IMG/VR virus record: IMGVR_UViG_3300046170_000470 | Length of the DNA stretch: 64,000 nt | Source of the DNA: a virus | Strand: one strand, 5' to 3' | In this document: in pieces, positions 1 through 64,000 of the stretch | How positions within the stretch are numbered: position 1 is the stretch's first letter | Layout: each line of letters begins with the position of its first letter | Notes under the pieces: generated by a model | What the model saw: only the letters and a program-made list of their open reading frames with translations | What the model was told of the DNA's origin: nothing | Databases searched by the model: none | Position numbers and translations under genes: made by a program

Positions 1-177
1 CACCTCCCTACATTTAATAGAATACACTCTAATTTACATCAAATATATCCTACATTATCTAATGATGCGGGAGCTGATGATTTAATATTTGCTGGTATGT
101 TTTTTAATATTTTGGACTTAGACACATTTTGTATACATTTATCTGAACCAAAAGTTAATTGGAAAGGCATAAAATAA
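1..177 (+). CDS. 3' end of an upstream ORF (possibly glycosyltransferase-related)
   Basis: Frame 1 is open from the window edge to TAA at 175-177 (...FCIHLSEPKVNWKGIK*); function guessed from context only. Confidence 0.45.
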   Translation, partial: HLPTFNRIHSNLHQIYPTLSNDAGADDLIFAGMFFNILDLDTFCIHLSEPKVNWKGIK

Positions 178-219
178 AAATTTTATCATATTTATAATAA
201 ATTAAATTAACGTATTATT

Positions 220-528
220 ATGGAACATACTTTTAAAATTACAAACCTCAACAGAGTGATTGAAAGTGGTTTAGTTAATAAAGTAAAATTTAGATTAGAA
301 ACTACCCACGAAGGTTTTCAAAGTGAATTCCCTTCTGCTGCTAAAGTATCTGGGTCTGTTACTGATGAAAACTTTATAGAATATGACAACCTAACAGAAG
401 AAATAATTTTAGGATGGATTACAGGTTCACTACCTGTTGCTTCTATGAAACATTATAATTCTTCTTCTATTGCAGAGCAAATGTCTTCATATGTGGCCCC
501 AACAGAAGACACAGGCACTCCTTGGTAA
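220..528 (+). CDS. Hypothetical phage protein, possibly tail-fibre associated
   Basis: 102-aa ORF after late-type motif ATATTTATA (188-196); F-I-x-Y-x-x-L-T-E-x-x-x-L-x-W pattern typical of small phage proteins. Confidence 0.6.
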   Translation: MEHTFKITNLNRVIESGLVNKVKFRLETTHEGFQSEFPSAAKVSGSVTDENFIEYDNLTEEIILGWITGSLPVASMKHYNSSSIAEQMSSYVAPTEDTGTPW

Positions 529-534
529 AATAAC

Positions 535-563
535 TAGGAGCATTTAAGTTAGTTACGTATATT
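535..563 (+). promoter_or_regulatory. Early/host-RNAP-type promoter (variant TAGG-N17-CGTATATT)
   Basis: Same 17-nt spacing as seven TTGG copies elsewhere. Confidence 0.6.
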
Positions 564-588
564 GGTTTTACCAAAATAAAAGTTATAA

Positions 589-1464
589 ATGAACATTATA
601 TTTCAAATAGATGGTGGTCTGGGAAAATCTATCATGGGAACAGCCATGGTAAAAATTCTAAGAAGACGATATAAAAACTCCCATATAGTAGTCTCTACAG
701 CCTACCCCGATGTATTTTTAAATAACCCCCATATTAATGAATGTTTTGAAACTTCACAAATGGGAGGGGCATATTTAAAATATGTTAAAGACCAAGATTG
801 TAAAGTTTTTGTTGCTGACCCTTACCATCATACTTCCTTTATAACAGAAAAAGAACATCTATTTAAAACTTGGTGTAAAATCTATGGTTTACATTATAAT
901 AATGAACAACCAGAAATATATTTAACACAACCAGAGAAAGATTATTTTATTCCTTTTTATAATACAGAAAAACCTATAATGGTTATCCAACCCAATGGGG
1001 GACCTCAAAACCAAGGTTTTCAATATTCATGGACACGAGATATACCTTTACCAACTACAAATGAGATAATTCAACATTATAAAAATGATTATTCTATTAT
1101 CCATGTAAAAAGAAAAGACCAATATGAATACCCAGATACTTTATTTGCTTTAGATGGTTTTAGAAGTATAGCTATTTTACTACAGTTATCTAAAAAACGA
1201 TTGTTAATAGATTCTTTTAGTCAACACTTAGCAGCCGCTATGGGTATAAAATCAACTGTATGTTGGGTATCTACAAAACCAAAAATATTTGGTTATAACC
1301 TTCATGATAATATTTTAGCCAATCCATTTACAAAGGAACCACAAATTCAAAATTCAATTTTCCAACCTTTTAATTTAGCACAAGATATTCACTCTATACC
1401 TTATAATGATTTAAATGAGGTATTTGATACAAATAAAATTATAGAATCAATAAATAAACAATAA
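589..1464 (+). CDS. Glycosyltransferase, GT9/heptosyltransferase-like (GT-B)
   Basis: N-terminal GGLGK, 'PDVFLNNPHI', and C-terminal 'IDSFSQHLAAAMG' (GT9 DS-x-x-x-H-x-A-x-A motif). Confidence 0.75.
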   Translation: MNIIFQIDGGLGKSIMGTAMVKILRRRYKNSHIVVSTAYPDVFLNNPHINECFETSQMGGAYLKYVKDQDCKVFVADPYHHTSFITEKEHLFKTWCKIYGLHYNNEQPEIYLTQPEKDYFIPFYNTEKPIMVIQPNGGPQNQGFQYSWTRDIPLPTTNEIIQHYKNDYSIIHVKRKDQYEYPDTLFALDGFRSIAILLQLSKKRLLIDSFSQHLAAAMGIKSTVCWVSTKPKIFGYNLHDNILANPFTKEPQIQNSIFQPFNLAQDIHSIPYNDLNEVFDTNKIIESINKQ

Positions 1465-1465
1465 T

Positions 1466-1964
1466 ATGATATACTGGCTAACCTGGTCAGCCATGTGCTG
1501 GCAAAACGATATTAGGAGATTTATTACAAGAGAGTTACTTACCTAATGCTTTTAGAATAGATGGAGATGATATGAGAGAATTATTCTCTAACAAAGATTA
1601 CTCTATTAAAGGTAGAGTTGAAAATGTAGGGACAGCCCAACGTATTGCTCACTACCTCCACAATCAAGGAAATGATGTTATTGTTTCTTTAGTAGCACCT
1701 TATTTGGATCAAAGAGAAGATTTTAAAACACTTTTAGGTGATAATATTAAAGAAATATATGTTCACACAACAGAAGCAAGAGAACGTGACCATTGGAAAG
1801 CAATTGCGTATATTGCTCCTCAAGATAATTTTATTGATATAGATACTACAGACGATACACCTGAAGAATCTTTACAAAAGATAATCAATAATTTACCTAA
1901 AAAATACCCTGAAGGGTCTTTACTAAATGAATTACCCCCTTCAGATTATCAATTAGATAACTAA
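1466..1964 (+). CDS. cysC: Adenylylsulfate (APS) kinase-like; one +1 indel near 1482
   Basis: Joined frames read MIYWLT-GQPCAGKT (P-loop)...IDGDDMR...GRVENV...VIVSLVAPY, all APS-kinase motifs. Confidence 0.8.
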
Positions 1965-1965
1965 T

Positions 1966-2311
1966 ATGGAGAAAAAAAATACATACTTTTGTGATATAGA
2001 TGGTACTATATTCAAATATCGTAAATTTGAAACATATGAGACAACAAAAGCTGAAGGAATAAAATCCACTATAGATTATTTAGATCAGGCAGCAAGTGAA
2101 GGACATATGATTATTCTAACCACAGCTCGCCCCTGAATATCTTAGAATACATACTGAAGTAGAATTACACGAAAACTATGTTCCATATGATAGATTAATT
2201 ATGGGAATAGAAAGAGGCCCTCGTTATTTAATTAATGATATGGATCCGAATAAACCTGGAGAACGGGCTATTGCAATAAATTTAGAAAGAGATGGCGGAA
2301 TTAAAAGCTAA
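1966..2311 (+). CDS. Small HAD-superfamily phosphatase; one +1 indel near 2131
   Basis: Not in the ORF track: MEKKNTYFCDIDGTI (HAD motif I)...ILTTARP...RYLIND. Confidence 0.75.
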
Positions 2312-2693
2312 AGCAGATAAAGAAAGTTCATCAACCGAAGTAAAATATTCATTTTTTGCAGGTCGATGGCAACCATTACATAAAGGACATCTTTGGTTAA
2401 TTAATGAAAGATTAAAAGAAGGGTACAACGTTTGGTTAGGAATTAGAGATGTTAAACCAGATGAAAAAAATCCATGGACAGCAGAACAAATACTAGAAAT
2501 GGTAAAAGAGGGTGAATTAAAGGAACTTATAGAAGAAGGTAAAGTCCTTCCTACTATCATTCCGGACATTGAATCTATTAACTATGGTAGAGGAGTAGGA
2601 TATGACATTATAGAACATACCCCTCCAAAAGAAATAGGTGATATTTCAGCTACTTCTATTCGTAACCAAATGAAAAAAGATGGCAAGCTATAA
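2292..2693 (+). CDS. HxGH nucleotidyltransferase (cytidylyltransferase-like)
   Basis: GRWQPLHKGH and C-terminal ISATSIR motifs. Confidence 0.85.
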   Translation: MAELKAKADKESSSTEVKYSFFAGRWQPLHKGHLWLINERLKEGYNVWLGIRDVKPDEKNPWTAEQILEMVKEGELKELIEEGKVLPTIIPDIESINYGRGVGYDIIEHTPPKEIGDISATSIRNQMKKDGKL

Positions 2694-2874
2694 AGAAACA
2701 TTATTAAAAACCATTATCTGGAGAACTATAGCTACTATATTAACTATATTAACAGGATGGGCGGTTACTGGTAATTATAAATTTGGTTTAGCAATTGGAG
2801 GTATAGAAGTAGTAATAAAAATGGTAAGTTATTTTATATTTGAAAGACTTTGGGATAAAGTTTTGAAAAAATAG
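2680..2874 (+). CDS. Small membrane protein, DUF2061-like
   Basis: K-T-x-x-W-R...E-R-L-W pattern with two hydrophobic segments; typical neighbour of cysC. Confidence 0.7.
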   Translation: MASYKETLLKTIIWRTIATILTILTGWAVTGNYKFGLAIGGIEVVIKMVSYFIFERLWDKVLKK

Positions 2875-2906
2875 CCCATATTTATAAATAACTTTAAAAC
2901 ACACAT

Positions 2907-3389
2907 ATGAGTTGGACCTATCAAACACATGAAATAGGCGATATTACTCAATTCCCCGAAAATACATTTGGCTTCGTTTATATAACAACACACAAACCTA
3001 CGGGTAAGTCTTATATTGGGAAAAAGGTACTATTTCATAATAAAAAACAAAAACTAGGTAAAAAAGATCTAGAAAAGCTTCAAGGCATAGTAGGTAGAAG
3101 ACCTTCATATAAATTGGTAGTTAAAGAATCAGATTGGAAAACATATTATGGGTCCCAATCAGATATTAAACAACTACTTTTAGAAGGTAAAAAAGGTGAA
3201 TTTGAGCGCACTATTTTAAAAATGTGCCCTGATAAAAAATCTTTAACTTATTTTGAAATAAAATACCAAATGATATACCAGGTATTAGAAAAACCAGATG
3301 AATTTTTTAATGATAATATTTTAGGTAAATTTTTTACAAAAGATTTAAAAGACATTGAATTTGAAGATTTCGTGTCAGAACATAAATAG
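2907..3389 (+). CDS. GIY-YIG endonuclease-family protein
   Basis: FGFVYIT...KSYIGKK...YYGS...E...N; preceded by late motif 2878-2886. Confidence 0.75.
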   Translation: MSWTYQTHEIGDITQFPENTFGFVYITTHKPTGKSYIGKKVLFHNKKQKLGKKDLEKLQGIVGRRPSYKLVVKESDWKTYYGSQSDIKQLLLEGKKGEFERTILKMCPDKKSLTYFEIKYQMIYQVLEKPDEFFNDNILGKFFTKDLKDIEFEDFVSEHK

Positions 3390-3407
3390 TTTTATATATT
3401 ACCATTC

Positions 3408-4338
3408 ATGGTAAACCAGTTATTAGTTACATTAGTAAACTCTGTAATGGGTTCGGGCAAAGCTACTGCCCGAAACAATTATGCATATCACTGTCCTTTC
3501 TGTCACCACCATAAACCAAAAATGGAGGTTAATTTAACAGAAAATCGTGAAGGTAAAAATCCTTGGCACTGTTGGGCTTGTGATGTAAGAGGTACTACTA
3601 TATATTCTTTATTTAAACAGTTAAAAGTAGATGTAAATAAGTTTACTGAGCTTAAATCACTTGTTAAAACATCTAAATCAATAAAAGAGACACAAGTTGT
3701 GTCTAGCGTATCGCTTCCAAATGAATATATTAGCCTAAATAACGTGGATAACAGCGGGATTATGGCTAGGCACGCGCTCGCGTACCTAAAAAATAGACAC
3801 GTGAGTAAATACGATATTATAAAATATAATGTAGGTTATTGTAAAGAAGGTTTATATAAAAATATGATTATTATACCAACATATGATGCAGATGGTAGAT
3901 TAAATTACTTTACTGCTCGTTCATTTGAAAAAGAACCATATGTTAAATATAGAAACCCATCAGCAAGTAGAGATATAGTACCAAATGAACATTTAATAAA
4001 TTGGAATGTACCAGTTATTTTATGTGAAGGGTTATTCGATGCTATTGCTATAAAAAGAAACGCAATCCCACTATTAGGGAAAAACATACAGAGTAGCTTA
4101 ATGAAAAAAGATAGTTACCTCTGTAGTAGATAAAATTTATATTGCATTAGATAGGGATGCAATTAAACAAGCTTTGAAATTCTGTGAGCGATTAATGGCA
4201 GAAGGCAAAGAAGTCTATCTTGTAGATTTACAAGATAAGGACCCGAGTGAGATGGGTTTCGAAAATTTCACTAGACTTATACAAAATACAGTTCCACTTA
4301 CCTACTATGATTTAATGGAACAAAAACTAGCTATATGA
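3408..4338 (+). CDS. DNA primase (Zn finger + TOPRIM); +1 indel in A-run near 4105
   Basis: CPFC...HCWAC, CEGLFDA, and the shifted frame continues IALDRDA...KDPSEMG to TGA at 4336-4338. Confidence 0.9.
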
Positions 4339-5115
4339 TCAAAAAATCATACAAAAGATTACTAGAAATTTCAGATGACTATCAACAAGTCACAATGCCC
4401 TGATTCAAGGTATTATAGACGAAATGGTAAATATTACCCTTCAGTAACCCATGTTTTGGGTTCCTATCCAAAAGGTAAATACTTTGAAGACTGGCTTAAA
4501 AAAGTAGGCTATAGTGCTGAATGGATTGTTAAAAAAGCAGCAGAAGAAGGTACATTAGTCCATGAAATGATTGAAGACTGGTTAAATGGCAAAGAACTTA
4601 ATTTTTTATATGAAAATGGAAACCCTAAAATGCCTACTCATGTATGGCAAATGTTCCTTAGATTTGTAGATTTTTGGGAGACTTACACCCCAACACTAAT
4701 TGAAGCGGAAGTACATTTATTTTCAGATGAAATACAGGTAGCAGGTACCTGTGATTTAGTATGTGAAATTGAAATAGATGGTAAAATGGAACGTTGGATT
4801 ATAGATTTTAAAACGTCTAATCATTTACAAACCACCTACGATTTACAGAGTGCGGTATATGCTCAATGTTATGAAGAATGTTATGGTAAAAAAATTGATC
4901 GCATAGGTGTATTATGGTTAAAATCTAAATCTAGAGGTGAAGATAAATCTGGTAAACGTTTAAAAGGTAAAAATTGGGAAGTGTATGAGTCACCCCGTAC
5001 CCAAGAAGAAAATATAGAAATATTTACTCATGTTAAAGCGTTATTTGACATTGAAAACCCTAAACCAAAACCATACACAAACACATTCCAAACTACTTCA
5101 AAGAGAACCGTGTAA
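4335..5115 (+). CDS. PD-(D/E)xK exonuclease; +1 indel near 4399
   Basis: YPSVTHVL, GTLVHE, AGTCDL, IIDFKTS, Q-x-x-x-Y; N-terminus MIKKSYKRLLE... lies in the preceding frame. Confidence 0.85.
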
Positions 5116-5119
5116 AAAT

Positions 5120-5148
5120 TTGGCTACCCGGGCTATCTTTCATATATT
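5120..5148 (+). promoter_or_regulatory. Early/host-RNAP-type promoter TTGG-N17-CATATATT
   Basis: Recurrent intergenic motif with invariant spacing. Confidence 0.75.
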
Positions 5149-5172
5149 TACCCTGTTGATAATTAAGTCAAC

Positions 5173-5433
5173 GTGTTAAATAAAGGTTATATGATGAGTC
5201 CAGAAGAAGTTTATTTTGCAGAACAAGAGTTCAATCGATTTGAAGAGATTATGAATACAAAAACATACCTTACAAAAGAGGAGTATGATTTTTGTTTTGC
5301 ATATGACAAAGATATTAGAGAAGATACTTCATATATTGGTAATTATAGTAAATTAGGTGATTACTTAAACCTAAGAGTTTATACTGAATACCTCCACCAT
5401 GAGCATGTTCAGAGAATGGAAAGTGGAATTTAA
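5173..5433 (+). CDS. Hypothetical early protein (likely start ATG ~5191)
   Basis: ORF after promoter; AAATAAAGGTTAT leader before the ATG. Confidence 0.6.
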   Translation: MLNKGYMMSPEEVYFAEQEFNRFEEIMNTKTYLTKEEYDFCFAYDKDIREDTSYIGNYSKLGDYLNLRVYTEYLHHEHVQRMESGI

Positions 5434-5451
5434 AAGTAATGCACGGGAAGC

Positions 5452-5480
5452 TTGGCTTCCCTGGCTAGAGTTTGTATATT
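5452..5480 (+). promoter_or_regulatory. Early/host-RNAP-type promoter TTGG-N17-TGTATATT
   Basis: Recurrent motif. Confidence 0.75.
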
Positions 5481-5511
5481 CACCACGTATTAATGATTAA
5501 AAATAAAGGTT

Positions 5512-5772
5512 ATGTCTATTTTAAGTAAAAAAATCAAAAGTTTAAACGACGGGGAAAGTTTTAATTTTAACTATAAGGATAAAAAATATGAATTTTGTTG
5601 TTATTCTTACTCAGATGAAAAAAAACATTATTCAGTTCGTGATGCAAGCAGCTTTTTAGGTGCAGGCATGAATGTTGAAAAAATTACCAAAAAGTATATT
5701 TCATTATATGACTATAACTTATTTAATGTTAGATCAACATATAAAATCCCAGTTAACAAAATAGAGATATAA
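5512..5772 (+). CDS. Hypothetical early protein
   Basis: 86-aa ORF with AAATAAAGGTT leader. Confidence 0.6.
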   Translation: MSILSKKIKSLNDGESFNFNYKDKKYEFCCYSYSDEKKHYSVRDASSFLGAGMNVEKITKKYISLYDYNLFNVRSTYKIPVNKIEI

Positions 5773-5775
5773 GTA

Positions 5776-6243
5776 ATGAAAAAAATAGTATATTTACACG
5801 GTTTAGAAAGTGAAGCAGGAGGTCCAAAAGTGTCTTTCCTTGCTGAAAAAGGTATGGTTTATGCTCCTGCTATGGATTATGAAACATTAGATTTAGATGA
5901 ATTCATTTATACTTTAGGTATGCCTGATTTAATTATAGGCTCTAGTATGGGTGGTTATATTGCTGATATGATTGGTTCTAAATTAGGGGTTGATGTTTTA
6001 TTGTTTAATCCTGCTTTACACAGTAGAAGTATTGAATTTGATTTTGATAATGGAATTGGTTATGGGGGTGAAAGTTATAAACGTACTATTGTTTTAGGTA
6101 CTGAAGATAATGTTATTAATCCTGAAATGACTAAAAAGTTATGGCCTTGTTATGATAATAGTGCAATATTCGATGAAGTAGAAGGTATGGGTCACAGAAC
6201 ACCACTTGATGTTTTTATCAATATGTATAATAAACATGCTTAA
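5776..6243 (+). CDS. Alpha/beta-hydrolase, YqiA-like esterase
   Basis: YLHG, GSSMGG nucleophile elbow, LLFNPAL, D and GH catalytic positions. Confidence 0.85.
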   Translation: MKKIVYLHGLESEAGGPKVSFLAEKGMVYAPAMDYETLDLDEFIYTLGMPDLIIGSSMGGYIADMIGSKLGVDVLLFNPALHSRSIEFDFDNGIGYGGESYKRTIVLGTEDNVINPEMTKKLWPCYDNSAIFDEVEGMGHRTPLDVFINMYNKHA

Positions 6244-6245
6244 TT

Positions 6246-6791
6246 ATGATCAAATTAGTAGATCTATTAAATGAAATAGATATCCCTAAGAACAAATGGG
6301 TTACTATCCCTGCTTCTGAGTTAAAGGATTATAGTGAAGAAATTTATAAATTAATTGATAACGCTTATGCTCAAATAGGTGGTCATCCTAATTATAAATC
6401 CGCGGATAATGTAACCGGTAGGGAAGCTGAAGCAGAATATGAAATAATTGATTTAGATGATGATCCCGAAATTGATGCAGTATCAGCTGCTAAACCAAAA
6501 GCAGCAGGTAAAAAGTTTACAGCAACGGGGCATGATGGTTCTAGTGCAGCTAAATCTAAAGTAGTAAACCATAAAGCTGATCAATTAAAATCCGGAGGAT
6601 ATTATGTTGAAGTATCAGGTAAAATAAAAGATATATTTAAAGCTAAAGGTGTAGAAGCTATTGATAATGAAGAATTAGTACGTAAAGTACTTAAAGGAAA
6701 AGAAATTGAGTGGTTAGGTAATGGAGAATATAAAAGAACAATTGGTGGTAAAGAATTTACCAAAGCATTAATGGGAAAACCAACAGTATGA
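6246..6791 (+). CDS. Putative internal head protein
   Basis: Late motif ATATGTATA at 6221; leader MIKLVDLLNE ends in L-x-E. Confidence 0.55.
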   Translation: MIKLVDLLNEIDIPKNKWVTIPASELKDYSEEIYKLIDNAYAQIGGHPNYKSADNVTGREAEAEYEIIDLDDDPEIDAVSAAKPKAAGKKFTATGHDGSSAAKSKVVNHKADQLKSGGYYVEVSGKIKDIFKAKGVEAIDNEELVRKVLKGKEIEWLGNGEYKRTIGGKEFTKALMGKPTV

Positions 6792-7585
6792 TAAGTTTAG
6801 TACAATTATTAAGAGAAGCACAAGGTGGCCCAAAAGCGATTATCCTAGCAGGAGCACCTGGAGCGGGTAAAGGATATATTTTACGTGGTTTAGACTTAGG
6901 AGGCCTAAAAGTAATGAATGTAGATGATATTTATGTTCCTTTACTAAAAAAAGCTAATGTTACATTAGATTTAAAAAATGCAACCCCCGAAGAAAGAAGT
7001 GAGCAAGCTAAACAAATGGCAGCCGCTAATAAACAATTCAAAGGTGAAATGGAACAAATAATAGCAGGTAAAGAATCGTTTATATTAGATGGTACCGCTG
7101 CATCATATAATTCCACAGCTAAGCTAAAAGCTGAGTTAGATGAAGCGGGGTATGATACATTTATGCTTTATGTTTATACAGATTTAGAACGTTCATTAAG
7201 CCAAAACCAAGACAGATACGTAAAATCAGGAGGTGAAGATAGAAGTTTAGCACCTGCAATTGTAATGCGTACTTGGAAAAGTGTAACAGATAATTTACCT
7301 AAATATGAAGAATTATTTGGTAATAATTTTGTAGCAGTAGCCAACACATTAGATGATAGAATGCAAGATATAGATAAAATTATAAAAAAATATCTTAAAC
7401 CATTTACTCCTCAAGGCACTAAACCAAAAACACCAGCTCAGCAAAAGAAATCTGATGAGCGAAAAGCTAAGGACAAAGAAGAAATTCAAGCTATGTTAGC
7501 TGACGATTTTATATATGATGTAATTGAATACACTATGTCTAAGGAAGAGGCACAAATGAGATTAAAACAATTTTTATCTAAATGA
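6788..7585 (+). CDS. Zeta-toxin/AAA_33-like P-loop kinase with putative capsid-targeting leader
   Basis: AIILAGAPGAGKG, MNVDD, FILDGTA, S-x-x-x-N-x-x-R; leader MISLVQLLRE. Confidence 0.75.
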   Translation: MISLVQLLREAQGGPKAIILAGAPGAGKGYILRGLDLGGLKVMNVDDIYVPLLKKANVTLDLKNATPEERSEQAKQMAAANKQFKGEMEQIIAGKESFILDGTAASYNSTAKLKAELDEAGYDTFMLYVYTDLERSLSQNQDRYVKSGGEDRSLAPAIVMRTWKSVTDNLPKYEELFGNNFVAVANTLDDRMQDIDKIIKKYLKPFTPQGTKPKTPAQQKKSDERKAKDKEEIQAMLADDFIYDVIEYTMSKEEAQMRLKQFLSK

Positions 7586-10119
7586 GTTTAGTAAACGAAT
7601 TAATAAAAGGGTTATTACCTGAAGAGGAAAAAAAACAAACTACAGCAGTATATGCTGGTGGTTTTAAACCACCTACTTCTGGTCATTTTGAAGTTGTACA
7701 ACAAGCACTTAAAAAAAACCCAGAAATAGACGAATTTATTATTTTTATAGGTAATAAAGAACGAAATGGTATTTCCCAATCCGAATCTTTATTAATATGG
7801 GAAATATATAATAATTATCTTCCATTTAAAGTTAAAATAGTTCCTACATCTGTACCACCAATTAAAGCCGTATATAATTTTGCTAAAGAACACCCCACTA
7901 GAGAAGTATTATGGGTTATAGGTGCTAGAGAAGGTAATGAAGAAGATTTTAAAGATATTACTTCACGTACTAAATCAATTTCAAAATATCCAAATTTGGA
8001 ACTTCGTACTATTGTAACAGCAGGTGGTGTATCAGGAACAGCTGCAAGGAATGCAGCCAAGGTATCACAAGAAAAGTTTGTAAAGTTCTTACCTGGGATG
8101 TTAAACCCAGAAGAAAGAACAGAAATATATAATATTGTAGCAGATAAAATACAAGAAGTGTTAACTAAAAATAATAAAACAGAAGACTATACTAAAAAAC
8201 AAAATATAAACGAAAATCTTCCAAAAGTTATTATATATAAAAATAATTTAGATATAACTTCAGAATATGATAGTTTAGTTGAGAATATACCCCCAACCCA
8301 ACTTCCTATAAGTAGTATATGTCTATTAGATTCCTATTTTTCTAAAAAAGAATATTTAAATGAAATCAGCAACAATAAGATTAAATCTTTAAAAATATCG
8401 GTATCAAACAAAAAACATATTCCCCCAATAGTAGTTAGGGAATATAAAAACAAATATCAAGTATTAGATGGAAACCATAGGTATATAAGTTATAAAGAAT
8501 TAAATAAAGAACATATTAATGCTATTGTACTACCTACAAATCAAGTAGCTGAAATAACTTCCCCCCAAGATTTAGATTTAATATTTGAAAAAATGTTTAA
8601 TAAATACCCGGATTTTAGGAAGTTTAATTATAACCCTTACATTGCTTCACTTACTAAACATATGTTGGATAATGGTATGAAATTAGAACCATTACCTCAA
8701 ATTCAGATGATCCATGACGATTATGAAAATGGAGAAGATTTATTTGGTAAAACAGCTTATTACAACCCAGGAAATAATTCAGTAGTACTTTTTACTTATG
8801 GTAGGCATCCTAAAGATATTTTACGATCTTATGCCCACGAATTAGTTCATGTTCATCAAAATATGGAAGATAGATTAACAGGTTTAGGTGCAAATACTGA
8901 TGTTAATCAAGATGACCATTTAGAACAAATCGAAAGAGAGGCGTACGAGACAGGAAATATAATGTTTAGAAGCTGGACTGATTCTATCACAGGAAATAAA
9001 TTAACCGAAGAATTATCAATTAATCCCAACCTTCCACCTATAGAAATGTTACAAAGTAAATTAAAAAGACTGAAAGGAAACTTTTTTGGATCTACTTTAA
9101 ATGAAGGCAAGAAAAAAGACCCATTTGGTTTAAATGAATCTTCCCAACCTACTTTTACAATGTATAGTGGTATAACAGGAGATGCATGGGAAAAAATTTG
9201 GAAAGATAAAAATTTTAAAGATAAAGTTACTAATATTACTAGTGATGAGGATTTTGCATTAGATTATTCATATAATTTTAAAACAGGAAAATATGAAGAT
9301 AAATATGTAAAAATTTCTAATATCCCTTTAGATGCATTTGTATCAGTTAGAGACAGAGATTATGAGGATGATGATGATTTTGAATCTATAGCAAATTTAG
9401 GTGATGAGGAAAAGATAAATGCAATAAAATATAATGATTTATTTTTAGTAAACTTATTTCCTTACAAATCTCAAATTAAAACTACATTAATTGATGATAG
9501 CTTAAATGAAAAGAAAAAACCATATAAACATAAATCTGGATTTAATCCCAAATTAGGTAAAGATCCATTTGGTTTAAATGCTTATGCTAGAGAATTAGCT
9601 ATGGGTTTAGAAGAACAAGAAAATCAATTTAAAGTTTATTTAGATATGGATGGTGTTATTGCTGATTTTGATCAACGTTTTAGAGATTTATCTGGAATGG
9701 AACCACGTGATTTTGAAAATAAATATGGTAAAAAAGCATTTTGGAATTTAATTGATGAAGAAAATAAAATTAAATTTTGGGTAGGAATACCTGAAATGCC
9801 TGGAGCTAAAGCTTTAGTTGATTATGTTAAAAAATATAATTTTGAATTGTTAACTTCCCCATCTGCTAAAAAACAATCATATTTAGGAAAAATATTATGG
9901 GTAAGAAATCATATAGGTTCCGTGTTTCCCTCAAAACCCCGTATTAACTTTAAGAAGGCAAAGGAGAAACACCTTGTTAAACCACAATTAACTAAAACCG
10001 ATATTCTAATAGATGATCGAGAAGACACAATTGAAAGATGGAATGCAGCAGGTGGTACAGGAATAGTATACAAAAATATAAGCCAAGTACTAAACGACTT
10101 GGGTAAATTAGGTTTATGA
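7582..10119 (+). CDS. Multidomain polyprotein: HxGH nucleotidyltransferase + ParB/Srx-like + HExxH metallopeptidase + possible ART-like + HAD 5'(3')-nucleotidase
   Basis: GGFKPPTSGH...SGTAAR; PPIVV...VLDGNHR; AHELVH...EREAY; MYSG...ITSDEDFALDY; YLDMDGVIADF...LIDD. Confidence 0.75.
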   Translation: MSLVNELIKGLLPEEEKKQTTAVYAGGFKPPTSGHFEVVQQALKKNPEIDEFIIFIGNKERNGISQSESLLIWEIYNNYLPFKVKIVPTSVPPIKAVYNFAKEHPTREVLWVIGAREGNEEDFKDITSRTKSISKYPNLELRTIVTAGGVSGTAARNAAKVSQEKFVKFLPGMLNPEERTEIYNIVADKIQEVLTKNNKTEDYTKKQNINENLPKVIIYKNNLDITSEYDSLVENIPPTQLPISSICLLDSYFSKKEYLNEISNNKIKSLKISVSNKKHIPPIVVREYKNKYQVLDGNHRYISYKELNKEHINAIVLPTNQVAEITSPQDLDLIFEKMFNKYPDFRKFNYNPYIASLTKHMLDNGMKLEPLPQIQMIHDDYENGEDLFGKTAYYNPGNNSVVLFTYGRHPKDILRSYAHELVHVHQNMEDRLTGLGANTDVNQDDHLEQIEREAYETGNIMFRSWTDSITGNKLTEELSINPNLPPIEMLQSKLKRLKGNFFGSTLNEGKKKDPFGLNESSQPTFTMYSGITGDAWEKIWKDKNFKDKVTNITSDEDFALDYSYNFKTGKYEDKYVKISNIPLDAFVSVRDRDYEDDDDFESIANLGDEEKINAIKYNDLFLVNLFPYKSQIKTTLIDDSLNEKKKPYKHKSGFNPKLGKDPFGLNAYARELAMGLEEQENQFKVYLDMDGVIADFDQRFRDLSGMEPRDFENKYGKKAFWNLIDEENKIKFWVGIPEMPGAKALVDYVKKYNFELLTSPSAKKQSYLGKILWVRNHIGSVFPSKPRINFKKAKEKHLVKPQLTKTDILIDDREDTIERWNAAGGTGIVYKNISQVLNDLGKLGL
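9115..9580 (+). repeat. 22-bp direct repeat pair (9115-9136, 9559-9580) encoding KDPFGLN
   Basis: aaagacccatttggtttaaatg vs aaagatccatttggtttaaatg, one mismatch. Confidence 0.9.
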
Positions 10120-10688
10120 AAGACAACGTTCTAAAAAAAGATTTTCAAGAAAGAGACGTACAAAGACTACGTAATTTAATTCAAGGTAAACAAGGAGAAA
10201 AAACACGTTCTAGTGTTGGTTTCTCTAAAGCAGATGAATTTTATGCTGAAGGTGATATCTGGGAATCAAATGGTCGTACTTGGACTATTAAAGATGGTAT
10301 CAAACAGAATATTACTAAATTAGATAAAGCTAAAAAGGCACACGTTATGCCTTTATTTTGCCCCAAGTGTAAAAAGGTAATGAAAAATCGTAATGATAAG
10401 CCTTTTTATAATTTACATAAGATGTGTTTTAATTGTGTTGTAGATTTTGAGCATGAATTAAAAAAGGAAGATAAATGGGAGGAATACCAACGTAGTATCA
10501 AAAACAACGAGATAGATAATCAAATAGCTGAGTTTAAACTTTGGATTAAAGAAAAACTTGAAGAAAGTAATGATGGTTTTATTTCAGAAGATGGTGATAT
10601 GGAAAAATGGGTAGGGAAAATAGATAAAGATAAAGTAGAACAATATGTTAAAGAAGTTGAAGAATATTTAACTTCACTTAAGCAATAA
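10116..10688 (+). CDS. Hypothetical protein with Zn ribbon
   Basis: CPKC...CFNC. Confidence 0.7.
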   Translation: MKDNVLKKDFQERDVQRLRNLIQGKQGEKTRSSVGFSKADEFYAEGDIWESNGRTWTIKDGIKQNITKLDKAKKAHVMPLFCPKCKKVMKNRNDKPFYNLHKMCFNCVVDFEHELKKEDKWEEYQRSIKNNEIDNQIAEFKLWIKEKLEESNDGFISEDGDMEKWVGKIDKDKVEQYVKEVEEYLTSLKQ

Positions 10689-10725
10689 CCTTACATATTT
10701 ATAACAATATAATAATATTATAATT

Positions 10726-11688
10726 ATGAAAGATAATTTTGACGTACACAGTTGGAATCAAAAACGTTATTTGGGTAAATTAAATGAAAATAAATCCCAT
10801 CTAGAATTTTTATCTAAGTATTTGGGTTCTATGTACCCAAATTTAAGATTTGATATTAGTGACCATACAGAAAGAATTGATGTAAGAGGATCCCAACAAG
10901 ATATGATGGATTGGGGTGACGAAAATCATGGAAAGAAATTTGGAGAATTTGAAGTATTCCATGTAGATGATGATGACAGAGGAGAAATTGTCCGTATCGT
11001 AAAATCAGATAGTATATTAAGAGAAAATGTAGAAGAAGGTATAGTTAAAGATATGCATACATTTTTAAATGATTTAAGAGATTCAGGAGTGACTAATATG
11101 TTTGGTGCTGCTCCTTATCTACAAAAAGAATTTGGTATAGATCAAAAATCGGCAAGAGAAGTATTAGCTAATTGGATGCAATCATTTAGTGAAAATTTGC
11201 AATATAAAGATAGGAAACTAAGCCACGAAGAAGAAGATAGATTAGACTTAATTGCACATCGTGAATTCGATGGTGTAAGCTTTAGTAAATTATCTGATGA
11301 GGATAAAGCAAAAGTATTTGCACAAAGAGATAAAGTAGGTGTTAAAGAATCTATAACAAAAAAAGAAGATGATGAATTTGCAGGATCAGACCCTAAAGCA
11401 GGTTCAACTATTCAAGGTACTGGGTTTAATTGGAAGCCAAAAGATTCAATTAAAGAAACAATTAAATTTATCAAAGAAAATAATCCTGAATTTACAACAG
11501 AAGAAATAGCTACTGAACTTAAAGAAATTAAAGAATTAGGTAGTCAATTAAACGAAAAACTTTGTAAAAAAGGCGAAGCATATCGTAAACGTAGAATGGC
11601 TGCAGGTGAAAAATCATCAGCTTATTTATCTGGTCGTGCTGTTAAAGTATGTAAAGGTCAAATGAGTGGTAAAAAAAAGAAAAAATAA
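10726..11688 (+). CDS. Putative modular internal head protein
   Basis: Late motif at 10695; segments delimited by LNE, LRE/VEE, VKE, IKE, LNE; basic Cys-containing C-terminal module. Confidence 0.6.
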   Translation: MKDNFDVHSWNQKRYLGKLNENKSHLEFLSKYLGSMYPNLRFDISDHTERIDVRGSQQDMMDWGDENHGKKFGEFEVFHVDDDDRGEIVRIVKSDSILRENVEEGIVKDMHTFLNDLRDSGVTNMFGAAPYLQKEFGIDQKSAREVLANWMQSFSENLQYKDRKLSHEEEDRLDLIAHREFDGVSFSKLSDEDKAKVFAQRDKVGVKESITKKEDDEFAGSDPKAGSTIQGTGFNWKPKDSIKETIKFIKENNPEFTTEEIATELKEIKELGSQLNEKLCKKGEAYRKRRMAAGEKSSAYLSGRAVKVCKGQMSGKKKKK

Positions 11689-12287
11689 TGGATACATTTG
11701 ATTTAAAAAAATATTTAGCCGAAGGTAGATTATATGAAGATGAAACAGCGGATTTAGATAAAGCTATGGCTAAGGGTTTATCTGCTCTAGAAATGGGAGA
11801 TTCATCTTTAGAAGATGAAGATTTATCTCAAGTAGTAAAAGAGGATAAGGAACAATTAAATGAATCTATTACTGGATTAGTAGTAGGTGGGATTTTAGCT
11901 GCTCCTAAACTTATACAATGGTTAGGAAAAAGTATTGGTGCTATAGGCAAATTACTTGGTAAAGATGAAAGTTCAATTGCTAAAGGAATTACAAAATTTG
12001 GTCCTAAATGGGAAAAACTTTATGTTAAAGCTATTGCTGCGGTTATAAAAGCAACAGGGTTTGCTAAATCCTTATGGATGAAAGATGGGAAACAAAATGA
12101 TAAAGATTTATATGCTGTTTCTAAAGTAGTATTTGGTGTAATATTAGCAGTAGCAGCAGGGAATGCTATATCTGCTGCTGTAAGTACTTCCTCTCCTATT
12201 ATAGCGGCATTAGAAAGTATATTTGGTGGAACTAAAGTAGCTGAAATAATTGGTATTGTACCTAAAGTAGCTAAAGCTGTAGCATAA
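11688..12287 (+). CDS. Putative internal protein with hydrophobic/amphipathic helices
   Basis: Leader MDTFDLKKYLAE, acidic linker to QLNE, then Ala/Gly/Ile-rich helices. Confidence 0.6.
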   Translation: MDTFDLKKYLAEGRLYEDETADLDKAMAKGLSALEMGDSSLEDEDLSQVVKEDKEQLNESITGLVVGGILAAPKLIQWLGKSIGAIGKLLGKDESSIAKGITKFGPKWEKLYVKAIAAVIKATGFAKSLWMKDGKQNDKDLYAVSKVVFGVILAVAAGNAISAAVSTSSPIIAALESIFGGTKVAEIIGIVPKVAKAVA

Positions 12288-12562
12288 TGACACAAGAACA
12301 ACTAACAGAAAGAATACAAGAATCACTACGTGATTGGTTTAAAAAAGAAGATTGGGTTAGAATCAATACTTCAGGTAATATTTCTGGTAAGTGTGGTACA
12401 ATGAAAAAAGGTAAAGCTACAACAAGGTGCTTGCCCAGAAAGAAAGCACAATCACTTACAAAAGCAGAGCGTAAAGCTACGGTTGCTAAAAAAGTTAGAG
12501 GAGATAAAAAGGGAAAGCAATTTGTGAAAAACACAAAAAAAGCAGAATTTAAAAAAAAATAA
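12287..12562 (+). CDS. Small basic protein (DUF5872-like)
   Basis: IQE then SLRDWFKKEDWVRI...CG...RCLP; K/R-rich. Confidence 0.55.
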   Translation: MTQEQLTERIQESLRDWFKKEDWVRINTSGNISGKCGTMKKGKATTRCLPRKKAQSLTKAERKATVAKKVRGDKKGKQFVKNTKKAEFKKK

Positions 12563-13318
12563 ATGAGGTTATTATGTTTACTATTTATACTACTTTTTAC
12601 AAGTTGTGGAATTGGATTTCAATACACAACATTAAATCATACGGGTCATATTGACGGCATTTACTCATCTAATGACTATAAAATAGATACATTAAATGAA
12701 TTTCAAGTTCGGAATAAATTAAGAACTGATTTTAATTTTAGATACGATTTTGCACAATATGCTTTATCCCAACCAGCTTCATTTGATTGGAATAATCGTT
12801 TACTAGGTAATAGATATAACTGGAACAGACCGTATTGGGGTTATAGTTACTATTGGGATAGAACACAAATGTGGAATGATTGGGTATGGGGTTATCCTTA
12901 TTCTAATTGGAGGTATAACAACTGGTATAGTTGGAATAGACCTTATTTAGGATGGAATAACTATAATTGGAATAATTGGGGTTGGAGAAATCAAATGAAT
13001 AATTATGCTTGGGTATACAGAAATAGACCTAATACTGTTCGTATAAATGGTTATAGAACTTCTAATAGAACATCTACTCGTACTATTATAAATAACTCAA
13101 ATAGGAGAACAACCCCTTCAGTTAATGTTAACAATAACAGAACTATTAGAGTAAATAAACCAAGAATTAATAATTCTAGACCTACAATTAATAATAACTC
13201 TAGACCAAGGGTTAATAATAATTCAAGACCATCTTCAACAATAAGAACAACCCCACGTACTTCTACTCGATCTAGCAATACTAGAACAGTAAGAAGTAAT
13301 TCTAGGAGAAAAAACTAA
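12563..13318 (+). CDS. Lipoprotein with W/Y/N-rich and R/N/S-rich low-complexity regions
   Basis: Hydrophobic signal with lipobox FTSC; WNN/WGY and NNSRP repeats. Confidence 0.75.
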   Translation: MRLLCLLFILLFTSCGIGFQYTTLNHTGHIDGIYSSNDYKIDTLNEFQVRNKLRTDFNFRYDFAQYALSQPASFDWNNRLLGNRYNWNRPYWGYSYYWDRTQMWNDWVWGYPYSNWRYNNWYSWNRPYLGWNNYNWNNWGWRNQMNNYAWVYRNRPNTVRINGYRTSNRTSTRTIINNSNRRTTPSVNVNNNRTIRVNKPRINNSRPTINNNSRPRVNNNSRPSSTIRTTPRTSTRSSNTRTVRSNSRRKN

Positions 13319-13343
13319 TATTTATAAATAAAAATATACTATA

Positions 13344-13820
13344 ATGAGCGATTTTAATTATCAAGCGTATTTAAAAAATAATCCCTTACTTCAAGAAGAA
13401 GTTAAAGAGGAAAAATTACTTACTGAATCTCAAGAAATTGATGAAACAGTAGAAGAAACTGTTGAGGAAGTAGCCGAAGAAACCACTGAAGAAATTCAGG
13501 AAGAAGTTCCTTCATCTAAAATTAAAGTATCTGAACTCAAAGCTAAAATTAAAGAAAATATTATTTCTTTACTTCAAGAAGAAGAAGATGAAGTAGATAT
13601 TGAAGATGAAATTGAAGCAGATGATGTTGAAGTAGATATTGAAGAACCAACAGTAGATACAACTTCCCCTGAAGTTGGCCTTTCATCTGATGAACAAGAA
13701 ATCCAAGATAGTTTAAAACTAGCCTACGATAATGCAGTTGCTATTGGAGACGAAAAACTAGCCGATCAAATCGGTAACTCAATTACATTCTTTACTAGAA
13801 CTCACGTTGTAGAAAGATAA
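13344..13820 (+). CDS. Acidic putative head/core protein
   Basis: Late motif at 13318; many [ILV]-x-E sites (LQE, LTE, IDE, VEE). Confidence 0.6.
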
Positions 13821-13821
13821 G

Positions 13822-16140
13822 ATGTTAAACGAACGTAAACTCACCGAAAATGAGATAGAGCAAAGGAAAATCGCTCTCAAAGGTTTGTTGAAAAACAAAC
13901 GTGCTCTAGTTAAAAAATACGGTGCGGATGCGGAAAAAGTTATGTACGGAATAGCCACTAAACAGGCAAAGAAAAAAGTTGAAAATATGAACTTGGACAA
14001 ACTCAAAGAAATGATCCAGGATGCCCTTACTGTTAAGGAAGCATCCCCTTTTGTATTAGCAGCAGACGCAGCTAAAGATGCAGGTAAAAAAGAATTCGAA
14101 TTTCCTGAAGGAAGTGGAAAAATGCACCCTGTTACAATTAAACAGGATATTAAAGAAGATAAATTTTCTAACGCTGCAATGAATGATATAATGCAAAGTG
14201 TCAGAAATCTTGCTCATACTACAGGTATGGATGAATTAGAAGCTGCAGAAATAGCAATTAACGAAATTAAAATTGAATTTGGTGTTGATGCTTTCCATGA
14301 ATCAGTAAATGAAGATCTAGATGTAGGACATCAAGATGACGAACCTCAAATGCTAAAATCAGATTTATATAGAATAGCTAAATATGCAGCTGAACTATAT
14401 AAAATGATGGACAAATATGATCAAGGTGGAGAAGTAGATTTTCCACATTGGTGGCAAGCTAAAGTTATCAAAGCAAGAGATTATATGGTAGCTGCTAAAC
14501 ACTATTTAGATGGTGAAGAAAAAGTAGACCAAATCGATGCTATGTTAGGTGTTAATGAAATAGATAATAGTGAATATGCTATGAAGCTTAGAGCACTTAA
14601 ATCACAACCTGAACCATCTAGAGGTGGAATTGATTACGATGAAGCTTTAACCTTAAGAGGTATGAAAGCTGAAATCGAAGCTGAAATTGCCCAATTATTC
14701 AGAGATATGGAGCAAGAAGCTGAACCAGAAGGTGGGCCAATTGCAGATAGATATGGTGATAAGTTAAATAAATTAGAAGATCGTTTATATAAAATCAACA
14801 AACAACTTCGTGATTATGATATGAACGAAGAAATGGCAGTATTTTCCTCAAAAGAAGATGAAGATAAGTACATTGAAAAAATGGTAGCTAAAACTCTTGA
14901 AAAAGAAAAAGAAAAAAAGAAAAAAGGAATAAACGAAGAAATGGATGATGGCCCATTATTTAAATATTTTAAAGCACAAGGATACGATGTAAAGGGACGT
15001 AGTGCTGACGGTAGTAAACCTGGATTTAAAGGATACCAAGTAAGTAGAGGTAACGATAGATATCCTCAATCGGTAATATTCCAATATAATAAAGATACTA
15101 ACAAATTTACTATCAGCAGAATGAGCGGTTATAGAATTGATCAAGATGAGGCAATTAAAGCTGGAATGAGAGAAAAAGGCCGTTCAGGAGCAGTTGGTAT
15201 GGATTCTTGGATGACAGATGGGAACTGGACACCAGTAAATATAGATGCTGAAGACTTAAAAGATATTGTTGATCATGTAATGACTGGTATAGAAAGAGAA
15301 TCTAAAGCACAAACAGACTTTTATGCTAAAAGAGGACCAACATCAGGTACTATAGATGAAGATACAGTTAAGGAACTTTATGATAAAGACTTTAACTATG
15401 ATAGTATAAGCATGGATAACGTAAAAGGTATGGATCTCAAACCCGGAAAATATCAAATGATATTTAAACATAAAAATGGCAACCTTGACCAAAGAAACTA
15501 CCCTGATTTAAGATCTTTTACAGCAGGTGCTACTCAATTTTTTGAATACGAACATTTTTTGAAAAAATTTGGAATTGAAGATAAAGTACGCTCGGGTGAG
15601 ATTAAGCTTAACCAACATGAAGATGAATTTGTAGACAAATATTTTGATGAAATCATTGATTTAATTAATAATTCTTCTAACGTTATTCTTTTAGTAAACG
15701 GTAAACCAGTAGCAGGTGGAACTATAAATGAAGAAAAAGGTCAATCGTTTTTTGATATGACAAGAGCTGAATTAATAGATTTCCTCAATACTACTGAAGA
15801 CAAAGTAGAAGACATGTCTTATAAAGAATTAAGAGATGCTGCTATTGAAAAAAATTATGATCTTAAAGAAGAAAAAATCGAAGTAGACGCTGATACTAAA
15901 TTTGAATTACCTTTAAAACATCTTATCCAAAAACACGTTAAAGAAGTAATGGATAGTAGAAAGAAAAAAGGATTCAAAGCAGGTGATAAAGTAACATACT
16001 TAGGACACCCAGGTGAAATTACTAAAGTTAACAAAGAAGTTACCGGTGATATTTCTTACAATGTATCATATGATAAAGGTAATGGTAAAACTAAGGCATC
16101 AAACATCTATAATAAAGGTGGTGAAATAAAAGCAGTATAA
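13822..16140 (+). CDS. Putative modular polyprotein (internal head protein)
   Basis: About 10 short segments bounded by VKE, IKE, VNE, VNE, MNE, INE, IDE, INE, LKE, VKE; C-terminal SH3/KOW-like 'FKAGDKVTY'. Confidence 0.6.
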
Positions 16141-16141
16141 C

Positions 16142-16576
16142 ATGACGGCATCAGAACTTAAAGAAAAAGTAAAAAGACTTGCTAAAAAAGTTTATCAAGA
16201 AAAAACTAAAGGAGATGATGCTGCTGTAGCATATGATGAATTAGTTAAATTCCCTGAACTTAAGGCAGTTATTATAGATTTACTTACAGCGGATTTTGAT
16301 AGTTTTTTAGAATCTGTTGATTGGGTATCACCTCGTCCATCTGCTTTTCGTGTAAATTTGTTGAATGGGCAAAATTTTATGCTTACATTCGATCCTAGAA
16401 GTTGGATAGCACAAGTAGAAGGTAAAAAATATTATTTACTTAACTTAGACGAAGAAGAAATGGCTGCTAAAGCTGTTTCTCGTATATTAGCTTACGGTCC
16501 TGCAAGTGGGGCAGCTGTTGAAGGTGATAATGATACTGTAGAGACAGAAGAAGAAATAGAAGTTGATGAAGAATAA
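16142..16576 (+). CDS. Hypothetical protein (putative head)
   Basis: Leader MTASELKE; acidic tail. Confidence 0.6.
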   Translation: MTASELKEKVKRLAKKVYQEKTKGDDAAVAYDELVKFPELKAVIIDLLTADFDSFLESVDWVSPRPSAFRVNLLNGQNFMLTFDPRSWIAQVEGKKYYLLNLDEEEMAAKAVSRILAYGPASGAAVEGDNDTVETEEEIEVDEE

Positions 16577-17647
16577 ATGGATATACTCGATAAAATATTA
16601 AAAGAACATAGTTGGAAGTTTCCTAAAGGATATCCTGACATGAATAGCAAAGAAGACAAAAATCTTCTTCAATCTATAGTTAATGGGTACCTAACAGAAG
16701 CAGAAGAAGAAATTGAACTTTCAGATGATAGAGAAGTCTTAAATGTTAAAGACGCAGAAGTTAAAGACCCATCTGGTGGCTCTCAGTCTTATAACGATAC
16801 TATTAGATTTGCTTTATATGGTAAAGATTGGCAAGGAAAACCAATACCAAGACCTAAGAAAAAATACCCATATCAACAAAATACATTTACAATTAATGTT
16901 GATTCATTAGATCAACAAATGTTTGATAAACTTTACCCAGTAAAACCACCTAAAGTAGGAAAAGAAATAGGTAGTGCCGGTTCTCTAGGAGTAGGAAATG
17001 GTGAAATCGCCTTATATTGGCTATACCAATTTTCAGAAAGTGCTAAAGTAGATGAAGGTAGGGAAAGCGATGATCCTGATTTATTTTTTAATGGTCAAGG
17101 AGTTGAGGTTAAATCTTGGGGTAAGCATGAAGGAATGCATGGTTTAGGTAGATTTGGTGCTGACAAAGAAAATTTATCATTACTTTCTATTATATTTGGG
17201 TTTAATGCTCTAGCAACAGTATTTGGTGAAGGGGAAAAAGTTCCTAAAACTATAAACCCAACAAATTTTAAAGGATCTGATTTAGTTACTGCTATGGAAA
17301 AAGTTAGTGAATTTAAAAGTATTATAGATGCAAACGAAACTTTAGCTACAAGTTATCCTTTATTTAAAAGTATTAAAGAAAATACTGATAGAGTTTATAG
17401 ACAATTAAAATTAACAGGAAGTGATTCTCCTGAAGAAATGGCTACAAAAATGGCTATTAAATTACTTGAACCAAAATTAAGTAGAAAACCCGGAGAGGGT
17501 AATCATTTAGCTAATGTAAAAGATGATGGAAATATTAAATTTTTCCAAATTCAATTTGCTAAGTTAAAAGATAGTGAAGATTTGTTAGACGATTTTGTTG
17601 TTAAACAAAGTGCAATAGGAATTAATTTTAATAAAATTTGGGGATAA
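16577..17647 (+). CDS. Putative head protein with PD-(D/E)xK nuclease-like domain
   Basis: GNGEIAL...DPDLFFNGQGVEVKS; leader ends YLTE. Confidence 0.5.
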   Translation: MDILDKILKEHSWKFPKGYPDMNSKEDKNLLQSIVNGYLTEAEEEIELSDDREVLNVKDAEVKDPSGGSQSYNDTIRFALYGKDWQGKPIPRPKKKYPYQQNTFTINVDSLDQQMFDKLYPVKPPKVGKEIGSAGSLGVGNGEIALYWLYQFSESAKVDEGRESDDPDLFFNGQGVEVKSWGKHEGMHGLGRFGADKENLSLLSIIFGFNALATVFGEGEKVPKTINPTNFKGSDLVTAMEKVSEFKSIIDANETLATSYPLFKSIKENTDRVYRQLKLTGSDSPEEMATKMAIKLLEPKLSRKPGEGNHLANVKDDGNIKFFQIQFAKLKDSEDLLDDFVVKQSAIGINFNKIWG

Positions 17648-17648
17648 T

Positions 17649-18449
17649 ATGTGTAACTGCGGATGTAATACTTGTGAAACAAAAGGACCTTTATTAACGG
17701 AAGGTAAAGTTAAGTCTTTATTATCTGAAGGTCTACAATATCATATAGATAAAAAAATACCATTATTTGAAACAGTATATCGTATTGGTTCAGATAAACA
17801 TTTAGCTTTAATTAAAGAAGCTAGAAAAATGTATTCACGTAATGTAATTGATTTATGTGAAGATGATGAAGCATTAATTAAAACACATTTAGGTGAATTT
17901 GCTTTATATGAAGGTGAATCTGTACCTTTAGATTTACCCATGTTAGAACAAACTTATAGTGGTTTTAGAAGAGGAGAACCAGAAGACCCAGATTCTATTC
18001 CATTTAAACCAACAGGATCAGTATCTGAATTTAGAGAAGATTTAAGAGCATTATTTGGTAAATTTAAAGGTGATTTAAAAAATCCTGAATTTATAAAAGG
18101 AGTAGCTCAAGTAATGGTTAATTGGAAATCACTTTTAAGAAGCCAATTAGACGAAGCTAAAAAGAAAAAAGAAAAAAAAGACCCACCATTAAATAAACCA
18201 AAACGTGGTGGTTCAAAAGCATATTACGTTTATGTACGTGACCCTAAAACTAAAAAAATTAAAAAAGTATCATTTGGATCAGGTGGTTTAAGAGCTAAAA
18301 TTAAAAATAAAGAAGCTCGTAATGCATTTGCTGCTAGACATAACTGTAAAAATAAAAAAGATAGAACTAAAGCAGGATATTGGTCATGTAATTTACCAAG
18401 ATACGCCCCAGCTTTAGGATTAGGTGCTAAAATGAATACTTTCTGGTAA
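17649..18449 (+). CDS. Modular protein with basic C-terminal domain
   Basis: CNCGCNTC N-terminus; LTE, LSE and LDE sites; KKVSFG...AFAARHNC...AGYWSC module. Confidence 0.6.
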   Translation: MCNCGCNTCETKGPLLTEGKVKSLLSEGLQYHIDKKIPLFETVYRIGSDKHLALIKEARKMYSRNVIDLCEDDEALIKTHLGEFALYEGESVPLDLPMLEQTYSGFRRGEPEDPDSIPFKPTGSVSEFREDLRALFGKFKGDLKNPEFIKGVAQVMVNWKSLLRSQLDEAKKKKEKKDPPLNKPKRGGSKAYYVYVRDPKTKKIKKVSFGSGGLRAKIKNKEARNAFAARHNCKNKKDRTKAGYWSCNLPRYAPALGLGAKMNTFW

Positions 18450-18450
18450 A

Positions 18451-18696
18451 ATGGATCCATACGTAAATAAAGGTAATATAAGAACGTTTTCGAAAGATGT
18501 AAATAAACTAGAATTAGTTTGGCATCAAGATGCTGAAGATAGAGATATCGAAGTATTAGAAGGCAAAGGATGGGAATTACAAATGGATAATGAATTACCC
18601 TTTGAATTAGTAAAGGGAGATCGTATATTTATAACAGAAGGTAGAATACACCGAATATTAAAAGGTACTACCGATTTAAAAATAAAAATAAATTAA
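18451..18696 (+). CDS. Small cupin-like protein
   Basis: WHQD-x-EDR...IHRILKG. Confidence 0.6.
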   Translation: MDPYVNKGNIRTFSKDVNKLELVWHQDAEDRDIEVLEGKGWELQMDNELPFELVKGDRIFITEGRIHRILKGTTDLKIKIN

Positions 18697-18705
18697 AAAC
18701 ATATA

Positions 18706-18790
18706 GAACAGATTCATAGCCTGTTCGATTAGAAATAATTAAAGAGATCTGTGGCCTCCATTTGGAGGTCACATTTAAGTTTCGTATATT
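18706..18790 (+). promoter_or_regulatory. Two hairpins (18706-18726, 18751-18772), the second overlapping promoter TTGG-N17-CGTATATT (18762-18790)
   Basis: gaacag-N9-ctgttc; gtggcctcca/tggaggtcac. Confidence 0.65.
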
Positions 18791-18814
18791 AACGCGTTAA
18801 AAATAGAAGTATAG

Positions 18815-18970
18815 ATGGATATAGATAAAGAATTTTATTTAGTAAGAAAAAATGAAGGTAATTCATTTCAAAGATCAATGATGTTTTTTTTAGAACAAAA
18901 CAAAAAACATGGTGCAGATTTCGGAGTAGCAGGAATGTATAATACTTTAAATAGATTTTATGGTGAGTAA
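18815..18970 (+). CDS. Small hypothetical protein (51 aa)
   Basis: Below the ORF-track cutoff: MDIDKEFYLVRK...NRFYGE*; follows promoter and overlaps the next start. Confidence 0.55.
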   Translation: MDIDKEFYLVRKNEGNSFQRSMMFFLEQNKKHGADFGVAGMYNTLNRFYGE

Positions 18971-20249
18971 AAACGTAGTAATGATTGGAGCAGGTGTAGC
19001 AAATGTAAATGCTGCTACCAAGCTAGTTGACAATGGTTTTAAAGGTAAAATCACTATTATTGATATGGGTAAAGACCCATATTTAAGGCCATATGAAGAG
19101 GTAATGACAGGTTTCCTGGGAGCAGGAGGTTGGTCTGATGGTAAATTAACTTACCATACTTCAATTGGAGGGCAATTATCTAAATATTGTGGTGAAGAAA
19201 AGGCAATGGAATTATTTGATCAGGTGATTGATAATTTTAAACGTTTCCATCCTAAACCAGAAGAAGTACAATGCTCAAATCCAGTTGCAGAACCAGATTT
19301 TATTAAACCATATTTTGGATTAAGATTATTCCCTGTATGGCACGTTGGTACTGATTATTTACATGAAATAGGTAAAAATTGGTATGACTTTTTAGTTAAT
19401 GGTGGTGTTGAATTTATTTGGGAAACTAAAATAGATGATATTGATTTTGATAATGAATGGGTTTATTGTGATGGAGAAAAAATGCAATATGATGAACTTA
19501 TCTTTGGTGTAGGCAAATCAGGTATTGATTTTGGTAAAAAATTAGCTGAAAAATATAATTTACCAACTGAACCAAAACCCGTACAAATTGGTGTTAGATT
19601 TGAAGCACCACAAAAACACTTTCAAAAATTAATTGATATAAGTTATGATTTTAAATTATATAGAAAATTTGAGGAAGCAGGAGTATCACTTCGTTCCTTT
19701 TGTACTAATAACAATGCAGCTTATGTAGCTGTAGAAGAAACATACGGTAACCATTCATATAATGGTCACGCTAAAAAAGACGAAAAGTTTAGAAACGATA
19801 TGACCAATTTTGGTATTCTAATGGAAGTTAGAGGTATTGAAAAACCATTTGAATGGTCTAGAGATGTAGTAAATAAACTACAAAAAGATGGTACAGGATT
19901 ATATTATAGCCCAACTAGAGAACCATCAACAACATCAGAAGGTGTAGATGTATCAGCAATTAAAGTAGATACAATGCATGAAATAGCTAAAGCAATGCAA
20001 CCATATTTTTGGTATGTATTGGATTTTATTGAAGACATGAAAAAAGTATTTCCAACATTGAAAGATGATTGGGGTATTTATGTGCCTGAAGTAAAATACC
20101 TTTCTCCTGAGCCGCTTGTCGATTATACCAATTTAGCCCTTACCAAGTATCCTAACGTTCACTTTGTTGGCGATGCATTATCAGCTAGAGGTATAACGGT
20201 AAGCGGCGCACAAGGAACATATGTTGCTGAGTCACTTTTGGAGAATTAA
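18960..20249 (+). CDS. FAD-dependent oxidoreductase (uncharacterised dehydrogenase family)
   Basis: VMIGAGVA, GAGGWSDGKL, IGVRFE, HFVGD...RGI. Confidence 0.85.
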   Translation: MVSKNVVMIGAGVANVNAATKLVDNGFKGKITIIDMGKDPYLRPYEEVMTGFLGAGGWSDGKLTYHTSIGGQLSKYCGEEKAMELFDQVIDNFKRFHPKPEEVQCSNPVAEPDFIKPYFGLRLFPVWHVGTDYLHEIGKNWYDFLVNGGVEFIWETKIDDIDFDNEWVYCDGEKMQYDELIFGVGKSGIDFGKKLAEKYNLPTEPKPVQIGVRFEAPQKHFQKLIDISYDFKLYRKFEEAGVSLRSFCTNNNAAYVAVEETYGNHSYNGHAKKDEKFRNDMTNFGILMEVRGIEKPFEWSRDVVNKLQKDGTGLYYSPTREPSTTSEGVDVSAIKVDTMHEIAKAMQPYFWYVLDFIEDMKKVFPTLKDDWGIYVPEVKYLSPEPLVDYTNLALTKYPNVHFVGDALSARGITVSGAQGTYVAESLLEN

Positions 20250-20266
20250 AATATTTTTCGTATATT
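20238..20266 (+). promoter_or_regulatory. Early/host-RNAP-type promoter TTGG-N17-CGTATATT
   Basis: Recurrent motif. Confidence 0.75.
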
Positions 20267-20288
20267 AATAACAAATAAAAATAATATT

Positions 20289-20555
20289 ATGGGCATAGAA
20301 ACAGGACAAACATATCCAAAATCAAGAAAATTAGTAAAAACAGATGGTACCATTGCCTATACATGGGATGGTAAATTACACAATTGGGATGGTCCCGCTT
20401 TATTGCCTGAAGGTAATGAAAAAAAAGCAGAATATTATCTTTATGGAATGCAAAAAACATCAGAAGAATGGAAAGAAATGAGACGTCAAAGAGAAGGTAT
20501 TCCATTCTATAAAAACCAATCAATGAAATCACAATTGTCGGATTATAGAAATTAA
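20289..20555 (+). CDS. Hypothetical protein with GKLH-x-x-DGPA motif
   Basis: GKLHNWDGPAL...EYYLYG. Confidence 0.65.
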   Translation: MGIETGQTYPKSRKLVKTDGTIAYTWDGKLHNWDGPALLPEGNEKKAEYYLYGMQKTSEEWKEMRRQREGIPFYKNQSMKSQLSDYRN

Positions 20556-20558
20556 TAT

Positions 20559-21089
20559 ATGAAAATAGGTTTATGTGGTACAATGAGTGTAGGTAAAACT
20601 ACGTTAGTTAATGCCTTAAAAGAAACAAAACAATTTAAAGACTATATGTTTAGAACAGAGCGTTCTAAATTTTTAATGGAGCAAGGTATTCCACTTAATA
20701 CTGATTCTACATTAAAAGGTCAAACTGTATTTTTAGCTGAACGTTGTGCCGAATTAATCCAAACAGATATTATTACAGATAGAACAGTAATAGATGTTAT
20801 GGCATTTACTTTAAATGCAAAATCAATACCTCATCAAGATAAAGAAGCATTTGAAGCATATGCTAGTGAATTTGTTAGAGATTATGATTTTATATTTTAT
20901 ATTTCTCCTTATGGAATAGATATTGAAGATAATGGAGTACGTGAAACAGATGAACATTATAGAGATTTAATTGATTTTACTATTACAACCCTTATTAAAA
21001 GACATGGTCATAAAGCAGGTAAAATAGAAAAAATATCCGGATCTACAGATGAACGTATTCAACAAATCTTAAATATTACAGGACTTTAA
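20559..21089 (+). CDS. AAA_28/NadR-like P-loop kinase/ATPase
   Basis: GTMSVGKTT, ITDRT, EDNGVR. Confidence 0.8.
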   Translation: MKIGLCGTMSVGKTTLVNALKETKQFKDYMFRTERSKFLMEQGIPLNTDSTLKGQTVFLAERCAELIQTDIITDRTVIDVMAFTLNAKSIPHQDKEAFEAYASEFVRDYDFIFYISPYGIDIEDNGVRETDEHYRDLIDFTITTLIKRHGHKAGKIEKISGSTDERIQQILNITGL

Positions 21090-21115
21090 CATATTTATAA
21101 TAAAATCTTATTATA

Positions 21116-21628
21116 ATGAAAAAATCTGAATTAGCATCTTTTATTAAAGAAGAAATCAAATCCACACTTAATACTGAAGGTGTATGGAAAAAGGGTCATC
21201 CCTCTTTAATTCAAAAATTTATTGATGAATTAGGTACCTTAAAAAATGATTACTATAATATTGTAGGAAGCGATGATGTATTTAATGGACTAGACCAAGC
21301 TGAAAGGGCTGCTAAGGAATTGATGTCAATGGCAGAAGCAACAATTGAAACATCACCAGAAGATTTAGCTAAAGTAAAACAAACCGCAGATAAAGACGAT
21401 GTAATTAAAGTTACAGAAGAAGATGATAAAGAACCATCAAAATCAGATCTTAAAAAAACTAAAGGTTTAGCTAAGGCAAAAGAAGAACTTGCTCAATTAA
21501 CTAAACAAATGAAATCTTTAGCCCGTGATTATAAAAAAGCTGAAGGTGAAGAAAAAGAAAAATTAGTAGCTGATCTTAAGAAAAAAACAAAACTTAAGAA
21601 AGAATTAGAAGCTATTATAGATAAATAA
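21116..21628 (+). CDS. Putative internal head protein
   Basis: Late motif at 21091; leader MKKSELASFIKEEI; basic coiled-coil C-terminus. Confidence 0.6.
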   Translation: MKKSELASFIKEEIKSTLNTEGVWKKGHPSLIQKFIDELGTLKNDYYNIVGSDDVFNGLDQAERAAKELMSMAEATIETSPEDLAKVKQTADKDDVIKVTEEDDKEPSKSDLKKTKGLAKAKEELAQLTKQMKSLARDYKKAEGEEKEKLVADLKKKTKLKKELEAIIDK

Positions 21629-21636
21629 AAAATGTT

Positions 21637-22020
21637 ATGTTAACATGGCTAAAAAGAAATTACCCATTATTTGTTATAGTAGGAGCATGTATAATAGCCT
21701 TTAACTTTTTTGGGGAAAAAGAAGATTATGTAGGGGAATATAATGCCAAAATCACTGCATTAGAACAAAAAGTTGATTCGTTACATCATGTAAATGACGA
21801 ATTATCTTTTAAAATAGATACCTTAAATGTCCAGATAGGTAAATTAGATCAACAATTAGATTTAAAAGATAACAAGATAAATAATTTAAGATATGAAATT
21901 AGCACAAAAGTTGATGCTGTTGATTCTTTTAATGACGATGAGCTTGAAAGGTTTTTCACAGAACGTTACAAACAGTACATCGATTCAATTAAAAAAACCA
22001 ATAGCGAAACTAGTAATTAA
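21637..22020 (+). CDS. N-anchored coiled-coil membrane protein (i-spanin-like)
   Basis: N-terminal TM helix followed by heptad coiled coil. Confidence 0.55.
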   Translation: MLTWLKRNYPLFVIVGACIIAFNFFGEKEDYVGEYNAKITALEQKVDSLHHVNDELSFKIDTLNVQIGKLDQQLDLKDNKINNLRYEISTKVDAVDSFNDDELERFFTERYKQYIDSIKKTNSETSN

Positions 22021-22306
22021 GGATTTAATTACTGGGGATGGAGCTAAAAATGAATTAGCTATTACTATAGATAAAATTAAACTGTTTGAACAAAAAATAG
22101 TTTTAAAAGATAGTGTTATTTTAAACTTAAATAATAAAATAAATAATTTTGATTCTATACTTTTAACAAAATCTGACCAACTATTATTATCCCAAGAATT
22201 ATCTAAAAGACTAGAACAAGATTTACAAAAACAAAAATTAAAAAATAAATTAACTATGGGAGCGGGTATACTAGGGATAGTAGCTGTTGCTATACTAGTA
22301 AAATAG
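21893..22306 (+). CDS. Overlapping secreted coiled-coil protein with C-terminal TM (spanin partner?)
   Basis: Signal-peptide-like N-terminus encoded inside the previous gene; hydrophobic C-terminal helix. Confidence 0.5.
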   Translation: MKLAQKLMLLILLMTMSLKGFSQNVTNSTSIQLKKPIAKLVIKDLITGDGAKNELAITIDKIKLFEQKIVLKDSVILNLNNKINNFDSILLTKSDQLLLSQELSKRLEQDLQKQKLKNKLTMGAGILGIVAVAILVK

Positions 22307-22307
22307 T

Positions 22308-23885
22308 ATGTCTGATTTAAAAAAGGTAATACGTCAAGAATATCTAAAATGTGCCAAAGACCCCGTACATTTTATGCGTAAATACTGTTATATACAGCAC
22401 CCACAAAGGGGGCGTATACCATTTAATTTATATCCATTCCAAGAAAAAGTACTCAAGCTATTTAGAGACAATGATTATTCTGCTGTATTAAAATCTAGAC
22501 AATTAGGTATATCTACATTAGCCGCAGGTTATTCTTTATGGTTAATGACATTTCATAAAGACCGAAATGTATTAGCATTAGCAACAACTCAAGCAACAGC
22601 AAGAAACTTAGTAACAAAAGTACAATTCATGTGGGAAAATTTACCTTCATGGCTTAAAGTAGATTCAGCTGAAAATAACAAATTATCTTTAAGATTAACT
22701 AATGGTTCAAAAATACAAGCAAAATCTTCAAATGCCGATGCCGCAAGATCGGAAGCAGTATCATTGCTAATAGTTGATGAAGCCGCCCTTTATTGATAAT
22801 ATTGCTGAGACATGGGCTTCTGCCCAACAAACACTTGCAACTGGTGGGGGTGCCATTGTACTATCAACCCCTTATGGTACTGGTAACTGGTTTCACCAAA
22901 CATGGGTTAAAGCAGAACAAGGAGAAAATGAATTTTTACCTATTAAATTACCATGGTATGTACACCCAGAAAGGGACCAATCATGGAGAGATGCACAGGA
23001 CTCATTATTAGGAGATCCTAGATTAGACAGCCCAAGAATGTGACTGTGACTTTAGTACCTCTGGTGATATTGTATTTTATAATGAGTATTTAGAATATTA
23101 CGAAAAATCTTTTATAAAAGAACCTTTAGAAAGAAGGGGTGCTGATCAAAATTTATGGGTTTGGGAATCCCCCGATTATAGCAGAAACTATATTGTAGTA
23201 GCTGATGTATCCAGAGGAGATGGAAAAGATTACTCAGCATGTCCATGTAATTGATACTGAAAGTAATGTGCAAGTTGCTGAATATAAAGGGCAAATTAAT
23301 ACAAAAGATTATGGTCATTTATTAGTAGGATTAGCTACTGAATATAATGAAGCAATGTTAGTAATAGAAAATGCCAACATTGGTTGGGCAACTATACAAG
23401 TTGCTATAGATAGACAATATCCTAACCTCTACTATTCACAACGGAGTGACTCCCCAAATGCTGATTCGTATTTTGACAAATATCAAGACCACTCTAAAAT
23501 GGTAGCTGGTTTTACAATGTCCTCTAGAACAAGACCTATGGTAATAGGTAAGTTTCAAGAATATATTAGTGATAAAGGAGTAACAATACAATCTAGAAGA
23601 TTAATAGAAGAAATGAAAGTGTTTATTTGGAAAAATGGTAGAGCAGAAGCCCAAACAGGATATAATGATGATCTAGTTATGTCATTTGGGATTGCAATGT
23701 ACATTAGAGATACAGCACTAAAATTAAGACAACGTGGTTTAGATGCAACCCGAAATGCATTAAATAACATAACAGTAAATAGAACACAATATCAAGGTGG
23801 GTATTTTTCAACAGGAGCTGATAACCCTTACCATATTGAAACCCAAAATGGTAATAAAGAAGATATTAGTTGGCTCTTTAAATAA
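22308..23885 (+). CDS. terL: Terminase large subunit (T4 gp17-like); three +1 indels (~22788, ~23027, ~23244)
   Basis: LYPFQ, KSRQLGIST, LIVDEAA-F, LSTPYG, QECDC, ADVSRGDGKDYS, IENANIG, NDDLVMS. Confidence 0.92.
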
Positions 23886-23909
23886 TATTTATAATAATAA
23901 TTATATACA

Positions 23910-25811
23910 ATGGCAGATACAGGCTTATTTAGTAGATTAAGAAGATTATTCTCAACAGACATAATCATTAGAAATGTAGGTGGAGACCAAATAAAGGTGG
24001 TAGATAGTAGTACCATCCAAACAAATGGAGAATTACAAACAAATTCACTTATTGATAGATATAATAGATTATATTCTACAAACCCCTCATCTTTATATGG
24101 AGCTCAATTTAATTTTAATTATCAATATCTAAGACCCCAATTATATTCAGAATATGATGTAATGGATCAGGATGCAATCATTGCTTCTGCTTTAGATATT
24201 ATTGCGGATGAATCTACATTAAAAAATGATATGGGTGAAGTATTATCTATCCGTTCTTCAAATGAACAAATACAAAAAATACTCTATAACCTATTTTATG
24301 ATGTTTTAAATATTGAATTTAATTTATGGGCTTGGATACGTCAAATGTCTAAATTTGGTGATTTTTTCTTAAAATTAGAAGTAGCAGAAAAATTTGGTGT
24401 TTATAATGTTATACCTTATACTGCTTATCATATCTCAAGAGAAGAAGGATTTAACCCAGATAACCCTTCGGATATAAGATTTAGATATGACCCTAACGGT
24501 CTAGTTAACCCGAGTTCAGGAATGTATTCTACTCCAAATAATAAATCCCAAACAGAAAATGGTATTTTCTTCGATAATTATGAAATGGCTCACTTTAGAT
24601 TAATTGGCGACACCAATTATCTCCCTTATGGTCGTTCATATATTGAACCTGCTAGAAAATTATTTAAACAATATACTTTAATGGAGGATGCAATGTTAAT
24701 TCATAGAATTTCCCGTGCTCCAGAAAAACGTATTTTTTATATGAATGTTGGTTCTATTCCACCTAATGAAATAGATTCATTTATGCAAAAAACCATTTCA
24801 AATATGAAACGTACTCCTCATATAGATCAAAAGACTGGAGAGTATAATTTGAAATACAACATGCAGAACATGATGGAGGATTTTTATATCCCAGTTCGTG
24901 GAAATGATACTACAACAAAAATTGATACTACAAAAGGTTTAGATTATGATGGTATCCAAGATGTTGAATATTTAAGAGATAAATTATTTGCAGCACTTAA
25001 AATCCCAAAAGCATTTTTAGGATATGATGAAAATGTGGAAGGAAAGGCTACATTAGCAGCAGAAGATATTAGATTTGCCCGTACTATTGAACGTTTACAA
25101 CGTATTATGGTATCCGAGCTTAATAAAATTGCACTAGTTCATCTATATGCCCAAGGCTATAGAGATGAAGCATTGACCAACTTCGAAATTTCAATGCAAA
25201 CCCCATCAATTATATTTGAACAGGAAAAAATTGAATTAATGAAGTCTAAAACAGAATTAGCAACTTCCTTACTAGATAATAATTTATTACCTACAGATTG
25301 GATATATGATAATATTTTCCATTTATCAGAAGATCAATATGAAGAATATAGAGACTTAAATCGAGAAGATGCTAAACGTAAGTTTAGATTAGCTCAAATT
25401 GAGGCTGAAGGTAACGACCCAGTCGAAACTGGTAAGTCATATGGTACACCACATGATTTAGCTTCATTATATGGTAAAGGCAGAATGTATTCTGACCCTG
25501 GAAATGTACCTGATGGTTATGATACAGATTCAGATTTAGGTAGACCTAAAGATTCCATTTCAAACATTGGAAAACAGAATAGCAATTTTGGAAAAGATAG
25601 ATTAGGAGTTAAACGTATGAAAGATACTGATAAAAATGATTCTTCAGATAGTAGAACAGATACTAATAAATCAGGTCTAGCTTTAGAAAATGCCCAAACA
25701 ACTTTATTAAAAAATAAAGATATGTTTAAAAAAATGAATAAAAAGCAATTAGTATTTGAACAAGATAAAGATAATACATCATTATTAGATGAAAACCAAT
25801 TAAAGAAGTAA
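23910..25811 (+). CDS. Portal protein (T4 gp20-like)
   Basis: PYGRS, LMEDAMLIHRISRAPEKRIFY, EDFYIPVR, ALKIPKAFL, EDIRFAR. Confidence 0.95.
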   Translation: MADTGLFSRLRRLFSTDIIIRNVGGDQIKVVDSSTIQTNGELQTNSLIDRYNRLYSTNPSSLYGAQFNFNYQYLRPQLYSEYDVMDQDAIIASALDIIADESTLKNDMGEVLSIRSSNEQIQKILYNLFYDVLNIEFNLWAWIRQMSKFGDFFLKLEVAEKFGVYNVIPYTAYHISREEGFNPDNPSDIRFRYDPNGLVNPSSGMYSTPNNKSQTENGIFFDNYEMAHFRLIGDTNYLPYGRSYIEPARKLFKQYTLMEDAMLIHRISRAPEKRIFYMNVGSIPPNEIDSFMQKTISNMKRTPHIDQKTGEYNLKYNMQNMMEDFYIPVRGNDTTTKIDTTKGLDYDGIQDVEYLRDKLFAALKIPKAFLGYDENVEGKATLAAEDIRFARTIERLQRIMVSELNKIALVHLYAQGYRDEALTNFEISMQTPSIIFEQEKIELMKSKTELATSLLDNNLLPTDWIYDNIFHLSEDQYEEYRDLNREDAKRKFRLAQIEAEGNDPVETGKSYGTPHDLASLYGKGRMYSDPGNVPDGYDTDSDLGRPKDSISNIGKQNSNFGKDRLGVKRMKDTDKNDSSDSRTDTNKSGLALENAQTTLLKNKDMFKKMNKKQLVFEQDKDNTSLLDENQLKK

Positions 25812-25844
25812 AAAACTTCACATATTTATAAATAAATATATTTT

Positions 25845-26716
25845 TTGATGAAAATAAAACACTCCAAGTACAAAAACACAGGTATACTGTTTGAACTATT
25901 GGTGCGTCAAATCACTGCGGATACATTAAAAGGTGGAGATTCTCCAGCTATTAATATACTTAAAGAATACTTTGTAAAAACTTCTTTAGGTCGCGAGTAT
26001 AAGTTGTATGAATCAGTACTAAAATCTAATGTTTTAAATGAAGGAAAAGCTAATATAGTAATTAGTACTATACTTGAATCTTCTAAAGGGTTTAATCGCA
26101 CTTCATTAAAGAAACAAAAATATAACTTAATTAATGAAATTAAAAAAGCATTATGATTTAGATGTTTTCTTTGGTGCTAAAATTAAAAATTATAAAGAAC
26201 TAGCAGCTTTATATACACTAATTGAAAGCCATAGTACAGACACAAACACAAATGTTGATCAAGTCATTGATAATAAAATAACTTTACTAGAATATTTAAC
26301 CTAAACATGAAGTTAATACTAAAGAAGTTAAAGAAGATGTTCTTAAAGAATTTCAAACTTATGATAAAGACTTAAGAATACTTACATACAAAGTACTTTT
26401 AGAAAAGTTTAACAATAAATATGATAACTTATCTAGTGAACAAAAACAAGTACTTAAAGAATTTATAAACTCAGTAGACTCAGCTCCTGGGTTAAGAGAC
26501 TTTTATAATAGTAAAATAGATGAATTGAAATCTACTTTAAACGAAGAAGCTAAAACTATTAAAGATAAAGCTACTCAAATTAAAATTACAGAAGTGGCTA
26601 AGTATTTAGTTGAATTAGATAAAACAGCTAAGGTTAATAATGATAACTTAGTTGATTTATTACAATATTACGAACTAGTAAAAGAAATTAAAGTAGCAAA
26701 TGGCGTTCAAGTATAA
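25845..26716 (+). CDS. Conserved head-module protein; two +1 indels (~26147, ~26301)
   Basis: MKIKHSKYKNTGILFELL...; frames rejoin to ...LLQYYELVKEI; late motif at 25822. Confidence 0.7.
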
Positions 26717-27473
26717 ACTTAAAGAAGCACCTTCTCCTAACCTAGCCCAACAAACGGGAGCTAAAATAGGTGATGTGTCCTATTCTAAAGATGGAGATAC
26801 TAAATTTGTAGTTAATTCTATAGATAAAGAAACAGGCCAAATAGGATGGAAAGTAATTGAACTACCCGCATTTGATAAATTAAATGATGATGTTGATAGT
26901 TTAGTTTCAACAGCTAAAGGAGTTTATACTAAAACTAAGGATGATGAAAAGTTTAGAGAAATATATGAAGAAGCTAGACTTTTAAGAAATAAAATTAGAA
27001 AACATCTTCGTAACGAATACCCAGACGAGTATAAGAGAATGACTATGGAAGGGGAAATTGAAGAAGCTACGGGTGTTGATGGAGATGTTATAGATTTAAA
27101 TCCTTCTAATAAAACAAAATTATCCAATTATGTTAAATTACCACACCATTTAGCTGCGGCTCTATTAGATGTAGCAGATGAAATGATGGCGGATGAAGCT
27201 GATACAATTAAAAACCAACCTCAAATAAAACAAGCTCTTGCATTATTAAAAAAAGCAGCTGAAAAAGCTATGACAGGGGAAAAAGAAGTTGAAGAAGTAT
27301 CTACATCATCCGGTGTAGCTGCATACAATACTCCATTTGCCTTTAAAAAAGCAGGTAAAGAAGGAGTAAAAAATAATGTGTATGTTAAAAAGTTTGGATA
27401 TAAATTAGTACCTAAGGACAAAAAAGGAAATTATGTTCAAAAAGGTAGTGGTTTAGAAGTAAAAAACTTTTAA
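26700..27473 (+). CDS. Putative internal/core head protein
   Basis: Leader MAFKYKLKE; IEE and VEE sites; 'STSSGVAAYNTPFAF' module. Confidence 0.6.
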   Translation: MAFKYKLKEAPSPNLAQQTGAKIGDVSYSKDGDTKFVVNSIDKETGQIGWKVIELPAFDKLNDDVDSLVSTAKGVYTKTKDDEKFREIYEEARLLRNKIRKHLRNEYPDEYKRMTMEGEIEEATGVDGDVIDLNPSNKTKLSNYVKLPHHLAAALLDVADEMMADEADTIKNQPQIKQALALLKKAAEKAMTGEKEVEEVSTSSGVAAYNTPFAFKKAGKEGVKNNVYVKKFGYKLVPKDKKGNYVQKGSGLEVKNF

Positions 27474-27474
27474 T

Positions 27475-27717
27475 ATGTATAAGTATAAATTAAATGAGCA
27501 AGAAGATAAAGTAAAAAAATTCCATGAAGAAAGAATCATGGCATTTGATGCTTTAGAAGCTCGTTTAGAAAACATAAAAAAATTATTACGTCAAGGTAAA
27601 ATTGAAACAATAAAATACTACAGAGAAAATCCAAAAAGTTATGCTGTAGATAAACCAACAGATTTAATTGGCGATTATATAAACGATATTGAAACATTAT
27701 TAAAATCAGAAGAATGA
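27475..27717 (+). CDS. Small putative head protein
   Basis: Leader MYKYKLNE resembles the previous gene's leader. Confidence 0.6.
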   Translation: MYKYKLNEQEDKVKKFHEERIMAFDALEARLENIKKLLRQGKIETIKYYRENPKSYAVDKPTDLIGDYINDIETLLKSEE

Positions 27718-28593
27718 AAAAAGCAGATCAATTATTTAAGGAATTAATCAATGAAAATTATATTGACCTTAAACCTATTAATAAAATAGAAGCTACACCT
27801 AAAACAAATTTTGAAAATAAATTTGCTGAATTTTTAGCTGAAGAAGCTAAAGTTGAAGAAAAAAAGGTAACTAAAGAAGTTGAAGAAGTAGCTGAAAGTA
27901 ATTTTGATTATAAAGATGTTAAAAATTTAGATAACCAAATTGGTCAAGAAGTATTAAATGGTATTTACTTTGAAGCAAAACAAAACCCAGATAAATCATT
28001 AGAAGAAATTAGAGAAATAGTATCTAAAAACTTAGCTAAGGATGGACAACATTATATGAATAATGCTATGTTTGGTATCGATGGTTTAAAGGCTGAAACA
28101 ATGAAATGTGAAGAAGTTTCAGGTAAACATGCTGCTAGTGGGATATTCTGATAAAGTTAAAGAAGTAGTAAAAGAATCTTTAATGGGTGGAACAACAAAC
28201 ATTGTTAAAGAAGAAGAAGAAGAAAAAGAAGCCCCAAAACCTAAAAAAGCTAAAAAAGTTAAAAAAGAATCAATTGACACTAAGCTAGCTGAAATTGGTA
28301 AAGAAGCAGAAGCTGTAAAATTAGAAGCTCAATTAGACTTTTTACATGATCATATTGCTGAAAAATTAGAAAGAGTTAATTCAATTAATGAAGATGAAAA
28401 TCTTAAAGAATTAATTGATAAAGCTAAAATGAAGCAAATGCAAAAAGAAATTAAAGAGCTAGAAAAGAAAAAAGCCAAAATGGAAAAAATCTATGAAAAA
28501 TCTTGTGGTAGAAAATACCAAAAAGAAGAAATTGTAGATGAAATGGAAGTTAACGGAGTTGAAGTAGAAGAAGTATCTTTGGACCATGAATAG
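27714..28593 (+). CDS. Putative prohead core protein; +1 indel near 28141
   Basis: ORFs 27714 and 28108 join (...AASGYSDKVKE...); charged, many x-x-E sites; immediately upstream of the protease. Confidence 0.6.
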
Positions 28594-29191
28594 ATCTCTA
28601 TTAATAGAAACTCATACTTTTAAGGCAAACCCAATTCAATTAACAGAGAATGTTAATTCAGAAAATGGGAATATGCTTGTAGAAGGTGTTTTAGCTACTG
28701 CCGAAGTAAAAAACGGCAATGGTAGATATTATTCTAAAGAATTATGGGAACGTGAAATGGATAAATATTCCCAACTTGTAAAAGAAAGACGTTCAATAGG
28801 TGAATTAGACCACCCAGAATCATCAGTTATAAATTTACAAAACGTATCACATATTATTTCAGAATATTGGTGGGATGGAGATAATGTAATGGGTAAAATA
28901 GAAATTTTACCTACTCCTTCAGGAAATATACTTAAAGAAATTATTAAAGCAGGTGTAACAGTAGGTGTTTCATCTCGTGGTATGGGATCGTTAGAGCAAA
29001 ACGGTAATGTAATGGAAGTACAAGATGACTTTGAATTATTATGTTGGGATTTTGTTTCAACACCTTCTAACCCAGGCTCTTATATGCATACCTTAAATGA
29101 AAGTAAAGGAGCCATTACTTATGACTATACTAATATAAACAATATCGTACGAGAAATTCTTTGTTCTAAAGGTTCTTGTCCCGTTTGTTAA
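28586..29191 (+). CDS. Prohead core maturation protease (T4 gp21-like)
   Basis: NGNGRYY, GELDHP, VSH, GVSSRGMGS, DFVSTPS. Confidence 0.95.
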   Translation: MNRSLLIETHTFKANPIQLTENVNSENGNMLVEGVLATAEVKNGNGRYYSKELWEREMDKYSQLVKERRSIGELDHPESSVINLQNVSHIISEYWWDGDNVMGKIEILPTPSGNILKEIIKAGVTVGVSSRGMGSLEQNGNVMEVQDDFELLCWDFVSTPSNPGSYMHTLNESKGAITYDYTNINNIVREILCSKGSCPVC

Positions 29192-29219
29192 CCCCTCTAA
29201 ATTTAACCAATTTAGACCT

Positions 29220-29242
29220 AAGCCTTCTTTTTGAAGGCTTTT
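29220..29242 (+). terminator. Intrinsic terminator after protease
   Basis: aagccttc-N5-gaaggctt followed by T-rich sequence. Confidence 0.65.
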
Positions 29243-29367
29243 ATATTTTCTAAAATACTCATATACGTATAACCGTAATACACCATCTCTTATATGGTGT
29301 CGATAAATAAATAAATCCCTATTACGGTTCCTAATAACCGTATTTCACAAATTTAAATTTTGCGATT

Positions 29368-30561
29368 ATGTCAAACAACAGAGATTTGCTCAAAGAAGCA
29401 ATTGCTGATGCTAAAGCGGTAAAAGAAACTGCCATAGCAAACGCTAAAGCTGCTTTAGAAGAAGCATTTACTCCTCATTTGAAATCTATGTTAGCCGCTA
29501 AATTGGAAGGAATGGACAAAGACGAAGACATCGACGAAGGATACGATAAGTATGAAGAAGATGACGTTAAAGAAGAAGTTTCTGACTGAATTAGATGAAG
29601 CTAAAAAGAAGACAAAGAAGAAGTAAAGGAAGCTGAAGAAGTAGAAGAAGCTAAAAAAGAAGAGGTTGATGAAGAAATCAATCTTGACGAATTACTTGCA
29701 GAACTTAATGAAGACGAAAAGGTAACTGAATCTGAAGAAATCGAAGAAGCTAAAGAAGAAATCGACGAAGCTAAGGAAGAAATTGACGAAGCTAAAGAAG
29801 AAATCGACGAAGCAAAAGATGACAAAGAAGAAGTTAAAGAATCAGAAGAAATTGAAGAATCTGAAGAAATTGAAGAATCAGAAGAAGTAACTGAAGCCGA
29901 AGAGGACGAAGCCGAAGAAGGTGAAGCCGAAGAAGGTGAAGGTGAAATGGAAGAGGAAGAAATTGATTTAGAAGATATGTCTGAAGATGACCTTAAAGGC
30001 TTTATTGAGGATGTAATTAAGGACATGGTACAAGCTGGTGAATTAGAAGCTGGAGAAGAAATGGAAATGGATGGCGAAGAGTCAGAAATGGATATGGATA
30101 TCGAAGTTGAAGATGAAGCAGAAATGCCAATGATGGAAGAAAAAAAGGAAGAAGTAGAAGAAGCTAAAAAAGAAGACAAAGAAAAAGTAGATGAAAGTGA
30201 AGAACTTACAACTGCATTATCTGAAGTTGAGGAACTTAAAAAGGAACTTAACGAAGTTAACTTACTAAACGCTAAATTACTTTATACTAATAAAATCTTC
30301 AAATCAAAGAATTTGTCTGAAGACAAAAAAGTTAAAGTGTTGAAAGCTTTTGATAAAGCTGAAACCGTAAAAGAAGCTAAAGTTATTTTTGAAACATTAA
30401 ACGAAGGTATCTCATCTAAAATGACAAAACCATCAATTAATGAAGTAAAAGGTAGTGCTTCAAAAGCTGCAGGAATAGCTCCTAAAGCAAAACAGCCAAT
30501 CGTTGAAAATGCTGCATTTGCACGTATGCAACGTTTAGCTGGAATTATTAAAGAAAATTAA
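29368..30561 (+). CDS. Prohead scaffold/core protein (T4 gp22-like); compensating +1/-1 indels at ~29584-29608
   Basis: LLKEAIADAKAVKETAIANAKAALEE...LNEVNLLNAKLLY...RMQRLAGI; very acidic; lies between protease and MCP. Confidence 0.85.
29734..29892 (+). repeat. Coding tandem repeats: 4 x 21 bp (EEI[D/E]EAK) and ~3 x 18 bp (ESEEIE)
   Basis: gaagaaatcgacgaagctaaa units at 29734-29817; gaatcagaagaaattgaa units from 29839. Confidence 0.85.
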
Positions 30562-30587
30562 TTTAACCCTATTAAAAACTTAAAATC

Positions 30588-32181
30588 ATGAGTTTACAAA
30601 CTTTATTAGAAAGTGCAAACCCATATCATTCAGTACAGAGTGATGCTGCTCGCTTAGCGACAAAATGGGAAAAAACAGGTTTGTTAGAAGGTTTAAAAGG
30701 TAGTACCAAAAATAACATGGGTATTATCCTTGAAAACCAAGCTAAACAACTTGTAGTAGAAAGCTCTCAAACAGGTGGAGGTGTCGGAAATGGCGGTACT
30801 TTCAGTGTTGGACAAGGTGAGCAATGGGCTGGTGTAGCTCTTCCGTTAGTACGTAAAGTATTCGGACAGATGGCCGCTCAAGAATTTGTATCAGTACAAC
30901 CAATGAACCTACCTTCAGGTTTAGTATTTTTCTTAGATTTCCAATATGGAGAGACTAAAGGAGGATTTGGCGAAGGTAAATCATTATATGGTGATACATC
31001 ATCATTTGCTTCTAACGACACTTCAGGTGGTCTTTATGGCGCTGGTCGTTTCGGATATTCAATCAACAACACATCTTCTGCTGTAACAGCTGTTACTTCA
31101 TCTGCAGGATGGCATGACTTAGGATATGATTCAGATTATTCAGCTTCTGCTGCTGCTGGAGACTACGTAAAAGTAGCTGTAGCTAAATCTGATCTTCCTG
31201 CTTTAGACGAAGCTGGTATAAGAGGATTCTCTTTAGATGTTGATTCATTACCTGCATTTGCAAAAGCAGATGGAAGTGATGTAGTATTTATTGTTGAAGC
31301 TGCTAATGCTTCTGTAGATAATAGCTATACTGTTGATTACCAACTACAACCACGTGATAACGCAAGAGGTGATTTCGAAGATGGAAACAACTCATTAAAT
31401 GGAGAAAATACCCCAATTTCTATCCCAGAAATTAACGTACAGATGAAATCATCTGCTATCGTAGCTAAAACACGTAAGTTAAAAGCTGTATGGACTCCTG
31501 AGTTCGCACAAGACTTGAACGCTTACCATTCTCTAGACGCTGAAGCTGAATTGACTTCTATCTTAAGTGAATACATTTCATTAGAAATCGATCTTGAGAT
31601 CTTAGATATGTTAATGGAAGGTGCTTCTGCTGGTACTGAAGTATGGTCTGCTGTAAACAACAGACGTTTAGTATCTGAAGATAACTTTGCTTCTGACCTA
31701 GGATTCTTTAACAGCCAAGGACAGTGGGTTCCAAACTTTAGGAACTAAAGTACAAAAGTTAAGCAACGTAATCCACCAAAGAACATTACGTGGTGGTGCT
31801 AACTTTATGGTAATTTCTCCAAAAGTATCTACAATCTTAGAAGCTATCCCAGGATTTGCTGCTGACGTAGATGGTGATGTAGAAAAAGCATCTTATGCCA
31901 TTCGGTGTACAGAAGATCGGAGCAATGGGGTGGTGGAAAAGTTAAGGTATACAAAAACCCTTACATGACTGAAAACCAAATCTTATTAGGATTTAGAGGG
32001 TACTCAGTTCTTAGAAAGTGGTGCTGTATTTGCTCCTTATATTCCATTAATCATGACTCCTCTAGTATACGATCCAGACACTTTCACACCAAGAAAAGGT
32101 CTATTAACTCGTTACGCTAAGAAAATGGTTCGTCCAGAATTCTACGGAACAATCAAAATTGAAGGATTAGATACTCTATAG
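30588..32181 (+). CDS. Major capsid protein (T4 gp23-like); three +1 indels (~31726, ~31899, ~31998)
   Basis: KWEKTGLLEG, ENQ, VQPMNLPSGLVF, AKTRKLKAVWTPEFAQDL; shifted frames give APYIPL and TRY; ends TAG 32179-32181. Confidence 0.95.
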
Positions 32182-32210
32182 TAGATATTTAACCTAATAT
32201 TTAATAAATT

Positions 32211-32236
32211 AACCCGGCCTTGTGCCGGGTTTTTTA
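32211..32236 (+). terminator. Intrinsic terminator after MCP
   Basis: aacccggc-cttgt-gccgggtt followed by T-run. Confidence 0.9.
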
Positions 32237-32375
32237 TTTTTCATATGTATAATAAAATGCGTTATATCAAAACTATATTTATCTCATTATATAGCTATAT
32301 TAATAATTTACTGTTTTTTAACGTATTTACTCCGGTTTTATTCAATTTATGTGTAATCCCTAATTCCAAGAATTT

Positions 32376-33116
32376 ATGGCAAGTAAACCCCATACGGACG
32401 ATGTATATCGCCCTAAGAGAATTCCTAAAAACCCAATTAAGTTCAAACTCCAACTTAATGCCGAACAAAAAGAAGCAAAAGCAGTTATACTTGAAAACAC
32501 AGTCACCTTATTAGCAGGTGGAGCTGGGAGTGGTAAAACACTTTTAGCATGTAATGTCGCCCTAGACGGTTTATTACGTAGGCAATATGATAAAATCATA
32601 ATTACCAGGACCTACAGTATCAAAAGAAGAAATAGGTTTTCCTCCCAGGAGACTTAAGAGAAAAAATGGACCCCTGGGTTCAACCTATCTATCAAAATTT
32701 CTTTCAATTATATGATAAAATTAAAATAGAAAAACTAATTGAAGATGGTAAAATAGAAATTGTACCTGTATCCTTTATGAGGGGTAGAACATTTTTAGAC
32801 TCAATGATAATTGTTGATGAGGCACAAAACGTTACCCATGAACAAATGGAAATGATTACTTCACGTTTAGGTTTAAGAAGTAAAATGATGATATGTGGTG
32901 ACCAACATCAAACAGATCCTAAAGAAAAAATCAGATTCTGGTTTTAAATTTTTATACTCTGCTGCAAGAAAAATAAAAAACTTAGAAGCAATTACTTTAA
33001 CTACTAACCATAGAGATTCTATTGTGGAAGATTTATTGCAATACTATCAAGAGGCAATAAAAAATGGAATGTCAATATCCACATCAGGTTCCTATATTTA
33101 TAATAATAAAAATTAA
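32376..33116 (+). CDS. phoH: PhoH-like ATPase; three +1 indels
   Basis: GGAGSGKT, IGFLPG, FMRGRTF, IVDEAQN, GDQHQTD. Confidence 0.92.
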
Positions 33117-33142
33117 TTTAATATTTATAACAAAAATTAAGT

Positions 33143-34291
33143 ATGGCTAATATCCCCATATATGATGGTAGTCCTGTTTGGTCCTCGGGTTTAACACCTT
33201 TTGGATTTTATGATAGTGAACCTCAATTCCAAACCGATGCTGTTAAAGTAGCAAAATTTTGTGCCCAACGTTTAGGGTATCCTTTAACTGATGTAGAACT
33301 CCAAGACATGAGTTTCTTCACGGCATTTGAAGAAGCAGTTACTATTTATGGTAATGAATTATATGCTCATATCATTAGAGATAACCAATTATCTTTAGAA
33401 GGATTATCAACTGGTAGTAATTTAAACACAAGTACTATTCTCCCCAAGCTTTGAACCTATTGTAAGATTAACAGAACAGTATGGTGCTGAAGCAGGGAGT
33501 GGAGGAAATGTACCTCATTACACTGGTTCATTTATAATGACAGGAAGCCAACAAGATTATGATTTAGCTCAATGGGCAGTAGATAATGATATTACTAGTA
33601 GCATTGAAATTAAAAAAGTATTTTATCAAGCATCTCCTGCAATTACAAGGTATTATGATCCTTATGTAGGAACAGGGTTTGGATCACAAAATATGTTTGA
33701 TAGTTTTGGGTTTGGAAGCATGAGCCCTGCTATTAACTTCTTAATGATGCCCCTAAATTTTGATTTAGCGGCAATTCAAGCAATCGAATTAAACGACCAG
33801 GTACGTAGATCTCAATATAGTTTTGAATTAAAAAACAATAAACTAAGAATATTTCCAATCCCAGCTTCGGGAGGTGGTAATTATTGGTTTGAATATATTT
33901 TAAGAGAAGAAAGAATACAAAGTAGGTATTACAGACACTCCTGGAAATGTCACCAATGTATCTAATGCCCCTTATAATAACCCAACATATGCTAGTATTA
34001 ACAGTGTAGGAAGACAATGGATATTTGAGTATACTTTAGCATTAGCTAAAGAGATGTTAGGGATATGTAAGAGGAAAATATGGTACTATACCTATTCCTA
34101 ATGCTGATGTAACCTTAAACCAATCAGATTTAATTGCGGCAGCTACAGCAGAAAAAACTGCTTTAGTAGAAAAATTAAGAGGATACTTTGATCAAACTTC
34201 CCGTAAATCTTTACTAGAAAGAAGATCACAAGAAGCAGAATTTAAACAAACGGAACTACAACAAGTACCGTATACAATATATGTAGGATAA
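33143..34291 (+). CDS. Neck/head-completion protein (T4 gp13-like); three +1 indels
   Basis: RLGYPLTDVEL...WIFEYTLALAKEMLG..RGKY; late motifs at 33094 and 33121. Confidence 0.8.
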
Positions 34292-34292
34292 T

Positions 34293-34823
34293 ATGGCAAT
34301 GTTTGGTCGTTCACGTGATGTGAGTTTAATAAGAGGATTAAATAGAGAGTTATTACATGATATTATAACTCAACAAGCCGCTATTTATAAATTTAAACTA
34401 GAAGAAACTGGTGTAAATATTTATGGTGAAGCTGCTGGAGAAAAATATTATGATGGTCCTTTTTTATTTAACTGTTTAATTAATAGAGAAGATCAACAAT
34501 ATACTGAAACCGATGAAGGAGTTGGATTTGGACAAGGAATTGAATTTGCCTTCTTTAGAGATGATTTAGTAGATGCTAATGTAGTCCCTGAAGTAGGAGA
34601 TATTGTTTTATACCAAAAAAATTATTATGGGGTAGATTCTACAATATCAAATGAATATTTTGTAGGTAAAAACCCAGACTATCCTAATAATAGCTCTGAT
34701 GGAACACCCAACCCATTAAATCCAGGGTTAGAAAATTTTGGTACTAACTTATCTATTATAATTAAAACTCATAAAATACCAAATGATAAAGTAGCGATTT
34801 CACCATATAAAGAAAGATTTTAA
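34293..34823 (+). CDS. Neck protein (T4 gp14-like)
   Basis: NIYGEA, PEVGDIV; position after gp13-like gene. Confidence 0.7.
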   Translation: MAMFGRSRDVSLIRGLNRELLHDIITQQAAIYKFKLEETGVNIYGEAAGEKYYDGPFLFNCLINREDQQYTETDEGVGFGQGIEFAFFRDDLVDANVVPEVGDIVLYQKNYYGVDSTISNEYFVGKNPDYPNNSSDGTPNPLNPGLENFGTNLSIIIKTHKIPNDKVAISPYKERF

Positions 34824-35701
34824 TGCCTAACTTTAAACCATATCCAAAAAAACAAGTAGAGATTAGTAAAGGATTGCAAACAGCATTTGATACTAAAAGG
34901 GGAAATCCTAATAAAGAAATAAACCCTAATAAATCTCAAACGGGAATTGAGTTCAATAGATCAGCTAAAATAAGTCAAAAAGGTGAAACATCAAAAACTT
35001 ATTCTGTAGGTATTAAAGATATTGATGAAGCTGTTTTTTATTATTTTAATAATGTAATTCAACCTTTTGTATTCCAAAATGGAGAAAGAAGAGCAGTACC
35101 CATAATATATGGTAATCCTGAAAGGTGGAAATCATATCAAAGGGATGGTTATTATAGAGATAAAGGTGGGTCTGTAATGTTACCTATTATAGTAATTAAA
35201 AGGAATACTATTGCAAAAGATAGAAGTACATACAATAAATTAGATTCTAATTCCCCTAATTTATATGGTACCTTCCAAAAGGATTTCAACCCAAAAAATA
35301 TATATAATAATTTTAATTTACTAAATAATAGAGTTCCTACTAAACAATTTAATACTGTAGTAGTCCCTGATTATCTAGATATTACATATAGTTGTATTGT
35401 TCAAACTTATTATATGGAACAACTAAATAAAATAATTGAATCAGTAGAATACGCTTCAGATTCATATTGGGGTAACCCTGAAAGATTTAAATTTAATGCT
35501 AGAGTAAATTCCTTTTCTACTGCTGCTGAAATTACTGCAGGTCAGGATAGATTAGTTAAAAGTAATTTTGATATTAACTTAAGGGGTTATATCGTACCCG
35601 ATGTAATGCAAAAAGATTTAAATGCAATTAAAAAATTAAATTCTAAATCTAAAATTACAATTTCAACAGAAACTACAGGAAATATTAATGATATTCCGTG
35701 A
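34823..35701 (+). CDS. Tail sheath stabiliser/terminator (T4 gp15-like)
   Basis: VPIIYG-x-x-ERW, P-x-Y-x-x-I-x-Y, QLNKIIE; synteny. Confidence 0.7.
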   Translation: MPNFKPYPKKQVEISKGLQTAFDTKRGNPNKEINPNKSQTGIEFNRSAKISQKGETSKTYSVGIKDIDEAVFYYFNNVIQPFVFQNGERRAVPIIYGNPERWKSYQRDGYYRDKGGSVMLPIIVIKRNTIAKDRSTYNKLDSNSPNLYGTFQKDFNPKNIYNNFNLLNNRVPTKQFNTVVVPDYLDITYSCIVQTYYMEQLNKIIESVEYASDSYWGNPERFKFNARVNSFSTAAEITAGQDRLVKSNFDINLRGYIVPDVMQKDLNAIKKLNSKSKITISTETTGNINDIP

Positions 35702-35734
35702 TAATTTAAATTAAAGTTTTTATATTATAGTTTA

Positions 35735-36817
35735 ATGAAAGTTTTATTTATAGCACCACATTTAAGTACAGGGGGAATGCCAGCATTCCTACTAAAACGT
35801 ATTCAAGCACTACAGCAATATACGGATTGGGAGATCCATGTTATAGAATGGAAAAACCTAAGCCCCGACTATATTGTCCAAAAAACACAAATCCAAAAAT
35901 TAGTAGGAGATAACTTTACTTCCTATAATGGGGATTTAGAACAACAAAAAGGTATTGTAGATTATTGTAAAAAAAATAAAATAGATATAATTCATATTGA
36001 AGAGATCCCAGAAGGGTTTGACGGTGGAAATGAATTTAATATTGATATTCAAAAAGAATTATATAAGAAAAAACATCCGTGGAAAGTAGTTGAGACTTGT
36101 CACAATATTTTCTTTAATCCTGATGAAAGTAAAGTTTATGAACCTGATGGGTATGCATGCGTAACGCCTCATCATATTGATACAACTTTTAAAAATAAAA
36201 AAACACCAAAGTCACTAATAACTTTCCCAATTGACCCATCTATCTCTCCTTATGAATCTAAAGAAGAAATATTATCATCTAGAGGATGGTTAACTAAAGG
36301 TGAATTCCATATTGTAAACGTAGGACTATGGACTCCAGGTAAAAATCAGGGGTATGCTGTAAAATTAGCCAAACAATTATGGGAAAAATATCGTTGGACT
36401 TATATTTTTCATTTTGTAGGAAATCAAGCACCTAACTTCTCTCATTATTGGGAACCTATAATGGAGGAAGGTTTACCCCCTAATGTGTTTATTCATGGTG
36501 AACAAGCAGATACTGATTATTATATGAAAATGTCAGATTTAATGTTATTTACTTCAACTTGGGAATGTAATCCTATTGTTTTAAAAGAAGCTATTTCTAA
36601 TAATATTAAAATAATGGCTTTTGATTTAGACCATTATGGAGAAGAATATGTCCCATTTATTATCCCATTAACAGGAAACCAAAATACCGATTACACCAAT
36701 TTAATAGATACCATCCATTCCCCACTTAAATATAATGACTATGATATTGGAAACAATGTTCGTAATTTTGCTAAAAACCATATTAATTTTTATAATTCTT
36801 TATTAGATGAAAAATAA
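35735..36817 (+). CDS. GT4-family glycosyltransferase
   Basis: PHLSTGGMP, VG-x-x-x-x-x-KNQ, ECNPIVLKEA (E-x7-E). Confidence 0.85.
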   Translation: MKVLFIAPHLSTGGMPAFLLKRIQALQQYTDWEIHVIEWKNLSPDYIVQKTQIQKLVGDNFTSYNGDLEQQKGIVDYCKKNKIDIIHIEEIPEGFDGGNEFNIDIQKELYKKKHPWKVVETCHNIFFNPDESKVYEPDGYACVTPHHIDTTFKNKKTPKSLITFPIDPSISPYESKEEILSSRGWLTKGEFHIVNVGLWTPGKNQGYAVKLAKQLWEKYRWTYIFHFVGNQAPNFSHYWEPIMEEGLPPNVFIHGEQADTDYYMKMSDLMLFTSTWECNPIVLKEAISNNIKIMAFDLDHYGEEYVPFIIPLTGNQNTDYTNLIDTIHSPLKYNDYDIGNNVRNFAKNHINFYNSLLDEK

Positions 36818-37895
36818 AATAGAGATTTCTTTTAACTATGGCCCTAAAGTTGAAGTAATAGGAAATAAAAAAAAAGATTATTTTGTAGAATTTATTAATT
36901 CTGAAAGTAATAAAGTAGAATTTTCCTCTACTATAGAAAATAATATGTGGACTAAATGTTCTAAAAGATGGTATATTCCTTGGGATATTAAAGTTAATGG
37001 TAAAATTGTACATAAGTGGGATATAAAAGATAAACATATTAAAATTGTATTAGATTCTAAATCTATAGGAGATACACTAGCATGGGCCCCCCAAGCAGTT
37101 GAATTTGCCCGAAGGTATAATTGTAAAGTTACTCTATCTACCTTTCATAATTCTTGGTTTAAAAATCTTTCAAATTATAAAAACATTAACTTTGTAGAAC
37201 CTAATACAAATGGAAAATATTATGCTTGCTATCAAATAGGATGGTATATCCTAGATGATAAATGGGATGAAGGAAACTATCACCCGACTAAACCAAATAC
37301 AATTCCTTTAATCCAGACTGCTACTGATATTTTAAATATACCTTATAAAGAAGTAAATTATGGTGTTGATTTTACCCCTGGTAAAAAACCTATTAAATCT
37401 AAATACATATGTATCGCTCCCCATTCCACATCAGGTTTAAAAGAATGGCCATACAACTATTGGGAAGAATTAGCTAGAATGTTAAATAATAAAGGATATA
37501 AAGTAGTAGATATATCTTATGAGGACCATAATAAAAAAAACATAATAAATAAACCTAAATTATCGTGGAATAATACCTTTAATTATTTATACCATGCAGA
37601 ATATTTTATAGGGTTAGGTTCAGGTATATCTTGGTTTAATTGGGCTATGAATAAACCTACTTTAATGGTAAATAATTTTTTACCTTATGGGTATGAATTT
37701 ACTCAGGGTCTAACTAAAGTAGAAAATTATTCTGTATGTAACAATTGTTGGGTAAACAGTAATTACCAATTTGATAGGGGAAATTGGGAGTGGTGTCCTA
37801 AAAACGAAAATACCCCACTCCAACATATTTGCCAAAAATCTATCACACCTCAAAAAGTTTTTAATATTTTATCGAATCTATTAAAATTTAAATAA
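36807..37895 (+). CDS. Aah/TibC-like protein O-heptosyltransferase-family glycosyltransferase
   Basis: SKSIGDTLAW, PLIQTATDIL, FIGLGSGISW, C-terminal Cys cluster CNNCW...WCP...C. Confidence 0.75.
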   Translation: MKNKIEISFNYGPKVEVIGNKKKDYFVEFINSESNKVEFSSTIENNMWTKCSKRWYIPWDIKVNGKIVHKWDIKDKHIKIVLDSKSIGDTLAWAPQAVEFARRYNCKVTLSTFHNSWFKNLSNYKNINFVEPNTNGKYYACYQIGWYILDDKWDEGNYHPTKPNTIPLIQTATDILNIPYKEVNYGVDFTPGKKPIKSKYICIAPHSTSGLKEWPYNYWEELARMLNNKGYKVVDISYEDHNKKNIINKPKLSWNNTFNYLYHAEYFIGLGSGISWFNWAMNKPTLMVNNFLPYGYEFTQGLTKVENYSVCNNCWVNSNYQFDRGNWEWCPKNENTPLQHICQKSITPQKVFNILSNLLKFK

Positions 37896-37927
37896 ACTTA
37901 TATATATTTATTATAAAATAAAAATAA

Positions 37928-38179
37928 ATGAAGTTATCTAAAGAAGAGTTGCAAGAATTAAAATCTAATCAACAGGCAAGTAATGATGTTATTTTTACCC
38001 TTGGAGAATTAGAATTACAAAAAACAAGTCTAATTGATCGTTATAGAGAACTAGCATTATCACAAAGTGAATTAGGCGATCAATTATCTAAAAAGTATGG
38101 AGATGGTAAAATAAATTTAAACACTGGAGAAGTTACTTCAACAGATTTTGAAACTTCACCTAATTTAATTCCTTCTTAG
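37928..38179 (+). CDS. Small coiled-coil protein
   Basis: LGELE...KYGDGKINLNTGE. Confidence 0.65.
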   Translation: MKLSKEELQELKSNQQASNDVIFTLGELELQKTSLIDRYRELALSQSELGDQLSKKYGDGKINLNTGEVTSTDFETSPNLIPS

Positions 38180-38236
38180 TTCTTTAAAAAATTTTTTAAT
38201 ATTTATAACAAAATAAAATTAAATTAAACATATAAA

Positions 38237-40501
38237 ATGGCAGAAACATTAATTTCACCTGGCGTATTGGCTCGAGAAAACGACCAATCTTTTATTCAAG
38301 GCCAACCCGTAGAAGCAGGAGCTGCTATCCTAGGACCAGCTGCTAAAGGCCCTGTAGGCATTCCTACATTGGTAACTTCGTTTAGTGAATATCAAGCAGT
38401 TTTTGGTGGAGCCATCACAAGTGGCTCTTCAGAATATACTTACTTGACTTCAATTTCAGCTAATAACTATTTTTCCCAAGGAGGAGATTCGTTATTAGTA
38501 ACTAGAGTAAAATCTGGATCATTTAGTGGTGCAACTTCTCATAAAATATATAATAATGCTGAGAGTGGTGTAATAGATACTGATTCCATCTTAACTTTAT
38601 CCTCAGGAGGTGAAGGGGGTACCCCAGGTACCTATGAAGTTATAGCAACAGGATCATTAAACGGAACAGACGCTACATTAAGTATTACAACTGATACTAG
38701 TAATGGAAAATTATTAACTAGCTCTGCCTATATTGATAATATTGTTCAAAACACTACAGATGCTGTTGGTGGTTTTACCGGAAATTTTGGTCCTATCTCA
38801 AATATAACTTCCTCAAATGGTAGTGGAGCAGAATTTACTATAGATGTTACTTCTGGTGTAGTTGACGCAATTAATTGTACAACAACAGGTAGTGGGTACA
38901 TTGCTGGAGAAACTATTACTATACCAACAGAAGCTATAGGTTCTACGGATGCTTTAATCTTTACTGTTGAAGCCGCTAATTTATTTACAGAAGTTTCATC
39001 TACTACAATAACTAATGGTGGAAATAATTTTGCAGTTGGCGAAGAATTATCAGTAAATGGAGCCTCAGTAGGAAATTCGTCGGGATTAAGATACGCGGCA
39101 TTAGGAGCTGGAGATGTTATTAATGGAATTCCTTTTCAATTAACTACCCTATCTGAAGGTGAAATCATGAATAATTCAGGTTCAGAAGTAGGAAATGGAG
39201 CCTTAGCTAATGGGTCAAGTGATAATGTAAGATGGGAAATTGTTTCTAGCAATACAGGATCAGGAACATTTAGTTTATTAGTACGTAGAGGTAATGACAG
39301 CCATAGAAACAAATCAATTTTAGAATCTTGGACTAACTTATCGTTAGATCCAAAATCCCCAAATTATATAGAAAAAGTAATTGGTAATACAAGCTATTCA
39401 GTAGAAGTAGATGGTTTAGATTCATATGTACGTTCCCAAGGCGAATATAATAATAAAAGTAAATATGTAAGAGTATCTACTGTAAATTATAAAACCCCAG
39501 ACTATTTTGACAATGCGGGGAATGCAAAATCTGAATTTACTTCAAGTTTACCTTTAATTTCCTCAGGATCATTTACTGGTGCTGAAGGTAAATTATTTGG
39601 TTCTAACGCTAAATTTTACGATCAAATTGATAGTAATATCCAAGGTTTAGGACAATTAGATTATACATCCTCTATCCAATTATTAAATAATAAGGATGAT
39701 TATAAATTTAATTTACTAACAGCCCCAGGATTAAACCATTCAGATCATGCTACTGCAACTACTCTATTAGTCAGTACAGCAGATGCCCGTCAAGATTGTA
39801 TAGCTGTTATTGATTTAGATGGATATGGAACTAATATAGGTACTATGATTGATAATGCTACGTCATTTGATAGTTCATATGCTGCTACTTATTGGCCATG
39901 GTTACAAACAATTGATCCAAATACAGGACAAGTTGTTTGGGTACCTGCTTCAACTATGATTCCTGGAGTATATGCATTTACAGACGCTTCAAGTGACGCA
40001 TGGTTTGCACCTGCGGGATTAACAAGAGGAGCTCTTGGAAATGTAACAAAAGCAGAAAGAAAATTAACTACTACAAATAGAGATTCATTATACGAAGCTA
40101 ATATTAACCCAATTGCTACATTCCCAGGAACTGGAGTTGTTGTATTTGGTCAGAAAACACTACAGAAAAGAGCTAGTGCATTAGATCGTGTAAATGTGCG
40201 TAGATTATTAATTCAACTTAAGAGCTTTATTTCTCAAGTAGCTGATAATTTAGTATTTGAACAAAATACAATTGCTACAAGAAATATATTCTTAGGTCAA
40301 GTTAATCCGTACTTAGAATCAGTACAACAAAGACAAGGATTGTACGCGTTTAAAGTAGTAATGGATGATACTAATAATACTCCAGATGTAATTGATAGAA
40401 ATCAACTAGTAGGACAAATTTATTTACAACCAACTAGAACAGCAGAATTTATTATGCTAGATTTTAATGTATTACCAACAGGAGCAGTATTTCCTGAATA
40501 A
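38237..40501 (+). CDS. Tail sheath protein (gp18-like) with G/S/T-rich insertion
   Basis: ISPGVLARE, KGPVG, YWPW, WFAPAG..RG, INPI, GQKTL, RVNVRRLL, PTRTAEFI. Confidence 0.95.
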   Translation: MAETLISPGVLARENDQSFIQGQPVEAGAAILGPAAKGPVGIPTLVTSFSEYQAVFGGAITSGSSEYTYLTSISANNYFSQGGDSLLVTRVKSGSFSGATSHKIYNNAESGVIDTDSILTLSSGGEGGTPGTYEVIATGSLNGTDATLSITTDTSNGKLLTSSAYIDNIVQNTTDAVGGFTGNFGPISNITSSNGSGAEFTIDVTSGVVDAINCTTTGSGYIAGETITIPTEAIGSTDALIFTVEAANLFTEVSSTTITNGGNNFAVGEELSVNGASVGNSSGLRYAALGAGDVINGIPFQLTTLSEGEIMNNSGSEVGNGALANGSSDNVRWEIVSSNTGSGTFSLLVRRGNDSHRNKSILESWTNLSLDPKSPNYIEKVIGNTSYSVEVDGLDSYVRSQGEYNNKSKYVRVSTVNYKTPDYFDNAGNAKSEFTSSLPLISSGSFTGAEGKLFGSNAKFYDQIDSNIQGLGQLDYTSSIQLLNNKDDYKFNLLTAPGLNHSDHATATTLLVSTADARQDCIAVIDLDGYGTNIGTMIDNATSFDSSYAATYWPWLQTIDPNTGQVVWVPASTMIPGVYAFTDASSDAWFAPAGLTRGALGNVTKAERKLTTTNRDSLYEANINPIATFPGTGVVVFGQKTLQKRASALDRVNVRRLLIQLKSFISQVADNLVFEQNTIATRNIFLGQVNPYLESVQQRQGLYAFKVVMDDTNNTPDVIDRNQLVGQIYLQPTRTAEFIMLDFNVLPTGAVFPE

Positions 40502-40543
40502 AAACACAAAAATAGAATATTTATAATAAAATAAAAATATAAA

Positions 40544-41032
40544 ATGGCAGTATTAGATCCTAACGAAATATTTTACACGGCATTTGAGCCAAAACAAAAG
40601 AATAGATTTATTCTTTATATTGATGGATTTCCTTCGTACATTATGAAGGGTGTCGGAGCCGTAACTGTATCACAAGGAACAGTACCTTTAAATCATATTA
40701 ACGTTCAACGTTTTGTAAAAGGTAAAACAACTTGGGGTACTATCCAATTCACATTATTTGATCCTATTACTCCTTCTGGTGCTCAAGCAGTAATGGAATG
40801 GGTACGTTTACACCACGAATCAGTAACTGGTCGTGATGGTTATAGTGATTTCTACAAGAAAGACTTAACTGTAAATGTATTAGGACCTGTAGGGGATATT
40901 GTATCAGAATGGATTATAAAAGGTGCTTTAATTACAGAAGCTTCATTTGGAGATTTCAATTGGGATACTGAAAACGCTGCTCAAGAACTTACAATGACAG
41001 TTCAACCAGATTACTGTGTATTGAATTTCTAA
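40544..41032 (+). CDS. Tail tube protein (gp19-like)
   Basis: FEPK..NRF, W-x-x-I, LGPVGD..EW; follows sheath. Confidence 0.9.
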   Translation: MAVLDPNEIFYTAFEPKQKNRFILYIDGFPSYIMKGVGAVTVSQGTVPLNHINVQRFVKGKTTWGTIQFTLFDPITPSGAQAVMEWVRLHHESVTGRDGYSDFYKKDLTVNVLGPVGDIVSEWIIKGALITEASFGDFNWDTENAAQELTMTVQPDYCVLNF

Positions 41033-41064
41033 AAATTTACCCAACCCTCATACCTCAAAAAATT

Positions 41065-41095
41065 GCTTGGCTTCGGTCAAGCTTTTTTTTATATT
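41065..41095 (+). terminator. UUCG-loop terminator overlapping promoter TTGG-N17-TTTATATT
   Basis: gcttggc-ttcg-gtcaagc plus T-run; TTGG at 41067-41070, TTTATATT at 41088-41095. Confidence 0.8.
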
Positions 41096-41102
41096 GAACG
41101 TC

Positions 41103-41453
41103 AATACTAAAAGGAATAGTTCTTTGACATTTAAAAATAATAAGATATGGAAAATTTAGAATTTGTTTTAGGTGTCCTATCCACAGTAGGTGTATTCTTA
41201 GTAGGGTATGCTTCGATAGGAGTGTTTAAGGTGAAAACCAAAGTTAGAGATGTTAACCAATCTGTAGATAATGCTTATTTAGCTATGGATGAAATCGGTA
41301 AAGATTTTAATAATAATATTAATGATTTACGATTAGATTACCAAAATCAAATTGATGAAATTTATAGGCAAATAGATTCAAGATTTGATAAATTTGAAAA
41401 TAAAATAAATAAATAATTACTAACCCGTTTTAAGAACTTTCCTTTTTAGTATT
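41103..41453. repeat. 22-bp imperfect inverted repeat (41103-41124 / 41432-41453) enclosing one gene
   Basis: aatactaaaaggaatagttctt vs reverse complement aatactaaaaaggaaagttctt. Confidence 0.85.
41147..41416 (+). CDS. Small membrane protein (N-terminal TM + coiled coil)
   Basis: FVLGVLSTVGVFLVGYASIGVF followed by a helical charged segment. Confidence 0.7.
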   Translation: MENLEFVLGVLSTVGVFLVGYASIGVFKVKTKVRDVNQSVDNAYLAMDEIGKDFNNNINDLRLDYQNQIDEIYRQIDSRFDKFENKINK

Positions 41454-41489
41454 TATTAACGATAAAAAAGTTTTAATTAAATAAAGATT

Positions 41490-42215
41490 ATGGCCGAATT
41501 TAAATTCCCAACCGAAGAAGTTGAGTTACCATCTAAAGGATTAGTTTATCCTGAAGATAATCCCCTTTCAAGCGGTAAAGTAGAAATTAAATATATGACT
41601 GCTAAGGAAGAAGATATACTTTCAAACCAATCATACATCCAAAAAGGTACAGTATTAGACAAATTATTAGAATCTGTTGTTGTATCTTCTGATGTTAAAA
41701 TAAAAGATTTAATTATTGGAGATAAAAATGCATTATTAATTGCTACTCGTATTCTAGGGTATGGAAAAGAATATAAGTTTAATTATGGTAAAGAATTAAG
41801 AACTGTTGATTTAACTGAGATAGAAAATAAAGAATTTGATACCAACTTAATTAATAAAGGAGAAAATTCATTCCCTTTTGAATTGCCCCATAGTGGTAAT
41901 AATATAACTTTTAGAATATTAACAGGTCATGAAGAATCTAAAATTGAAAAAGAATTAGCAGGCCTTAAAAAAATTAATAAAGAACCTTCAGAATTAACTA
42001 CTAGATTAAAATATATTATTACATCAGTAGGTGGAGATAATGATTCTAAAACAATTAGAGAATTTGTTGATAATTATTTATTAGCAAGAGATTCTAGATC
42101 TTTAAGAGAATATATTAGACAAGTTCAACCTGATGTTAATCTTAACTACCAGTTTGAAGATGGAGAGGAGGTAGTTATCCCAATAGGGATAGGCTTTTTT
42201 TGGCCTGACTTCTGA
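41490..42215 (+). CDS. Tail assembly chaperone / baseplate-hub assembly-like protein
   Basis: LPSKG..Y, MTAKEEDIL, GD..ALLI..R..GYG, DSR.LR, ends FFWPDF; upstream of tape measure. Confidence 0.75.
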   Translation: MAEFKFPTEEVELPSKGLVYPEDNPLSSGKVEIKYMTAKEEDILSNQSYIQKGTVLDKLLESVVVSSDVKIKDLIIGDKNALLIATRILGYGKEYKFNYGKELRTVDLTEIENKEFDTNLINKGENSFPFELPHSGNNITFRILTGHEESKIEKELAGLKKINKEPSELTTRLKYIITSVGGDNDSKTIREFVDNYLLARDSRSLREYIRQVQPDVNLNYQFEDGEEVVIPIGIGFFWPDF

Positions 42216-42495
42216 TAGCGCTCCTTCATTAAGAAGAAATTTATTTAAACAAATACATGAAATAGTCTTCCATGGTAAAGGTGGATATGACTATGACACA
42301 ATTTACCATATGCCTATATGGTTAAGGAAGTTTACTTTTTCTGAAATAGATAAATTCTATACTAAAGAAAAAGAAACTATTGAAAACAAAAATACTTCAG
42401 GAAGTAAAAATCTTATTAACCCTGATGGTACAGTTAATACCCCTGAATTTATGAAAGCTTCTCAAGACTACAAGGGTAAAACAAGTTATAAGTAG
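42199..42495 (+). CDS. Downstream chaperone ORF, probably reached by +1 frameshift (G/GT-like)
   Basis: The +1 frame is open from the T7 run: FGLTSDSAPSLRRNLFKQIHEIVFHGKGGYDYDTIYHMPIWLRKF... Confidence 0.65.
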   Translation, partial: FGLTSDSAPSLRRNLFKQIHEIVFHGKGGYDYDTIYHMPIWLRKFTFSEIDKFYTKEKETIENKNTSGSKNLINPDGTVNTPEFMKASQDYKGKTSYK

Positions 42496-42520
42496 CAATA
42501 TTTATAACATATAGTTTACT

Positions 42521-44908
42521 ATGGATGAAATTAATAAGTTAAATGAGGACATTGCCAAATTAAGAAGGCAATTAGGGCAAAGCCCTATTAAACTTTTTCA
42601 AGAAAATGAAATTGAAGAAGCTAAGTTAGCTTTATCTGGATTAAAAGCAGAAATTAAGGAAATCCAAAATGATGCTGTAAATCTAGCAGGTGCATTTCGC
42701 GAAACTGTTAATGAAATAAGAAATCAAGGTAGTGCATTAAAAGATAGCACTAAAACTCTTAGGGGATTACAAAGTATATCTCAAAAAATCAAATATGATC
42801 AAGAAGGTATAGGTAAACTTTCCATAAAAGAATTACAAACACTAAAAAAACAAGCAGAACAAAGAAAATCTGACCTTAAAGAAAATTTAGATCAACTTAC
42901 TAGAAGAAGACAAGAATTAGAGTCTGGAATAAGCTTAAATAAAAAGGCAACAACTGAATTAAAAAGTATAAGAGCCGCAGAAGCATCTATTAAAAATGAA
43001 TTAGAAGGCACAATTGAGGGAAGAAAAAAAGAATTAGGATTAGTAGATAGTCTTAATATTGCTATTGATGAAAGGATAGAAAGAGAAAAAAATATCCAAA
43101 ATAGTCTAGGAATTTCAGGTGGAATTCTTAAGAGCATTGAGGGAGCCATGAATAAAATAGGTCTTGGTGCTTTATCTCAAGCTATAGGATTTAATGATAT
43201 AAATAAAGAACTTCAAGAATACGCTGAAGAATTAGAAGATTCAGAAGAAGGACTTGATGCGAACACAAAACAGTCTTTAGTACTAGGTAAAGGGTTTGAA
43301 CTTGTTGGAGATAAAGTTAAAAAAGCTTTAAGTGATCCTATGGTTGTTATAGCTATTGGATTAAAGGCTATAGGTGCTTTAACTTCTGCACTTTCAAAAG
43401 GATTTGCTAGAAGCCAAGAAAATACGGGGGCATTAGCTAAAAACTTAAATATATCTAATAAAGAAGCAATGCAATTAAGTAGAGGGATGTCTGCTGCTTC
43501 TTTTGGTTCAGATGCTTTATTTTTATCAAGTAAAGGATTAACAGAAACCCTAGTTGAAATTAATAAAGAATTAGGAACAAGTATACAATTTTCAACCCAA
43601 CAATTAGCTACCTTTACTAAACTAAGAGAAACAGCTGGATTGACTAATGAAGAGTTAATGGGTATTCAAAAACTTTCTCTTGCTAATGGTCAATCTTTTG
43701 ATGCTAATGCTGATAGTTTATTAAATCAAGTTTCAGCTTTAAATAGAGCTAGTGGAATTTATATAAACGAAAAACAAGTATTAAAAGAAATCTCATCCCT
43801 TTCAGCTGCTACTCAATTATCATTAGGTAAAAATCCAAAAGCATTAGCTGAAGCTGTTACTGTAGCTAAAGCTTTAGGTATGGAAATGTCTAAAGTTGAA
43901 AGCATTGCTGATAGTTTATTAGATTTTGAATCATCAATTAGTAATGAATTACAAGCAGAATTATTAATTGGTAGAGATATTAATTTAGAAAAAGCAAGAC
44001 AAGCTGCCTTAAATAATGATTTGGCTACTTTAGCTAAAGAAATAGCGGATCAAGCTGGAACTGCTGCTGAATTTTCTCAAATGAACAGAATCCAACAAGA
44101 TGCTATTGCTAACTCTGTTGGAATGGGTAGAGAGGAATTAGCTCAAACTTTATTTGTACAAGAACAATTAGCAGGAGCTAGTGGAGAAGAAGCAGAAAGA
44201 AGACAAAAAGTATTAGATGCTAGAATAGAAGAAGTTGGATTGGCACAAGCCCAAAGGGAATTAGAAGAGGGAGGTTTAGAAAATATGTTAAATCAAGCCA
44301 CTGCTACAGAAAAAATGCAAGCTTCTCTAGGGAAAATTAATGAATTATTTACAGCTTTAGGAGCAATGTTTGCACCTATAGTAGATATGTTTGCTAGTAT
44401 TGCTGGGTTTATAGCAGAATCTCGAACTGCTATGGTACTTTTTAGTGCAGCTATTGGAGCTGCAGTTACAGTATTAGGTGCTTTAGCCATAAAATCATTA
44501 ATTGCTGCTGCTAGTCAAATTATGTTTTCTTTTTCCCAACTTCCTTTCGGTATAGGTATTCCACTAGGTCTTGCTGCTATTGGAGCTTTAGGGGGAGTAA
44601 TATCAAGTCTAACTGCAACATCAAAAGCAGATGATATCCTTTCAGAAGGAGGAAGTGGAAGTGGTTACGGTAAAAGAATGTTATTAGCCCCTGAAGGTGC
44701 TTTTGCTCTAAATAATAAAGATACTGTTATAGCAGGAACTAATTTATTTAGAGGAGATGATGTTATATCAGCAGGAGCGGGACAAGTTAATGTATCCTCA
44801 CAAGGCAATAAAACAGGTGAAAAAACTAATATGTTATTAGAAAAATTAATTGGTCAAAATGCTAAAAAACCAGAAATATCTCCTGTGGGTTTATACGAAA
44901 TTGCTTAA
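42521..44908 (+). CDS. Tail tape measure protein
   Basis: 795-aa helical A/L/E-rich protein with hydrophobic segments near the C-terminus; follows the chaperone. Confidence 0.85.
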   Translation: MDEINKLNEDIAKLRRQLGQSPIKLFQENEIEEAKLALSGLKAEIKEIQNDAVNLAGAFRETVNEIRNQGSALKDSTKTLRGLQSISQKIKYDQEGIGKLSIKELQTLKKQAEQRKSDLKENLDQLTRRRQELESGISLNKKATTELKSIRAAEASIKNELEGTIEGRKKELGLVDSLNIAIDERIEREKNIQNSLGISGGILKSIEGAMNKIGLGALSQAIGFNDINKELQEYAEELEDSEEGLDANTKQSLVLGKGFELVGDKVKKALSDPMVVIAIGLKAIGALTSALSKGFARSQENTGALAKNLNISNKEAMQLSRGMSAASFGSDALFLSSKGLTETLVEINKELGTSIQFSTQQLATFTKLRETAGLTNEELMGIQKLSLANGQSFDANADSLLNQVSALNRASGIYINEKQVLKEISSLSAATQLSLGKNPKALAEAVTVAKALGMEMSKVESIADSLLDFESSISNELQAELLIGRDINLEKARQAALNNDLATLAKEIADQAGTAAEFSQMNRIQQDAIANSVGMGREELAQTLFVQEQLAGASGEEAERRQKVLDARIEEVGLAQAQRELEEGGLENMLNQATATEKMQASLGKINELFTALGAMFAPIVDMFASIAGFIAESRTAMVLFSAAIGAAVTVLGALAIKSLIAAASQIMFSFSQLPFGIGIPLGLAAIGALGGVISSLTATSKADDILSEGGSGSGYGKRMLLAPEGAFALNNKDTVIAGTNLFRGDDVISAGAGQVNVSSQGNKTGEKTNMLLEKLIGQNAKKPEISPVGLYEIA

Positions 44909-44934
44909 TCTAATATTTATAACAAAATAAAATT

Positions 44935-45144
44935 ATGGGACTATTAAATAAATTACAATCTATAGGTTCAGTATTATCAAGAGGTAATGGTTCAACTCCA
45001 TCTACTCCTGATTTTGCTGCTTCTAAATTACACAGAAATTATTCAATTACGGGTACACCTAACATTCAAGGTAAACCTGCTGAATCAGAATTAGATTTGG
45101 ATGGAGAAACTCCCTCTAAATATATGGATAATTTACCTGAATAA
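44935..45144 (+). CDS. Small tail/baseplate-region protein
   Basis: Late motif at 44913; SELDLDG..P.KY. Confidence 0.6.
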   Translation: MGLLNKLQSIGSVLSRGNGSTPSTPDFAASKLHRNYSITGTPNIQGKPAESELDLDGETPSKYMDNLPE

Positions 45145-45155
45145 ATCTTTTATAA

Positions 45156-47037
45156 ATGGGATTAGTTGATTTAAGAACAAACTTAAAATCCCTACGATAC
45201 GGAAAAGATAAAATTGGAGGGGGGTCTAGTAACCAACCATATATCAAAACAGATATACCTGATAGCTTTTCAGACGTAGGACAAACTGGGGGGACCAGAT
45301 GTTATTTTACGAGGTGGAACTTTAGTACCTGGTAGAGCGGCTAGGGATGTTTCTAGATTAGCTCAAATGTTTTTTGATTTTAAATCAATTGGAGGTCCAT
45401 TATTTATAGCTAAACAAAATTTATTATCTCGTACTTCTGTTGCTATAAATGCTTCTAATGCTGAAGGTAATCAAGGTAAAATATTAAATGACGGTATATA
45501 TTTACCTACTTCTACTTTATTGCAAGCTGGTGGAAACGCTATAGGCCTGCATTTAAATAAACAAGGACTTAATCCTTTTATTTTTGACAAAGAAAATATT
45601 GGATATAATAAGATAATGAAACCTTTTATTTCAACTAATGAAAAAAAGGAATATGGTAGGTTAGTAGAACTTACAAATGAAAAATTATCTTTAACTTCTA
45701 CTCAATCCCAAAACCTATTTAAATATTCAGGGGGTCCTAATTCTGTATTAGGGATAGGTAAAACCAAAATTAGAAGATTTTCAAACACCACAGAAGATAG
45801 AAATTATACTGTAGGTAAGTTTTCTTTTAATAAACCCGCAGAAAATGTTCCTAGTGACTTAATTCCTAGAGATCCTAATCTTGCAGAATTATCATCAGGA
45901 GGAGACGTAAATACCACCCCCATAAAAGGATTTTACAAACCAAGTAAATATGTAAATTTAAGAGATGGAAAGTTATTAATTCCTATAGATCATCAAAAGT
46001 TTTTAGGGGTATCACCTCTTTATGCTTCTTTATTTCCTGAATCCCAAGGAAAATTAAAAGAAGGGTGGGTTCAAAATAATGTAGGAAATGGTTTAGAAGA
46101 CAAATATAGACCAAATAGATATAATAAACCCTCACAGGAAAACCCAACTATTCAAGAAGATTTTAGAACTAAAAGTGATGATCCTAAAACTTCTTCCTTT
46201 AGATTAGATTATAGTGGGGGAGATGCTAAAAATATAGAACAAAGAGTCGGTTTAGGAAATCCTGGTAAGAAAAAAACTAGAGAAGAATTAGCTAATTACC
46301 AAAAAGGTTTAGGAGAATTAGATAAAGTTAACTCATTAAGACTATACAAATCAGAAACAGTTACTTCTAACCCCGAAAAAAACGATTTAGTCAAATTTAG
46401 AATTGGAATTATTCAAAATGATGACCCATCAGAAAAGGTATTTATACATTTTAGAGCGTTTTTAGATTCTATGTCTGATGATTATAGCGCAGATTGGACA
46501 TCTGATAAATTAATGGGTAGAGGAGAAAATTTTTATAGATATAATGGGTTTGATAGAAAAATTTCATTAGGTTGGACAGTAGTAGCTCAATCTAAAGATG
46601 AATTAATTCCAATGTATCAAAAATTAAATTATTTAGCTTCAACTTTAGCCCCTGATTATTCTAAAAATATAGGGTACATGAGAGGAAATCTAGCAACTCT
46701 AACAGTTGGTGGGTATTTATATGAACAACCTGGAATTATTACAGGTTTATCTTATAGTGTTCCTGAAGAATCACCTTGGGAAATAGGTATACCAGCAAAA
46801 GGTGGAGCAGATCCAGACAACCCAGAATTTAAATCCGATAAATCAGTAAAAGAAATGCCCCATATGATTAAAGTATCTGGGTTTAACTTTATACCAATTC
46901 ACGAATTTGTCCCAAGAACACAACAGAATAGATATCTTGGAAAAGATGGAAGTTTAAGTAAATTTGGTAAAGAAAGATATATATCTTTAAATAATGGGTA
47001 TAATAATAATTATGATGGTGTAAACTATATTAAATAA
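45156..47037 (+). CDS. Baseplate/tail-tube initiator-like protein; +1 indel in G-run near 45290
   Basis: MGLVDLRTNLKSLRYG... joins ORF 45367; FRAFLD...W...GRGENFY.Y.GFDR...LTVG.Y. Confidence 0.7.
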
Positions 47038-47339
47038 TGAGAAGATACCAAGACATAAAAATATTAAATGATCTTAAAGGGAAAAGATATTATGGTACTA
47101 CTAAATACCCTGAAATACCTATATCCTTTGAAGATATTTATGTTTATACCACACAAGGAGATAGATTTGATTTATTAGCCCAACAGTATTATAGTGATTC
47201 GTCTTTATGGTGGATAATTTCTTCAGCAAATAGTGCCCTACCACAAAATTCTTACTATATTCCAGAAGGCCAACAAATTAGAATACCTCAAAATATATCT
47301 GGGGTATTATCCCAATTTAAAGCCTTAAATGAAAGATAG
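47037..47339 (+). CDS. LysM-like baseplate wedge protein
   Basis: GDRFDLLAQQYY.D..LWWII..AN...G..IRIP. Confidence 0.8.
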   Translation: MRRYQDIKILNDLKGKRYYGTTKYPEIPISFEDIYVYTTQGDRFDLLAQQYYSDSSLWWIISSANSALPQNSYYIPEGQQIRIPQNISGVLSQFKALNER

Positions 47340-47341
47340 TT

Positions 47342-50300
47342 ATGAACGGAAATATAGTAGGAGAAGAATTTGAAAAATATGTATTTGATCAAATTGCCCA
47401 AAGGCAAAAAGACCAATACTCAGGTTATGACTCTCTTCGTACCCCTAAACAACTTCAATATTTAAATAATAAAAATGCTTGGGTTAAATTAGCCTCAGGT
47501 GTCTCAATAATCCAAGAATTAGATGAAAATAATAAAACTATACTTTATGACGGTATAGAAAGACTAAGAGATATTGTTGGTGCTGATCTTGCTGACGATT
47601 TTAAAGGAATAGAATTAGCTAAAAAAACCGTATTATTTAATGGCTTAAGTGAAACTGAACCTGCTACTTATAAAAACGAAAAAAAAGTTGAAAAAACAGC
47701 TGAATATAATTTTAGATCAGGGTATAATAATACTCAAAATATATGGAATCTTTCTTCGGTATATGGGTTAGGTGGAACTGATTTTGGTCAACAACCAATG
47801 CCTGGGATTCAATCTGTAAATGTTAAGTCTTTAAATAGAGGTTCCATTAGAGAAGCAAATGTAACACTAAAAGCCTATAATAAATTTCAATTTGCTATAA
47901 TTGAATTACTTTATTTAAGATTAGGATTTACTATGATGCTTGAATGGGGGAATGATAAGTTTATTAATAATGAAGGAGAACTCAAACAAATGGGTAATAC
48001 TATTATTGAAGATTTATGGTTCCAAAACAATAGTTATACCCAACTTCAAATGATAAATGCTATAGAAAGATATAGGGGGGAATATTCTGGGAATTATGAT
48101 GGATTCTTTGGTAAAGTAGTTAACTTTACATGGACATTTGAAGCTGATGGGAGTTATAATATCGATTTAAAATTAATAACTGTGGGAGATGTAGTTGAAT
48201 CTTTACAAGCTAATATTCCTACAAAGTCTTATGAAGTTACTACTTTAAATGCCGAACTAGAAAAAAATGAAATTTATAAAAATATTGGAGATTCTCCGAT
48301 ATCTAATGCTGCTAAAAGTAGCAAAATAGGTAAATATTTATTTGATAGTATAGGTAGGGAAAACTTATGGAATGGTTCAAATCTTGAATACTTTTCACTA
48401 AAAAATTATTTAATTGACAATACTAGAAATAGTGTAACAAATTTTAAATTTGATAAGAAAATAAATGATAAATATAACTATTTTATAACCTTTGGTGAAT
48501 TTTTAAATTGGTTTAAATTAAATATTATTCCTAATGTTAAAACTGGAATATATTTTGATAAACAATTGGGAATAGAAACTGATGAGTTTTCAAACATAGT
48601 TTGTTATTACCCTAATCAAATCTCATTAGACCCTAGGGTTTGTATTTTTAAATACATTTTTGGAAGCTTAGGAGAAACTGAGGTTCGGTATAGTATAGAT
48701 GGAGTTAAAACCCCAATGTATTTAGAAAATTTAAAAGATTATGTAACTCCAAAAAATGATACTGTTTTATATGGTCGATTAATGAATTTATATCTAAATT
48801 ATGATTTTATTTCTAAGTGTTTAAATTCTAATACTAAAGATGGTAAATTATCTATATTTAAATTTTTCCAAAAAATATGTGATGGTATAAATTCTGCTTT
48901 AGGTGGAGTTAATAATATAGAACCTATTATAAAAAATGATAAAATTATTACCTTTATAGACCAAAACCCAATCCCAGGTTATTTAGAAACTTTAGAAGGA
49001 ATAAAAGATACTGTAGATTTAGAAATTTATGGGTATAACCAATCTTCTAAATCCTCTAACTTTGTCCAAGATATTTCTTTTAAAACTGAAATTACTCCCC
49101 AATTAGCATCTATGGTTAGTATAGGAACTACTGCAGGAGGAAGTTCTACAAAAAATGAAGAGGGGACTGCTTTTTCTTATTGGAATCAAGGATTACTTGA
49201 CAGATTTCAACCCAAAATAGAGGACCCAACGGATAAAGAAATAATACCTTTAACCCCAGAAGAAGAAAGAATAGAACAATTGATAGCAACTTACGCCTTT
49301 AAATCAACGTGGTATTTATTTGCTTCTAAAGATAATAGTGAAGAAGATAAATTTAAATCCTTTACAAAACTTAAGAACATAGATGGTGATAAATTTGAAA
49401 ACCCCAGAAGAAGACATAGCATAACCTCAGATTTAGTAAAAGGAAACTATTCAGTAAAAGAATTTATAAACTTAGCTTTGGAGCAATATGCTATAACTAA
49501 TTCTAAAAACGCTTTTACCCAAGATGAATTAGCTCAAGAAGAAAGCAGTAATTATGCTATATACTTAATAAATGCTTTTGGAGGTTCATCATCTGCAAAA
49601 GTTAGATATTTAGGAAAACGTGATGCTAATGGTAATAGAAAAGTTAAAGAAAAACCATTAGCTAGTATTTCATTTCAAAATTCTAAGTACACTTTATTTG
49701 ATGACAATTTTATATCTAAAGGGAAAAAAACTTATAAAGTTTACATGAATTCCATTTCATCAGCAATTTCTAAAGATGAAGATAAAAATAGAACCCCTTC
49801 TAGTCAAATAGGATTCATCCCCGTAGGATTTGGAATCAAACTTCAAGGATTATCTGGTATAAAAATCTATAATAAACTAAATATTAATAATACTTTTTTA
49901 CCTTCACAATACCCAAAGGCATTAAAGTTTTTAATTCAAAAAGTTAATCATAGTATCCAAGATAATAATTGGGTTACTAATTTAGACACATTATCAATTC
50001 CTAAAGTAAAACAGACTGATAAAGGAGATTTAACTAATTTTTTAAATGCAATACAACAAGTTCAAACTGGATTGTTACCCCTAGAAGATAGGGGCCCCCA
50101 AAACCAAAATATTACTGAAGAATTTAAAGTAACAGGCATAGCTAGTTCAATTGAGGGTATAATTTCTCAACTTAATGAAAATGCGAAATCTTCATTTAAA
50201 GCCTTCTTTAATGATTTGTCCACTAATTATAAAGGATATACAGCATTAATAAATTCTATAGGAAGAAGTATAGAAAAATCAATAGAATTAAAACAAGAAA

Positions 50301-50608
50301 ACCCTAAAAATGCCGACCCAGGAAGATCTAAACATAACTATTATGCTTCAATAGATATGAATATCATTACACCACAAGGAAAAACTTTAACGAAAGAAGG
50401 AATGAAACATGAATGGAAAAATCATGGTTTTAATACTTTAGCTGAAAAATATAATTTAATATGGGGAGGTAGTTTTTCTACTTATGAAGATTGTATACAT
50501 TTTGAATATACATTTAAAATAGATGATGCCGTAGCAAATGCAACCTCTAAATACGGCAGTGTAGAAAACATGAAAGGTGACAATGGAAAATATGTAAAAT
50601 TAACTTAA
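47342..50608 (+). CDS. Baseplate hub-like protein with C-terminal M15-type peptidoglycan peptidase
   Basis: PMPGI, LEWG, YDGFFG; C-terminal R...SKHNY..SID...WGG.F....D..HFE. Confidence 0.75.
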   Translation: MNGNIVGEEFEKYVFDQIAQRQKDQYSGYDSLRTPKQLQYLNNKNAWVKLASGVSIIQELDENNKTILYDGIERLRDIVGADLADDFKGIELAKKTVLFNGLSETEPATYKNEKKVEKTAEYNFRSGYNNTQNIWNLSSVYGLGGTDFGQQPMPGIQSVNVKSLNRGSIREANVTLKAYNKFQFAIIELLYLRLGFTMMLEWGNDKFINNEGELKQMGNTIIEDLWFQNNSYTQLQMINAIERYRGEYSGNYDGFFGKVVNFTWTFEADGSYNIDLKLITVGDVVESLQANIPTKSYEVTTLNAELEKNEIYKNIGDSPISNAAKSSKIGKYLFDSIGRENLWNGSNLEYFSLKNYLIDNTRNSVTNFKFDKKINDKYNYFITFGEFLNWFKLNIIPNVKTGIYFDKQLGIETDEFSNIVCYYPNQISLDPRVCIFKYIFGSLGETEVRYSIDGVKTPMYLENLKDYVTPKNDTVLYGRLMNLYLNYDFISKCLNSNTKDGKLSIFKFFQKICDGINSALGGVNNIEPIIKNDKIITFIDQNPIPGYLETLEGIKDTVDLEIYGYNQSSKSSNFVQDISFKTEITPQLASMVSIGTTAGGSSTKNEEGTAFSYWNQGLLDRFQPKIEDPTDKEIIPLTPEEERIEQLIATYAFKSTWYLFASKDNSEEDKFKSFTKLKNIDGDKFENPRRRHSITSDLVKGNYSVKEFINLALEQYAITNSKNAFTQDELAQEESSNYAIYLINAFGGSSSAKVRYLGKRDANGNRKVKEKPLASISFQNSKYTLFDDNFISKGKKTYKVYMNSISSAISKDEDKNRTPSSQIGFIPVGFGIKLQGLSGIKIYNKLNINNTFLPSQYPKALKFLIQKVNHSIQDNNWVTNLDTLSIPKVKQTDKGDLTNFLNAIQQVQTGLLPLEDRGPQNQNITEEFKVTGIASSIEGIISQLNENAKSSFKAFFNDLSTNYKGYTALINSIGRSIEKSIELKQENPKNADPGRSKHNYYASIDMNIITPQGKTLTKEGMKHEWKNHGFNTLAEKYNLIWGGSFSTYEDCIHFEYTFKIDDAVANATSKYGSVENMKGDNGKYVKLT

Positions 50609-50609
50609 T

Positions 50610-51279
50610 ATGTACTATCCCTAAATCTCAAATAATAGAAAATCAAAAAACCAATGGGGGAGAACTCCAAAATTCTTCAACCCAACAAGATTATAAAGGA
50701 GCCTATTACCAAACATCAGATGGGTCTTTTTATTCGGGTAAAAACCCCCAAGATAGACCATCTTTCCCATTAACCCCTATTTCCCAAAATGATAACCCTA
50801 TTACTAACCCTAATAATATCACCCCCCCAGATACAGTATCTAGAAAATTTGTAGATCCTACATCAGAACCTACATCCAATAATTACTTTATAATAGATGA
50901 AAATTATTATTCATCTAAAAATATCCCTGAAGATAGAGGTGAAGCACCTAGGAAACCTAAATTTACCCTAAACACACCATCTCTTATTGATTACCAAAAT
51001 GGATATTTTACTAGATATTTTGTTAAAAAAATAAATGATAACTTATATTTAGAAGTAAATAAAAAAGAATACAATTTATTTAAAAAAACAGATCAAACCG
51101 TCCAATTTAACCTTTATATTCCAATAGAGATTACCTGGAATTTAATGGGAGATAAAATAGAAGTATTTAATAAGAATAAAACAATTGTTTCTTTAAAAGA
51201 ACAAAAAGAAAATTTACCCGGATTTACTTTATCATTTAAAAATAAATTTGATAAATATTATAAAACTGTTGGAGACTAA
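50610..51279 (+). CDS. Hypothetical baseplate-region protein; +1 indel near 50620
   Basis: Not in the ORF track: MYYP-KSQIIENQKTNGGE...DYQNGYFTRYFVKK...TAA at 51277. Confidence 0.7.
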
Positions 51280-51297
51280 ACAAATTCTTCATATATT
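51269..51297 (+). promoter_or_regulatory. Early/host-RNAP-type promoter TTGG-N17-CATATATT
   Basis: Recurrent motif, upstream of the replication block. Confidence 0.75.
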
Positions 51298-51315
51298 AGG
51301 GTAAAATAAGGTTAT

Positions 51316-52593
51316 ATGTACTGGCTTGTAGAAAACGAGGAGCAGTTAAATGTTTTAATAAATAGTGGTTATAAAGAAGCTTTCATTGAGGTAATACCTT
51401 ATAATGACACAATACACCCCGTACAAAACCACGTTAGTTTAGTGTATATTAGACCGATTGAAGCGAGTAAAGGCTTTATGATATGCGTTACCCATAGTGA
51501 AGCTTTAAATGCGTTAAACACGCGTATAATCGATTTACTAAACAAATTTGATAAAATATATTGTAGGGATAAAAAACAAACATTACATTATTTTCCAATT
51601 AAAGCTCTTTATGACATAACACCACCCCCTCATACGTATATACGACCTACAACACAAACACATGATTTATACTATCGTGAACACAAAGATAATCCGGAGT
51701 TAAACTTAATTATACCGATTGTTAAACATTATGAATTGTGTGAAACGATTTTTAGAGATCTAAAAGCGAATATTAACATAGAAAAAACTAAATATGATGA
51801 ATTCTTTAACAGTAGAGTATCCGTGGTATTCAACGCCATCGAGAGAAGTGGCATACGTATACACAATGACACCTTCAGTGAATACTTCCACGCAGTTGAC
51901 GGTGAATACGTCAACACTCAGTTCAACTTAAAAACAACTACTACAAGACCTAGTAATAAATTTAAAAATGTAAATTATGCCGCACTCAACAAAGAAAACG
52001 GATGTAGAAAGAGTTTTATTCCTCGTAATAGCAAACTTGTGGAGATTGATATTTCTGCTTACCACCCTAGTTTGGCTGCTCGTCTCATTGATTATAGCTT
52101 TACCACTAGTGATATTCACGCTCATTTTGCTACCCTATATAATGTGGATTATAAAAAAGCGAAAGAGCTTACTTTTAAACAGCTTTATGGCGGAGTTTTT
52201 AAACAATATAAAGAACTCGAATTTTTTCAAAAAATAGAAAAATACGTAGGAGAGAACTGGAATAAATTCCAAAGCGACGGGTTTATAGAATGTCCGGTTT
52301 CTGGGTATGTTTATAAAAAAGAAAACTTGGGGGAGATGAATCCACAAAAGTTGTTTAATTATGTGTTACAAAATTTAGAAACATCCATGAATGTGTTGGT
52401 TTTGTGGGATATATTTCGTATATTACGGGGATACAAAACGAAGCTAGTGCTATATACTTATGATTCGTTTTTATTTGATTGGGATGAAGGAGAAACAGAA
52501 TTATTAGAGAAAATAAGAGATATTTTCAAAAAATATAAGCTAAATATTAAAGAAATAGAAGGTTATGATTACAACTTTGGAGAAACCGCTTAA
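51316..52593 (+). CDS. Short family-A DNA polymerase-like protein
   Basis: IERSGI, TTRPS, motif A DISAYHP, motif B AKELTFKQLYG, motif C YTYDS. Confidence 0.8.
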   Translation: MYWLVENEEQLNVLINSGYKEAFIEVIPYNDTIHPVQNHVSLVYIRPIEASKGFMICVTHSEALNALNTRIIDLLNKFDKIYCRDKKQTLHYFPIKALYDITPPPHTYIRPTTQTHDLYYREHKDNPELNLIIPIVKHYELCETIFRDLKANINIEKTKYDEFFNSRVSVVFNAIERSGIRIHNDTFSEYFHAVDGEYVNTQFNLKTTTTRPSNKFKNVNYAALNKENGCRKSFIPRNSKLVEIDISAYHPSLAARLIDYSFTTSDIHAHFATLYNVDYKKAKELTFKQLYGGVFKQYKELEFFQKIEKYVGENWNKFQSDGFIECPVSGYVYKKENLGEMNPQKLFNYVLQNLETSMNVLVLWDIFRILRGYKTKLVLYTYDSFLFDWDEGETELLEKIRDIFKKYKLNIKEIEGYDYNFGETA

Positions 52594-53032
52594 TACGTAT
52601 AACGCGAAATACGACGTTATAACTAACATTCAAAATTTAAGCGACTTGAATAATAAATTATTTTGTACCTTCACCGATTTAGAGGGTCTAGATGCACTTA
52701 TAGAAAATATTACATCAAAATATAATATTATATATAACAAGCTTTTTGTACTAGAGATAGTAGGAAAAGATGAATATGTAGTAACATATAATGTTGAACA
52801 GGCTAACGTACATTCAATTCCAGAAAATACCATTTTAGTACATCGTAAAAAGGAATCTAACACCTTATATACTATTAATGCTTTAAATGAGTTAATTAAA
52901 AAATTAAATGGTGGCGTCGTAGACACCAGATATAGAGTTGATTGGCAGCATTATAGAAATTGTGTTTTACTTACTCAACACAATGAATTAAATCAACTTA
53001 ATACAAAAATTTACAAAATTATTGAACTATAG
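52565..53032 (+). CDS. Conserved hypothetical protein (true start possibly TTG 52646)
   Basis: NKLFCTF, HRKKESNTLYTINALN; late-type motif ATACGTATA at 52593 lies inside the annotated 5' end. Confidence 0.7.
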   Translation: MITTLEKPLNTYNAKYDVITNIQNLSDLNNKLFCTFTDLEGLDALIENITSKYNIIYNKLFVLEIVGKDEYVVTYNVEQANVHSIPENTILVHRKKESNTLYTINALNELIKKLNGGVVDTRYRVDWQHYRNCVLLTQHNELNQLNTKIYKIIEL

Positions 53033-53033
53033 T

Positions 53034-53062
53034 TTGGCTCCCCAAATTTAAGTTCGTATATT
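53034..53062 (+). promoter_or_regulatory. Early/host-RNAP-type promoter TTGG-N17-CGTATATT
   Basis: Recurrent motif. Confidence 0.75.
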
Positions 53063-53105
53063 AGAGTTACATATAAACAGTTATAATTAAAAATAAGTTA
53101 CATTT

Positions 53106-53945
53106 ATGGATTTATCAATGCTTAAACAGAAATTGGATACCCTCCAATCAAAACCACAGGGTGGTCAAAAGACCGATTACACAACCATTTTTTGGAGACC
53201 TACAGTAGGTAAACAACAAATTAGAATTGTACCATCTGCGTTCAATTCATCTAACCCATTTACAGAACTTAAGTTCTATTATGGTATTACAAATAAGGTT
53301 ATGATTTCACCACTTAATTTTGATGAAAAAGACCCTATTGCTTTATTTGCTCAAAAACTTCGTGAAGGAGAGTATAATAAAGAGAATTATGTACTTGCTA
53401 AAAAGCTAGATGCTAAAACACGTACTTTTGTTCCCGTTGTAGTACGTGGAGAAGAAGATAAAGGTGTGCGACTATGGCAATTTGGAAAACAAGTATATGA
53501 AGAATTACTTGCACTTGCTGTAGATGATGAAATTGGAGATTATACTGATATTGTAAATGGCCGAGACATTACAGTAGAAACAGTAGGACCAGAATCAACT
53601 GGTACTCCTTACAATAAATCATCAGTGCGTGTTAGACTAAAAACAACTTCACTTAGTGAAGATGCTTCATTAGTAGAAAAATGGACAAGTGAGCAACCTA
53701 ACCCAACAGATGGTTTGTTTAAACGTTATTCATTTGATGAAATGAAATCTGCTCTTGAAAAATGGTTATCACCAGAAGAAGATTCAGAAGAAGTAGTAGC
53801 TGCTCCAGTAGCCCCATCAACATCAACCTCAAATAACAACTTTAGTTTAGATACTACAAAATCTAAACAAAATAAAGCAGATGCTTTTGATTCAATGTTT
53901 GATGAGGGTAAAAAGGTTAATGAAGTTGATGATCTACCCTTCTAA
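53106..53945 (+). CDS. Single-stranded DNA-binding protein (gp32-like)
   Basis: FW.P..G...IRIVP, LWQFGK, D...GRD, acidic tail ending DDLPF. Confidence 0.85.
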   Translation: MDLSMLKQKLDTLQSKPQGGQKTDYTTIFWRPTVGKQQIRIVPSAFNSSNPFTELKFYYGITNKVMISPLNFDEKDPIALFAQKLREGEYNKENYVLAKKLDAKTRTFVPVVVRGEEDKGVRLWQFGKQVYEELLALAVDDEIGDYTDIVNGRDITVETVGPESTGTPYNKSSVRVRLKTTSLSEDASLVEKWTSEQPNPTDGLFKRYSFDEMKSALEKWLSPEEDSEEVVAAPVAPSTSTSNNNFSLDTTKSKQNKADAFDSMFDEGKKVNEVDDLPF

Positions 53946-53947
53946 AT

Positions 53948-55021
53948 ATGGCAAAAAAAGCATCAAAGTCTCTCTCGGCAGCAGTGTCTGCCGAGATTAA
54001 GAGCAAATTTGATCTTAATAAATTTAAATCATCTAAAGGTTTAAATAAAAACGTCAAATTTAAGGAACAACAATGGATACCACTATCCCCTGCCTTTCAA
54101 AAAGTAGCTGGAGTACCTGGTATGCCGATGGGACACATTTCAATACTAAGAGGACATAGTGATACAGGTAAAACCACAGCATTATTAGAAGCAGCAGTAT
54201 CCGCCCAAAATATGGGAATTCTTCCTGTGTTTATTATTACTGAGATGAAATGGAACTGGGAACATGCAGCTCAAATGGGGTTACAAGTTAATCTAATTAA
54301 AGATGATGAAGGTAATGTTGTCGACTATGAAGGTAATTTTATTTATGTTGATAGAGAAACCCTACATACAATTGAAGACGTAGCAGCATTTATAATGGAT
54401 CTACAGAATGAACAGAAAAAAGGTAATTTACCTTATGATTTAGCATTTTTCTGGGACTCAATCGGATCAATTCCATGTCAAATGTCAGTTGAAAAACTGA
54501 AAAATAACAATGAATGGAATGCCGGAGCAATGTCAACACAATTTGGTAATACAGTTAACCAAAGTATTGTAATGTCTCGTAAAGAATCATCACCATATAC
54601 TAATACATTAATTGCAGTTAATAAAGTTTGGACAGCAAAAGCAGAATCACCTATGGGTCAGCCAAAAATGATGAACAAAGGTGGAATGGCAATGTGGTAT
54701 GATGCTACATTTGTAGTTACATTTGGTAATATTTCAAATGCTGGAACCTCTAAGATTAAAGCAATTAAAGGTGGCATGCAAGTAGAATGGGGTAAAAGAA
54801 CCAACTTACAGATTGATAAAAACCATGTTAATGGTATGCAATCAAGAGGTAAAATTGTTATGACAAACCATGGTTTTATCCAAGATACTGATAAAGATAA
54901 AAATGCTTATAAAAAGGACCACGCAGATGAATGGTCCAAAATTCTAGGGGGAGGACAATTTAAGATTGTAGAAGACCAAGAAGACACAACACCCGTTCTT
55001 TACGATGTAGAGGACTTATAG
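53948..55021 (+). CDS. RecA/UvsX-like recombinase
   Basis: GHSDTGKTT, ITE, WDSIGS, KGG; between SSB and nuclease. Confidence 0.85.
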   Translation: MAKKASKSLSAAVSAEIKSKFDLNKFKSSKGLNKNVKFKEQQWIPLSPAFQKVAGVPGMPMGHISILRGHSDTGKTTALLEAAVSAQNMGILPVFIITEMKWNWEHAAQMGLQVNLIKDDEGNVVDYEGNFIYVDRETLHTIEDVAAFIMDLQNEQKKGNLPYDLAFFWDSIGSIPCQMSVEKLKNNNEWNAGAMSTQFGNTVNQSIVMSRKESSPYTNTLIAVNKVWTAKAESPMGQPKMMNKGGMAMWYDATFVVTFGNISNAGTSKIKAIKGGMQVEWGKRTNLQIDKNHVNGMQSRGKIVMTNHGFIQDTDKDKNAYKKDHADEWSKILGGGQFKIVEDQEDTTPVLYDVEDL

Positions 55022-55031
55022 AAAGTAAAAC

Positions 55032-56072
55032 ATGAAACATAAAGAATTATTTAGTCTACTGGACAGCGTCCAGGAGGATCAGGAAGAGACTGTACAAAAG
55101 AAACATGATAGAGTACTAATTTTAGATGGTTTAAATCTATTTTTTAGAAATTTTGCTATGATGAATATGGTTAATCCTGATGGAGTTCACATCGGTGGAT
55201 TAGGTGGGTTCTTCCGTTCTTTAGGTGCCATGATTAGACAAACAAATCCAACCTCTGTTTATGTAGTATTCGATGGAGCAGGTTCTACAACCAACCGAAA
55301 GAACTTGCTCTCCGAATACAAAGGGACAAGAAATTTACAAAGGGTTACAAATTGGGAAGCATTTGATAATATTGAAGAAGAACATGATTCCAAAATCGAT
55401 CAAATAGTTCGTATTATACAATACCTTAAATTATTACCTGTAAAGACCACTATATTAGACAAGGTCGAAGCGGATGACATTATTGCGGTGTTAGCTGAAA
55501 AATTAGTTGAAAAACACAATTCAACCTGCTTTATAGTATCTAGTGATAAGGATTTCTTACAGTTAGTAACTGATAAAATTATTGTATATAGACCAATGGA
55601 GAAAGAATATTATACTCCTAAAACTGTAGAAGAAAAATTTGGTTTAAAACCATCTAATTTCATTCTACATAAAACATTATTAGGTGATAATTCAGATAAT
55701 ATTCAAGGTATTAAAGGATTAGGTGCTAAAGGTATATTTAAAAAATTCCCTGAATTAAAAACCCATGATTTAACCTTAGATGATATTTTCGATATATCAG
55801 CTAGGAAATTTAAAGATCATGTTGTATATTCACGCATAGTTCAGGAACAAGCTCGAATTGAAACTAATTATAAAGTTATGGATTTAAGTGTTCCAATGAT
55901 TGATGATAGGGGGAAGGAGCATATAGATAATTTAATAATAGAAGATTTCCCAGATTTTAATCCTGAAATGTTTGTTCAATTTTATAATGAAGACAAAATG
56001 GGTGGGATGATTAGGAATTTAGAAACATGGTTAAAAGATATATTTTCACAATTTAAAGGTTATAAAGATTGA
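55032..56072 (+). CDS. 5'-3' exonuclease / flap endonuclease (T4 RNase H-like)
   Basis: LDGLN, VFDG, YKG.R, EADDII, SSDKDFLQL, GDNSDNIQGIKGLG. Confidence 0.92.
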   Translation: MKHKELFSLLDSVQEDQEETVQKKHDRVLILDGLNLFFRNFAMMNMVNPDGVHIGGLGGFFRSLGAMIRQTNPTSVYVVFDGAGSTTNRKNLLSEYKGTRNLQRVTNWEAFDNIEEEHDSKIDQIVRIIQYLKLLPVKTTILDKVEADDIIAVLAEKLVEKHNSTCFIVSSDKDFLQLVTDKIIVYRPMEKEYYTPKTVEEKFGLKPSNFILHKTLLGDNSDNIQGIKGLGAKGIFKKFPELKTHDLTLDDIFDISARKFKDHVVYSRIVQEQARIETNYKVMDLSVPMIDDRGKEHIDNLIIEDFPDFNPEMFVQFYNEDKMGGMIRNLETWLKDIFSQFKGYKD

Positions 56073-57442
56073 CACTAAATAGTATAAATCAATACGGGCA
56101 CGATTTTCAAATAAAGGTTTTATCATCTTTATTAACTCATAAAGAGTTTTTAGTTAATATACATGATATTATTTCTGATGAATATTTTGAAAACCCTGCT
56201 CAAAAATGGGCTATAAAAGAGATACTTAAGTATTATGACAAGTATCATACTACTCCTTCATTAGACATACTTAAAGTTGAATTGCAAAAAGTAGATAATG
56301 AAGTGTTACAAATATCTATTAAAGAACAACTTAAAGAAGCATATGTTACTTCAGATGAAGATTTAGAGTATGTTCAAGAAGAGTTTACTAATTTTTGTAA
56401 AAATCAACAATTAAAAAAGGCATTAATGTCTTCTGTTGATTTGCTTAAAGGTGGAGATTTTGATGGTATTCGTTTTTTAATTGATAATGCTTTAAAATCA
56501 GGGCAAGATAAAAATTTAGGACATGAATATATTAAAGATATTGAATCAAGGTATAGAGAAAATTCAAGAGAAACTGTCCCAACTCCCTGGGATAAAATCA
56601 ATAATTTATTACAAGGCGGACTTGGAAATGGAGATTTTGGTCTTATATTTGGTAACCCAGGAGGTGGTAAATCTTGGTCATTAGTTGCTTTAGGAGGCCA
56701 TGCTGTTAGATTAGGATATAATGTACTTCATTATACACTTGAACTAGGTGAAGATTATGTTGGAAAACGATATGACGCTTTCTTTACAAAAATCCCAGTT
56801 AATAAAGTAGATTCACATAGAGATAAAATTGAAGAAATCATACCACAATTACCAGGTACACTAATTATTAAAGAATATCCAACAGGTAAGGCAACAATCT
56901 CAACTATTGAATCTCATATTGCAAAAGCAACAAGCATGGGGTCTAAACCTGATTTGGTAATAATTGATTATGTGGATCTTCTTTCATCAAGAAAGAAAAA
57001 TCGTGAGCGTAAGGACGAAATTGATGATATTTATACTAGCACTAAAGGATTAGCACGACAGTTAGATATACCAATTTGGTCTGTTTCACAGGTTAACCGT
57101 GCAGGTGCTCAAGATAAAGTAATCCAAGGAGATAAGGCAGCAGGGTCATATGATAAAATTATGATAACTGATTTCTGTATGTCTCTTTCACGTAAAAAAG
57201 AAGATAAAGTTAATAACACAGGTAGATTTCATTTAATGAAAAACAGATATGGAATGGATGGTATAACATTTGGTGTAGAAGCAGACACTTCAACAGGTCA
57301 CTTTGTAGTAAAAAGTGAATATTTTGAAGGAGATGAAGAAGAAACCATGGTCCCAAGTACCCGTTCTAATAAGTTTGATACCGACGTTGATCCTTTTGAC
57401 AAACAGTTGCTTCGTAAAAAGTTTTTCGAATTAGAAAAATAA
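56069..57442 (+). CDS. Replicative DnaB-like helicase (gp41-like)
   Basis: GNPGGGKS, YTLEL, IIDYVDLL, SQVNR, KNRYG. Confidence 0.93.
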   Translation: MTLNSINQYGHDFQIKVLSSLLTHKEFLVNIHDIISDEYFENPAQKWAIKEILKYYDKYHTTPSLDILKVELQKVDNEVLQISIKEQLKEAYVTSDEDLEYVQEEFTNFCKNQQLKKALMSSVDLLKGGDFDGIRFLIDNALKSGQDKNLGHEYIKDIESRYRENSRETVPTPWDKINNLLQGGLGNGDFGLIFGNPGGGKSWSLVALGGHAVRLGYNVLHYTLELGEDYVGKRYDAFFTKIPVNKVDSHRDKIEEIIPQLPGTLIIKEYPTGKATISTIESHIAKATSMGSKPDLVIIDYVDLLSSRKKNRERKDEIDDIYTSTKGLARQLDIPIWSVSQVNRAGAQDKVIQGDKAAGSYDKIMITDFCMSLSRKKEDKVNNTGRFHLMKNRYGMDGITFGVEADTSTGHFVVKSEYFEGDEEETMVPSTRSNKFDTDVDPFDKQLLRKKFFELEK

Positions 57443-57465
57443 CATTAACAAATTAAAAAATTAAA

Positions 57466-58452
57466 ATGGCAAAAACATCATTATTGCAGGAAAGAGTGGT
57501 TTATAAACCCTTTGAGTACCCAGAAGCACATGACTATTGGATGAAACAACAACAAGCACATTGGTTACATACTGAAGTACCAATGATGTCTGATGTGAAT
57601 GATTGGAAACAAAACCTTTCAGAAACAGAAAAAAATATAATTGGTTCCATCCTTAAAGGGTTTGCTCAAACAGAAACTGTAGTAAATGATTATTGGTCAT
57701 CTTTGGTTACAAAATGGTTTAGAAAACCTGAAGTGATTAAAATGGCTGTTACATTTGGGGCATTTGAAACTATCCATGCTGAAGCATATTCTTTATTAAA
57801 TGAAGAATTAGGATTAGATGATTTTAGTGAATTCCTAGAAGATGAAGCTACAATGGCAAAAATAGAGGCATTAACTGAAGTAAGAGATTCTCACGATGGT
57901 ACTCCTAATTGGCATGAAAGAGCAAAATCATTAGCTATATTTTCAGCATTTACAGAAGGTGTAAATTTATTTTCTTCATTTGCTGTTTTACTTTCTTTTA
58001 AATTAGATAATAAACTCAAAGGAGTAGGACAAATTGTAGAATGGAGCATTAGAGATGAATCATTACATTCTGAAGCAGGATGTTGGCTATTTAGAACACT
58101 ACTAAAAGAACACCCAGAATTTGACACCCCAGAATTAAGAGCTGATATTGAAGAAGCAGCCAAATTATCTTTAAAATTAGAATTAGATTTTATTGATACA
58201 GTTTATGAAATGGGAGATTTAAAAGGGTGTCCAAAATATGATCTAGTATCTTTTATTAAACATAGAGTAAATACTAAAATGAGCGATTTAGGTTATGGAG
58301 CGATAGTAAATGGTATAGATCAAGATGCAGTAAAAAGAATGAAATGGTTTGATAATTTATCAGGTGGTAAACAACACACAGATTTCTTTGCAAACAGAGT
58401 AACAAATTATAGTAAAGGAGTTCAGAATTGGGACGCAAACAGTTTATTTTAA
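57466..58452 (+). CDS. nrdB: Ribonucleotide reductase class I beta subunit
   Basis: FETIHAEAYS, EGVNLFSSF, RDESLH, DFFA. Confidence 0.95.
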   Translation: MAKTSLLQERVVYKPFEYPEAHDYWMKQQQAHWLHTEVPMMSDVNDWKQNLSETEKNIIGSILKGFAQTETVVNDYWSSLVTKWFRKPEVIKMAVTFGAFETIHAEAYSLLNEELGLDDFSEFLEDEATMAKIEALTEVRDSHDGTPNWHERAKSLAIFSAFTEGVNLFSSFAVLLSFKLDNKLKGVGQIVEWSIRDESLHSEAGCWLFRTLLKEHPEFDTPELRADIEEAAKLSLKLELDFIDTVYEMGDLKGCPKYDLVSFIKHRVNTKMSDLGYGAIVNGIDQDAVKRMKWFDNLSGGKQHTDFFANRVTNYSKGVQNWDANSLF

Positions 58453-58455
58453 AAT

Positions 58456-60174
58456 ATGGAAAACAACGCATTACAAGCAGATTATACAAATTGGGAAGCA
58501 GGTAAAAGACTATCCAGAATGGATGGATGAAATTTCTTTAGCAACAATTTCTAAGGGTTATTTATTACCTGGAGAAGATGTTAAAAAAGCTTATAGACGA
58601 GTTGCAAATGCAGCTGCTATGAGACTTAAAAAAACCAGAGCTATCTAATAAATTTTTTAAAATTATGTGGAATGGTTGGTTAGGGTTAGCATCACCTGTA
58701 TTATCAAATATGGGGACTGATCGTGGTTTACCTATTTCTTGTTTTGGTGTTGATACGCCCTGATTCAATACGTGGAATTGGTTTAACTAACGCAGAACTA
58801 ATGAAATTAACCGCCTCTGGTGGTGGTGTAGGTATATCACTATCTCGTATTAGAGAACGTGGAACAGGAATTACAGGAAATGGGAAATCTGAAGGTGTAG
58901 TTCCATGGGCTAAAATATTTGATTCTTCAATTATTGCTACTAACCAAGGAAATGTTAGAAGAGGAGCAGCATCTGTTAATTTAGATATAGAACATGGGGA
59001 TATAGAGGAATTCTTACAAATTCGTAGACCAAAGGGTGACCCAAATAGACAATGTTTAAATTTACACCAATGTGTTGTTGTAGGAGATTCATTTATGAGA
59101 AAACTAGAAGCAAGAGACCCTGAAGCAATGAATAGATGGGCTACTGTTTTAAAATCAAGAATGGAAACAGGTGAACCTTATATAATGTACAAGGACAATG
59201 TTAACAAGGATAACCCTATAGCTTATAGACTAAACAATTTAGAAGTATCTATGACTAATATTTGTTCTGAAATTACTTTATTTACAGATGAAGAACATTC
59301 ATTTATTTGTTGTTTATCTTCTATGAATTTATCAAAATACGAAGAATGGAAAGACACAGATGCTGTTGAATTAGCTACTTGGTTTTTAGATGGTGTAATG
59401 CAAGAATTTATTGATAAATCTGCTGGTAAAGATTCATTACAAAGAACTTATAACCATGCTCGTAAAGGACGTGCTTTAGGTTTAGGTGTAATGGGTTGGC
59501 ATTCATTCCTACAACAAAAAGGATTACCATTTAATTCAATTGCTTCTACAGCACATACCCATAATATATTTAATGATATTAGAGGTAAAGCAGAAAAAGC
59601 ATCTATGGCTTTAGCTCAAGAATATGGAGAACCTTTATGGTGTAGAGGAACAGGTATGAGAAATACCCACTTACTAGCAGTAGCCCCAACAGTATCTAAT
59701 TCAGTTATTTGTGGTGGGATTAGTGCTGGTATTGAACCCTTACCCGCTAACATTTATACATTTAATGGTGCAAAAGGTACTTTTATTAGAAAAAACAAAG
59801 TACTACAGTCTATTTTAGCTGAAAAAGGAGAAGATAAAGATAAATGGTGGGACCAAATGTTAGAACAAGATGGTTCAGCTCAAGGTTTACCAGATAATAT
59901 TTTATCTCCTGAAGAAAAAGAATTATTTTTAACTTTCCCTGAAATTAATCAATTAGAATTGGTACGTCAAGCAGCCATTAGACAACGTTATATTGATCAA
60001 ACCCAATCTTTAAATTTGTCATTTGATGTAAATGATTCACCAAAATGGATTAATCAAGTACATTTAGAAGGATGGAAGTTAGGTATTAAAACATTTTATT
60101 ATTTAAGAACTGACAGTGTAATTAAAGGAGATTTAGGTTCTCGTATGGCTGATTGTGTTAGCTGTGATGGGTAG
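58456..60174 (+). CDS. nrdA: Ribonucleotide reductase class I alpha subunit; three +1 indels in the 5' part
   Basis: SPVLSN, GLPISCF, GGGVG, RRGA, TNICSEI, APTVS, DQTQS, YYLR, C-terminal CVSCDG. Confidence 0.95.
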
Positions 60175-60196
60175 TAATCCTAAATATTTTTATTTT

Positions 60197-60222
60197 AAGA
60201 GAGCGCAATAGCGCTCTTTTTT
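60197..60222 (+). terminator. Intrinsic terminator after nrdA
   Basis: gagagcgc-aata-gcgctctt followed by T-run. Confidence 0.88.
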
Positions 60223-60319
60223 CTTATATGTATTATTGAAGTATAATCGAATATGGGCGGCAACCCTATTCAATTCTAAAGTTTTTACAAACGTTTTTTT
60301 ATTAACGAAAAAGTTGAAT

Positions 60320-60793
60320 ATGAGATCAATATGTTTCATTTTTGCCTTAATATTAGGCATCAATGCGTATAGTCAAGAAACTATACACATACAAGAAGTT
60401 ACCAATAACATAGTTATGGGGCCATTTGCAGGTAACCGTAACCTGGCTTTTGGTGTACAAAATATCTTAGAAGAAATTATTCAAGATAAAGACTATTATT
60501 TAGATGATAATTCACCAAGAAATATTAAAGTCGAACTACTATACTTTGACGTAAAGAAAAATAACATGCAATTGGCGGCATATGGGCGTAAAGTCGATAT
60601 TACCCAAATTATTGCAGGTGCAAGGTTAATAGTAGATGGAAAAGTAGTAAAAGAAGTAATTGCTAAAGGAACTTCTAAGTCTATTTCAACATCTACTTTA
60701 ATTATAGATGATGGAGGAAAATTTTCTCAAGCTGGTGTATCCTCTGCACTTAAAAAAGTTTGTGAACAACTTATAAATAAATTAAAATTATAA
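60320..60793 (+). CDS. Secreted protein, possibly CsgG/TolB-N-like fold (start taken at MRSICF)
   Basis: Signal peptide MRSICFIFALILGINAYSQ; FGVQNILEE...SSALKK. Confidence 0.55.
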   Translation: MRSICFIFALILGINAYSQETIHIQEVTNNIVMGPFAGNRNLAFGVQNILEEIIQDKDYYLDDNSPRNIKVELLYFDVKKNNMQLAAYGRKVDITQIIAGARLIVDGKVVKEVIAKGTSKSISTSTLIIDDGGKFSQAGVSSALKKVCEQLINKLKL

Positions 60794-62487
60794 TGAAAAA
60801 ACTATTATTTTTATTACTTTTACCTTTTGGGCTACTAGCTCAACAAGGTTATTTAAGCCATAGCTACATTGATGGTGATTCAAATGGATTTGTAGTTGGG
60901 CAAGAGATCACTGTTAAGTTTGAAGGTTTACAAGGCAGTGGAATGACACCTGATCGTGTTCATTTCGACTTTGAATGGAACAACAAGCTTCTAGAGTATG
61001 TTTCACATACCTTTAACCCAACCTCAGGTTTACCCTCTGATGCTCAAAATTCATGGACAATGTGGAACGGGTATAGATTTAATCCCCTTACTTTTTATGC
61101 CGGGGTAGCAGTTGCCGAATCAGATTTAGATCTACAGTATGATCAAGGATGGTTAAATAGAGGAGAAGGATCTTATTCTACAGTTTCAGATTGGTCAGTT
61201 GCAAGAGTAATTATACAATCCTCTTCTGATTTACCTTTATCTACAGAATGGATTTATGTTAAATTTAAAATTAAAGATAGACAGGGAACCGGATATGATA
61301 ACTACAATAACGTTACAGATCTAAACTTTGCTGGCTTTGAAGACATAAGCACAAGCTCAGGATTATATGATGTAAATGCTGGTACAGAAAATATTTCGTT
61401 AGCTAATGTAAGTGGAGTAAATGCAGGTAATGTTACTATTAATTTAAATTCTGCTGCTAAATCTCAATATGCTACTGACTTTACTTATGCTATTTATACT
61501 GCTGATGGGGTAAATGGTAGAACAGGAAATGCAATTGAAACAGGTAATTTTGATGCAAACGGTCAGGTAATTACCAGTAACCTAATTGTAGATGAAAAAT
61601 ATTATGTAGAAATAAAAGTAAGTGACCAAGCCACTTGGTTAGATGATGTATTAACTATTACAGATGCTTTTATTATATTTAAACAAGGTAATGCTACTGG
61701 AGCAAGTGGACCTGGGGATACATCTTCTCAAAACACATTCGATTATTCTCTACAGTATCTTATAGGAGAATTAAACAATTCAGGAAACATTACCCCTGCA
61801 GATGCTTATCAAGCTTTAGGTCATGTGCAAGGAGTAGAAGGTTTAAGTGAATGGTTTACTAATTCAACCAATGGGTCTAAAAATGTATGGGGGAGAGTAG
61901 AGCAATTAGGTGTATCAACTAATGATTATTATTTCGGACAAAAATATATTATTGAACCTACAGATGCTGTTAAATCATTTAACTTTGGTCATGCTTTAAT
62001 TGGTGATGTAGATTTCTCACATGGGTATGCTCCTACAGCTGAAGGAAGCTCTTTTTCAACTACTTCTCAAGCACAATCAAGAATGAGTGTAACATCAAGA
62101 GCATTAAGCCAAGCAGTTGAAAGTAATTTAGATGTTGTTTCTGAATTAATAGATGGTAAAGTACACTTTACTATTAATTTACAAGAAGAAGGAGTAGTAG
62201 GTACTCAATTTAATATAAATTATGATGATACTATTTTAACTTTAGATAATGTAATTTTTGATACTGGAAATACAATGACAAATTTTGCAAATCATAAACA
62301 GCAACAAGCTAAAGTAAATATAGGGTCTTTAGACCAATCAGGAGAAGTATCAATTAAAAAAGGGAATGCTTATAAATTAATATTTACTCCAAACGAAACA
62401 TTACAAAACACATCAGGATTAGTTACCTTTAAGTTAACTGAAGGAATTAAAGCTGATGGGCAAAAAGTTCAATTTATAATTCAATAA
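60793..62487 (+). CDS. Secreted protein with cohesin-like and dockerin-like segments
   Basis: Signal peptide; GELNNSGNITPADAY (dockerin/EF-hand-like); GTQFNINYDDTILTL (cohesin-like). Confidence 0.6.
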   Translation: MKKLLFLLLLPFGLLAQQGYLSHSYIDGDSNGFVVGQEITVKFEGLQGSGMTPDRVHFDFEWNNKLLEYVSHTFNPTSGLPSDAQNSWTMWNGYRFNPLTFYAGVAVAESDLDLQYDQGWLNRGEGSYSTVSDWSVARVIIQSSSDLPLSTEWIYVKFKIKDRQGTGYDNYNNVTDLNFAGFEDISTSSGLYDVNAGTENISLANVSGVNAGNVTINLNSAAKSQYATDFTYAIYTADGVNGRTGNAIETGNFDANGQVITSNLIVDEKYYVEIKVSDQATWLDDVLTITDAFIIFKQGNATGASGPGDTSSQNTFDYSLQYLIGELNNSGNITPADAYQALGHVQGVEGLSEWFTNSTNGSKNVWGRVEQLGVSTNDYYFGQKYIIEPTDAVKSFNFGHALIGDVDFSHGYAPTAEGSSFSTTSQAQSRMSVTSRALSQAVESNLDVVSELIDGKVHFTINLQEEGVVGTQFNINYDDTILTLDNVIFDTGNTMTNFANHKQQQAKVNIGSLDQSGEVSIKKGNAYKLIFTPNETLQNTSGLVTFKLTEGIKADGQKVQFIIQ

Positions 62488-62490
62488 AAA

Positions 62491-62868
62491 ATGAAAAAAT
62501 TATTATCAATATTAGCATTACTTTTAGTATTAGGATGCACCCAAGATGAAGAGTTTATTATAATAGATGAAAACCAAGAAGTACCTGAAGCTTTATTTAT
62601 TGAAGACTTAGTGGGAATTAAATTATCTAGTTCTATTGTTTCTGATAGAGTAGCCATGAATGTTAAATTACCATCAGATGGAGATTATAGAGTAAAAATT
62701 AGACACAGTATGACTAATGAGTTAATTTCCCAAGAAAAACTTACAGGTAAAGAAGGAGACAATATTTTAAAAGTGTATGTTAATACTTTAGAAAATAGTT
62801 CATATAAGTTAGAATTAACTAAAGAAAATCATACAATAGTAGGAGTAACATTATTTTCAAAATTTTAA
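62491..62868 (+). CDS. Lipoprotein with Ig-like beta domain
   Basis: Lipobox VLGC; G.N...Y...L....Y.L.L. Confidence 0.65.
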   Translation: MKKLLSILALLLVLGCTQDEEFIIIDENQEVPEALFIEDLVGIKLSSSIVSDRVAMNVKLPSDGDYRVKIRHSMTNELISQEKLTGKEGDNILKVYVNTLENSSYKLELTKENHTIVGVTLFSKF

Positions 62869-62871
62869 AAA

Positions 62872-63150
62872 ATGAGTGAAGAAAAAGGAGGATTTTTTAG
62901 CCAAATTAAAAATCAAATAATCACAACAATTGGTCTTATTATTACGGCTGCAGGTGGTTTAGTAATAACCAATATGGAAGCTATATTTGGTGTAGGTGAA
63001 GAAATAGTAGTAGAACAGCCTATGATGGAACAAACTATTAACTTTCCTGAAGCTACTAAAGATACCATAGTAATTTCTAAAACTATAGTAATTCCTCCTA
63101 AAAAAGAAAAAACCGAAACAGAAAAAAGAAAAGAAGAATTTGACTGGTAG
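62872..63150 (+). CDS. Small membrane protein
   Basis: One TM segment (IITTIGLIITAAGGLVIT). Confidence 0.6.
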   Translation: MSEEKGGFFSQIKNQIITTIGLIITAAGGLVITNMEAIFGVGEEIVVEQPMMEQTINFPEATKDTIVISKTIVIPPKKEKTETEKRKEEFDW

Positions 63151-63156
63151 AAACAA

Positions 63157-63182
63157 GAAACCAGGCGGCAACCTGGTTTCTC
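63157..63182 (+). promoter_or_regulatory. 10-bp hairpin agaaaccagg-cggcaa-cctggtttct (terminator or RNA element)
   Basis: Perfect intergenic inverted repeat. Confidence 0.7.
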
Positions 63183-63227
63183 TTATTCTGATGTCAAATT
63201 AAAATTGAATGAAGTATAACAGTTAAA

Positions 63228-63479
63228 ATGACAACCATGAATTATTTATCACAACGTACAAAGAAATTGTGGCTAAGCCAAGCAATTCTTAGTATTCTTA
63301 GTTTTTACATATTAGAACAAGATGGTCTTATCAATAAAATAGTTGAAGTTATTGCAAAAATGCTTGTAACTTTTTTATTTGTACTTGCAGTATCAGGTAT
63401 AACAAAATTAATTTTTGAATTGATAACTAACCCATCCCAATTTAGCAATGCTACTTTTGGTGTGTTTGACTATCTGTAA
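63228..63479 (+). CDS. Small membrane protein
   Basis: 83-aa ORF with two hydrophobic segments. Confidence 0.5.
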   Translation: MTTMNYLSQRTKKLWLSQAILSILSFYILEQDGLINKIVEVIAKMLVTFLFVLAVSGITKLIFELITNPSQFSNATFGVFDYL

Positions 63480-63481
63480 AA

Positions 63482-64000
63482 ATGAAACATCTTATCGTAT
63501 TTTTACTTGGGCTAAATGTAGCATTTGGTCAAGTACTAGGCAAAACAACTACTGAAGATTATACAGCTGGATTTGAATCAAGAGAATCTATCTGGTCTAT
63601 TCCAGAATATAACGGAGACCCAGTTACTGTTGCTCTCCTTAATATTGGAGTTAGTGATGAAGTACTATCACAATACCCGGAACTAGGAGATTACCGTGTA
63701 GGGTTAGGTCTTACCAATATAACAGTAGCATTCTTAGATGAAACATTTAGATTTGAATTCGTTGAAACTAAAGACGAAATTAAAAATAGAATGGTTTCTC
63801 AATATAAAGCCTCCCAGAAAGGATTTACTGCAAACCAAATTAATATTAAAGGTAAGATTATGCTTGCTAAATATTTTTGTTATATAGAAGTATATGACTT
63901 TTCTATTTCGGAAGATGAAAATATTAGCTTAAAAGATGGAATTAAAAGTAACTTAGTTACTAGGTTAGGTCTTCAAGTTAAGATGGTCGATGCTGAAACA
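63482..64000 (+). CDS. CsgG/HfaB-like secreted protein (runs off the window)
   Basis: Not in the ORF track: MKHLIVFLLGLNVAFG...GLTNITVAFLDETFRFEFVE...AKYFCYIEVYDF...LQVKMVDAET. Confidence 0.65.
   Translation, partial: MKHLIVFLLGLNVAFGQVLGKTTTEDYTAGFESRESIWSIPEYNGDPVTVALLNIGVSDEVLSQYPELGDYRVGLGLTNITVAFLDETFRFEFVETKDEIKNRMVSQYKASQKGFTANQINIKGKIMLAKYFCYIEVYDFSISEDENISLKDGIKSNLVTRLGLQVKMVDAET

Follow-up and report, generated by a model that had tools for sequence, protein, structure and literature searches.

Interchangeable N-terminal tags ending in a head-protease motif as candidate capsid-loading signals in a marine T4-like phage

About a dozen otherwise unrelated late proteins of an uncultured marine 'far-T4' myophage carry short interchangeable N-terminal tags and, since these tags end in the cutting motif of a head protease, they most likely load the proteins into the capsid and are then clipped, by analogy with the three internal proteins of T4. 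The DNA analysed was a 64-kb stretch (hereafter the window), and the nearest cultured relative is Flavobacterium phage immuto. We consider it likely that the tags represent an expanded, multi-leader version of the T4 capsid-targeting and propeptide system. The best-supported candidate cargo genes start at 6246, 6788 (a Zeta-like kinase), 10726, 11688, 13344 and 21116 (Table 1).

Table 1. Tagged genes, head genes and late-promoter-like motif copies in the window
Feature	Position	Strand	Remarks
181-aa protein, type-A leader MIKLVDLLNE	6246..6791	+	strong cargo candidate
Zeta-toxin-like P-loop kinase, type-A leader MISLVQLLRE	6788..7585	+	strong cargo candidate
845-aa multi-domain enzyme, N-terminal extension MSLVNELIKGLLPE	7582..10119	+	weaker cargo candidate, polyvalent-protein-like
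320-aa protein, type-B2 leader MKDNFDVHSWNQKRYLGKLNE	10726..11688	+	
199-aa protein, type-B leader MDTFDLKKYLAEGRLYE	11688..12287	+	two tandem L-x-E sites
91-aa protein MTQEQLTERIQE	12287..12562	+	weak candidate
158-aa acidic protein, B-like leader	13344..13820	+	
144-aa protein MTASELKE, C-like	16142..16576	+	moderate candidate
266-aa protein, Cys-rich N-terminus MCNCGCNTCETKGPLLTE	17649..18449	+	core-like rather than cargo-like
170-aa protein, type-C leader MKKSELASFIKE	21116..21628	+	
257-aa protein MAFKYKLKE, between portal and protease	26700..27473	+	candidate prohead-core protein, position of T4 gp67/gp68
80-aa protein MYKYKLNE	27475..27717	+	candidate small head-internal protein
Core-like protein MKKADQLFKELINE	27714..28593	+	frameshift-split here; 295-429 aa in relatives
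Prohead serine protease, S77, T4 gp21 family	28586..29191	+	N-terminus MNRSLLIE-T, predicted cut after E
Scaffold protein, N-terminus MSNNRDLLKEAIA	29368..30561	+	frameshifted here; 379-468 aa in relatives; SEE[IV]xE repeats
Major capsid protein (MCP), gp23 family	30588..32120	+	frameshifted here; probable propeptide of ~58 aa
Late motif ATATTTATAA	10695..10704, 13318-13327, 21091-21100	+	before 10726, 13344 and 21116
Late motif ATATTTATAA	23885, 38199, 40517	+	portal, sheath and tube
Late motif ATATTTATAA, other copies	188, 2878, 18625, 25822, 33094, 33121, 42498, 44913	+	

Leader types shared by unrelated proteins

Every N-terminus on which the earlier note had built its proposal of leader-addressed head cargo lies where it had been placed (MIKLVDLLNE at 6246, MISLVQLLRE at 6788, MSLVNE at 7582, MTASELKE at 16142, MAFKYKLKE at 26700, MYKYKLNE at 27475, MKDNFDVHSWNQKRYLGKLNE at 10726, MDTFDLKKYLAE at 11688, MKKSELASFIKE at 21116, MTQEQLTERIQE at 12287 and the one at 13344), as does the MSLQTLLE of the MCP at 30588. 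The enrichment in [ILVM]-x-E that the proposal entails was found in the first 25 residues, with the motif in 20/29 ORFs between 6246 and 28593 and in 12/46 of the rest (Fisher p = 3.4e-4, odds ratio 6.3); counting E at positions 5-20 only, and including all ORFs as far as the MCP, gave 21/32 and 8/43 ORFs (p = 4.5e-5). Internal 25-aa segments of the same proteins held the motif in 36-40% of cases, and amphipathic N-terminal helices that are short and rich in L and E are widespread in general; both points count against the capsid-loading reading. In a complete 164-kb relative (G001), used for whole-genome comparison, 20/32 ORFs of the homologous 95-125 kb region had it, against 47/165 elsewhere (p = 4e-4).

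Within the window taken by itself, the leaders were no more alike than under internal-segment and shuffled nulls (Smith-Waterman alignment of the first 21 residues from 75 ORFs), so the leader families proposed earlier could not be justified from this stretch alone; they became significant once relatives were added. N-terminal 17-mers from 2179 ORFs of the window and 160 related loci clustered over unrelated bodies, seven clusters spanning at least three body families, while C-terminal 17-mers of the same data gave 0 such clusters. Bodies were clustered strictly (E<=1e-10, >=60% coverage), a first loose clustering having been dropped with its giant 806-member cluster joined by low-complexity acidic segments. 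Chance or composition, that is, N-terminal helices rich in Glu and Leu, encoded by an AT-rich phage, would agree with the null within the window and with the frequency of the motif; we hold it to be extremely improbable in view of the positional enrichment (p = 3e-4 to 5e-5), of a single 18-aa leader heading 54 body families with no such sharing at C-termini, and of a motif-specific footprint with five null controls (see below).

The tags, mobile modules that are conserved at the peptide level and end in [IL]-x-E, fall into at least six interchangeable types: A (M-I-x-L-x-x-L-L-x-E, heading 14 strict body families), B (M-D-N-F-D-L-K-K-Y-L-A-E-G-K/R-L-(L)-x-E, 54), B2 (F-D-x-x-x-W...Y-L...L-x-E, 19), C (M-K-K-S-E-L-x-x-[FYI]-I-K-E, 12), E (...R-M-Q-K-L-A-G-I-I-T-E, 7) and F (M-K-E-L-x-R-F-R-Q-F-L-x-E-G, 5). 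Leader B, MDNFDLKKYLAEG(K/R)L(L)xE, stands on 104 proteins of its 54 unrelated families, and genes bearing it occur in tandem (three adjacent in locus L021, six within 2.5 kb in G004). Leaders were swapped on the same body in five families (A/B in three, B/F and B/E in one each), and in all five the local body alignment begins at or just past [LM]-x-E. Seen against these data, the groups of the earlier note fared unequally: relatives back the one at 6246, 6788 and 7582, the one at 10726, 11688 and 13344, and the pair at 26700 and 27475, whereas in the remaining group they back 21116 and lend little to 12287 and 16142.

Shared 5' ends might also be nucleotide-level elements, either recombination handles for swapping cassettes or translation-initiation enhancers in a host that makes no use of Shine-Dalgarno sequences, with a functionless peptide. 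Many leader codons are indeed near-uniform (TTA, AAA, TAT, GAA), and the existence of tandem arrays and swaps indicates that the leaders recombine often. Against this, synonymous sites vary where codon bias permits while amino acids stay fixed: over 51 distinct leader-B DNA sequences, E12 is invariant and N3, F4 and L15 are invariant or nearly so, with codons split ~50:50 (AAT/AAC 27:21, TTT/TTC 26:25, TTA/CTA 22:22), a pattern suggesting that leader B is under selection as a peptide. Moreover, six unrelated leader sequences converge on a terminal [IL]-x-E, the second L-x-E of leader B is kept in two registers (E17 in 37/88 and E18 in 30/88 distinct leaders), and the avoidance footprint sits in the bodies and not in the leaders, all of which makes a purely nucleotide-level role very improbable.

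The tags could instead dock to some other partner (a modifying enzyme of the kind known from RiPP-like or radical-SAM systems, a chaperone, a membrane or secretion route, a phage compartment), with [IL]-x-E being incidental, which we judge quite unlikely. They are charged and amphipathic, not hydrophobic, and lack a Sec or lipoprotein signal pattern, unlike the true signals of this kind at 12563 (MRLLCLLFILLFTSCG) and 21893. A coarse CxxxCxxC regular expression run on all ORFs of the window matched only the Cys-rich N-terminus of ORF 17649, and Pfam found no radical-SAM domain in 30 ORFs of the region. The swap junctions lying exactly at [LM]-x-E and a body-wide avoidance specific to [LI(VMF)]-x-E also speak against such a partner.

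No Pfam family was found for ten leader-B bodies from relatives, and tblastn of a 20-aa B leader against 50,697 phage records returned only immuto (E = 6); in that search the leader was absent from every cultured phage whose virion proteome has been published. Literature searches yielded no description of this leader expansion, no virion mass spectrometry for immuto or another relative, and no proteome of immuto or Mel-JY01.

Candidate cargo and its late-promoter-like motif

The Zeta_toxin domain of the kinase at 6788 (Pfam, E = 7.5e-16) begins at residue 11, immediately after the leader, and among 29 orthologues down to 33% identity E10 is invariant, as much so as the P-loop, with M1, I2, L4 and L8 conserved in at least 90%. 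One orthologue (L087) bears a type-B leader in place of type A. In the AF2 model, residues 1-10 form a low-confidence detached helix (pLDDT 51 vs 89.5 overall). The body has few sites (observed/expected, O/E, 0.28), and of ten candidates of the window compared with PHROGs the kinase alone was matched, including weakly to a 'minor head protein' family (E = 4.9e-5). Its upstream neighbour at 6246, with no match in Pfam or PHROG, keeps its leader in 6/6 orthologues, and the bodies of its family have an [LIVMF]xE O/E of 0.21, compared with 1.57 for the control motif.

The list of enzymes that the earlier note had assigned to the cargo was retained in part. Whereas the Zeta-like kinase emerged as a strong candidate, the 845-aa protein has a leader in only part of its orthologues: some carry a 17-20-aa extension ending in [IL]L-x-E and others begin at the fold (MSKVIAAYGGGFKPPT, 8 copies). 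Pfam recognised cytidylyltransferase-like, ParB_N and NT5C domains in it (body O/E 0.86). The peptidase on the list was not confirmed by Pfam.

Among the further tagged proteins, the one at 10726 ends in a basic 2-Cys module preceded by QLNE, and the body family of 13344 carries leaders C (16), B (12) or E (1) in relatives. The C leader is present in 35/46 orthologues of 21116 (body O/E 0.59); for 16142, orthologues read MT[KSA]xELRxKI, 15/62 match the C pattern and the body O/E is 0.63. Orthologues of 12287 retain h-x-E-h-h-x-E-S-L-R-D-W-F at the N-terminus, which may be part of the fold. Some orthologues of 17649 have an extra MDLKKLIKEVLE leader, and its family bodies are site-rich ([LIVMF]xE O/E 2.0 vs 0.84 for the control). 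A complex prediction joining protease residues 22-201 (16-row alignment) to the first 45 residues of ORF 11688 scored 0.01, below the mark, and counts neither way.

A late-promoter-like motif, ATATTTATAA, is common to the upstream regions of structural and tagged gene clusters. It occurs in 14 copies, all on the + strand, where 2.4 were expected on both strands (6-fold enrichment; 0/100 shuffles reach 14), 13 of them a few tens of nucleotides upstream of a start codon; it also precedes baseplate genes. A variant, ATATGTATAA, lies 20 nt upstream of 6246.

Head module and avoidance of protease sites

The window holds a recognisable T4-type head module (Portal_T4 Pfam E = 1.9e-65) whose gene order, portal - x - x - x - protease - scaffold - MCP, is T4 synteny. 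The gp21-like protease proposed at 28586 is borne out by Peptidase_S77 (PF03420, E = 7.9e-30), and 16 relatives share its His76 (in DHPE) and Ser130 (in VSSRG) without exception. Several head genes are frameshifted in the window, and ORF 28108-28593 is thus the tail of the gene starting at 27714. The scaffold is motif-rich, as the earlier note had remarked, those of relatives holding 32-41 [ILVM]-x-E sites vs 19-26 expected, and its N-terminus clusters with the A leader of the kinase. The ORFs at 26700 (leader kept in 42 orthologues, body O/E 1.53), 27475 (conserved in 43 orthologues, body O/E 0.29 vs 1.54 for the control) and 27714-28593 (body sites enriched, O/E about 1.3-1.5) are probably core or internal head proteins.

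One element of the earlier proposal probably does not hold, namely the first eight residues of the MCP, MSLQTLLE, as its maturation leader. When the MCP was aligned to T4 gp23* (phmmer E = 1.5e-29), T4 mature residue 24 fell on residue 80, and LVVE58-S, with its predicted cut point after E58, lies 21 aa before the conserved EQWAGVALPLVRK, as T4 LTE65-A lies 23 aa before the matching segment. This makes a cut near residue 58 probable, instead of one at residue 8.

Protease sites in the bodies were counted from residue 31 onwards in proteins of 70-350 aa, each strict family being represented once. The O/E of [LI]xE was 0.70 in 84 leader families and 1.19 in 208 others (ratio 0.59, bootstrap 95% CI 0.46-0.74; per-family Mann-Whitney p = 1e-6). 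Five control motifs were unaffected, with ratios of 1.01-1.07 for [LIVMF]xD, [LIVMF]xK, [LIVMF]E and [LIVMF]xxE, and depletion was confined to P3 = I, F, L, V, M or P (0.59-0.86; P 0.79), spacing 1 and P1 = E. This specificity for [LI(VMF)]-x-E points to a Glu-specific protease with the known specificity of gp21. The scaffold, a protein destined for degradation, had the opposite sign (1.4-1.7x enriched), as in T4, where the IPI, IPII and IPIII bodies contain 0 [LI]xE vs 2.7 expected and gp22 has 14 vs 5.0 expected over a background O/E of 1.18. T4 Alt showed no avoidance (7 [LI]xE vs 7.1 expected), and the footprint was weak or absent in pooled B2 (O/E 1.0) and in the families of 10726 (1.31), 11688 (0.93) and 13344 (0.98); it is therefore neither necessary nor individually diagnostic. 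Taken over the families, it suggests that tagged proteins are exposed to the protease yet survive.

The same data bear on whether tagged proteins might be cleaved and never delivered, acting as accessory core or scaffold parts, or as protease decoys or regulators, that are later expelled or degraded. Such a role would suit the position of tagged genes on either side of the head module and the site-enriched families (17649, O/E 2.0; 26700, 1.5; 27714, 1.5; 10726, 1.3), whose enrichment is the pattern of the degraded T4 gp22, gp67 and gp68. Most tagged families avoid internal sites, however, and this is sensible only for bodies that have to come through the protease intact; their bodies are hypervariable, encoded in tandem and include enzymes such as the kinase, in which they resemble the IP and Alt effectors of T4 and not conserved assembly parts. 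A structural function is also hard to square with over 100 body families lineage-wide. We thus regard an assembly-only role as unlikely.

In the capsid-loading reading that we prefer, proteins made late in infection would begin with a short, detached helical tag of 8-20 residues; the tag would dock the protein on the scaffolding core during prohead assembly, by analogy with the T4 capsid-targeting sequence; the gp21-type protease would cut after the terminal [IL]-x-E of the tag, and the same enzyme would shred the site-rich scaffold and trim the MCP propeptide; the freed cargo would remain in the head and exit with the DNA at the next infection. The leader-addressed, protease-matured head cargo proposed earlier gains indirect support from modularity, swapping, an invariant [IL]-x-E, the avoidance footprint, the shared late motif and the T4 control; docking, cleavage, virion retention and ejection of tagged proteins are predictions of this reading.

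Relation to known systems

The T4 capsid-targeting sequence (CTS), carried by few T-even proteins, is the textbook example of how a virus sends proteins into its own head so that they are delivered together with the genome. As in T4, unrelated proteins here bear a 10-20-residue tag ending in L/I-x-E, the protease belongs to the S77 family, head-gene order is shared, internal sites are missing from small candidate cargo bodies but abundant in the scaffold, and candidate cargo genes are hypervariable and in tandem. T4 gp21 cuts at L/I-x-E, and in the CTS residues 4 and 7 serve targeting and residues 8 and 10 processing (PMC9026906). The core of leader B, F...YLAE (F4, Y9, L10-A11-E12), recalls the CTS MKTYQEFIAE (Y4, F7, I8-A9-E10), aromatic residues preceding [IL]-A-E in both; likewise, the T4 gp24 propeptide MAKINELLRE resembles the A leader MISLVQLLRE, and MNEPQLLIE-T of T4 gp21 resembles MNRSLLIE-T here, with a cut after E that is proven in T4 and predicted here. 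Unlike T4, with one leader type and 3-4 tagged genes, this lineage has at least six sequence-unrelated, interchangeable types, and each of its genomes has ~12-16 tagged genes. Leader B, at 17-18 aa, contains two sites in tandem; a P-loop kinase figures among the candidate cargo, as perhaps does a large multi-enzyme protein, and the host is a marine Bacteroidota.

On balance, and by a narrow measure, we favour a combinatorial address code in this abundant marine Bacteroidota T4-like lineage, in which the unrelated swappable tags would load a fast-evolving arsenal for co-injection; with the same reserve, that arsenal would extend over the more than 100 protein families of the lineage, a dozen or more per genome, kinases and multi-enzyme proteins included. 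If so, widespread ocean phages have built the T4 addressing principle out into a modular system of several interchangeable tags and a large cargo of fast turnover, likely rich in uncharacterised functions of first-minute host takeover and anti-defence. Injected effectors of uncultured phages could then be nominated from sequence by tag, late motif and site avoidance, and new short tags would become available for packaging foreign proteins in phage capsids.

In phiKZ, 201phi2-1 and SPN3US, inner-body or ejection proteins are cut by gp21-homologous proteases after a short x-x-E motif, and N-terminal propeptides of giant phages have been inferred to target proteins to the prohead (PMC5694885, PMC9026906). 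Diverged proteins with common N-termini are found there too (the SPN3US paralogues gp53 and gp54, with identical N-termini), but the propeptides are mostly longer (several >100 residues), differ from the present ones in P3 preference and are not presented as short tags swapped among small, unrelated proteins. The 845-aa ORF, for its part, strings together unrelated enzyme domains in the manner of polyvalent proteins, a likeness whose relevance is limited to this one candidate cargo. Polyvalent proteins of phages and conjugative elements, reportedly described by Iyer, Burroughs, Anand, de Souza and Aravind in 2017, are presumed to accompany the DNA into the host. In encapsulins a short terminal peptide directs diverse enzymes into an HK97-fold shell, as is proposed for the tags considered here; the encapsulin peptide, however, is usually C-terminal, attaches straight to the shell protein and is left on by proteases, in a system with no DNA and no delivery.

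Exchangeable N-terminal leaders

Every N-terminus quoted in the earlier note was found in the window at its position, and the motif enrichment that it proposed was confirmed: 20/29 ORFs in 6246-28593 have [ILVM]-x-E within their first 25 residues, versus 12/46 elsewhere (Fisher p=3.4e-4), and it is present in 36-40% of 25-aa windows taken from the interior of these proteins. With the range extended to the MCP, a motif Glu at positions 5-20 was present in 21/32 versus 8/43 ORFs (p=4.5e-5), and the same N-terminal contrast held (20/32 versus 47/165, p=4e-4) in G001, a complete 164-kb relative used as a stand-in for the full genome of the window phage. Since the pairwise similarity of leaders within the window did not exceed that of shuffled or internal segments, the proposed leader families needed evidence from outside it.

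We therefore grouped 2179 ORFs, called in the window plus 160 related loci, according to body sequence (residues 31 to end). N-terminal 17-mers clustered across unrelated bodies (7 clusters, each spanning at least three body families), while C-terminal 17-mers from the same ORF set, treated identically, gave no cluster spanning at least three. Strict body clustering yielded 431 families, the basis for the leader-type counts in the table. Relatives have tandem runs of small genes that bear an identical B leader on unrelated bodies (three in one locus, six within 2.5 kb in another), the same pattern as in T-even internal-protein loci. Moreover, leader type differs between phages in five body families, with local body alignments that all start at or just after [LM]-x-E (swaps 1-5); the family of ORF 13344 carries C (16), B (12) or E (1) leaders. 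One ORF of a relative stacks a B leader, an acidic spacer and an internal C-like leader, and a further leader class, whose two sites lie at positions 9 and 17, occurs outside the window.

A purely nucleotide-level element could also be shared between genes, but we regard this explanation as very improbable, contradicted as it is by the codons of the B leader. Its residues show (almost) no variation across 51 distinct DNA sequences, with synonymous codons evenly split (N3 AAT/AAC 27:21, F4 TTT/TTC 26:25, L15 TTA/CTA 22:22), and E12 is unchanged in all; judged from these sequences, selection acts on the leader peptide. The second B site, L-x-E, occurs in two registers (E17 in 37/88 and E18 in 30/88 distinct leaders). 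In the Zeta-like kinase (ORF 6788), E10 is as invariant as the P-loop residues among 29 orthologues down to 33% identity, with M1, I2, L4 and L8 at least 90% conserved, and an AF2 model places residues 1-10 in a low-confidence detached helix before strand beta-1 (pLDDT 51 versus 89.5 overall). The kinase domain (6788-7585) weakly matches (PHROG, E=4.9e-5) a domain within the 1440-aa "minor head protein" family phrog_16619, which hints at P-loop kinase domains in head proteins of other phages.

Probable protease footprint in tagged proteins

We consider it probable that these leaders form an expanded, multi-leader version of the T4 capsid-targeting sequence (CTS)/propeptide system. Tagged proteins in the prohead would have to survive a protease cutting after [IL]-x-E, so that motif avoidance would be expected in their bodies. 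With each strict family represented by a single member (70-350 aa, residues 31 to end), [LI]xE observed/expected (O/E) was 0.70 in 84 leader families versus 1.19 in 208 others (ratio 0.59, bootstrap 95% CI 0.46-0.74; per family, Mann-Whitney p=1e-6), with ratios of 1.01-1.07 for the control motifs [LIVMF]xD, [LIVMF]xK, [LIVMF]E and [LIVMF]xxE. At P3 only I (0.59), F (0.73), L (0.78), P (0.79), V (0.83) and M (0.86) were depleted, the remaining 14 residues lying at 0.99-1.39; the ratio was 0.69 at spacing 1 and 0.89-0.98 at spacings 0, 2, 3 and 4; and at P1 it was 0.69 for E and 1.02-1.12 for D, Q, N and K. The depleted motif matches the specificity reported for T4 gp21, cleavage after Glu in L/I-x-E (PMC9026906). 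That the tags address another partner, such as a radical-SAM maturase, is unlikely: no such maturase was found in the window, and this alternative leaves the Glu-specific footprint unexplained.

Scaffolds had the opposite sign (32-41 sites versus 19-26 expected); by their sequences, proteins meant for destruction run opposite to tagged bodies in site content. T4 behaved similarly in its own record: the IPI, IPII and IPIII bodies hold 0 [LI]xE versus 2.7 expected, gp22 14 versus 5.0 and Alt 7 versus 7.1, on a background O/E of 1.18, equal to that here. The footprint is a group property and no per-gene test; it was strong in the families of ORFs 6246 (0.21), 6788 (0.28), 27475 (0.29), 21116 (0.59) and 16142 (0.63), and absent from those of 10726, 11688 and 13344. 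For site-rich families it is possible that the tagged proteins are assembly parts instead of delivered cargo, an explanation that many site-poor, hypervariable families do not fit.

Relation to T4 and giant phages

The principle is already known from T4 and from giant phages with long propeptides (PMC9026906, PMC5694885). The T4 CTS, MKTYQEFIAE, in which residues 4 and 7 (both aromatic) serve targeting and residues 8 and 10 processing (PMC9026906), resembles the B core F....YLAE. Likewise, T4 gp24 (MAKINELLRE) resembles the A leader MISLVQLLRE, gp22 (MLKEQLIAEA) the scaffold N-terminus MSNNRDLLKEAIA, and gp21 (MNEPQLLIE-T) the sequence MNRSLLIE-T. In contrast to T4 and the giant phages, there are here several unrelated yet interchangeable tags, an 18-residue tag with a double site, ~12-16 genes per genome with >100 body families in the lineage, and a different host group. 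A literature search found no paper describing this expanded tag system.

Head module, upstream motif and individual genes

The window (G+C 30%, nearly all genes on the + strand) carries a T4-type head module. Among cultured phages, Flavobacterium phage vB_FspM_immuto is the closest (62% identity in the portal), followed by Microcystis phage Mel-JY01, and IMG/VR contains hundreds of marine relatives. In immuto (host Flavobacterium sp. LMO8), the products of immuto26A_189, _191, _194, _195, _199 and _202 begin with A-, B-, B2- or C-like leaders. Several head-region genes each fall into 2-3 frames here and are unbroken in relatives; contig L002, nearly identical to the window (99.74%), shows 5 gaps over 4.6 kb, and the splits probably reflect indel errors or population variants, not pseudogenes.

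Features of the window and its relatives (slash in swaps 1-5, end of leader)
Feature	Location	Strand	Details
845-aa enzyme	7582		cytidylyltransferase-like, ParB_N, NT5C
Large terminase	22308-23885		frame-split
Portal	23910-25811		Portal_T4 E=1.9e-65
Three or four small ORFs	between portal and prohead protease
288-aa conserved gene	25845-26304		frame-split
Core-like gene	27714-28593		frame-split
Prohead protease	28586-29191		S77, E=7.9e-30
Acidic scaffold	29368-30561		downstream of protease; frame-split
MCP	30588-32120		gp23-type; then sheath, tube, baseplate genes; frame-split
ATATTTATAA	188, 2878, 10695, 13318, 18625, 21091, 23885, 25822, 33094, 33121, 38199, 40517, 42498, 44913	+
Leader B			M-D-N-F-D-L-K/R-K-Y-L-A-E-G-K/R-L-(L)-x-E; 54 strict body families
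Leader B2			F-D-x-x-x-W...Y-L; 19 strict body families
Leader A			M-I-x-L-x-x-L-L-x-E; 14 strict body families
Leader C			M-K-K-S-E-L-x-x-x-I-K-E; 12 strict body families
Leader E			..R-M-Q-K-L-A-G-I-I-T-E; 7 strict body families
Leader F			M-K-E-L-x-R-F-R-Q-F-L-x-E-G; 5 strict body families
Further leader class	G001 101359-101895		M-[KE]-D-L-K-x-I-Q-E-F-F-S-K-P-x-x-E; plus eight families
Three-gene B-leader tandem	L021:3414-4857
Six-gene B-leader tandem array	L084 contig G004:61967-64495
Stacked leaders	L106:5226-5894
Swap 1, Zeta-like kinase			MISLVQLLKE/A.. vs MDNFDYKKYIAEGKLLKE/A..
Swap 2			MIKLINILSE/ADVEK-CPAPTQ vs MNTFDLRRYLVEGKLYE/AAMA-CPLPTQ
Swap 3			MRLLELLRE/AK vs MSFDFKKYITEGKLTE/DIPV
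Swap 4			..GKLLKE/FVGG vs ..GPDLMKE/FVGG
Swap 5			..GRLLKE/NISQFEDY vs ..IITEEQLNE/NIEQFEDY

The motif ATATTTATAA occurs in 14 copies (2.4 expected on both strands; 0/100 shuffles reach 14), nearly all a few tens of nucleotides 5' of a start codon. It precedes the portal (23885), sheath (38199), tube (40517) and baseplate genes as well as ORFs 10726, 13344 and 21116, with a variant, ATATGTATAA, upstream of ORF 6246. Close to the T4 late-promoter motif TATAAATA yet distinct from it, it stands as a late-promoter candidate in this phage group, a function that we infer.

Several assignments of the earlier note were revised. It had likened leaders to the MCP N-terminus MSLQTLLE; because T4 gp23* residue 24 aligns with MCP residue 80 and the propeptide region is homologous to that of T4 (KW.K..LLEG...II..ENQ.K), the maturation cut is probably LVVE58/S and not after MSLQTLLE8, and the predicted mature start would probably lie ~21 residues before EQWAGVALPLVRK. 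As tagged cargo, the 845-aa enzyme is equivocal, some orthologues having an extension ending in [IL]L-x-E and others beginning at the fold, and the peptidase domain listed among the cargo enzymes was not confirmed. Support for ORFs 12287 and 16142 is weak. ORFs 26700, 27475 and 27714-28593 occupy the T4 gp67/gp68 position and fit better as candidate core or internal head proteins.

The beginning of ORF 17649 (17649-17702) reads MCNCGCNTC, with four Cys among nine residues, and then PLLTE; this Cys-rich peptide is kept in ~50 orthologues, some with an extra MDLKKLIKEVLE leader ahead. The ORF looks core-like, with a family enriched in [LIVMF]xE (O/E 2.0). A mobile, highly basic two-Cys module of ~45 aa (..LCKKGEAYRKRRMAAGEKSSAYLSGRAVKVCKGQMSGKKKKK) forms the C-terminus (11530-11688) of ORF 10726-11688. 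Across the loci it is present in 25 strict families, where it ends many different proteins or comes straight after a short leader. In every case [LIV]-x-E stands in front of it, as though the protease set it free, and it may be a DNA-binding internal peptide. Finally, a protein with a lipoprotein-type signal, MRLLCLLFILLFTSCG (12563-13318), and one with a Sec-type signal (21893-22306) lie among the tagged genes and are conserved in relatives.

Follow-up and report, generated by a model that had tools for sequence, protein, structure and literature searches.

A modular 845-residue protein of an uncultured marine T4-like phage with prohead-protease-type motifs at its domain junctions

Results

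An 845-residue chain of five modules joined by linkers that end in a common motif

A single open reading frame (7582–10119, plus strand) in a 64,000-nucleotide stretch of DNA (the window) from an uncultured, marine, T4-like phage was found to encode an 845-residue protein carrying five separate modules: a HIGH-type nucleotidyltransferase, a ParB/Srx domain, an HExxH zincin, an ADP-ribosyltransferase (ART)-fold domain and an NT5C nucleotidase. On balance, and with modest confidence, we read this gene as a modular 'polyvalent' cargo precursor, in which a 14-residue leader precedes five autonomous domains and the short unstructured linkers each end in [L/I/V]-x-E (Table 1). The combination of five enzyme-type domains with linkers bearing the cleavage motif of the head protease that this phage encodes suggests that the chain probably enters the capsid, is cut apart and is then injected; this reading is circumstantially well supported, although unproven.

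The portal, the S77 protease, the gp23-type major capsid protein (MCP) and the sheath are all encoded in the window. A megablast search returned no match for the region among cultured phages, and no RNA family was detected in the window with Rfam. The terminase gene is frame-broken in the window, for which reason an assembly artefact was considered as the source of the long reading frame. This was rejected because three contigs on record carry the identical 845-residue protein and the fused layout recurs in many homologues. The reading frame and each of the motifs listed in the original prediction were recovered, namely T-S-G-H in the first module, DGNHR, HELVH, MYSG...ITSDEDFALDY and DMDGV, as were all of the cleavage-like sites, KIQE (192), NINE (211), LIFE (336), KLTE (476), TLNE (508), GLNE (519), SLNE (643) and GLEE (678).

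Table 1. Features of the 845-residue protein and related genes in the window.
Feature	Residues	Coordinates	Strand	Basis
Zeta-toxin-like P-loop kinase, leader ending LLRE, upstream of the 845-residue reading frame with a 4-nt overlap		6788..7585	+	Pfam Zeta_toxin, E 7.5e-16
N-terminal leader, amphipathic helix ending L-P-E	1-14	7582..7623	+	AF2, helix 2-11, then coil
Module A, HIGH-superfamily nucleotidyltransferase, ends KIQE	15-192	7624..8157	+	AF2, Foldseek
Spacer, ends NINE	193-211	8158..8214	+	pLDDT <50; homologues diverge here
Module B, ParB/Srx domain (DGNHR), ends LIFE	212-336	8215..8589	+	Pfam ParB_N
Module C, HExxH zincin (HELVH), ends KLTE	337-476	8590..9009	+	Invariant columns, AF2
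Mini-module, flanked by LTE and LNE	477-508	9010..9105	+	Presence/absence in homologues
First, truncated copy of the K-DPFGLN tag, ends GLNE	509-519	9106..9138	+	Alignment ends, repeat
Module D, minimal ADP-ribosyltransferase-fold domain, ends SLNE	520-643	9139..9510	+	AF2, VIA-align, Foldseek
Second, full tag copy (KDPFGLNAYAR-EL-GLEE)	644-678	9511..9615	+	Conserved peptide
Module E, NT5C-type HAD 5'(3')-deoxyribonucleotidase (DMDGV)	679-845 + stop codon	9616..10119	+	PHROG, Foldseek
T4 gp21-type prohead protease, candidate processing enzyme		28586..29191	+	Pfam Peptidase_S77, E 7.9e-30
gp23-type MCP with propeptide		30588..31748	+	Pfam Gp23, E 2e-36

Leader and individual modules

Across 243 family members, the stretch that precedes strand 1 is either ≤10 or 16–25 residues long, and in the longer version [LIV]xE is almost always present 5–7 residues ahead of the strand. 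The leader is conserved and portable: leaders of this type are found on different cargo domains, including ART-fold proteins that stand alone. Module A was modelled by AlphaFold (AF2) with pLDDT >90 over residues 20–190; its Foldseek matches were PPAT (TM 0.73–0.81, by target) and NadD (about 0.6), Pfam gave a weak CTP_transf_like match, and the motifs T-S-G-H (residues 32–35) and S-G-T-A-A-R (151–156) are nearly invariant in the homologue alignment. By motif and modelled fold, module A is assigned to the (H/T)xGH PPAT/NMNAT superfamily (PPAT/NadD fold), the designation 'NMNAT' not being established. At its end, 76 BLAST alignments stop exactly at E192, a residue kept in 56 of 56 sequences; P3 is I, V or L in 53 of these, and P2 and P1' vary.

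Module B scored above the Pfam ParB_N cut-off (E 1.4e-6, 28.7 versus 26.3 bits) and also had PHROG ParB-like matches; among the fetched homologues it is common only to P0005 and P0006, and it was poorly modelled in the full-length AF2 run because the alignment is shallow. Module C, which was found in about 260 of 270 homologues and modelled with pLDDT >90 over residues 345–470, has five invariant residues (H419, E420, H423, E451 and E453) in alignments of 29 and 64 homologues. It had no Pfam match at E up to 1, MPTase-PolyVal included, and no PDB sequence match; a profile search against PDB sequences yielded DARPins and a syntaxin, which were dropped as chance matches. The single lead, from a language model, points to Peptidase_M78/IrrE-like proteins. 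Structural searches covered modules A, D and E.

The mini-module that follows the zincin is present in P0006 and absent in P0289, P0023 and P0046, and its model has one predicted helix (487–499) at low pLDDT. Fifty-five alignments stop at N518, within the truncated copy of the K-DPFGLN tag; of 270 homologues, 197 have a single copy of the tag. A 22-nt direct repeat (9115–9136 and 9559–9580, 21 of 22 positions identical) brackets the ART-fold module. The full tag copy, in which a helix (665–679) was modelled at low pLDDT, is a conserved peptide that most homologues have before the nucleotidase. P3 of site 678 is L, I or V in 58 of 64 sequences, and the Glu is kept in 47 of 64.

Like the ParB module, module D was of low confidence in the full-length model; refolded alone (32 sequences), it gave a pLDDT of 87.2 and a pTM of 0.79. 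VIA-align gave Z 7.0 for the catalytic domain of diphtheria toxin, the best 50 matches listed belonged mostly to the ART superfamily (PARPs, Tpt1, DarT, Arr), and Foldseek agreed on the ART fold with probabilities of 0.9–0.99. Because the Z values are middling, the call was weighted on the uniformity of the match list; the ADP-ribosyltransferase-like assignment, weak when made from residue spacing, thereby gained support at the level of the fold. The catalytic His/Arg of strand 1 is missing: all 32 aligned sequences have Y/F/L-S/T-G, the canonical H-Y-E, R-S-E and H-Y-D triads are absent, and invariance falls instead on T/N/T, Y-S-Y, an Arg and two Asp. Module D is therefore not classed as an active ART, and the model is taken to indicate an ART fold only, with no claim of an active enzyme. 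The prediction of NAD-centred activities is left as speculation; by fold, module A is nearer to PPAT than to NMNAT, and module D lacks the canonical His/Arg. Elsewhere, module D stands alone as a protein of 117–141 residues; some of these proteins have a leader that ends in LxE and others lack one.

Module E matched PHROG 2643 (E 1.7e-24) and scored 19.8 with Pfam NT5C, below the cut-off of 24.8. It was modelled with pLDDT >90, its Foldseek matches were the human and mouse deoxyribonucleotidases mdN (mitochondrial) and cdN, and D688, D690, S761, K770 and D811-D812 are nearly invariant. In Flavobacterium phage immuto, the nucleotidase is a separate gene.

[L/I/V]-x-E motifs are concentrated at domain junctions

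Eleven of the 15 [LI]xE motifs of the protein lie within the 206 residues (24%) outside domain cores (binomial P 9e-5), compared with 4.1 ± 1.7 expected when residues were shuffled within linkers (P 3e-4), and control motifs were not enriched outside the domain cores of the protein. The remaining four motifs fall inside domain cores; two motifs, at 234 and 261, are unclassable and belong to the N-terminal stretch of the ParB module, where the model is poor. In the AF2 models, the junction sites have pLDDT <50 and border domains with pLDDT >90. In agreement with the claim that a candidate site falls at each domain boundary, the sites lie at the edges of confidently folded domains.

The same association was seen across the family, where [LI]xE lies ≤10 residues from 57% and 52% of homology breakpoints versus 22% of random positions (2.4–2.6-fold), these counts being of unique sequence contexts without phylogenetic independence. 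LNE was 5-fold enriched at the breakpoints, and the controls [LI]xD/K/Q/N, [LI]E and [LI]..E gave ratios of 0.65–1.25. An alignment built from module fragments (A1) was badly misaligned and was replaced by one of full-length homologues (A2).

The family is mosaic and exchanges modules at the junctions

Searches returned >3,400 and >5,300 relatives of 156–1,547 residues (>5,000 cluster representatives). The minimal form, of 515 residues, consists of the transferase, the zincin and the nucleotidase, and other modules are exchanged at two hot spots; sharp homology breakpoints were located at E192, at N518 and within 336–354 and 637–661. The modules of the 845-residue protein alone occur in 21 combinations among the fetched homologues, each domain also being found alone or differently combined elsewhere. 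Additional modules seen in other members are DUF5661, GNAT, Tox-ART-HYD1, ART-PolyVal, superoxide dismutase and Zeta kinase. A single terminal motif is shared by modules whose origins are unrelated. Homologues differ by module gain and loss exactly at [LI]xE junctions, and the architecture is mosaic rather than invariant. The idea that absence of the leader entails absence of the junction motif was rejected: LxE junctions are retained in 32 family members that lack the N-terminal leader, and leader and junction code are therefore not strictly coupled.

The phage encodes a gp21-type protease and many leader-bearing proteins

The prohead protease of the phage matched the PHROG head maturation protease family (E 1.4e-58) and is 32% identical to T4 gp21 over 176 residues (E 3e-22), including the N-terminal LLIE site. 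T4 gp21 cleaves after L/I-x-E (PMC9026906). In the MCP, the position aligned to the T4 cleavage site (..LTE before A) reads LVVE followed by SS. Leaders with [LI]xE ending at residue 6–22 were found in 11 of 13 reading frames of a 12-kb block (6246–18449) and in 8 of 11 of the head-core block, versus 6 of 56 other reading frames (Fisher P 4e-7 and 6e-5, respectively), the borders of the gene blocks having been picked after seeing the data. The overlapping Zeta kinase gene upstream is one of the leader-bearing neighbours; in P0275 this kinase is fused before the transferase, whose leader is retained as an internal linker.

The gene directly follows replication genes (primase, exonuclease), and a thymidylate-kinase-type gene is also near. 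Within its tight operon, the closest upstream signals are host-type in look (TTG...TATATT). The motif aTATTTATAA was found upstream of 13 structural or cargo genes, with no exact copy upstream of the 5173–10688 operon and one 7/8 match at 6222, 16 nt before the reading frame starting at 6246. We found no published report of the virion proteome of the closest cultured phage.

Discussion

Relation to known phage cargo systems

The original prediction likened the protein to polyvalent proteins with an explicit processing code, and the disparate domains, mosaic architectures and junction motifs agree with this. Polyvalent proteins (Iyer, Burroughs, Anand, de Souza and Aravind 2017, PMC5512222) likewise unite unrelated enzymatic domains in one phage polypeptide and have highly mosaic architectures among relatives; their hallmark domains recur here as ParB/Srx, zincin-type peptidase and ART-fold modules, with an adjoining Zeta kinase that is fused in P0275, and co-delivery with DNA is a prediction. 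In that paper, processing is proposed to occur via built-in metallopeptidases or assemblin-like domains and no linker motif is described, whereas the 845-residue protein has [L/I/V]-x-E at every junction, matching a separately encoded gp21-type protease. Neither the constant core of HIGH-type transferase, zincin and NT5C nor the K-DPFGLNAYAR tag was found by term searches of the paper, where 'nucleotidase' appears once, for ParB domains.

The T4 internal proteins IPI–III and Alt also carry a short N-terminal leader ending in L/I-x-E and are served by a homologous S77 protease (PMC9026906, PMC3012670). The order of the head genes is as in T4 (portal, small core proteins, protease, scaffold, MCP), and both the T4 cargo and the predicted cargo here are diverse, have a conserved leader and include an ART-fold protein (Alt in T4). 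In contrast, T4 cargo consists of single-function proteins that lose terminal propeptides only (PMC9026906, PMC3012670), while in this phage predicted internal cuts would free as many as five enzyme domains, together with several mini-modules, from a single precursor; the leader, an amphipathic helix of about 14 residues, is also longer than that of T4. In phiKZ, 201phi2-1 and SPN3US, gp21-related proteases similarly cleave many head-internal proteins, namely inner-body and ejection proteins, after the Glu of a motif of three residues, and a single protein is often cut more than once (PMC9026906, PMC7411985, PMC10052503). The motif of these giant phages is S/A-x-E rather than [L/I/V]-x-E, and their substrates are mostly structural or of unknown function, with the propeptides discarded, in contrast to the recognisable enzymes and swappable modules seen here. 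Our literature search, mostly outside subscription journals, found no earlier account of phage cargo polyproteins that carry a protease code.

Proposed processing and alternative explanations

In the proposed mechanism, the leader would steer the precursor into the core of the prohead in the manner of the T4 capsid-targeting sequence, and the prohead protease would cleave after the Glu of exposed junction motifs to give separate proteins of about 14–20 kDa, the four motifs inside domain cores being protected from cutting. The fragments would exit the capsid with the DNA and might act early on host nucleotide/NAD-related metabolism or on defences. New modules would arrive via recombination within linker-coding DNA, and the 22-nt repeat around the ART-fold module may be the footprint of one such event. 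For a polyprotein cut by the head protease, as originally predicted, the autonomous modules, the junction motifs and the gp21-type protease speak in favour; the leaderless members that keep their junctions and the lack of an exact late-promoter motif do not fit as readily.

That the chain stays uncleaved, as a multi-domain polyvalent protein that may or may not be packaged, with [LIV]xE a relic of the leaders of fused genes or a preferred end of linker helices, appears unlikely. Gene fusion and fission at these points are documented by the Zeta kinase (fused in P0275, separate here) and by the separate nucleotidase of immuto; N4 vRNAP, ArdC and TraC1 are delivered unprocessed (PMC5512222); and the operon lacks the exact late motif. 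Against a relic stands the Glu at site 192, which is invariant in 56 diverse sequences amid variable neighbours, indicating present-day selection on the motif. The terminal motif shared by unrelated modules and the absence of enrichment for control motifs also speak against this explanation. Alternatively, the precursor might be cut by its own zincin, acting in cis or in trans, either before it is packaged or once it has been injected, an explanation that we regard as quite improbable. The HExxH and downstream Glu of the zincin are invariant, the module is present in nearly all relatives, the junction motifs persist in leaderless members, and metallopeptidase self-processing was proposed for polyvalent proteins by Iyer et al. 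(PMC5512222). Yet the motif also occurs where there is no zincin, in stand-alone ART-fold, head-core, MCP, protease and neighbouring cargo proteins; it corresponds to the documented gp21-family specificity (PMC9026906); and the module has no sequence match to the Pfam polyvalent-protein metallopeptidase or any other family.

A further explanation, that the protein is a cytoplasmic early or middle multi-enzyme of nucleotide metabolism that is never packaged, serving for instance dNMP-pool remodelling in a phage with modified DNA, would account for the neighbouring primase, exonuclease and thymidylate-kinase-type genes and the host-type promoter-like signals, and NT5C and nucleotidyltransferases are frequent among phage metabolic genes. 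We consider it very unlikely, as it gives the junction code no role and leaves aside the portable leader common to head-core proteins and other cargo; moreover, ParB, zincin, ART-fold and Zeta kinase domains are hallmarks of delivered polyvalent proteins (PMC5512222).

Implications

Extending the reading of a head-protease-cut cargo precursor beyond this gene, we tentatively propose, with rather less than even confidence, that oceanic distant relatives of T4 use a general 'address-and-cut' grammar, in which a portable leader and a three-residue junction motif are read by the prohead protease. Small enzymes would be spliced into a few carrier genes by linker-level recombination, packed into the capsid in polyprotein form and set free as individual effectors that are injected, which would amount to a phage polyprotein strategy for virion cargo. 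In this grammar, the K-DPFGLNAYAR tag could be a second signal, for example for docking or release. Should the junctions be cut, a single gene would supply a kit of separate enzymes at infection, re-equipped through linker recombination. This would account for the ability of polyvalent proteins to combine incompatible activities, would supply a sequence rule for predicting, across thousands of uncultured marine phages, which proteins are virion cargo and where their mature ends lie, and would offer, in the leader and the LxE linkers, a ready-made design for packing several foreign proteins into T4-type capsids. Unknown modules of the family would also stand out as candidate effectors of host takeover or anti-defence.

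Domain architecture of the 845-aa protein

The protein is encoded by a single ORF of 845 codons (7582-10119, + strand), and all motifs from which the original prediction had read up to five enzyme domains were found where it had placed them. Five modules, A to E, are joined by linkers ending in [L/I/V]-x-E. Module A, with a pLDDT above 90 in the AF2 model, resembled phosphopantetheine adenylyltransferases (TM by target 0.73-0.81) more closely than NadD/NMNAT (about 0.6); it is assigned no further than as a HIGH-type nucleotidyltransferase. Sequence searches of Pfam and PDB gave no match for module C. Module D folded poorly inside the whole-protein model; alone, with 32 true homologues, it reached pLDDT 87 and pTM 0.79, and two structural searches matched mainly ADP-ribosyltransferase folds (best the diphtheria toxin catalytic domain, Z 7.0, followed by PARPs, Tpt1, DarT and Arr), a direction also given by a separate Atlas look-up. 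All homologues have Ser/Thr on strand 1 where His/Arg is canonical, so for the modelled module D we claim the fold and not the activity.

Modules of the 845-aa protein (residues) and features of the window (nucleotides)
Feature	Position	Assignment	Basis or context
Module A	15-192	HIGH-type nucleotidyltransferase	T-x-G-H and S-G-T-x-x-R motifs
Module B	212-336	ParB/Srx domain	over Pfam cut-off
Module C	337-476	HExxH zincin	H419, E420, H423, E451, E453 invariant
Module D	520-643	ADP-ribosyltransferase fold	structural searches of predicted model
Module E	679-845	NT5C-type deoxyribonucleotidase	
Gene	3408	DNA primase	
Gene	4375	exonuclease	
Gene	23910	portal	
Gene	28586-29191	Peptidase_S77 prohead protease	
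Gene	30588	gp23-type major capsid protein (MCP)	
Gene	38237	tail sheath	
Gene	in window	tape-measure-like protein	
aTATTTATAA	189, 2879, 10696, 13319, 21092, 23886, 25823, 33095, 33122, 38200, 40518, 42499, 44914	probable late promoter	
TTG...TATATT	589, 5173, 5512, 20289, 51316, 53106	other signal	ahead of metabolic genes

The window covers part of a phage genome; its G+C content is 31%, and almost every gene is on the + strand. Among cultured phages, Flavobacterium phage immuto comes closest, with an MCP 50% identical. The phage is therefore distantly related to T4 and is probably one of marine Bacteroidota. Its large terminase subunit (22308-23885) is split into three segments that lie in different frames (22308-22796, 22774-23043, 23205-23885), the text running on over the first frame change (..VDEAAL / ..IDNIAETW..). 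An Rfam search of the window gave no intron; the breaks could stem from indels in the assembly, from a programmed shift or from decay of the gene.

[LI]xE motifs mark domain junctions

The motif [LI]xE occurred 15 times in the 845-aa protein, compared with 10.9 expected from composition, and 11 of these lay outside the domain cores, in linkers totalling 206 residues (binomial P 9e-5); shuffling within linkers gave 4.1 +/- 1.7 (P 3e-4), and six control motifs showed no enrichment there. Sites 192, 476, 643 and 678 were points of pLDDT drop at domain ends, while the four in-core occurrences (51, 74, 726, 738) lay within helices or strands and were less conserved. Around the putative cut at site 192, in a set of 64 diverse homologues, Glu was found in 56/56 and I/V/L at P3 in 53/56, P2 and P1' being variable. 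Across the fetched family, 57% and 52% of homology breakpoints had an [LI]xE no more than 10 residues away, vs 22% of random positions, and LNE was 5-fold enriched at breakpoints, counted as unique contexts and uncorrected for relatedness; the control motifs [LI]xD/K/Q/N, [LI]E and [LI]..E scored 0.65-1.25.

With 3,463 hits among near-length proteins and 5,354 cluster representatives, the family is very large; its members range from 156 to 1,547 aa, and the minimal form (515 aa) consists of A, C and E. BLAST coverage over the query was stepwise with sharp breakpoints, alignments ending exactly at E192 in 76 cases and N518 in 55, and starting in groups at 336-354, 637-639 and 657-661. Two hot spots take other modules, including DUF5661, GNAT, Zn-ribbon, Tox-ART-HYD1, ART-PolyVal, superoxide dismutase and Zeta kinase. 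Phage immuto encodes the nucleotidase as a gene of its own, further downstream. Module D also exists outside the chain, as free proteins of 117-141 aa. The window's Zeta kinase is its own gene (6788-7585; 4-nt overlap with the 845-aa ORF), whereas in the homologue P0275 it is fused N-terminally to module A, the leader of which is kept as an internal linker. The 1,547-aa relative P0170 contains a Zeta kinase together with an entire Fe/Mn superoxide dismutase (Sod_Fe_N and Sod_Fe_C, E 1e-18 to 1e-28). In P0291 (301 aa), from another phage, a basic module and module D are joined to a relative of the small ORF 12287-12562 (leader ..IQE, followed by SLRDWFKKEDWVR..). Exchange of modules thus also takes place between different cargo genes, not within one family only.

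Of 270 relatives, 197 have a single copy of the peptide K-DPFGLNAYAR-EL-x-GLEE, a tag that the LxE code itself does not explain, ahead of their nucleotidase. Two copies flank module D (9106-9138 and 9511-9615), seen in the DNA as a direct repeat of 21/22 nt, 444 nt apart, resembling the trace that an insertion through linker recombination would leave. The tag is duplicated whenever a module is inserted beside it; it was seen here and also in P0276.

Leaders and candidate proteases

T4 gp21 cleaves after L/I-x-E (PMC9026906). The window's Peptidase_S77 protease shares 32% identity with it, both having an N-terminal LLIE site, and the MCP reads LVVE|SS where it aligns with the T4 cleavage site. 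The protease, the MCP and small ORFs between portal and MCP begin with short leaders ending in LxE. Within block 6246-18449, its borders set after inspection of the data, 11/13 ORFs, including the 845-aa gene, carried an LxE leader vs 6/56 other ORFs (Fisher P 4e-7); the ORFs of the block are probably more capsid cargo. Leaders in this 12-kb block include ..LVDLLNE, ..LVQLLRE and ..ILKE, and most of its ORFs have no known family; one of its two leaderless ORFs (12563-13318), in mid-block, opens with a signal of the lipoprotein type, a hydrophobic stretch followed by Ser-Cys-Gly. Among 243 family members, the segment ahead of strand 1 in module A was bimodal in length (<=10 or 16-25 residues), the longer form practically always having the motif. 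The leader is a portable unit, since one type (M-N-G-L-S-K-F-L-V-D-S-I-L-x-E) precedes both module A and free module D. Between ORF 29368-29589 and an acidic scaffold-like ORF (29947-30561), a 357-nt stretch (29590-29946) holds coding-like repeats of the GAAGCCGAAGAAGGTGAA type; the scaffold gene may be longer than called, or frame-broken like the terminase.

The original prediction had also proposed cutting by the head protease into separate effectors; its observation of junction motifs was confirmed, and this interpretation was supported in part. We give slightly better than even chances to cleavage of the [LI]xE junctions by the window's prohead protease. Points to be weighed against it include the expression signals and the 32 leaderless family members that keep the junction motif. 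The motif aTATTTATAA lies 13-29 nt ahead of 13 structural or cargo genes (among them portal, sheath, tube, tape-measure and several cargo ORFs). The operon of the 845-aa gene comes after the replication genes and has host-like upstream signals; no exact copy of aTATTTATAA precedes it, the only candidate, at 16 nt ahead of ORF 6246, matching in 7/8 positions. The invariant zincin of module C could itself be the cutter, as proposed for polyvalent proteins by Iyer et al. (PMC5512222), but the same motif also marks proteins without a zincin.

By definition the 845-aa protein is a polyvalent protein, and it bears the marks of T4-type capsid-targeted cargo. What is new is the combination of a polyvalent protein with internal, conserved protease-type junctions, which was not found in the searchable literature; such junctions would make a polyvalent protein a true polyprotein.

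Follow-up and report, generated by a model that had tools for sequence, protein, structure and literature searches.

Motif-bounded cassettes in a mosaic protein of a marine T4-like phage, a candidate capsid-targeted polyprotein

The DNA analysed here, a stretch of 64,000 nucleotides referred to below as the window (IMG/VR record IMGVR_UViG_3300046170_000470), comes from an uncultured marine T4-like phage, which is related to Immutovirus and is a phage of marine Bacteroidota. It carries an intact open reading frame for a protein of 772 residues, which lies about 8 kb upstream of the terminase gene, amid nucleotide-metabolism and auxiliary genes and outside the head cluster. Several genes of the window bear on its interpretation, among them carrier genes, that is, genes in which the same cassettes are found:

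10726..11688, + strand: second carrier gene, 320 aa, with a leader ending LNE21; swaps cassettes with ORF 13822
13318..13327, + strand: late-promoter-like motif ATATTTATAA, heading the unit 13344 > 13822 > 16142 > 16577...
13344..13820, + strand: first gene of the unit, 158 aa, 21.5% Glu, with a leader ending VKE22
13822..16140, + strand: the mosaic ORF, intact frame, 772 aa, 88.1 kDa, pI 5.2
16142..16576, + strand: stand-alone gene, 144 aa, with the leader MTASELKE
26700..27473, + strand: head-cluster carrier gene, 257 aa, with the leader MAFKYKLKE
28586..29191, + strand: prohead protease of the T4 gp21 family (Pfam Peptidase_S77, PF03420; phrog_207)
29947..30561, + strand: scaffold-type acidic protein, with LNE, VKE, LNE, INE and IKE in its last 100 residues

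The 772-residue protein has no match in Pfam, PHROG, NCBIfam or the PDB sequences (phmmer); Pfam detects no peptidase domain within the chain, and a look-up in the ESM Atlas gave no usable lead. Family searches were likewise unproductive with the profiles of A1 and A2, and returned no useful match for the neighbours of the ORF in the window. The identical protein is present on five contigs, and it has hundreds of relatives that are long open frames of 400-1,300 aa, on contigs of up to 170 kb. The breakpoint analysis used 2,293 metagenomic relatives; clustered at 50% identity, the family numbers at least 2,293 clusters, on phage contigs of about 160-170 kb.

An initial annotation, made from the letters of the window, had described the product as a beads-on-a-string protein of about ten mini-modules. 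This description is borne out by the motif sites, by low-confidence linkers in the predicted structure and by breaks in homology. All ten of the endings that it listed are present, namely VKE73, IKE112, VNE164, VNE246, MNE336, INE372, IDE513/VKE518, INE637, LKE683 and VKE708, and an additional boundary that it had missed lies at 269/270. The modules are as follows:

aa 1-73 (13822..14040, + strand): module A, basic (pI 9.7) and helical, starting M-L-N-E
aa 74-112 (+ strand, in block B-C, 14041..14313): module B, ends IKE; homology break at 112-113
aa 113-164 (+ strand, in block B-C): module C, ends VNE; homology break at 160-165
aa 165-246 (+ strand, in block D-E, 14314..14829): module D, ends VNE
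aa 247-336 (+ strand, in block D-E): module E, ends MNE; sub-boundary at 269/270
aa 337-372 (14830..14937, + strand): module F, ends INE; a 36-aa insert between repeats
aa 373-513 (14938..15360, + strand): module G, ends IDE; an autonomous alpha/beta domain of 15.8 kDa
15361..15870, + strand: spacer DTVKE with modules H and I; a block missing from most relatives
aa 519-637 (+ strand, within 15361..15870): module H, ends INE
aa 638-683 (+ strand, within 15361..15870): module I, ends LKE
aa 684-708 (+ strand, in block J-K, 15871..16137): module J, ends VKE
aa 709-772 (+ strand, in block J-K): module K, a small basic beta domain, often C-terminal in relatives

The AF2 model of the full-length chain does not show one continuous fold; it consists of separate confident modules, with the proposed junctions in low-confidence segments, and its pTM is 0.27 as against 0.74 for module G modelled alone (pLDDT 78), in which the IDE-bearing tail is disordered. 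Residues 270-335 of module E are predicted by AF2 as a confident helical hairpin. A fold search of the full-length model against the PDB gave no match, and for module G neither Foldseek on PDB and BFVD (no significant fold match) nor a VIA wide fold search (best Z 6.3, under the tool's stated noise level) identified a relative. Taking family and fold searches together, a recognisable function was found in none of the modules. Among the best Foldseek rows for module G, and top in PDB, is the C-terminal 'double-wing' domain of T4 MotA, with E-values of 0.03-0.2; this likeness between a model and a known domain may serve as a lead and is not a finding.

The sites that bound the modules have the form aliphatic-polar-Glu. 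When the protein was compared with 100,000 composition-preserving shuffles of itself, the seven occurrences of [LIVM]NE (0.81 expected) were matched by one shuffle and the 13 of [LIVM][NK]E (2.78 expected) by none; [LIVM][NKD]E is found at 15 sites, with 4.3 expected. The bare pattern [LIVM]xE is not enriched in the same comparison (17 observed, 16 expected), and the signal therefore consists of a strong bias at P2 towards N, K or D together with the placement of the sites. As for placement, 13 of the 15 sites fall where the AlphaFold pLDDT is below 50, a condition that holds for 40% of the chain (binomial P 3e-4). The sites at 63, 138, 148 and 708 lie within predicted helices and, going by the model, are probably not junctions, and the conservation of site 73 is weak. 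Enrichment of the motif is limited to some ORFs of the window, the portal, capsid and sheath proteins having 0 sites, and the three-residue motif also arises in K/E-rich amphipathic helices, such as the coiled-coil N-terminus of ORF 42521.

At sites 112, 164, 336, 372 and 513 the aliphatic P3 and the Glu at P1 are retained in 79-97% of unique contexts, with 13 to 75 different downstream sequences per site; for sites 112 and 164 there are 75 and 41 different downstream 4-mers, respectively. P3 and P1 are thus conserved at the protein level despite differing codons and P2 residues (MNE, IDE, LNE, VKE), and at sites 336 and 372 P1' is largely Ala, Ser or Gly. The motif recurs within the next 8 aa in 62% of the contexts of site 336 and in 41% of those of site 513, compared with a background of 13%. 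Chemical cleavage at Asn through a succinimide was weighed as an alternative and discarded, since it is the Glu that is conserved, P2 being variable (N/K/D/T). Junction DNA is also duplicated, as had been noticed at the outset: a 13-nt string has exactly two copies in the window (14824 and 14932), where none would be expected by chance. This string is part of a 16-nt direct repeat (15/16 identical; 14821-14836 and 14929-14944) that flanks module F in frame. In a second pair of similar junctions reported with it, GTINE is indeed at 15718, but GTIDE, which had been put at about 15287, is actually at about 15346, a minor slip.

The ends of BLAST alignments with the 2,293 relatives cluster at residues 112-113, 160-165, 242-252, 336 (19 times), 366-370 and 513 (23 times). 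The homologues are not colinear; module order and content differ among 150 relatives and among carrier genes, and modules are found rearranged, carried by other genes and, in one case, encoded as a gene of their own. Neither of the two outcomes that the initial annotation had named as refuting it, a single continuous fold or full-length colinearity of the homologues, was thus obtained. Nearly all relatives begin with module A, which is a candidate targeting or anchor part. The MLNE start is conserved in the family (the tripeptide MLN was found 93 times), so an N-terminal leader would measure only 4 residues. Modules D and E form the most conserved core, with module D being duplicated in some relatives, and D-E is the sole part that the ORF shares with gp079 of Flavobacterium phage immuto (vB_FspM_immuto), where the similarity (79% identity) stops at MNE. 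The relative P0153 is identical at 757 of the 772 residues (92% overall, since gaps lower the figure); the differences lie mostly just after IKE112, and it has an extra 50-aa cassette, ending LGE, exactly after VNE164. In P0003, P0054 and others, which do not have the intervening block, ...SGTIDE runs directly into EKIE..., and aa 514-683 is accordingly an insertion bounded by two motif sites.

At least five further carrier genes in this phage group contain cassettes of the 772-residue ORF, and module G, which is present in five different carrier genes, is motif-flanked every time. Motif-flanked cassettes occur in homologues of the window ORFs 10726, 12287, 17649 and 26700. Pieces of ORF 10726 are contained in 51 of 373 relatives of ORF 13822; P0310, P0046 and P0110 are carriers of the ORF 10726 type with E/G cassettes inside. 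Homologues of ORF 26700 (P0039, P0125, P0141 and P0052) contain G, E and K cassettes, and one of these, P0039, is located on two contigs in the interval from Portal_T4 to Peptidase_S77. Three further cases were set aside or limited in weight. In a 165-kb relative (P0016 + P0374, L002), what looks like a natural split of the gene is due to a +1 frameshift within the end of module E and hence is no evidence for stand-alone modules; the 653-aa '100% identical' match P0154 is merely an N-terminally truncated call; and P0127 (213 aa; leader, module G and a Cys-rich tail) is on a 1.3-kb contig, so that its completeness rests solely on the gene call.

The window also encodes a protease of matching type. 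ORF 28586, located between Portal_T4 and Gp23, is a Peptidase_S77 protein (PF03420, E 7.9e-30, 104 bits against a curated cut-off of 27; phrog_207, E 1.4e-58). In T4, gp21 cleaves after L/I-x-E, and short leaders ending in L/I-x-E direct cargo into the head; T4 processing is blocked when P1 is Asp (PMC9026906). Judged by sequence, the junction motif of the 772-residue chain fits this specificity of the gp21 family, and ORF 28586 is the proposed cutter. Its own protease domain ends ...TLNE172, with ...SLNE at the equivalent place in immuto gp070, and the immuto scaffold has repeated cassettes with the motif ahead of each. Head-cluster ORFs begin with short motif-ended leaders. Likewise, genes near ORF 13822 have leaders of 6-22 residues ending in the motif. 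The product of the adjoining gene 16142 aligns from residue 1 with aa 672-793 of immuto gp079 (39% identity, E 2e-23), in which this module is the C-terminal end and is preceded by VSKSELKE. The promoter-like motif ATATTTATAA occurs 14 times in the window against an expectation of 2.4, on the + strand in every case, and the portal, sheath and tube genes as well as ORF 10726 have a copy 22-38 nt ahead of them; the copy at 13318 precedes the unit's first gene (13344) by 26 nt. Upstream of immuto gp079 the exact motif was not found, a 2-mismatch variant alone being present.

Since the modules each end in the signal expected for the prohead protease, the chain is probably packaged in the capsid and cleaved to give small proteins. 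We consider it modestly probable that the 772-residue ORF specifies a capsid-targeted cassette polyprotein processed in this way; packaging, cleavage and the fate of the pieces are inferred, as are all module functions, and the inhibition of host proteins is a suggestion of the initial annotation. The product is a chain of about 11 independently folding modules joined by disordered linkers, each ending in aliphatic-(N/K/D/T)-Glu. On this reading it would be produced late, alongside the head proteins, and would enter the prohead core, probably via the conserved basic N-terminal module A. At head maturation the Peptidase_S77 serine protease would cleave after the Glu of every exposed junction, releasing about 11 pieces of 0.6-16 kDa that would stay in the head and then either exit with the DNA at infection or be cleared as core debris. 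Junction-bearing cassettes pass from one carrier gene to another, and the proposed route is recombination at short repeats in the DNA that codes for the junctions. Several observations count against the capsid-targeted polyprotein: the location of the gene outside the head cluster, the 4-residue MLNE leader, the unenriched bare [LIVM]xE, the four of 15 sites in helices, the acidity of the protein and the missing exact ATATTTATAA upstream of immuto gp079. A more far-reaching version, which we put forward tentatively, is that of combinatorial cargo, in which marine T4-like phages of Bacteroidota maintain a pool of cassettes with their own prohead-protease sites and splice them into several capsid-targeted carriers, such that a changing set of a dozen effectors per late gene may be injected with the DNA.

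The same mosaic could also remain uncleaved, as a flexible beads-on-a-string hub acting as one chain in the cytoplasm or on the virion, an alternative that we hold to be rather unlikely, though it deserves weight. Aliphatic-polar-Glu would in that case be a favoured ending of helices or modules in a K/E/N-rich protein, and the endings would persist because their DNA provides microhomology for cassette exchange, as exemplified by the 16-nt repeat around module F. Domain shuffling without processing is common among phage proteins, and both the total count of [LIVM]xE and the like tripeptides in the ORF 42521 coiled coil agree with such an origin. It does not account well, however, for the conservation of P3 and P1 through differing codons and P2 residues whatever sequence follows, or for tandem motif repeats of 4-5 residues (MNE-SVNE), which have no obvious structural purpose. 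Moreover, two classic gp21-type substrates bear the motif, the protease at the end of its domain and the scaffold repeatedly, and cassettes are present in a gene of the head-assembly cluster too.

If cutting is accepted, the product might still be a prohead core or scaffold accessory with no post-infection role, packaged and cut merely for clearance like T4 gp22; we regard this as improbable. Cutting reduces T4 gp22, gp67 and gp68 to small peptides (PMC9026906), the junction motif and acidic composition of the ORF are scaffold-like, and the motif-preceded cassettes of the immuto scaffold offer a parallel. Against it stand the well-folded globular domains among the modules (module G in particular), the strong conservation of D-E with immuto while everything else differs, and a fast combinatorial turnover of cassettes that is more typical of conflict-related cargo. 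Hardly credible, finally, is an artefact in which adjacent small genes were fused by assembly errors or lost stop codons: the frames of the capsid and scaffold genes in the window appear to be broken and one relative has the +1 frameshift, but the 772-residue frame is open and recurs on five contigs, P0153 is full-length, and the long open relatives number in the hundreds.

Were the capsid-targeted polyprotein to be packaged and cut, the T4 cargo model of a leader plus a protease site would extend to long, rapidly reshuffled polyproteins, and a very large, wholly unannotated protein family would gain a purpose. With the junction rule, cargo that the abundant marine phages of Flavobacteriia inject could be predicted simply from sequence, and an obvious place to look for anti-defence or host-takeover factors would be the motif-flanked cassettes. 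Polyproteins are otherwise a strategy typical of RNA viruses; with combinatorial cargo, a dsDNA phage would be using it for injected cargo. Our literature search found no virion proteome for immuto-type phages; immuto is the only cultured relative, and with its homologue gp079 it makes the polyprotein idea directly testable.

The closest parallels are the internal proteins of T4 (IPI, IPII, IPIII and Alt). The phage studied here is likewise of the T4 type, with Portal_T4, Gp23 and Peptidase_S77, and common to both systems are an aliphatic-x-Glu motif, cutting expected after Glu and motif-ended leaders, which are here seen in neighbouring late genes. Small products of cargo size and high variability between phages also fit the picture drawn for T4 (PMC9026906). 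However, T4 cargo proteins are encoded by separate small genes with one leader of about 10 residues each, whereas up to eleven modules are concatenated here with internal junctions, P2 is biased to N/K/D, and the N-terminus is a conserved 73-aa module instead of a 10-mer. Furthermore, the T4 internal proteins are basic, unlike the 772-residue protein, with which they share no sequence similarity. The T4 core proteins gp22 and gp67/gp68 are acidic, helical, late and cut at multiple L/I-x-E sites, and the position of gp67/gp68 in the portal-protease interval is occupied here by one cassette carrier; but gp22 shows neither a mosaic of globular cassettes nor an exchange of parts with other genes.

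Inner-body and ejection proteins of phiKZ, 201phi2-1 and SPN3US are cut by gp21-related proteases at S/A-x-E (PMC5694885, PMC9026906), and thus, as proposed here, after Glu at very short motifs. Propeptides of the phiKZ type have redundant sites, which resemble the doubled motifs at 336 and 513, and the protease cuts its own C-terminus (PMC5694885, PMC9026906). In those proteins a long N-terminal propeptide is removed and a single mature part remains, and they are not described as chains of exchangeable modules; their P3 is small (S/A/G) instead of aliphatic, and they belong to jumbo phages of Proteobacteria. Polyvalent proteins, as defined by Iyer, Burroughs, Anand, de Souza and Aravind in 2017, combine 2-15 modules in highly variable architectures, with predicted co-delivery with DNA and sometimes processing by peptidases (PMC5512222). 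The variable multi-module architecture, with about 11 modules, is matched here. In contrast, they are defined by enzymatic or anti-defence domains (ParB-like, ART, MPTase, methylase), whereas the 772-residue ORF has no known domain; they often have their own zincin-type peptidase, while the proposed cutter here is a separate prohead protease; and the modules here are of 25-140 aa, with the motif repeated at every junction. On these comparisons we class the 772-residue ORF as a variation on the theme of T4 internal proteins and their capsid-targeting sequences.

The open reading frame (ORF) at 13822-16140 (+) encodes a 772-aa product, here divided into modules A-K (A 1-73, B 74-112, C 113-164, D 165-246, E 247-336, F 337-372, G 373-513, H 519-637, I 638-683, J 684-708, K 709-772), with junctions of the form aliphatic-(N/K/D)-Glu (residues P3, P2 and P1). 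The module endings listed in the initial annotation are all found in the translation, and the duplicated 13-nt junction string that it reported occurs at 14824 and 14932 with no other copy in the window; it is part of a 16-nt direct repeat bracketing the 36-aa module F in frame. In 100,000 shuffles of the protein the seven [LIVM]NE sites (0.81 expected) were equalled once and the 13 [LIVM][NK]E sites (2.78 expected) never. The plain [LIVM]xE count is ordinary (17 versus 16 expected), and the anomaly thus lies in site placement and in the P2 residue, which is N, K or D in 15 of these 17 sites. Of the window's 61 larger ORFs, only a subset shows enrichment, including the target, ORFs 7582, 10726 and 28108 (named by start coordinate) and the scaffold protein; the portal, capsid and sheath proteins have zero such sites.

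The full-length AlphaFold2 model, which rests on a 47-sequence alignment, has a mean pLDDT of 54 and a pTM of 0.27. Its confident parts, with one moderate domain listed among them, and its low-confidence segments are:

aa 270-335: helical hairpin, confident
aa 378-503: alpha/beta domain, confident
aa 526-633: moderate domain
aa 718-765: small beta unit, confident
aa 63-119, 152-180, 226-269, 336-343, 364-373, 504-525, 634-645, 658-717: low-confidence segments

All proposed junctions lie within the low-confidence segments, and 13 of 15 motif sites have pLDDT <50, versus 40% of the chain in that class (P 3e-4). Modelled alone, module G reaches a pLDDT of 78 and a pTM of 0.74, with its IDE-bearing tail disordered. 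With its low full-length pTM and the autonomous module G, the protein does not form a single continuous fold; its separate confident parts agree with the beads-on-a-string organization initially proposed.

An exhaustive phmmer search (E up to 0.001) recovered 2,293 representative relatives, the majority matching in several separate stretches. In a 90%-identity collection, 1,558 matches are similar in length and 1,356 are shorter, and a Pfam domain or informative name is absent from all of them. Breakpoints and architectures were obtained by local BLAST of the best 150 of the 2,293 relatives against the target. In this set, alignment ends cluster at target aa 69-76, 112-113, 242-252, 336 (19 times) and 513 (23 times), and alignment starts at 160-165, 270 (16 times), 366-370, 698 and 718. 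Module A nearly always starts at residue 1, and the last module is frequently K. The relatives do not show the full-length colinearity which the initial annotation had named as evidence against a modular chain: modules D, E and G differ in order among relatives, as in the metagenomic proteins P0039 (G-E-IJK), P0046 (FG-E), P0131 and P0139 (E before D) and P0052 (G N-terminal), and D is present twice in some.

Relatives in culture are limited to the Flavobacterium phages vB_FspM_immuto (Immutovirus, 160 kb, Baltic Sea), which are syntenic with the window around the target; the identical 772-aa protein is also recorded on contigs up to 167 kb. The immuto homologue gp079 (841 aa) has only aa 165-338 in common with the target, at 79% identity, the match ending at MNE, and holds a second, diverged D copy preceded by SLNE. 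P0153 is identical at 757 of 772 residues (92% with gaps counted), with differences mostly in a patch right after IKE112 and a 50-aa cassette, ending LGE, inserted exactly after VNE164. Relative to P0003 and P0054, target aa 514-683 are an insertion between IDE and EKIE. Judged by these alignments, insertions and deletions among relatives coincide exactly with junctions.

In about 260 relatives, aliphatic P3 and Glu P1 are kept at sites 112, 164, 336, 372 and 513 in 79-97% of unique contexts, and 13 to 75 different tetrapeptides come next. At site 336, 62% of contexts have a second motif within the next 8 residues (typically MNE-SVNE); at site 513 the share is 41%, and the background is 13%. 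Family-wide, [LIVM]NE is six-fold above expectation, and sites of this type lie within 8 residues of 22% of internal alignment ends, versus 8% of random positions. These sequence patterns indicate that the junctions are under constraint.

Comparing all retrieved relatives with each window ORF by BLAST revealed further carriers of the modules. Pieces of ORF 10726-11688 are contained in 51 of 373 relatives; P0310, P0046 and P0110 are homologues of this ORF with internal E and G cassettes. P0124 combines an ORF 12287 homologue with G, P0035 the N-terminus of ORF 17649 with E, G and K, and P0039, P0125, P0141 and P0052 homology to ORF 26700 with G, E and K. In every such carrier the cassettes are motif-flanked (e.g. 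...LNE then MDGG...SGTIDE; ...NE then IDYDE...DYDMNE). On two independent contigs P0039 has Portal_T4 on one side and Peptidase_S77 on the other, a position that links the cassettes with the head-assembly cluster. In P0052, at the syntenic position of an 88-kb contig, module G immediately follows an 18-residue leader ending LNE; it adjoins a second mosaic protein (1,116 aa) with only D in common. The window gene 16142-16576 (start MTASELKE) is a stand-alone version of the C-terminal module fused in gp079, where it comes after VSKSELKE.

A Cys-rich basic C-terminal cassette (CCGKCGR.H.KG..C...), which looks like a small zinc-ribbon tail, recurs in P0127, P0052, P0059, P0082 and P0124, often after the IDE of module G; ORFs 10726 and 17649 have comparable basic Cys-containing tails. 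On a 165-kb contig (JGI Ga0634391_00063) the target homologue is broken at 9080-9180 by a +1 frameshift in TGTATATAAAATC, within the end of module E, and gene callers therefore give proteins of 375 and 223 aa, the latter beginning at the Met of DYDMNE.

The window is AT-rich (G+C ~31%), with nearly all genes on the + strand, and encodes a T4-type head module:

terminase pieces
23910-25811: portal (Portal_T4)
28586-29191: prohead protease (Peptidase_S77, E 7.9e-30)
29947-30561: acidic scaffold-type protein
Gp23-family capsid protein
tail sheath

The large terminase subunit (21893-23885) is in pieces, with 22308-22796 and 23205-23885 matching terminase PHROGs ~400 nt apart; an intron, an inserted element or frame errors may account for this. 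The capsid gene (30588-32181) occupies three reading frames (30588-31748, 31702-31968, 31990-32181), and two in-frame stops near 29587-29604 separate an 83-aa N-terminal piece from the acidic body of the scaffold. These last breaks are either assembly indel errors or real, and frame breaks elsewhere in the window therefore call for caution.

The decamer ATATTTATAA has 14 copies, on the + strand only, against 2.4 expected:

+ strand: 188, 2878, 10695, 13318, 18625, 21091, 23885, 25822, 33094, 33121, 38199, 40517, 42498, 44913

Most are located 22-38 nt before the start codon of a structural or late gene (portal, sheath, tube and ORF 10726 among these). One copy precedes ORF 13344, first gene of the target-containing unit. 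Immuto has CTATTTATAA at matching places. On the model of the late promoter of T4, the decamer is a candidate late-promoter analogue.

T4 gp21 cleaves after L/I-x-E, and ten-residue leaders with this ending send cargo into the head and are then removed (PMC9026906). In its phiKZ and SPN3US relatives cleavage follows S/A-x-E, sites are redundant and the protease also cuts itself at the C-terminus (PMC9026906; PMC5694885). The S77 domain of the window terminates at ...TLNE172, and that of the immuto protease gp070 at ...SLNE in the same position. The window scaffold bears LNE, VKE, LNE, INE and IKE; in its immuto counterpart, VNE or LEE comes before each of two repeated cassettes. ORFs of the window's head cluster open with MAFKYKLKE and MKKADQLFKELINE.

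The immuto scaffold is gp067 (5027-6268 of its locus), with tandem ~60-aa cassettes (GFEQWLDSVSAQ...); we rejected its record label, 'DNA polymerase phi-like protein', as the product is acidic and of scaffold type, with its gene lying between those for the protease and the capsid. ORF 13344-13820 (158 aa, 21.5% Glu; M-x-D-F-N-Y-type leader ending VKE22) may encode a scaffold-like or DNA-mimic protein. ORF 12563-13318 (251 aa) has a lipoprotein-type signal (MRLLCLLFILLFTSCG) and a long W/N/Y/R-rich low-complexity body of very unusual composition, its one Glu being in TLNE46. ORF 42521-44908 encodes a late protein of 795 aa whose leader is MDEINKLNE. Its coiled-coil-like first 121 residues hold five more aliphatic-(N/K)-Glu sites, and hydrophobic segments lie close to the C-terminus; the product may be tape-measure-like or another processed protein.

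The best-supported reading of the target is a capsid-targeted cassette polyprotein whose junctions would be cleaved by the prohead protease; its main competitor is a mosaic protein that stays uncut, with linkers merely alike in composition. Cutting of the polyprotein would give pieces of 0.6-15.8 kDa, with A and K basic and the others acidic. These predicted pieces are similar in size to T4 IPI*, a protein proposed to be helped through the portal by its compactness (PMC9026906); passage eased by small size would explain the cutting of the chain. They would be either ejected effectors or expendable core material.

We found no description of a phage polyprotein of this kind in the literature searched. 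In architecture the target is similar to the polyvalent proteins (Iyer et al., PMC5512222), but recognisable domains are one defining feature of those proteins and the target is without them. In its proposed working, it resembles the T4 internal-protein/capsid-targeting system and the phiKZ-type processed inner-body proteins. Unlike T4 cargo, it concatenates many modules with internal sites, and these are exchanged between carriers.
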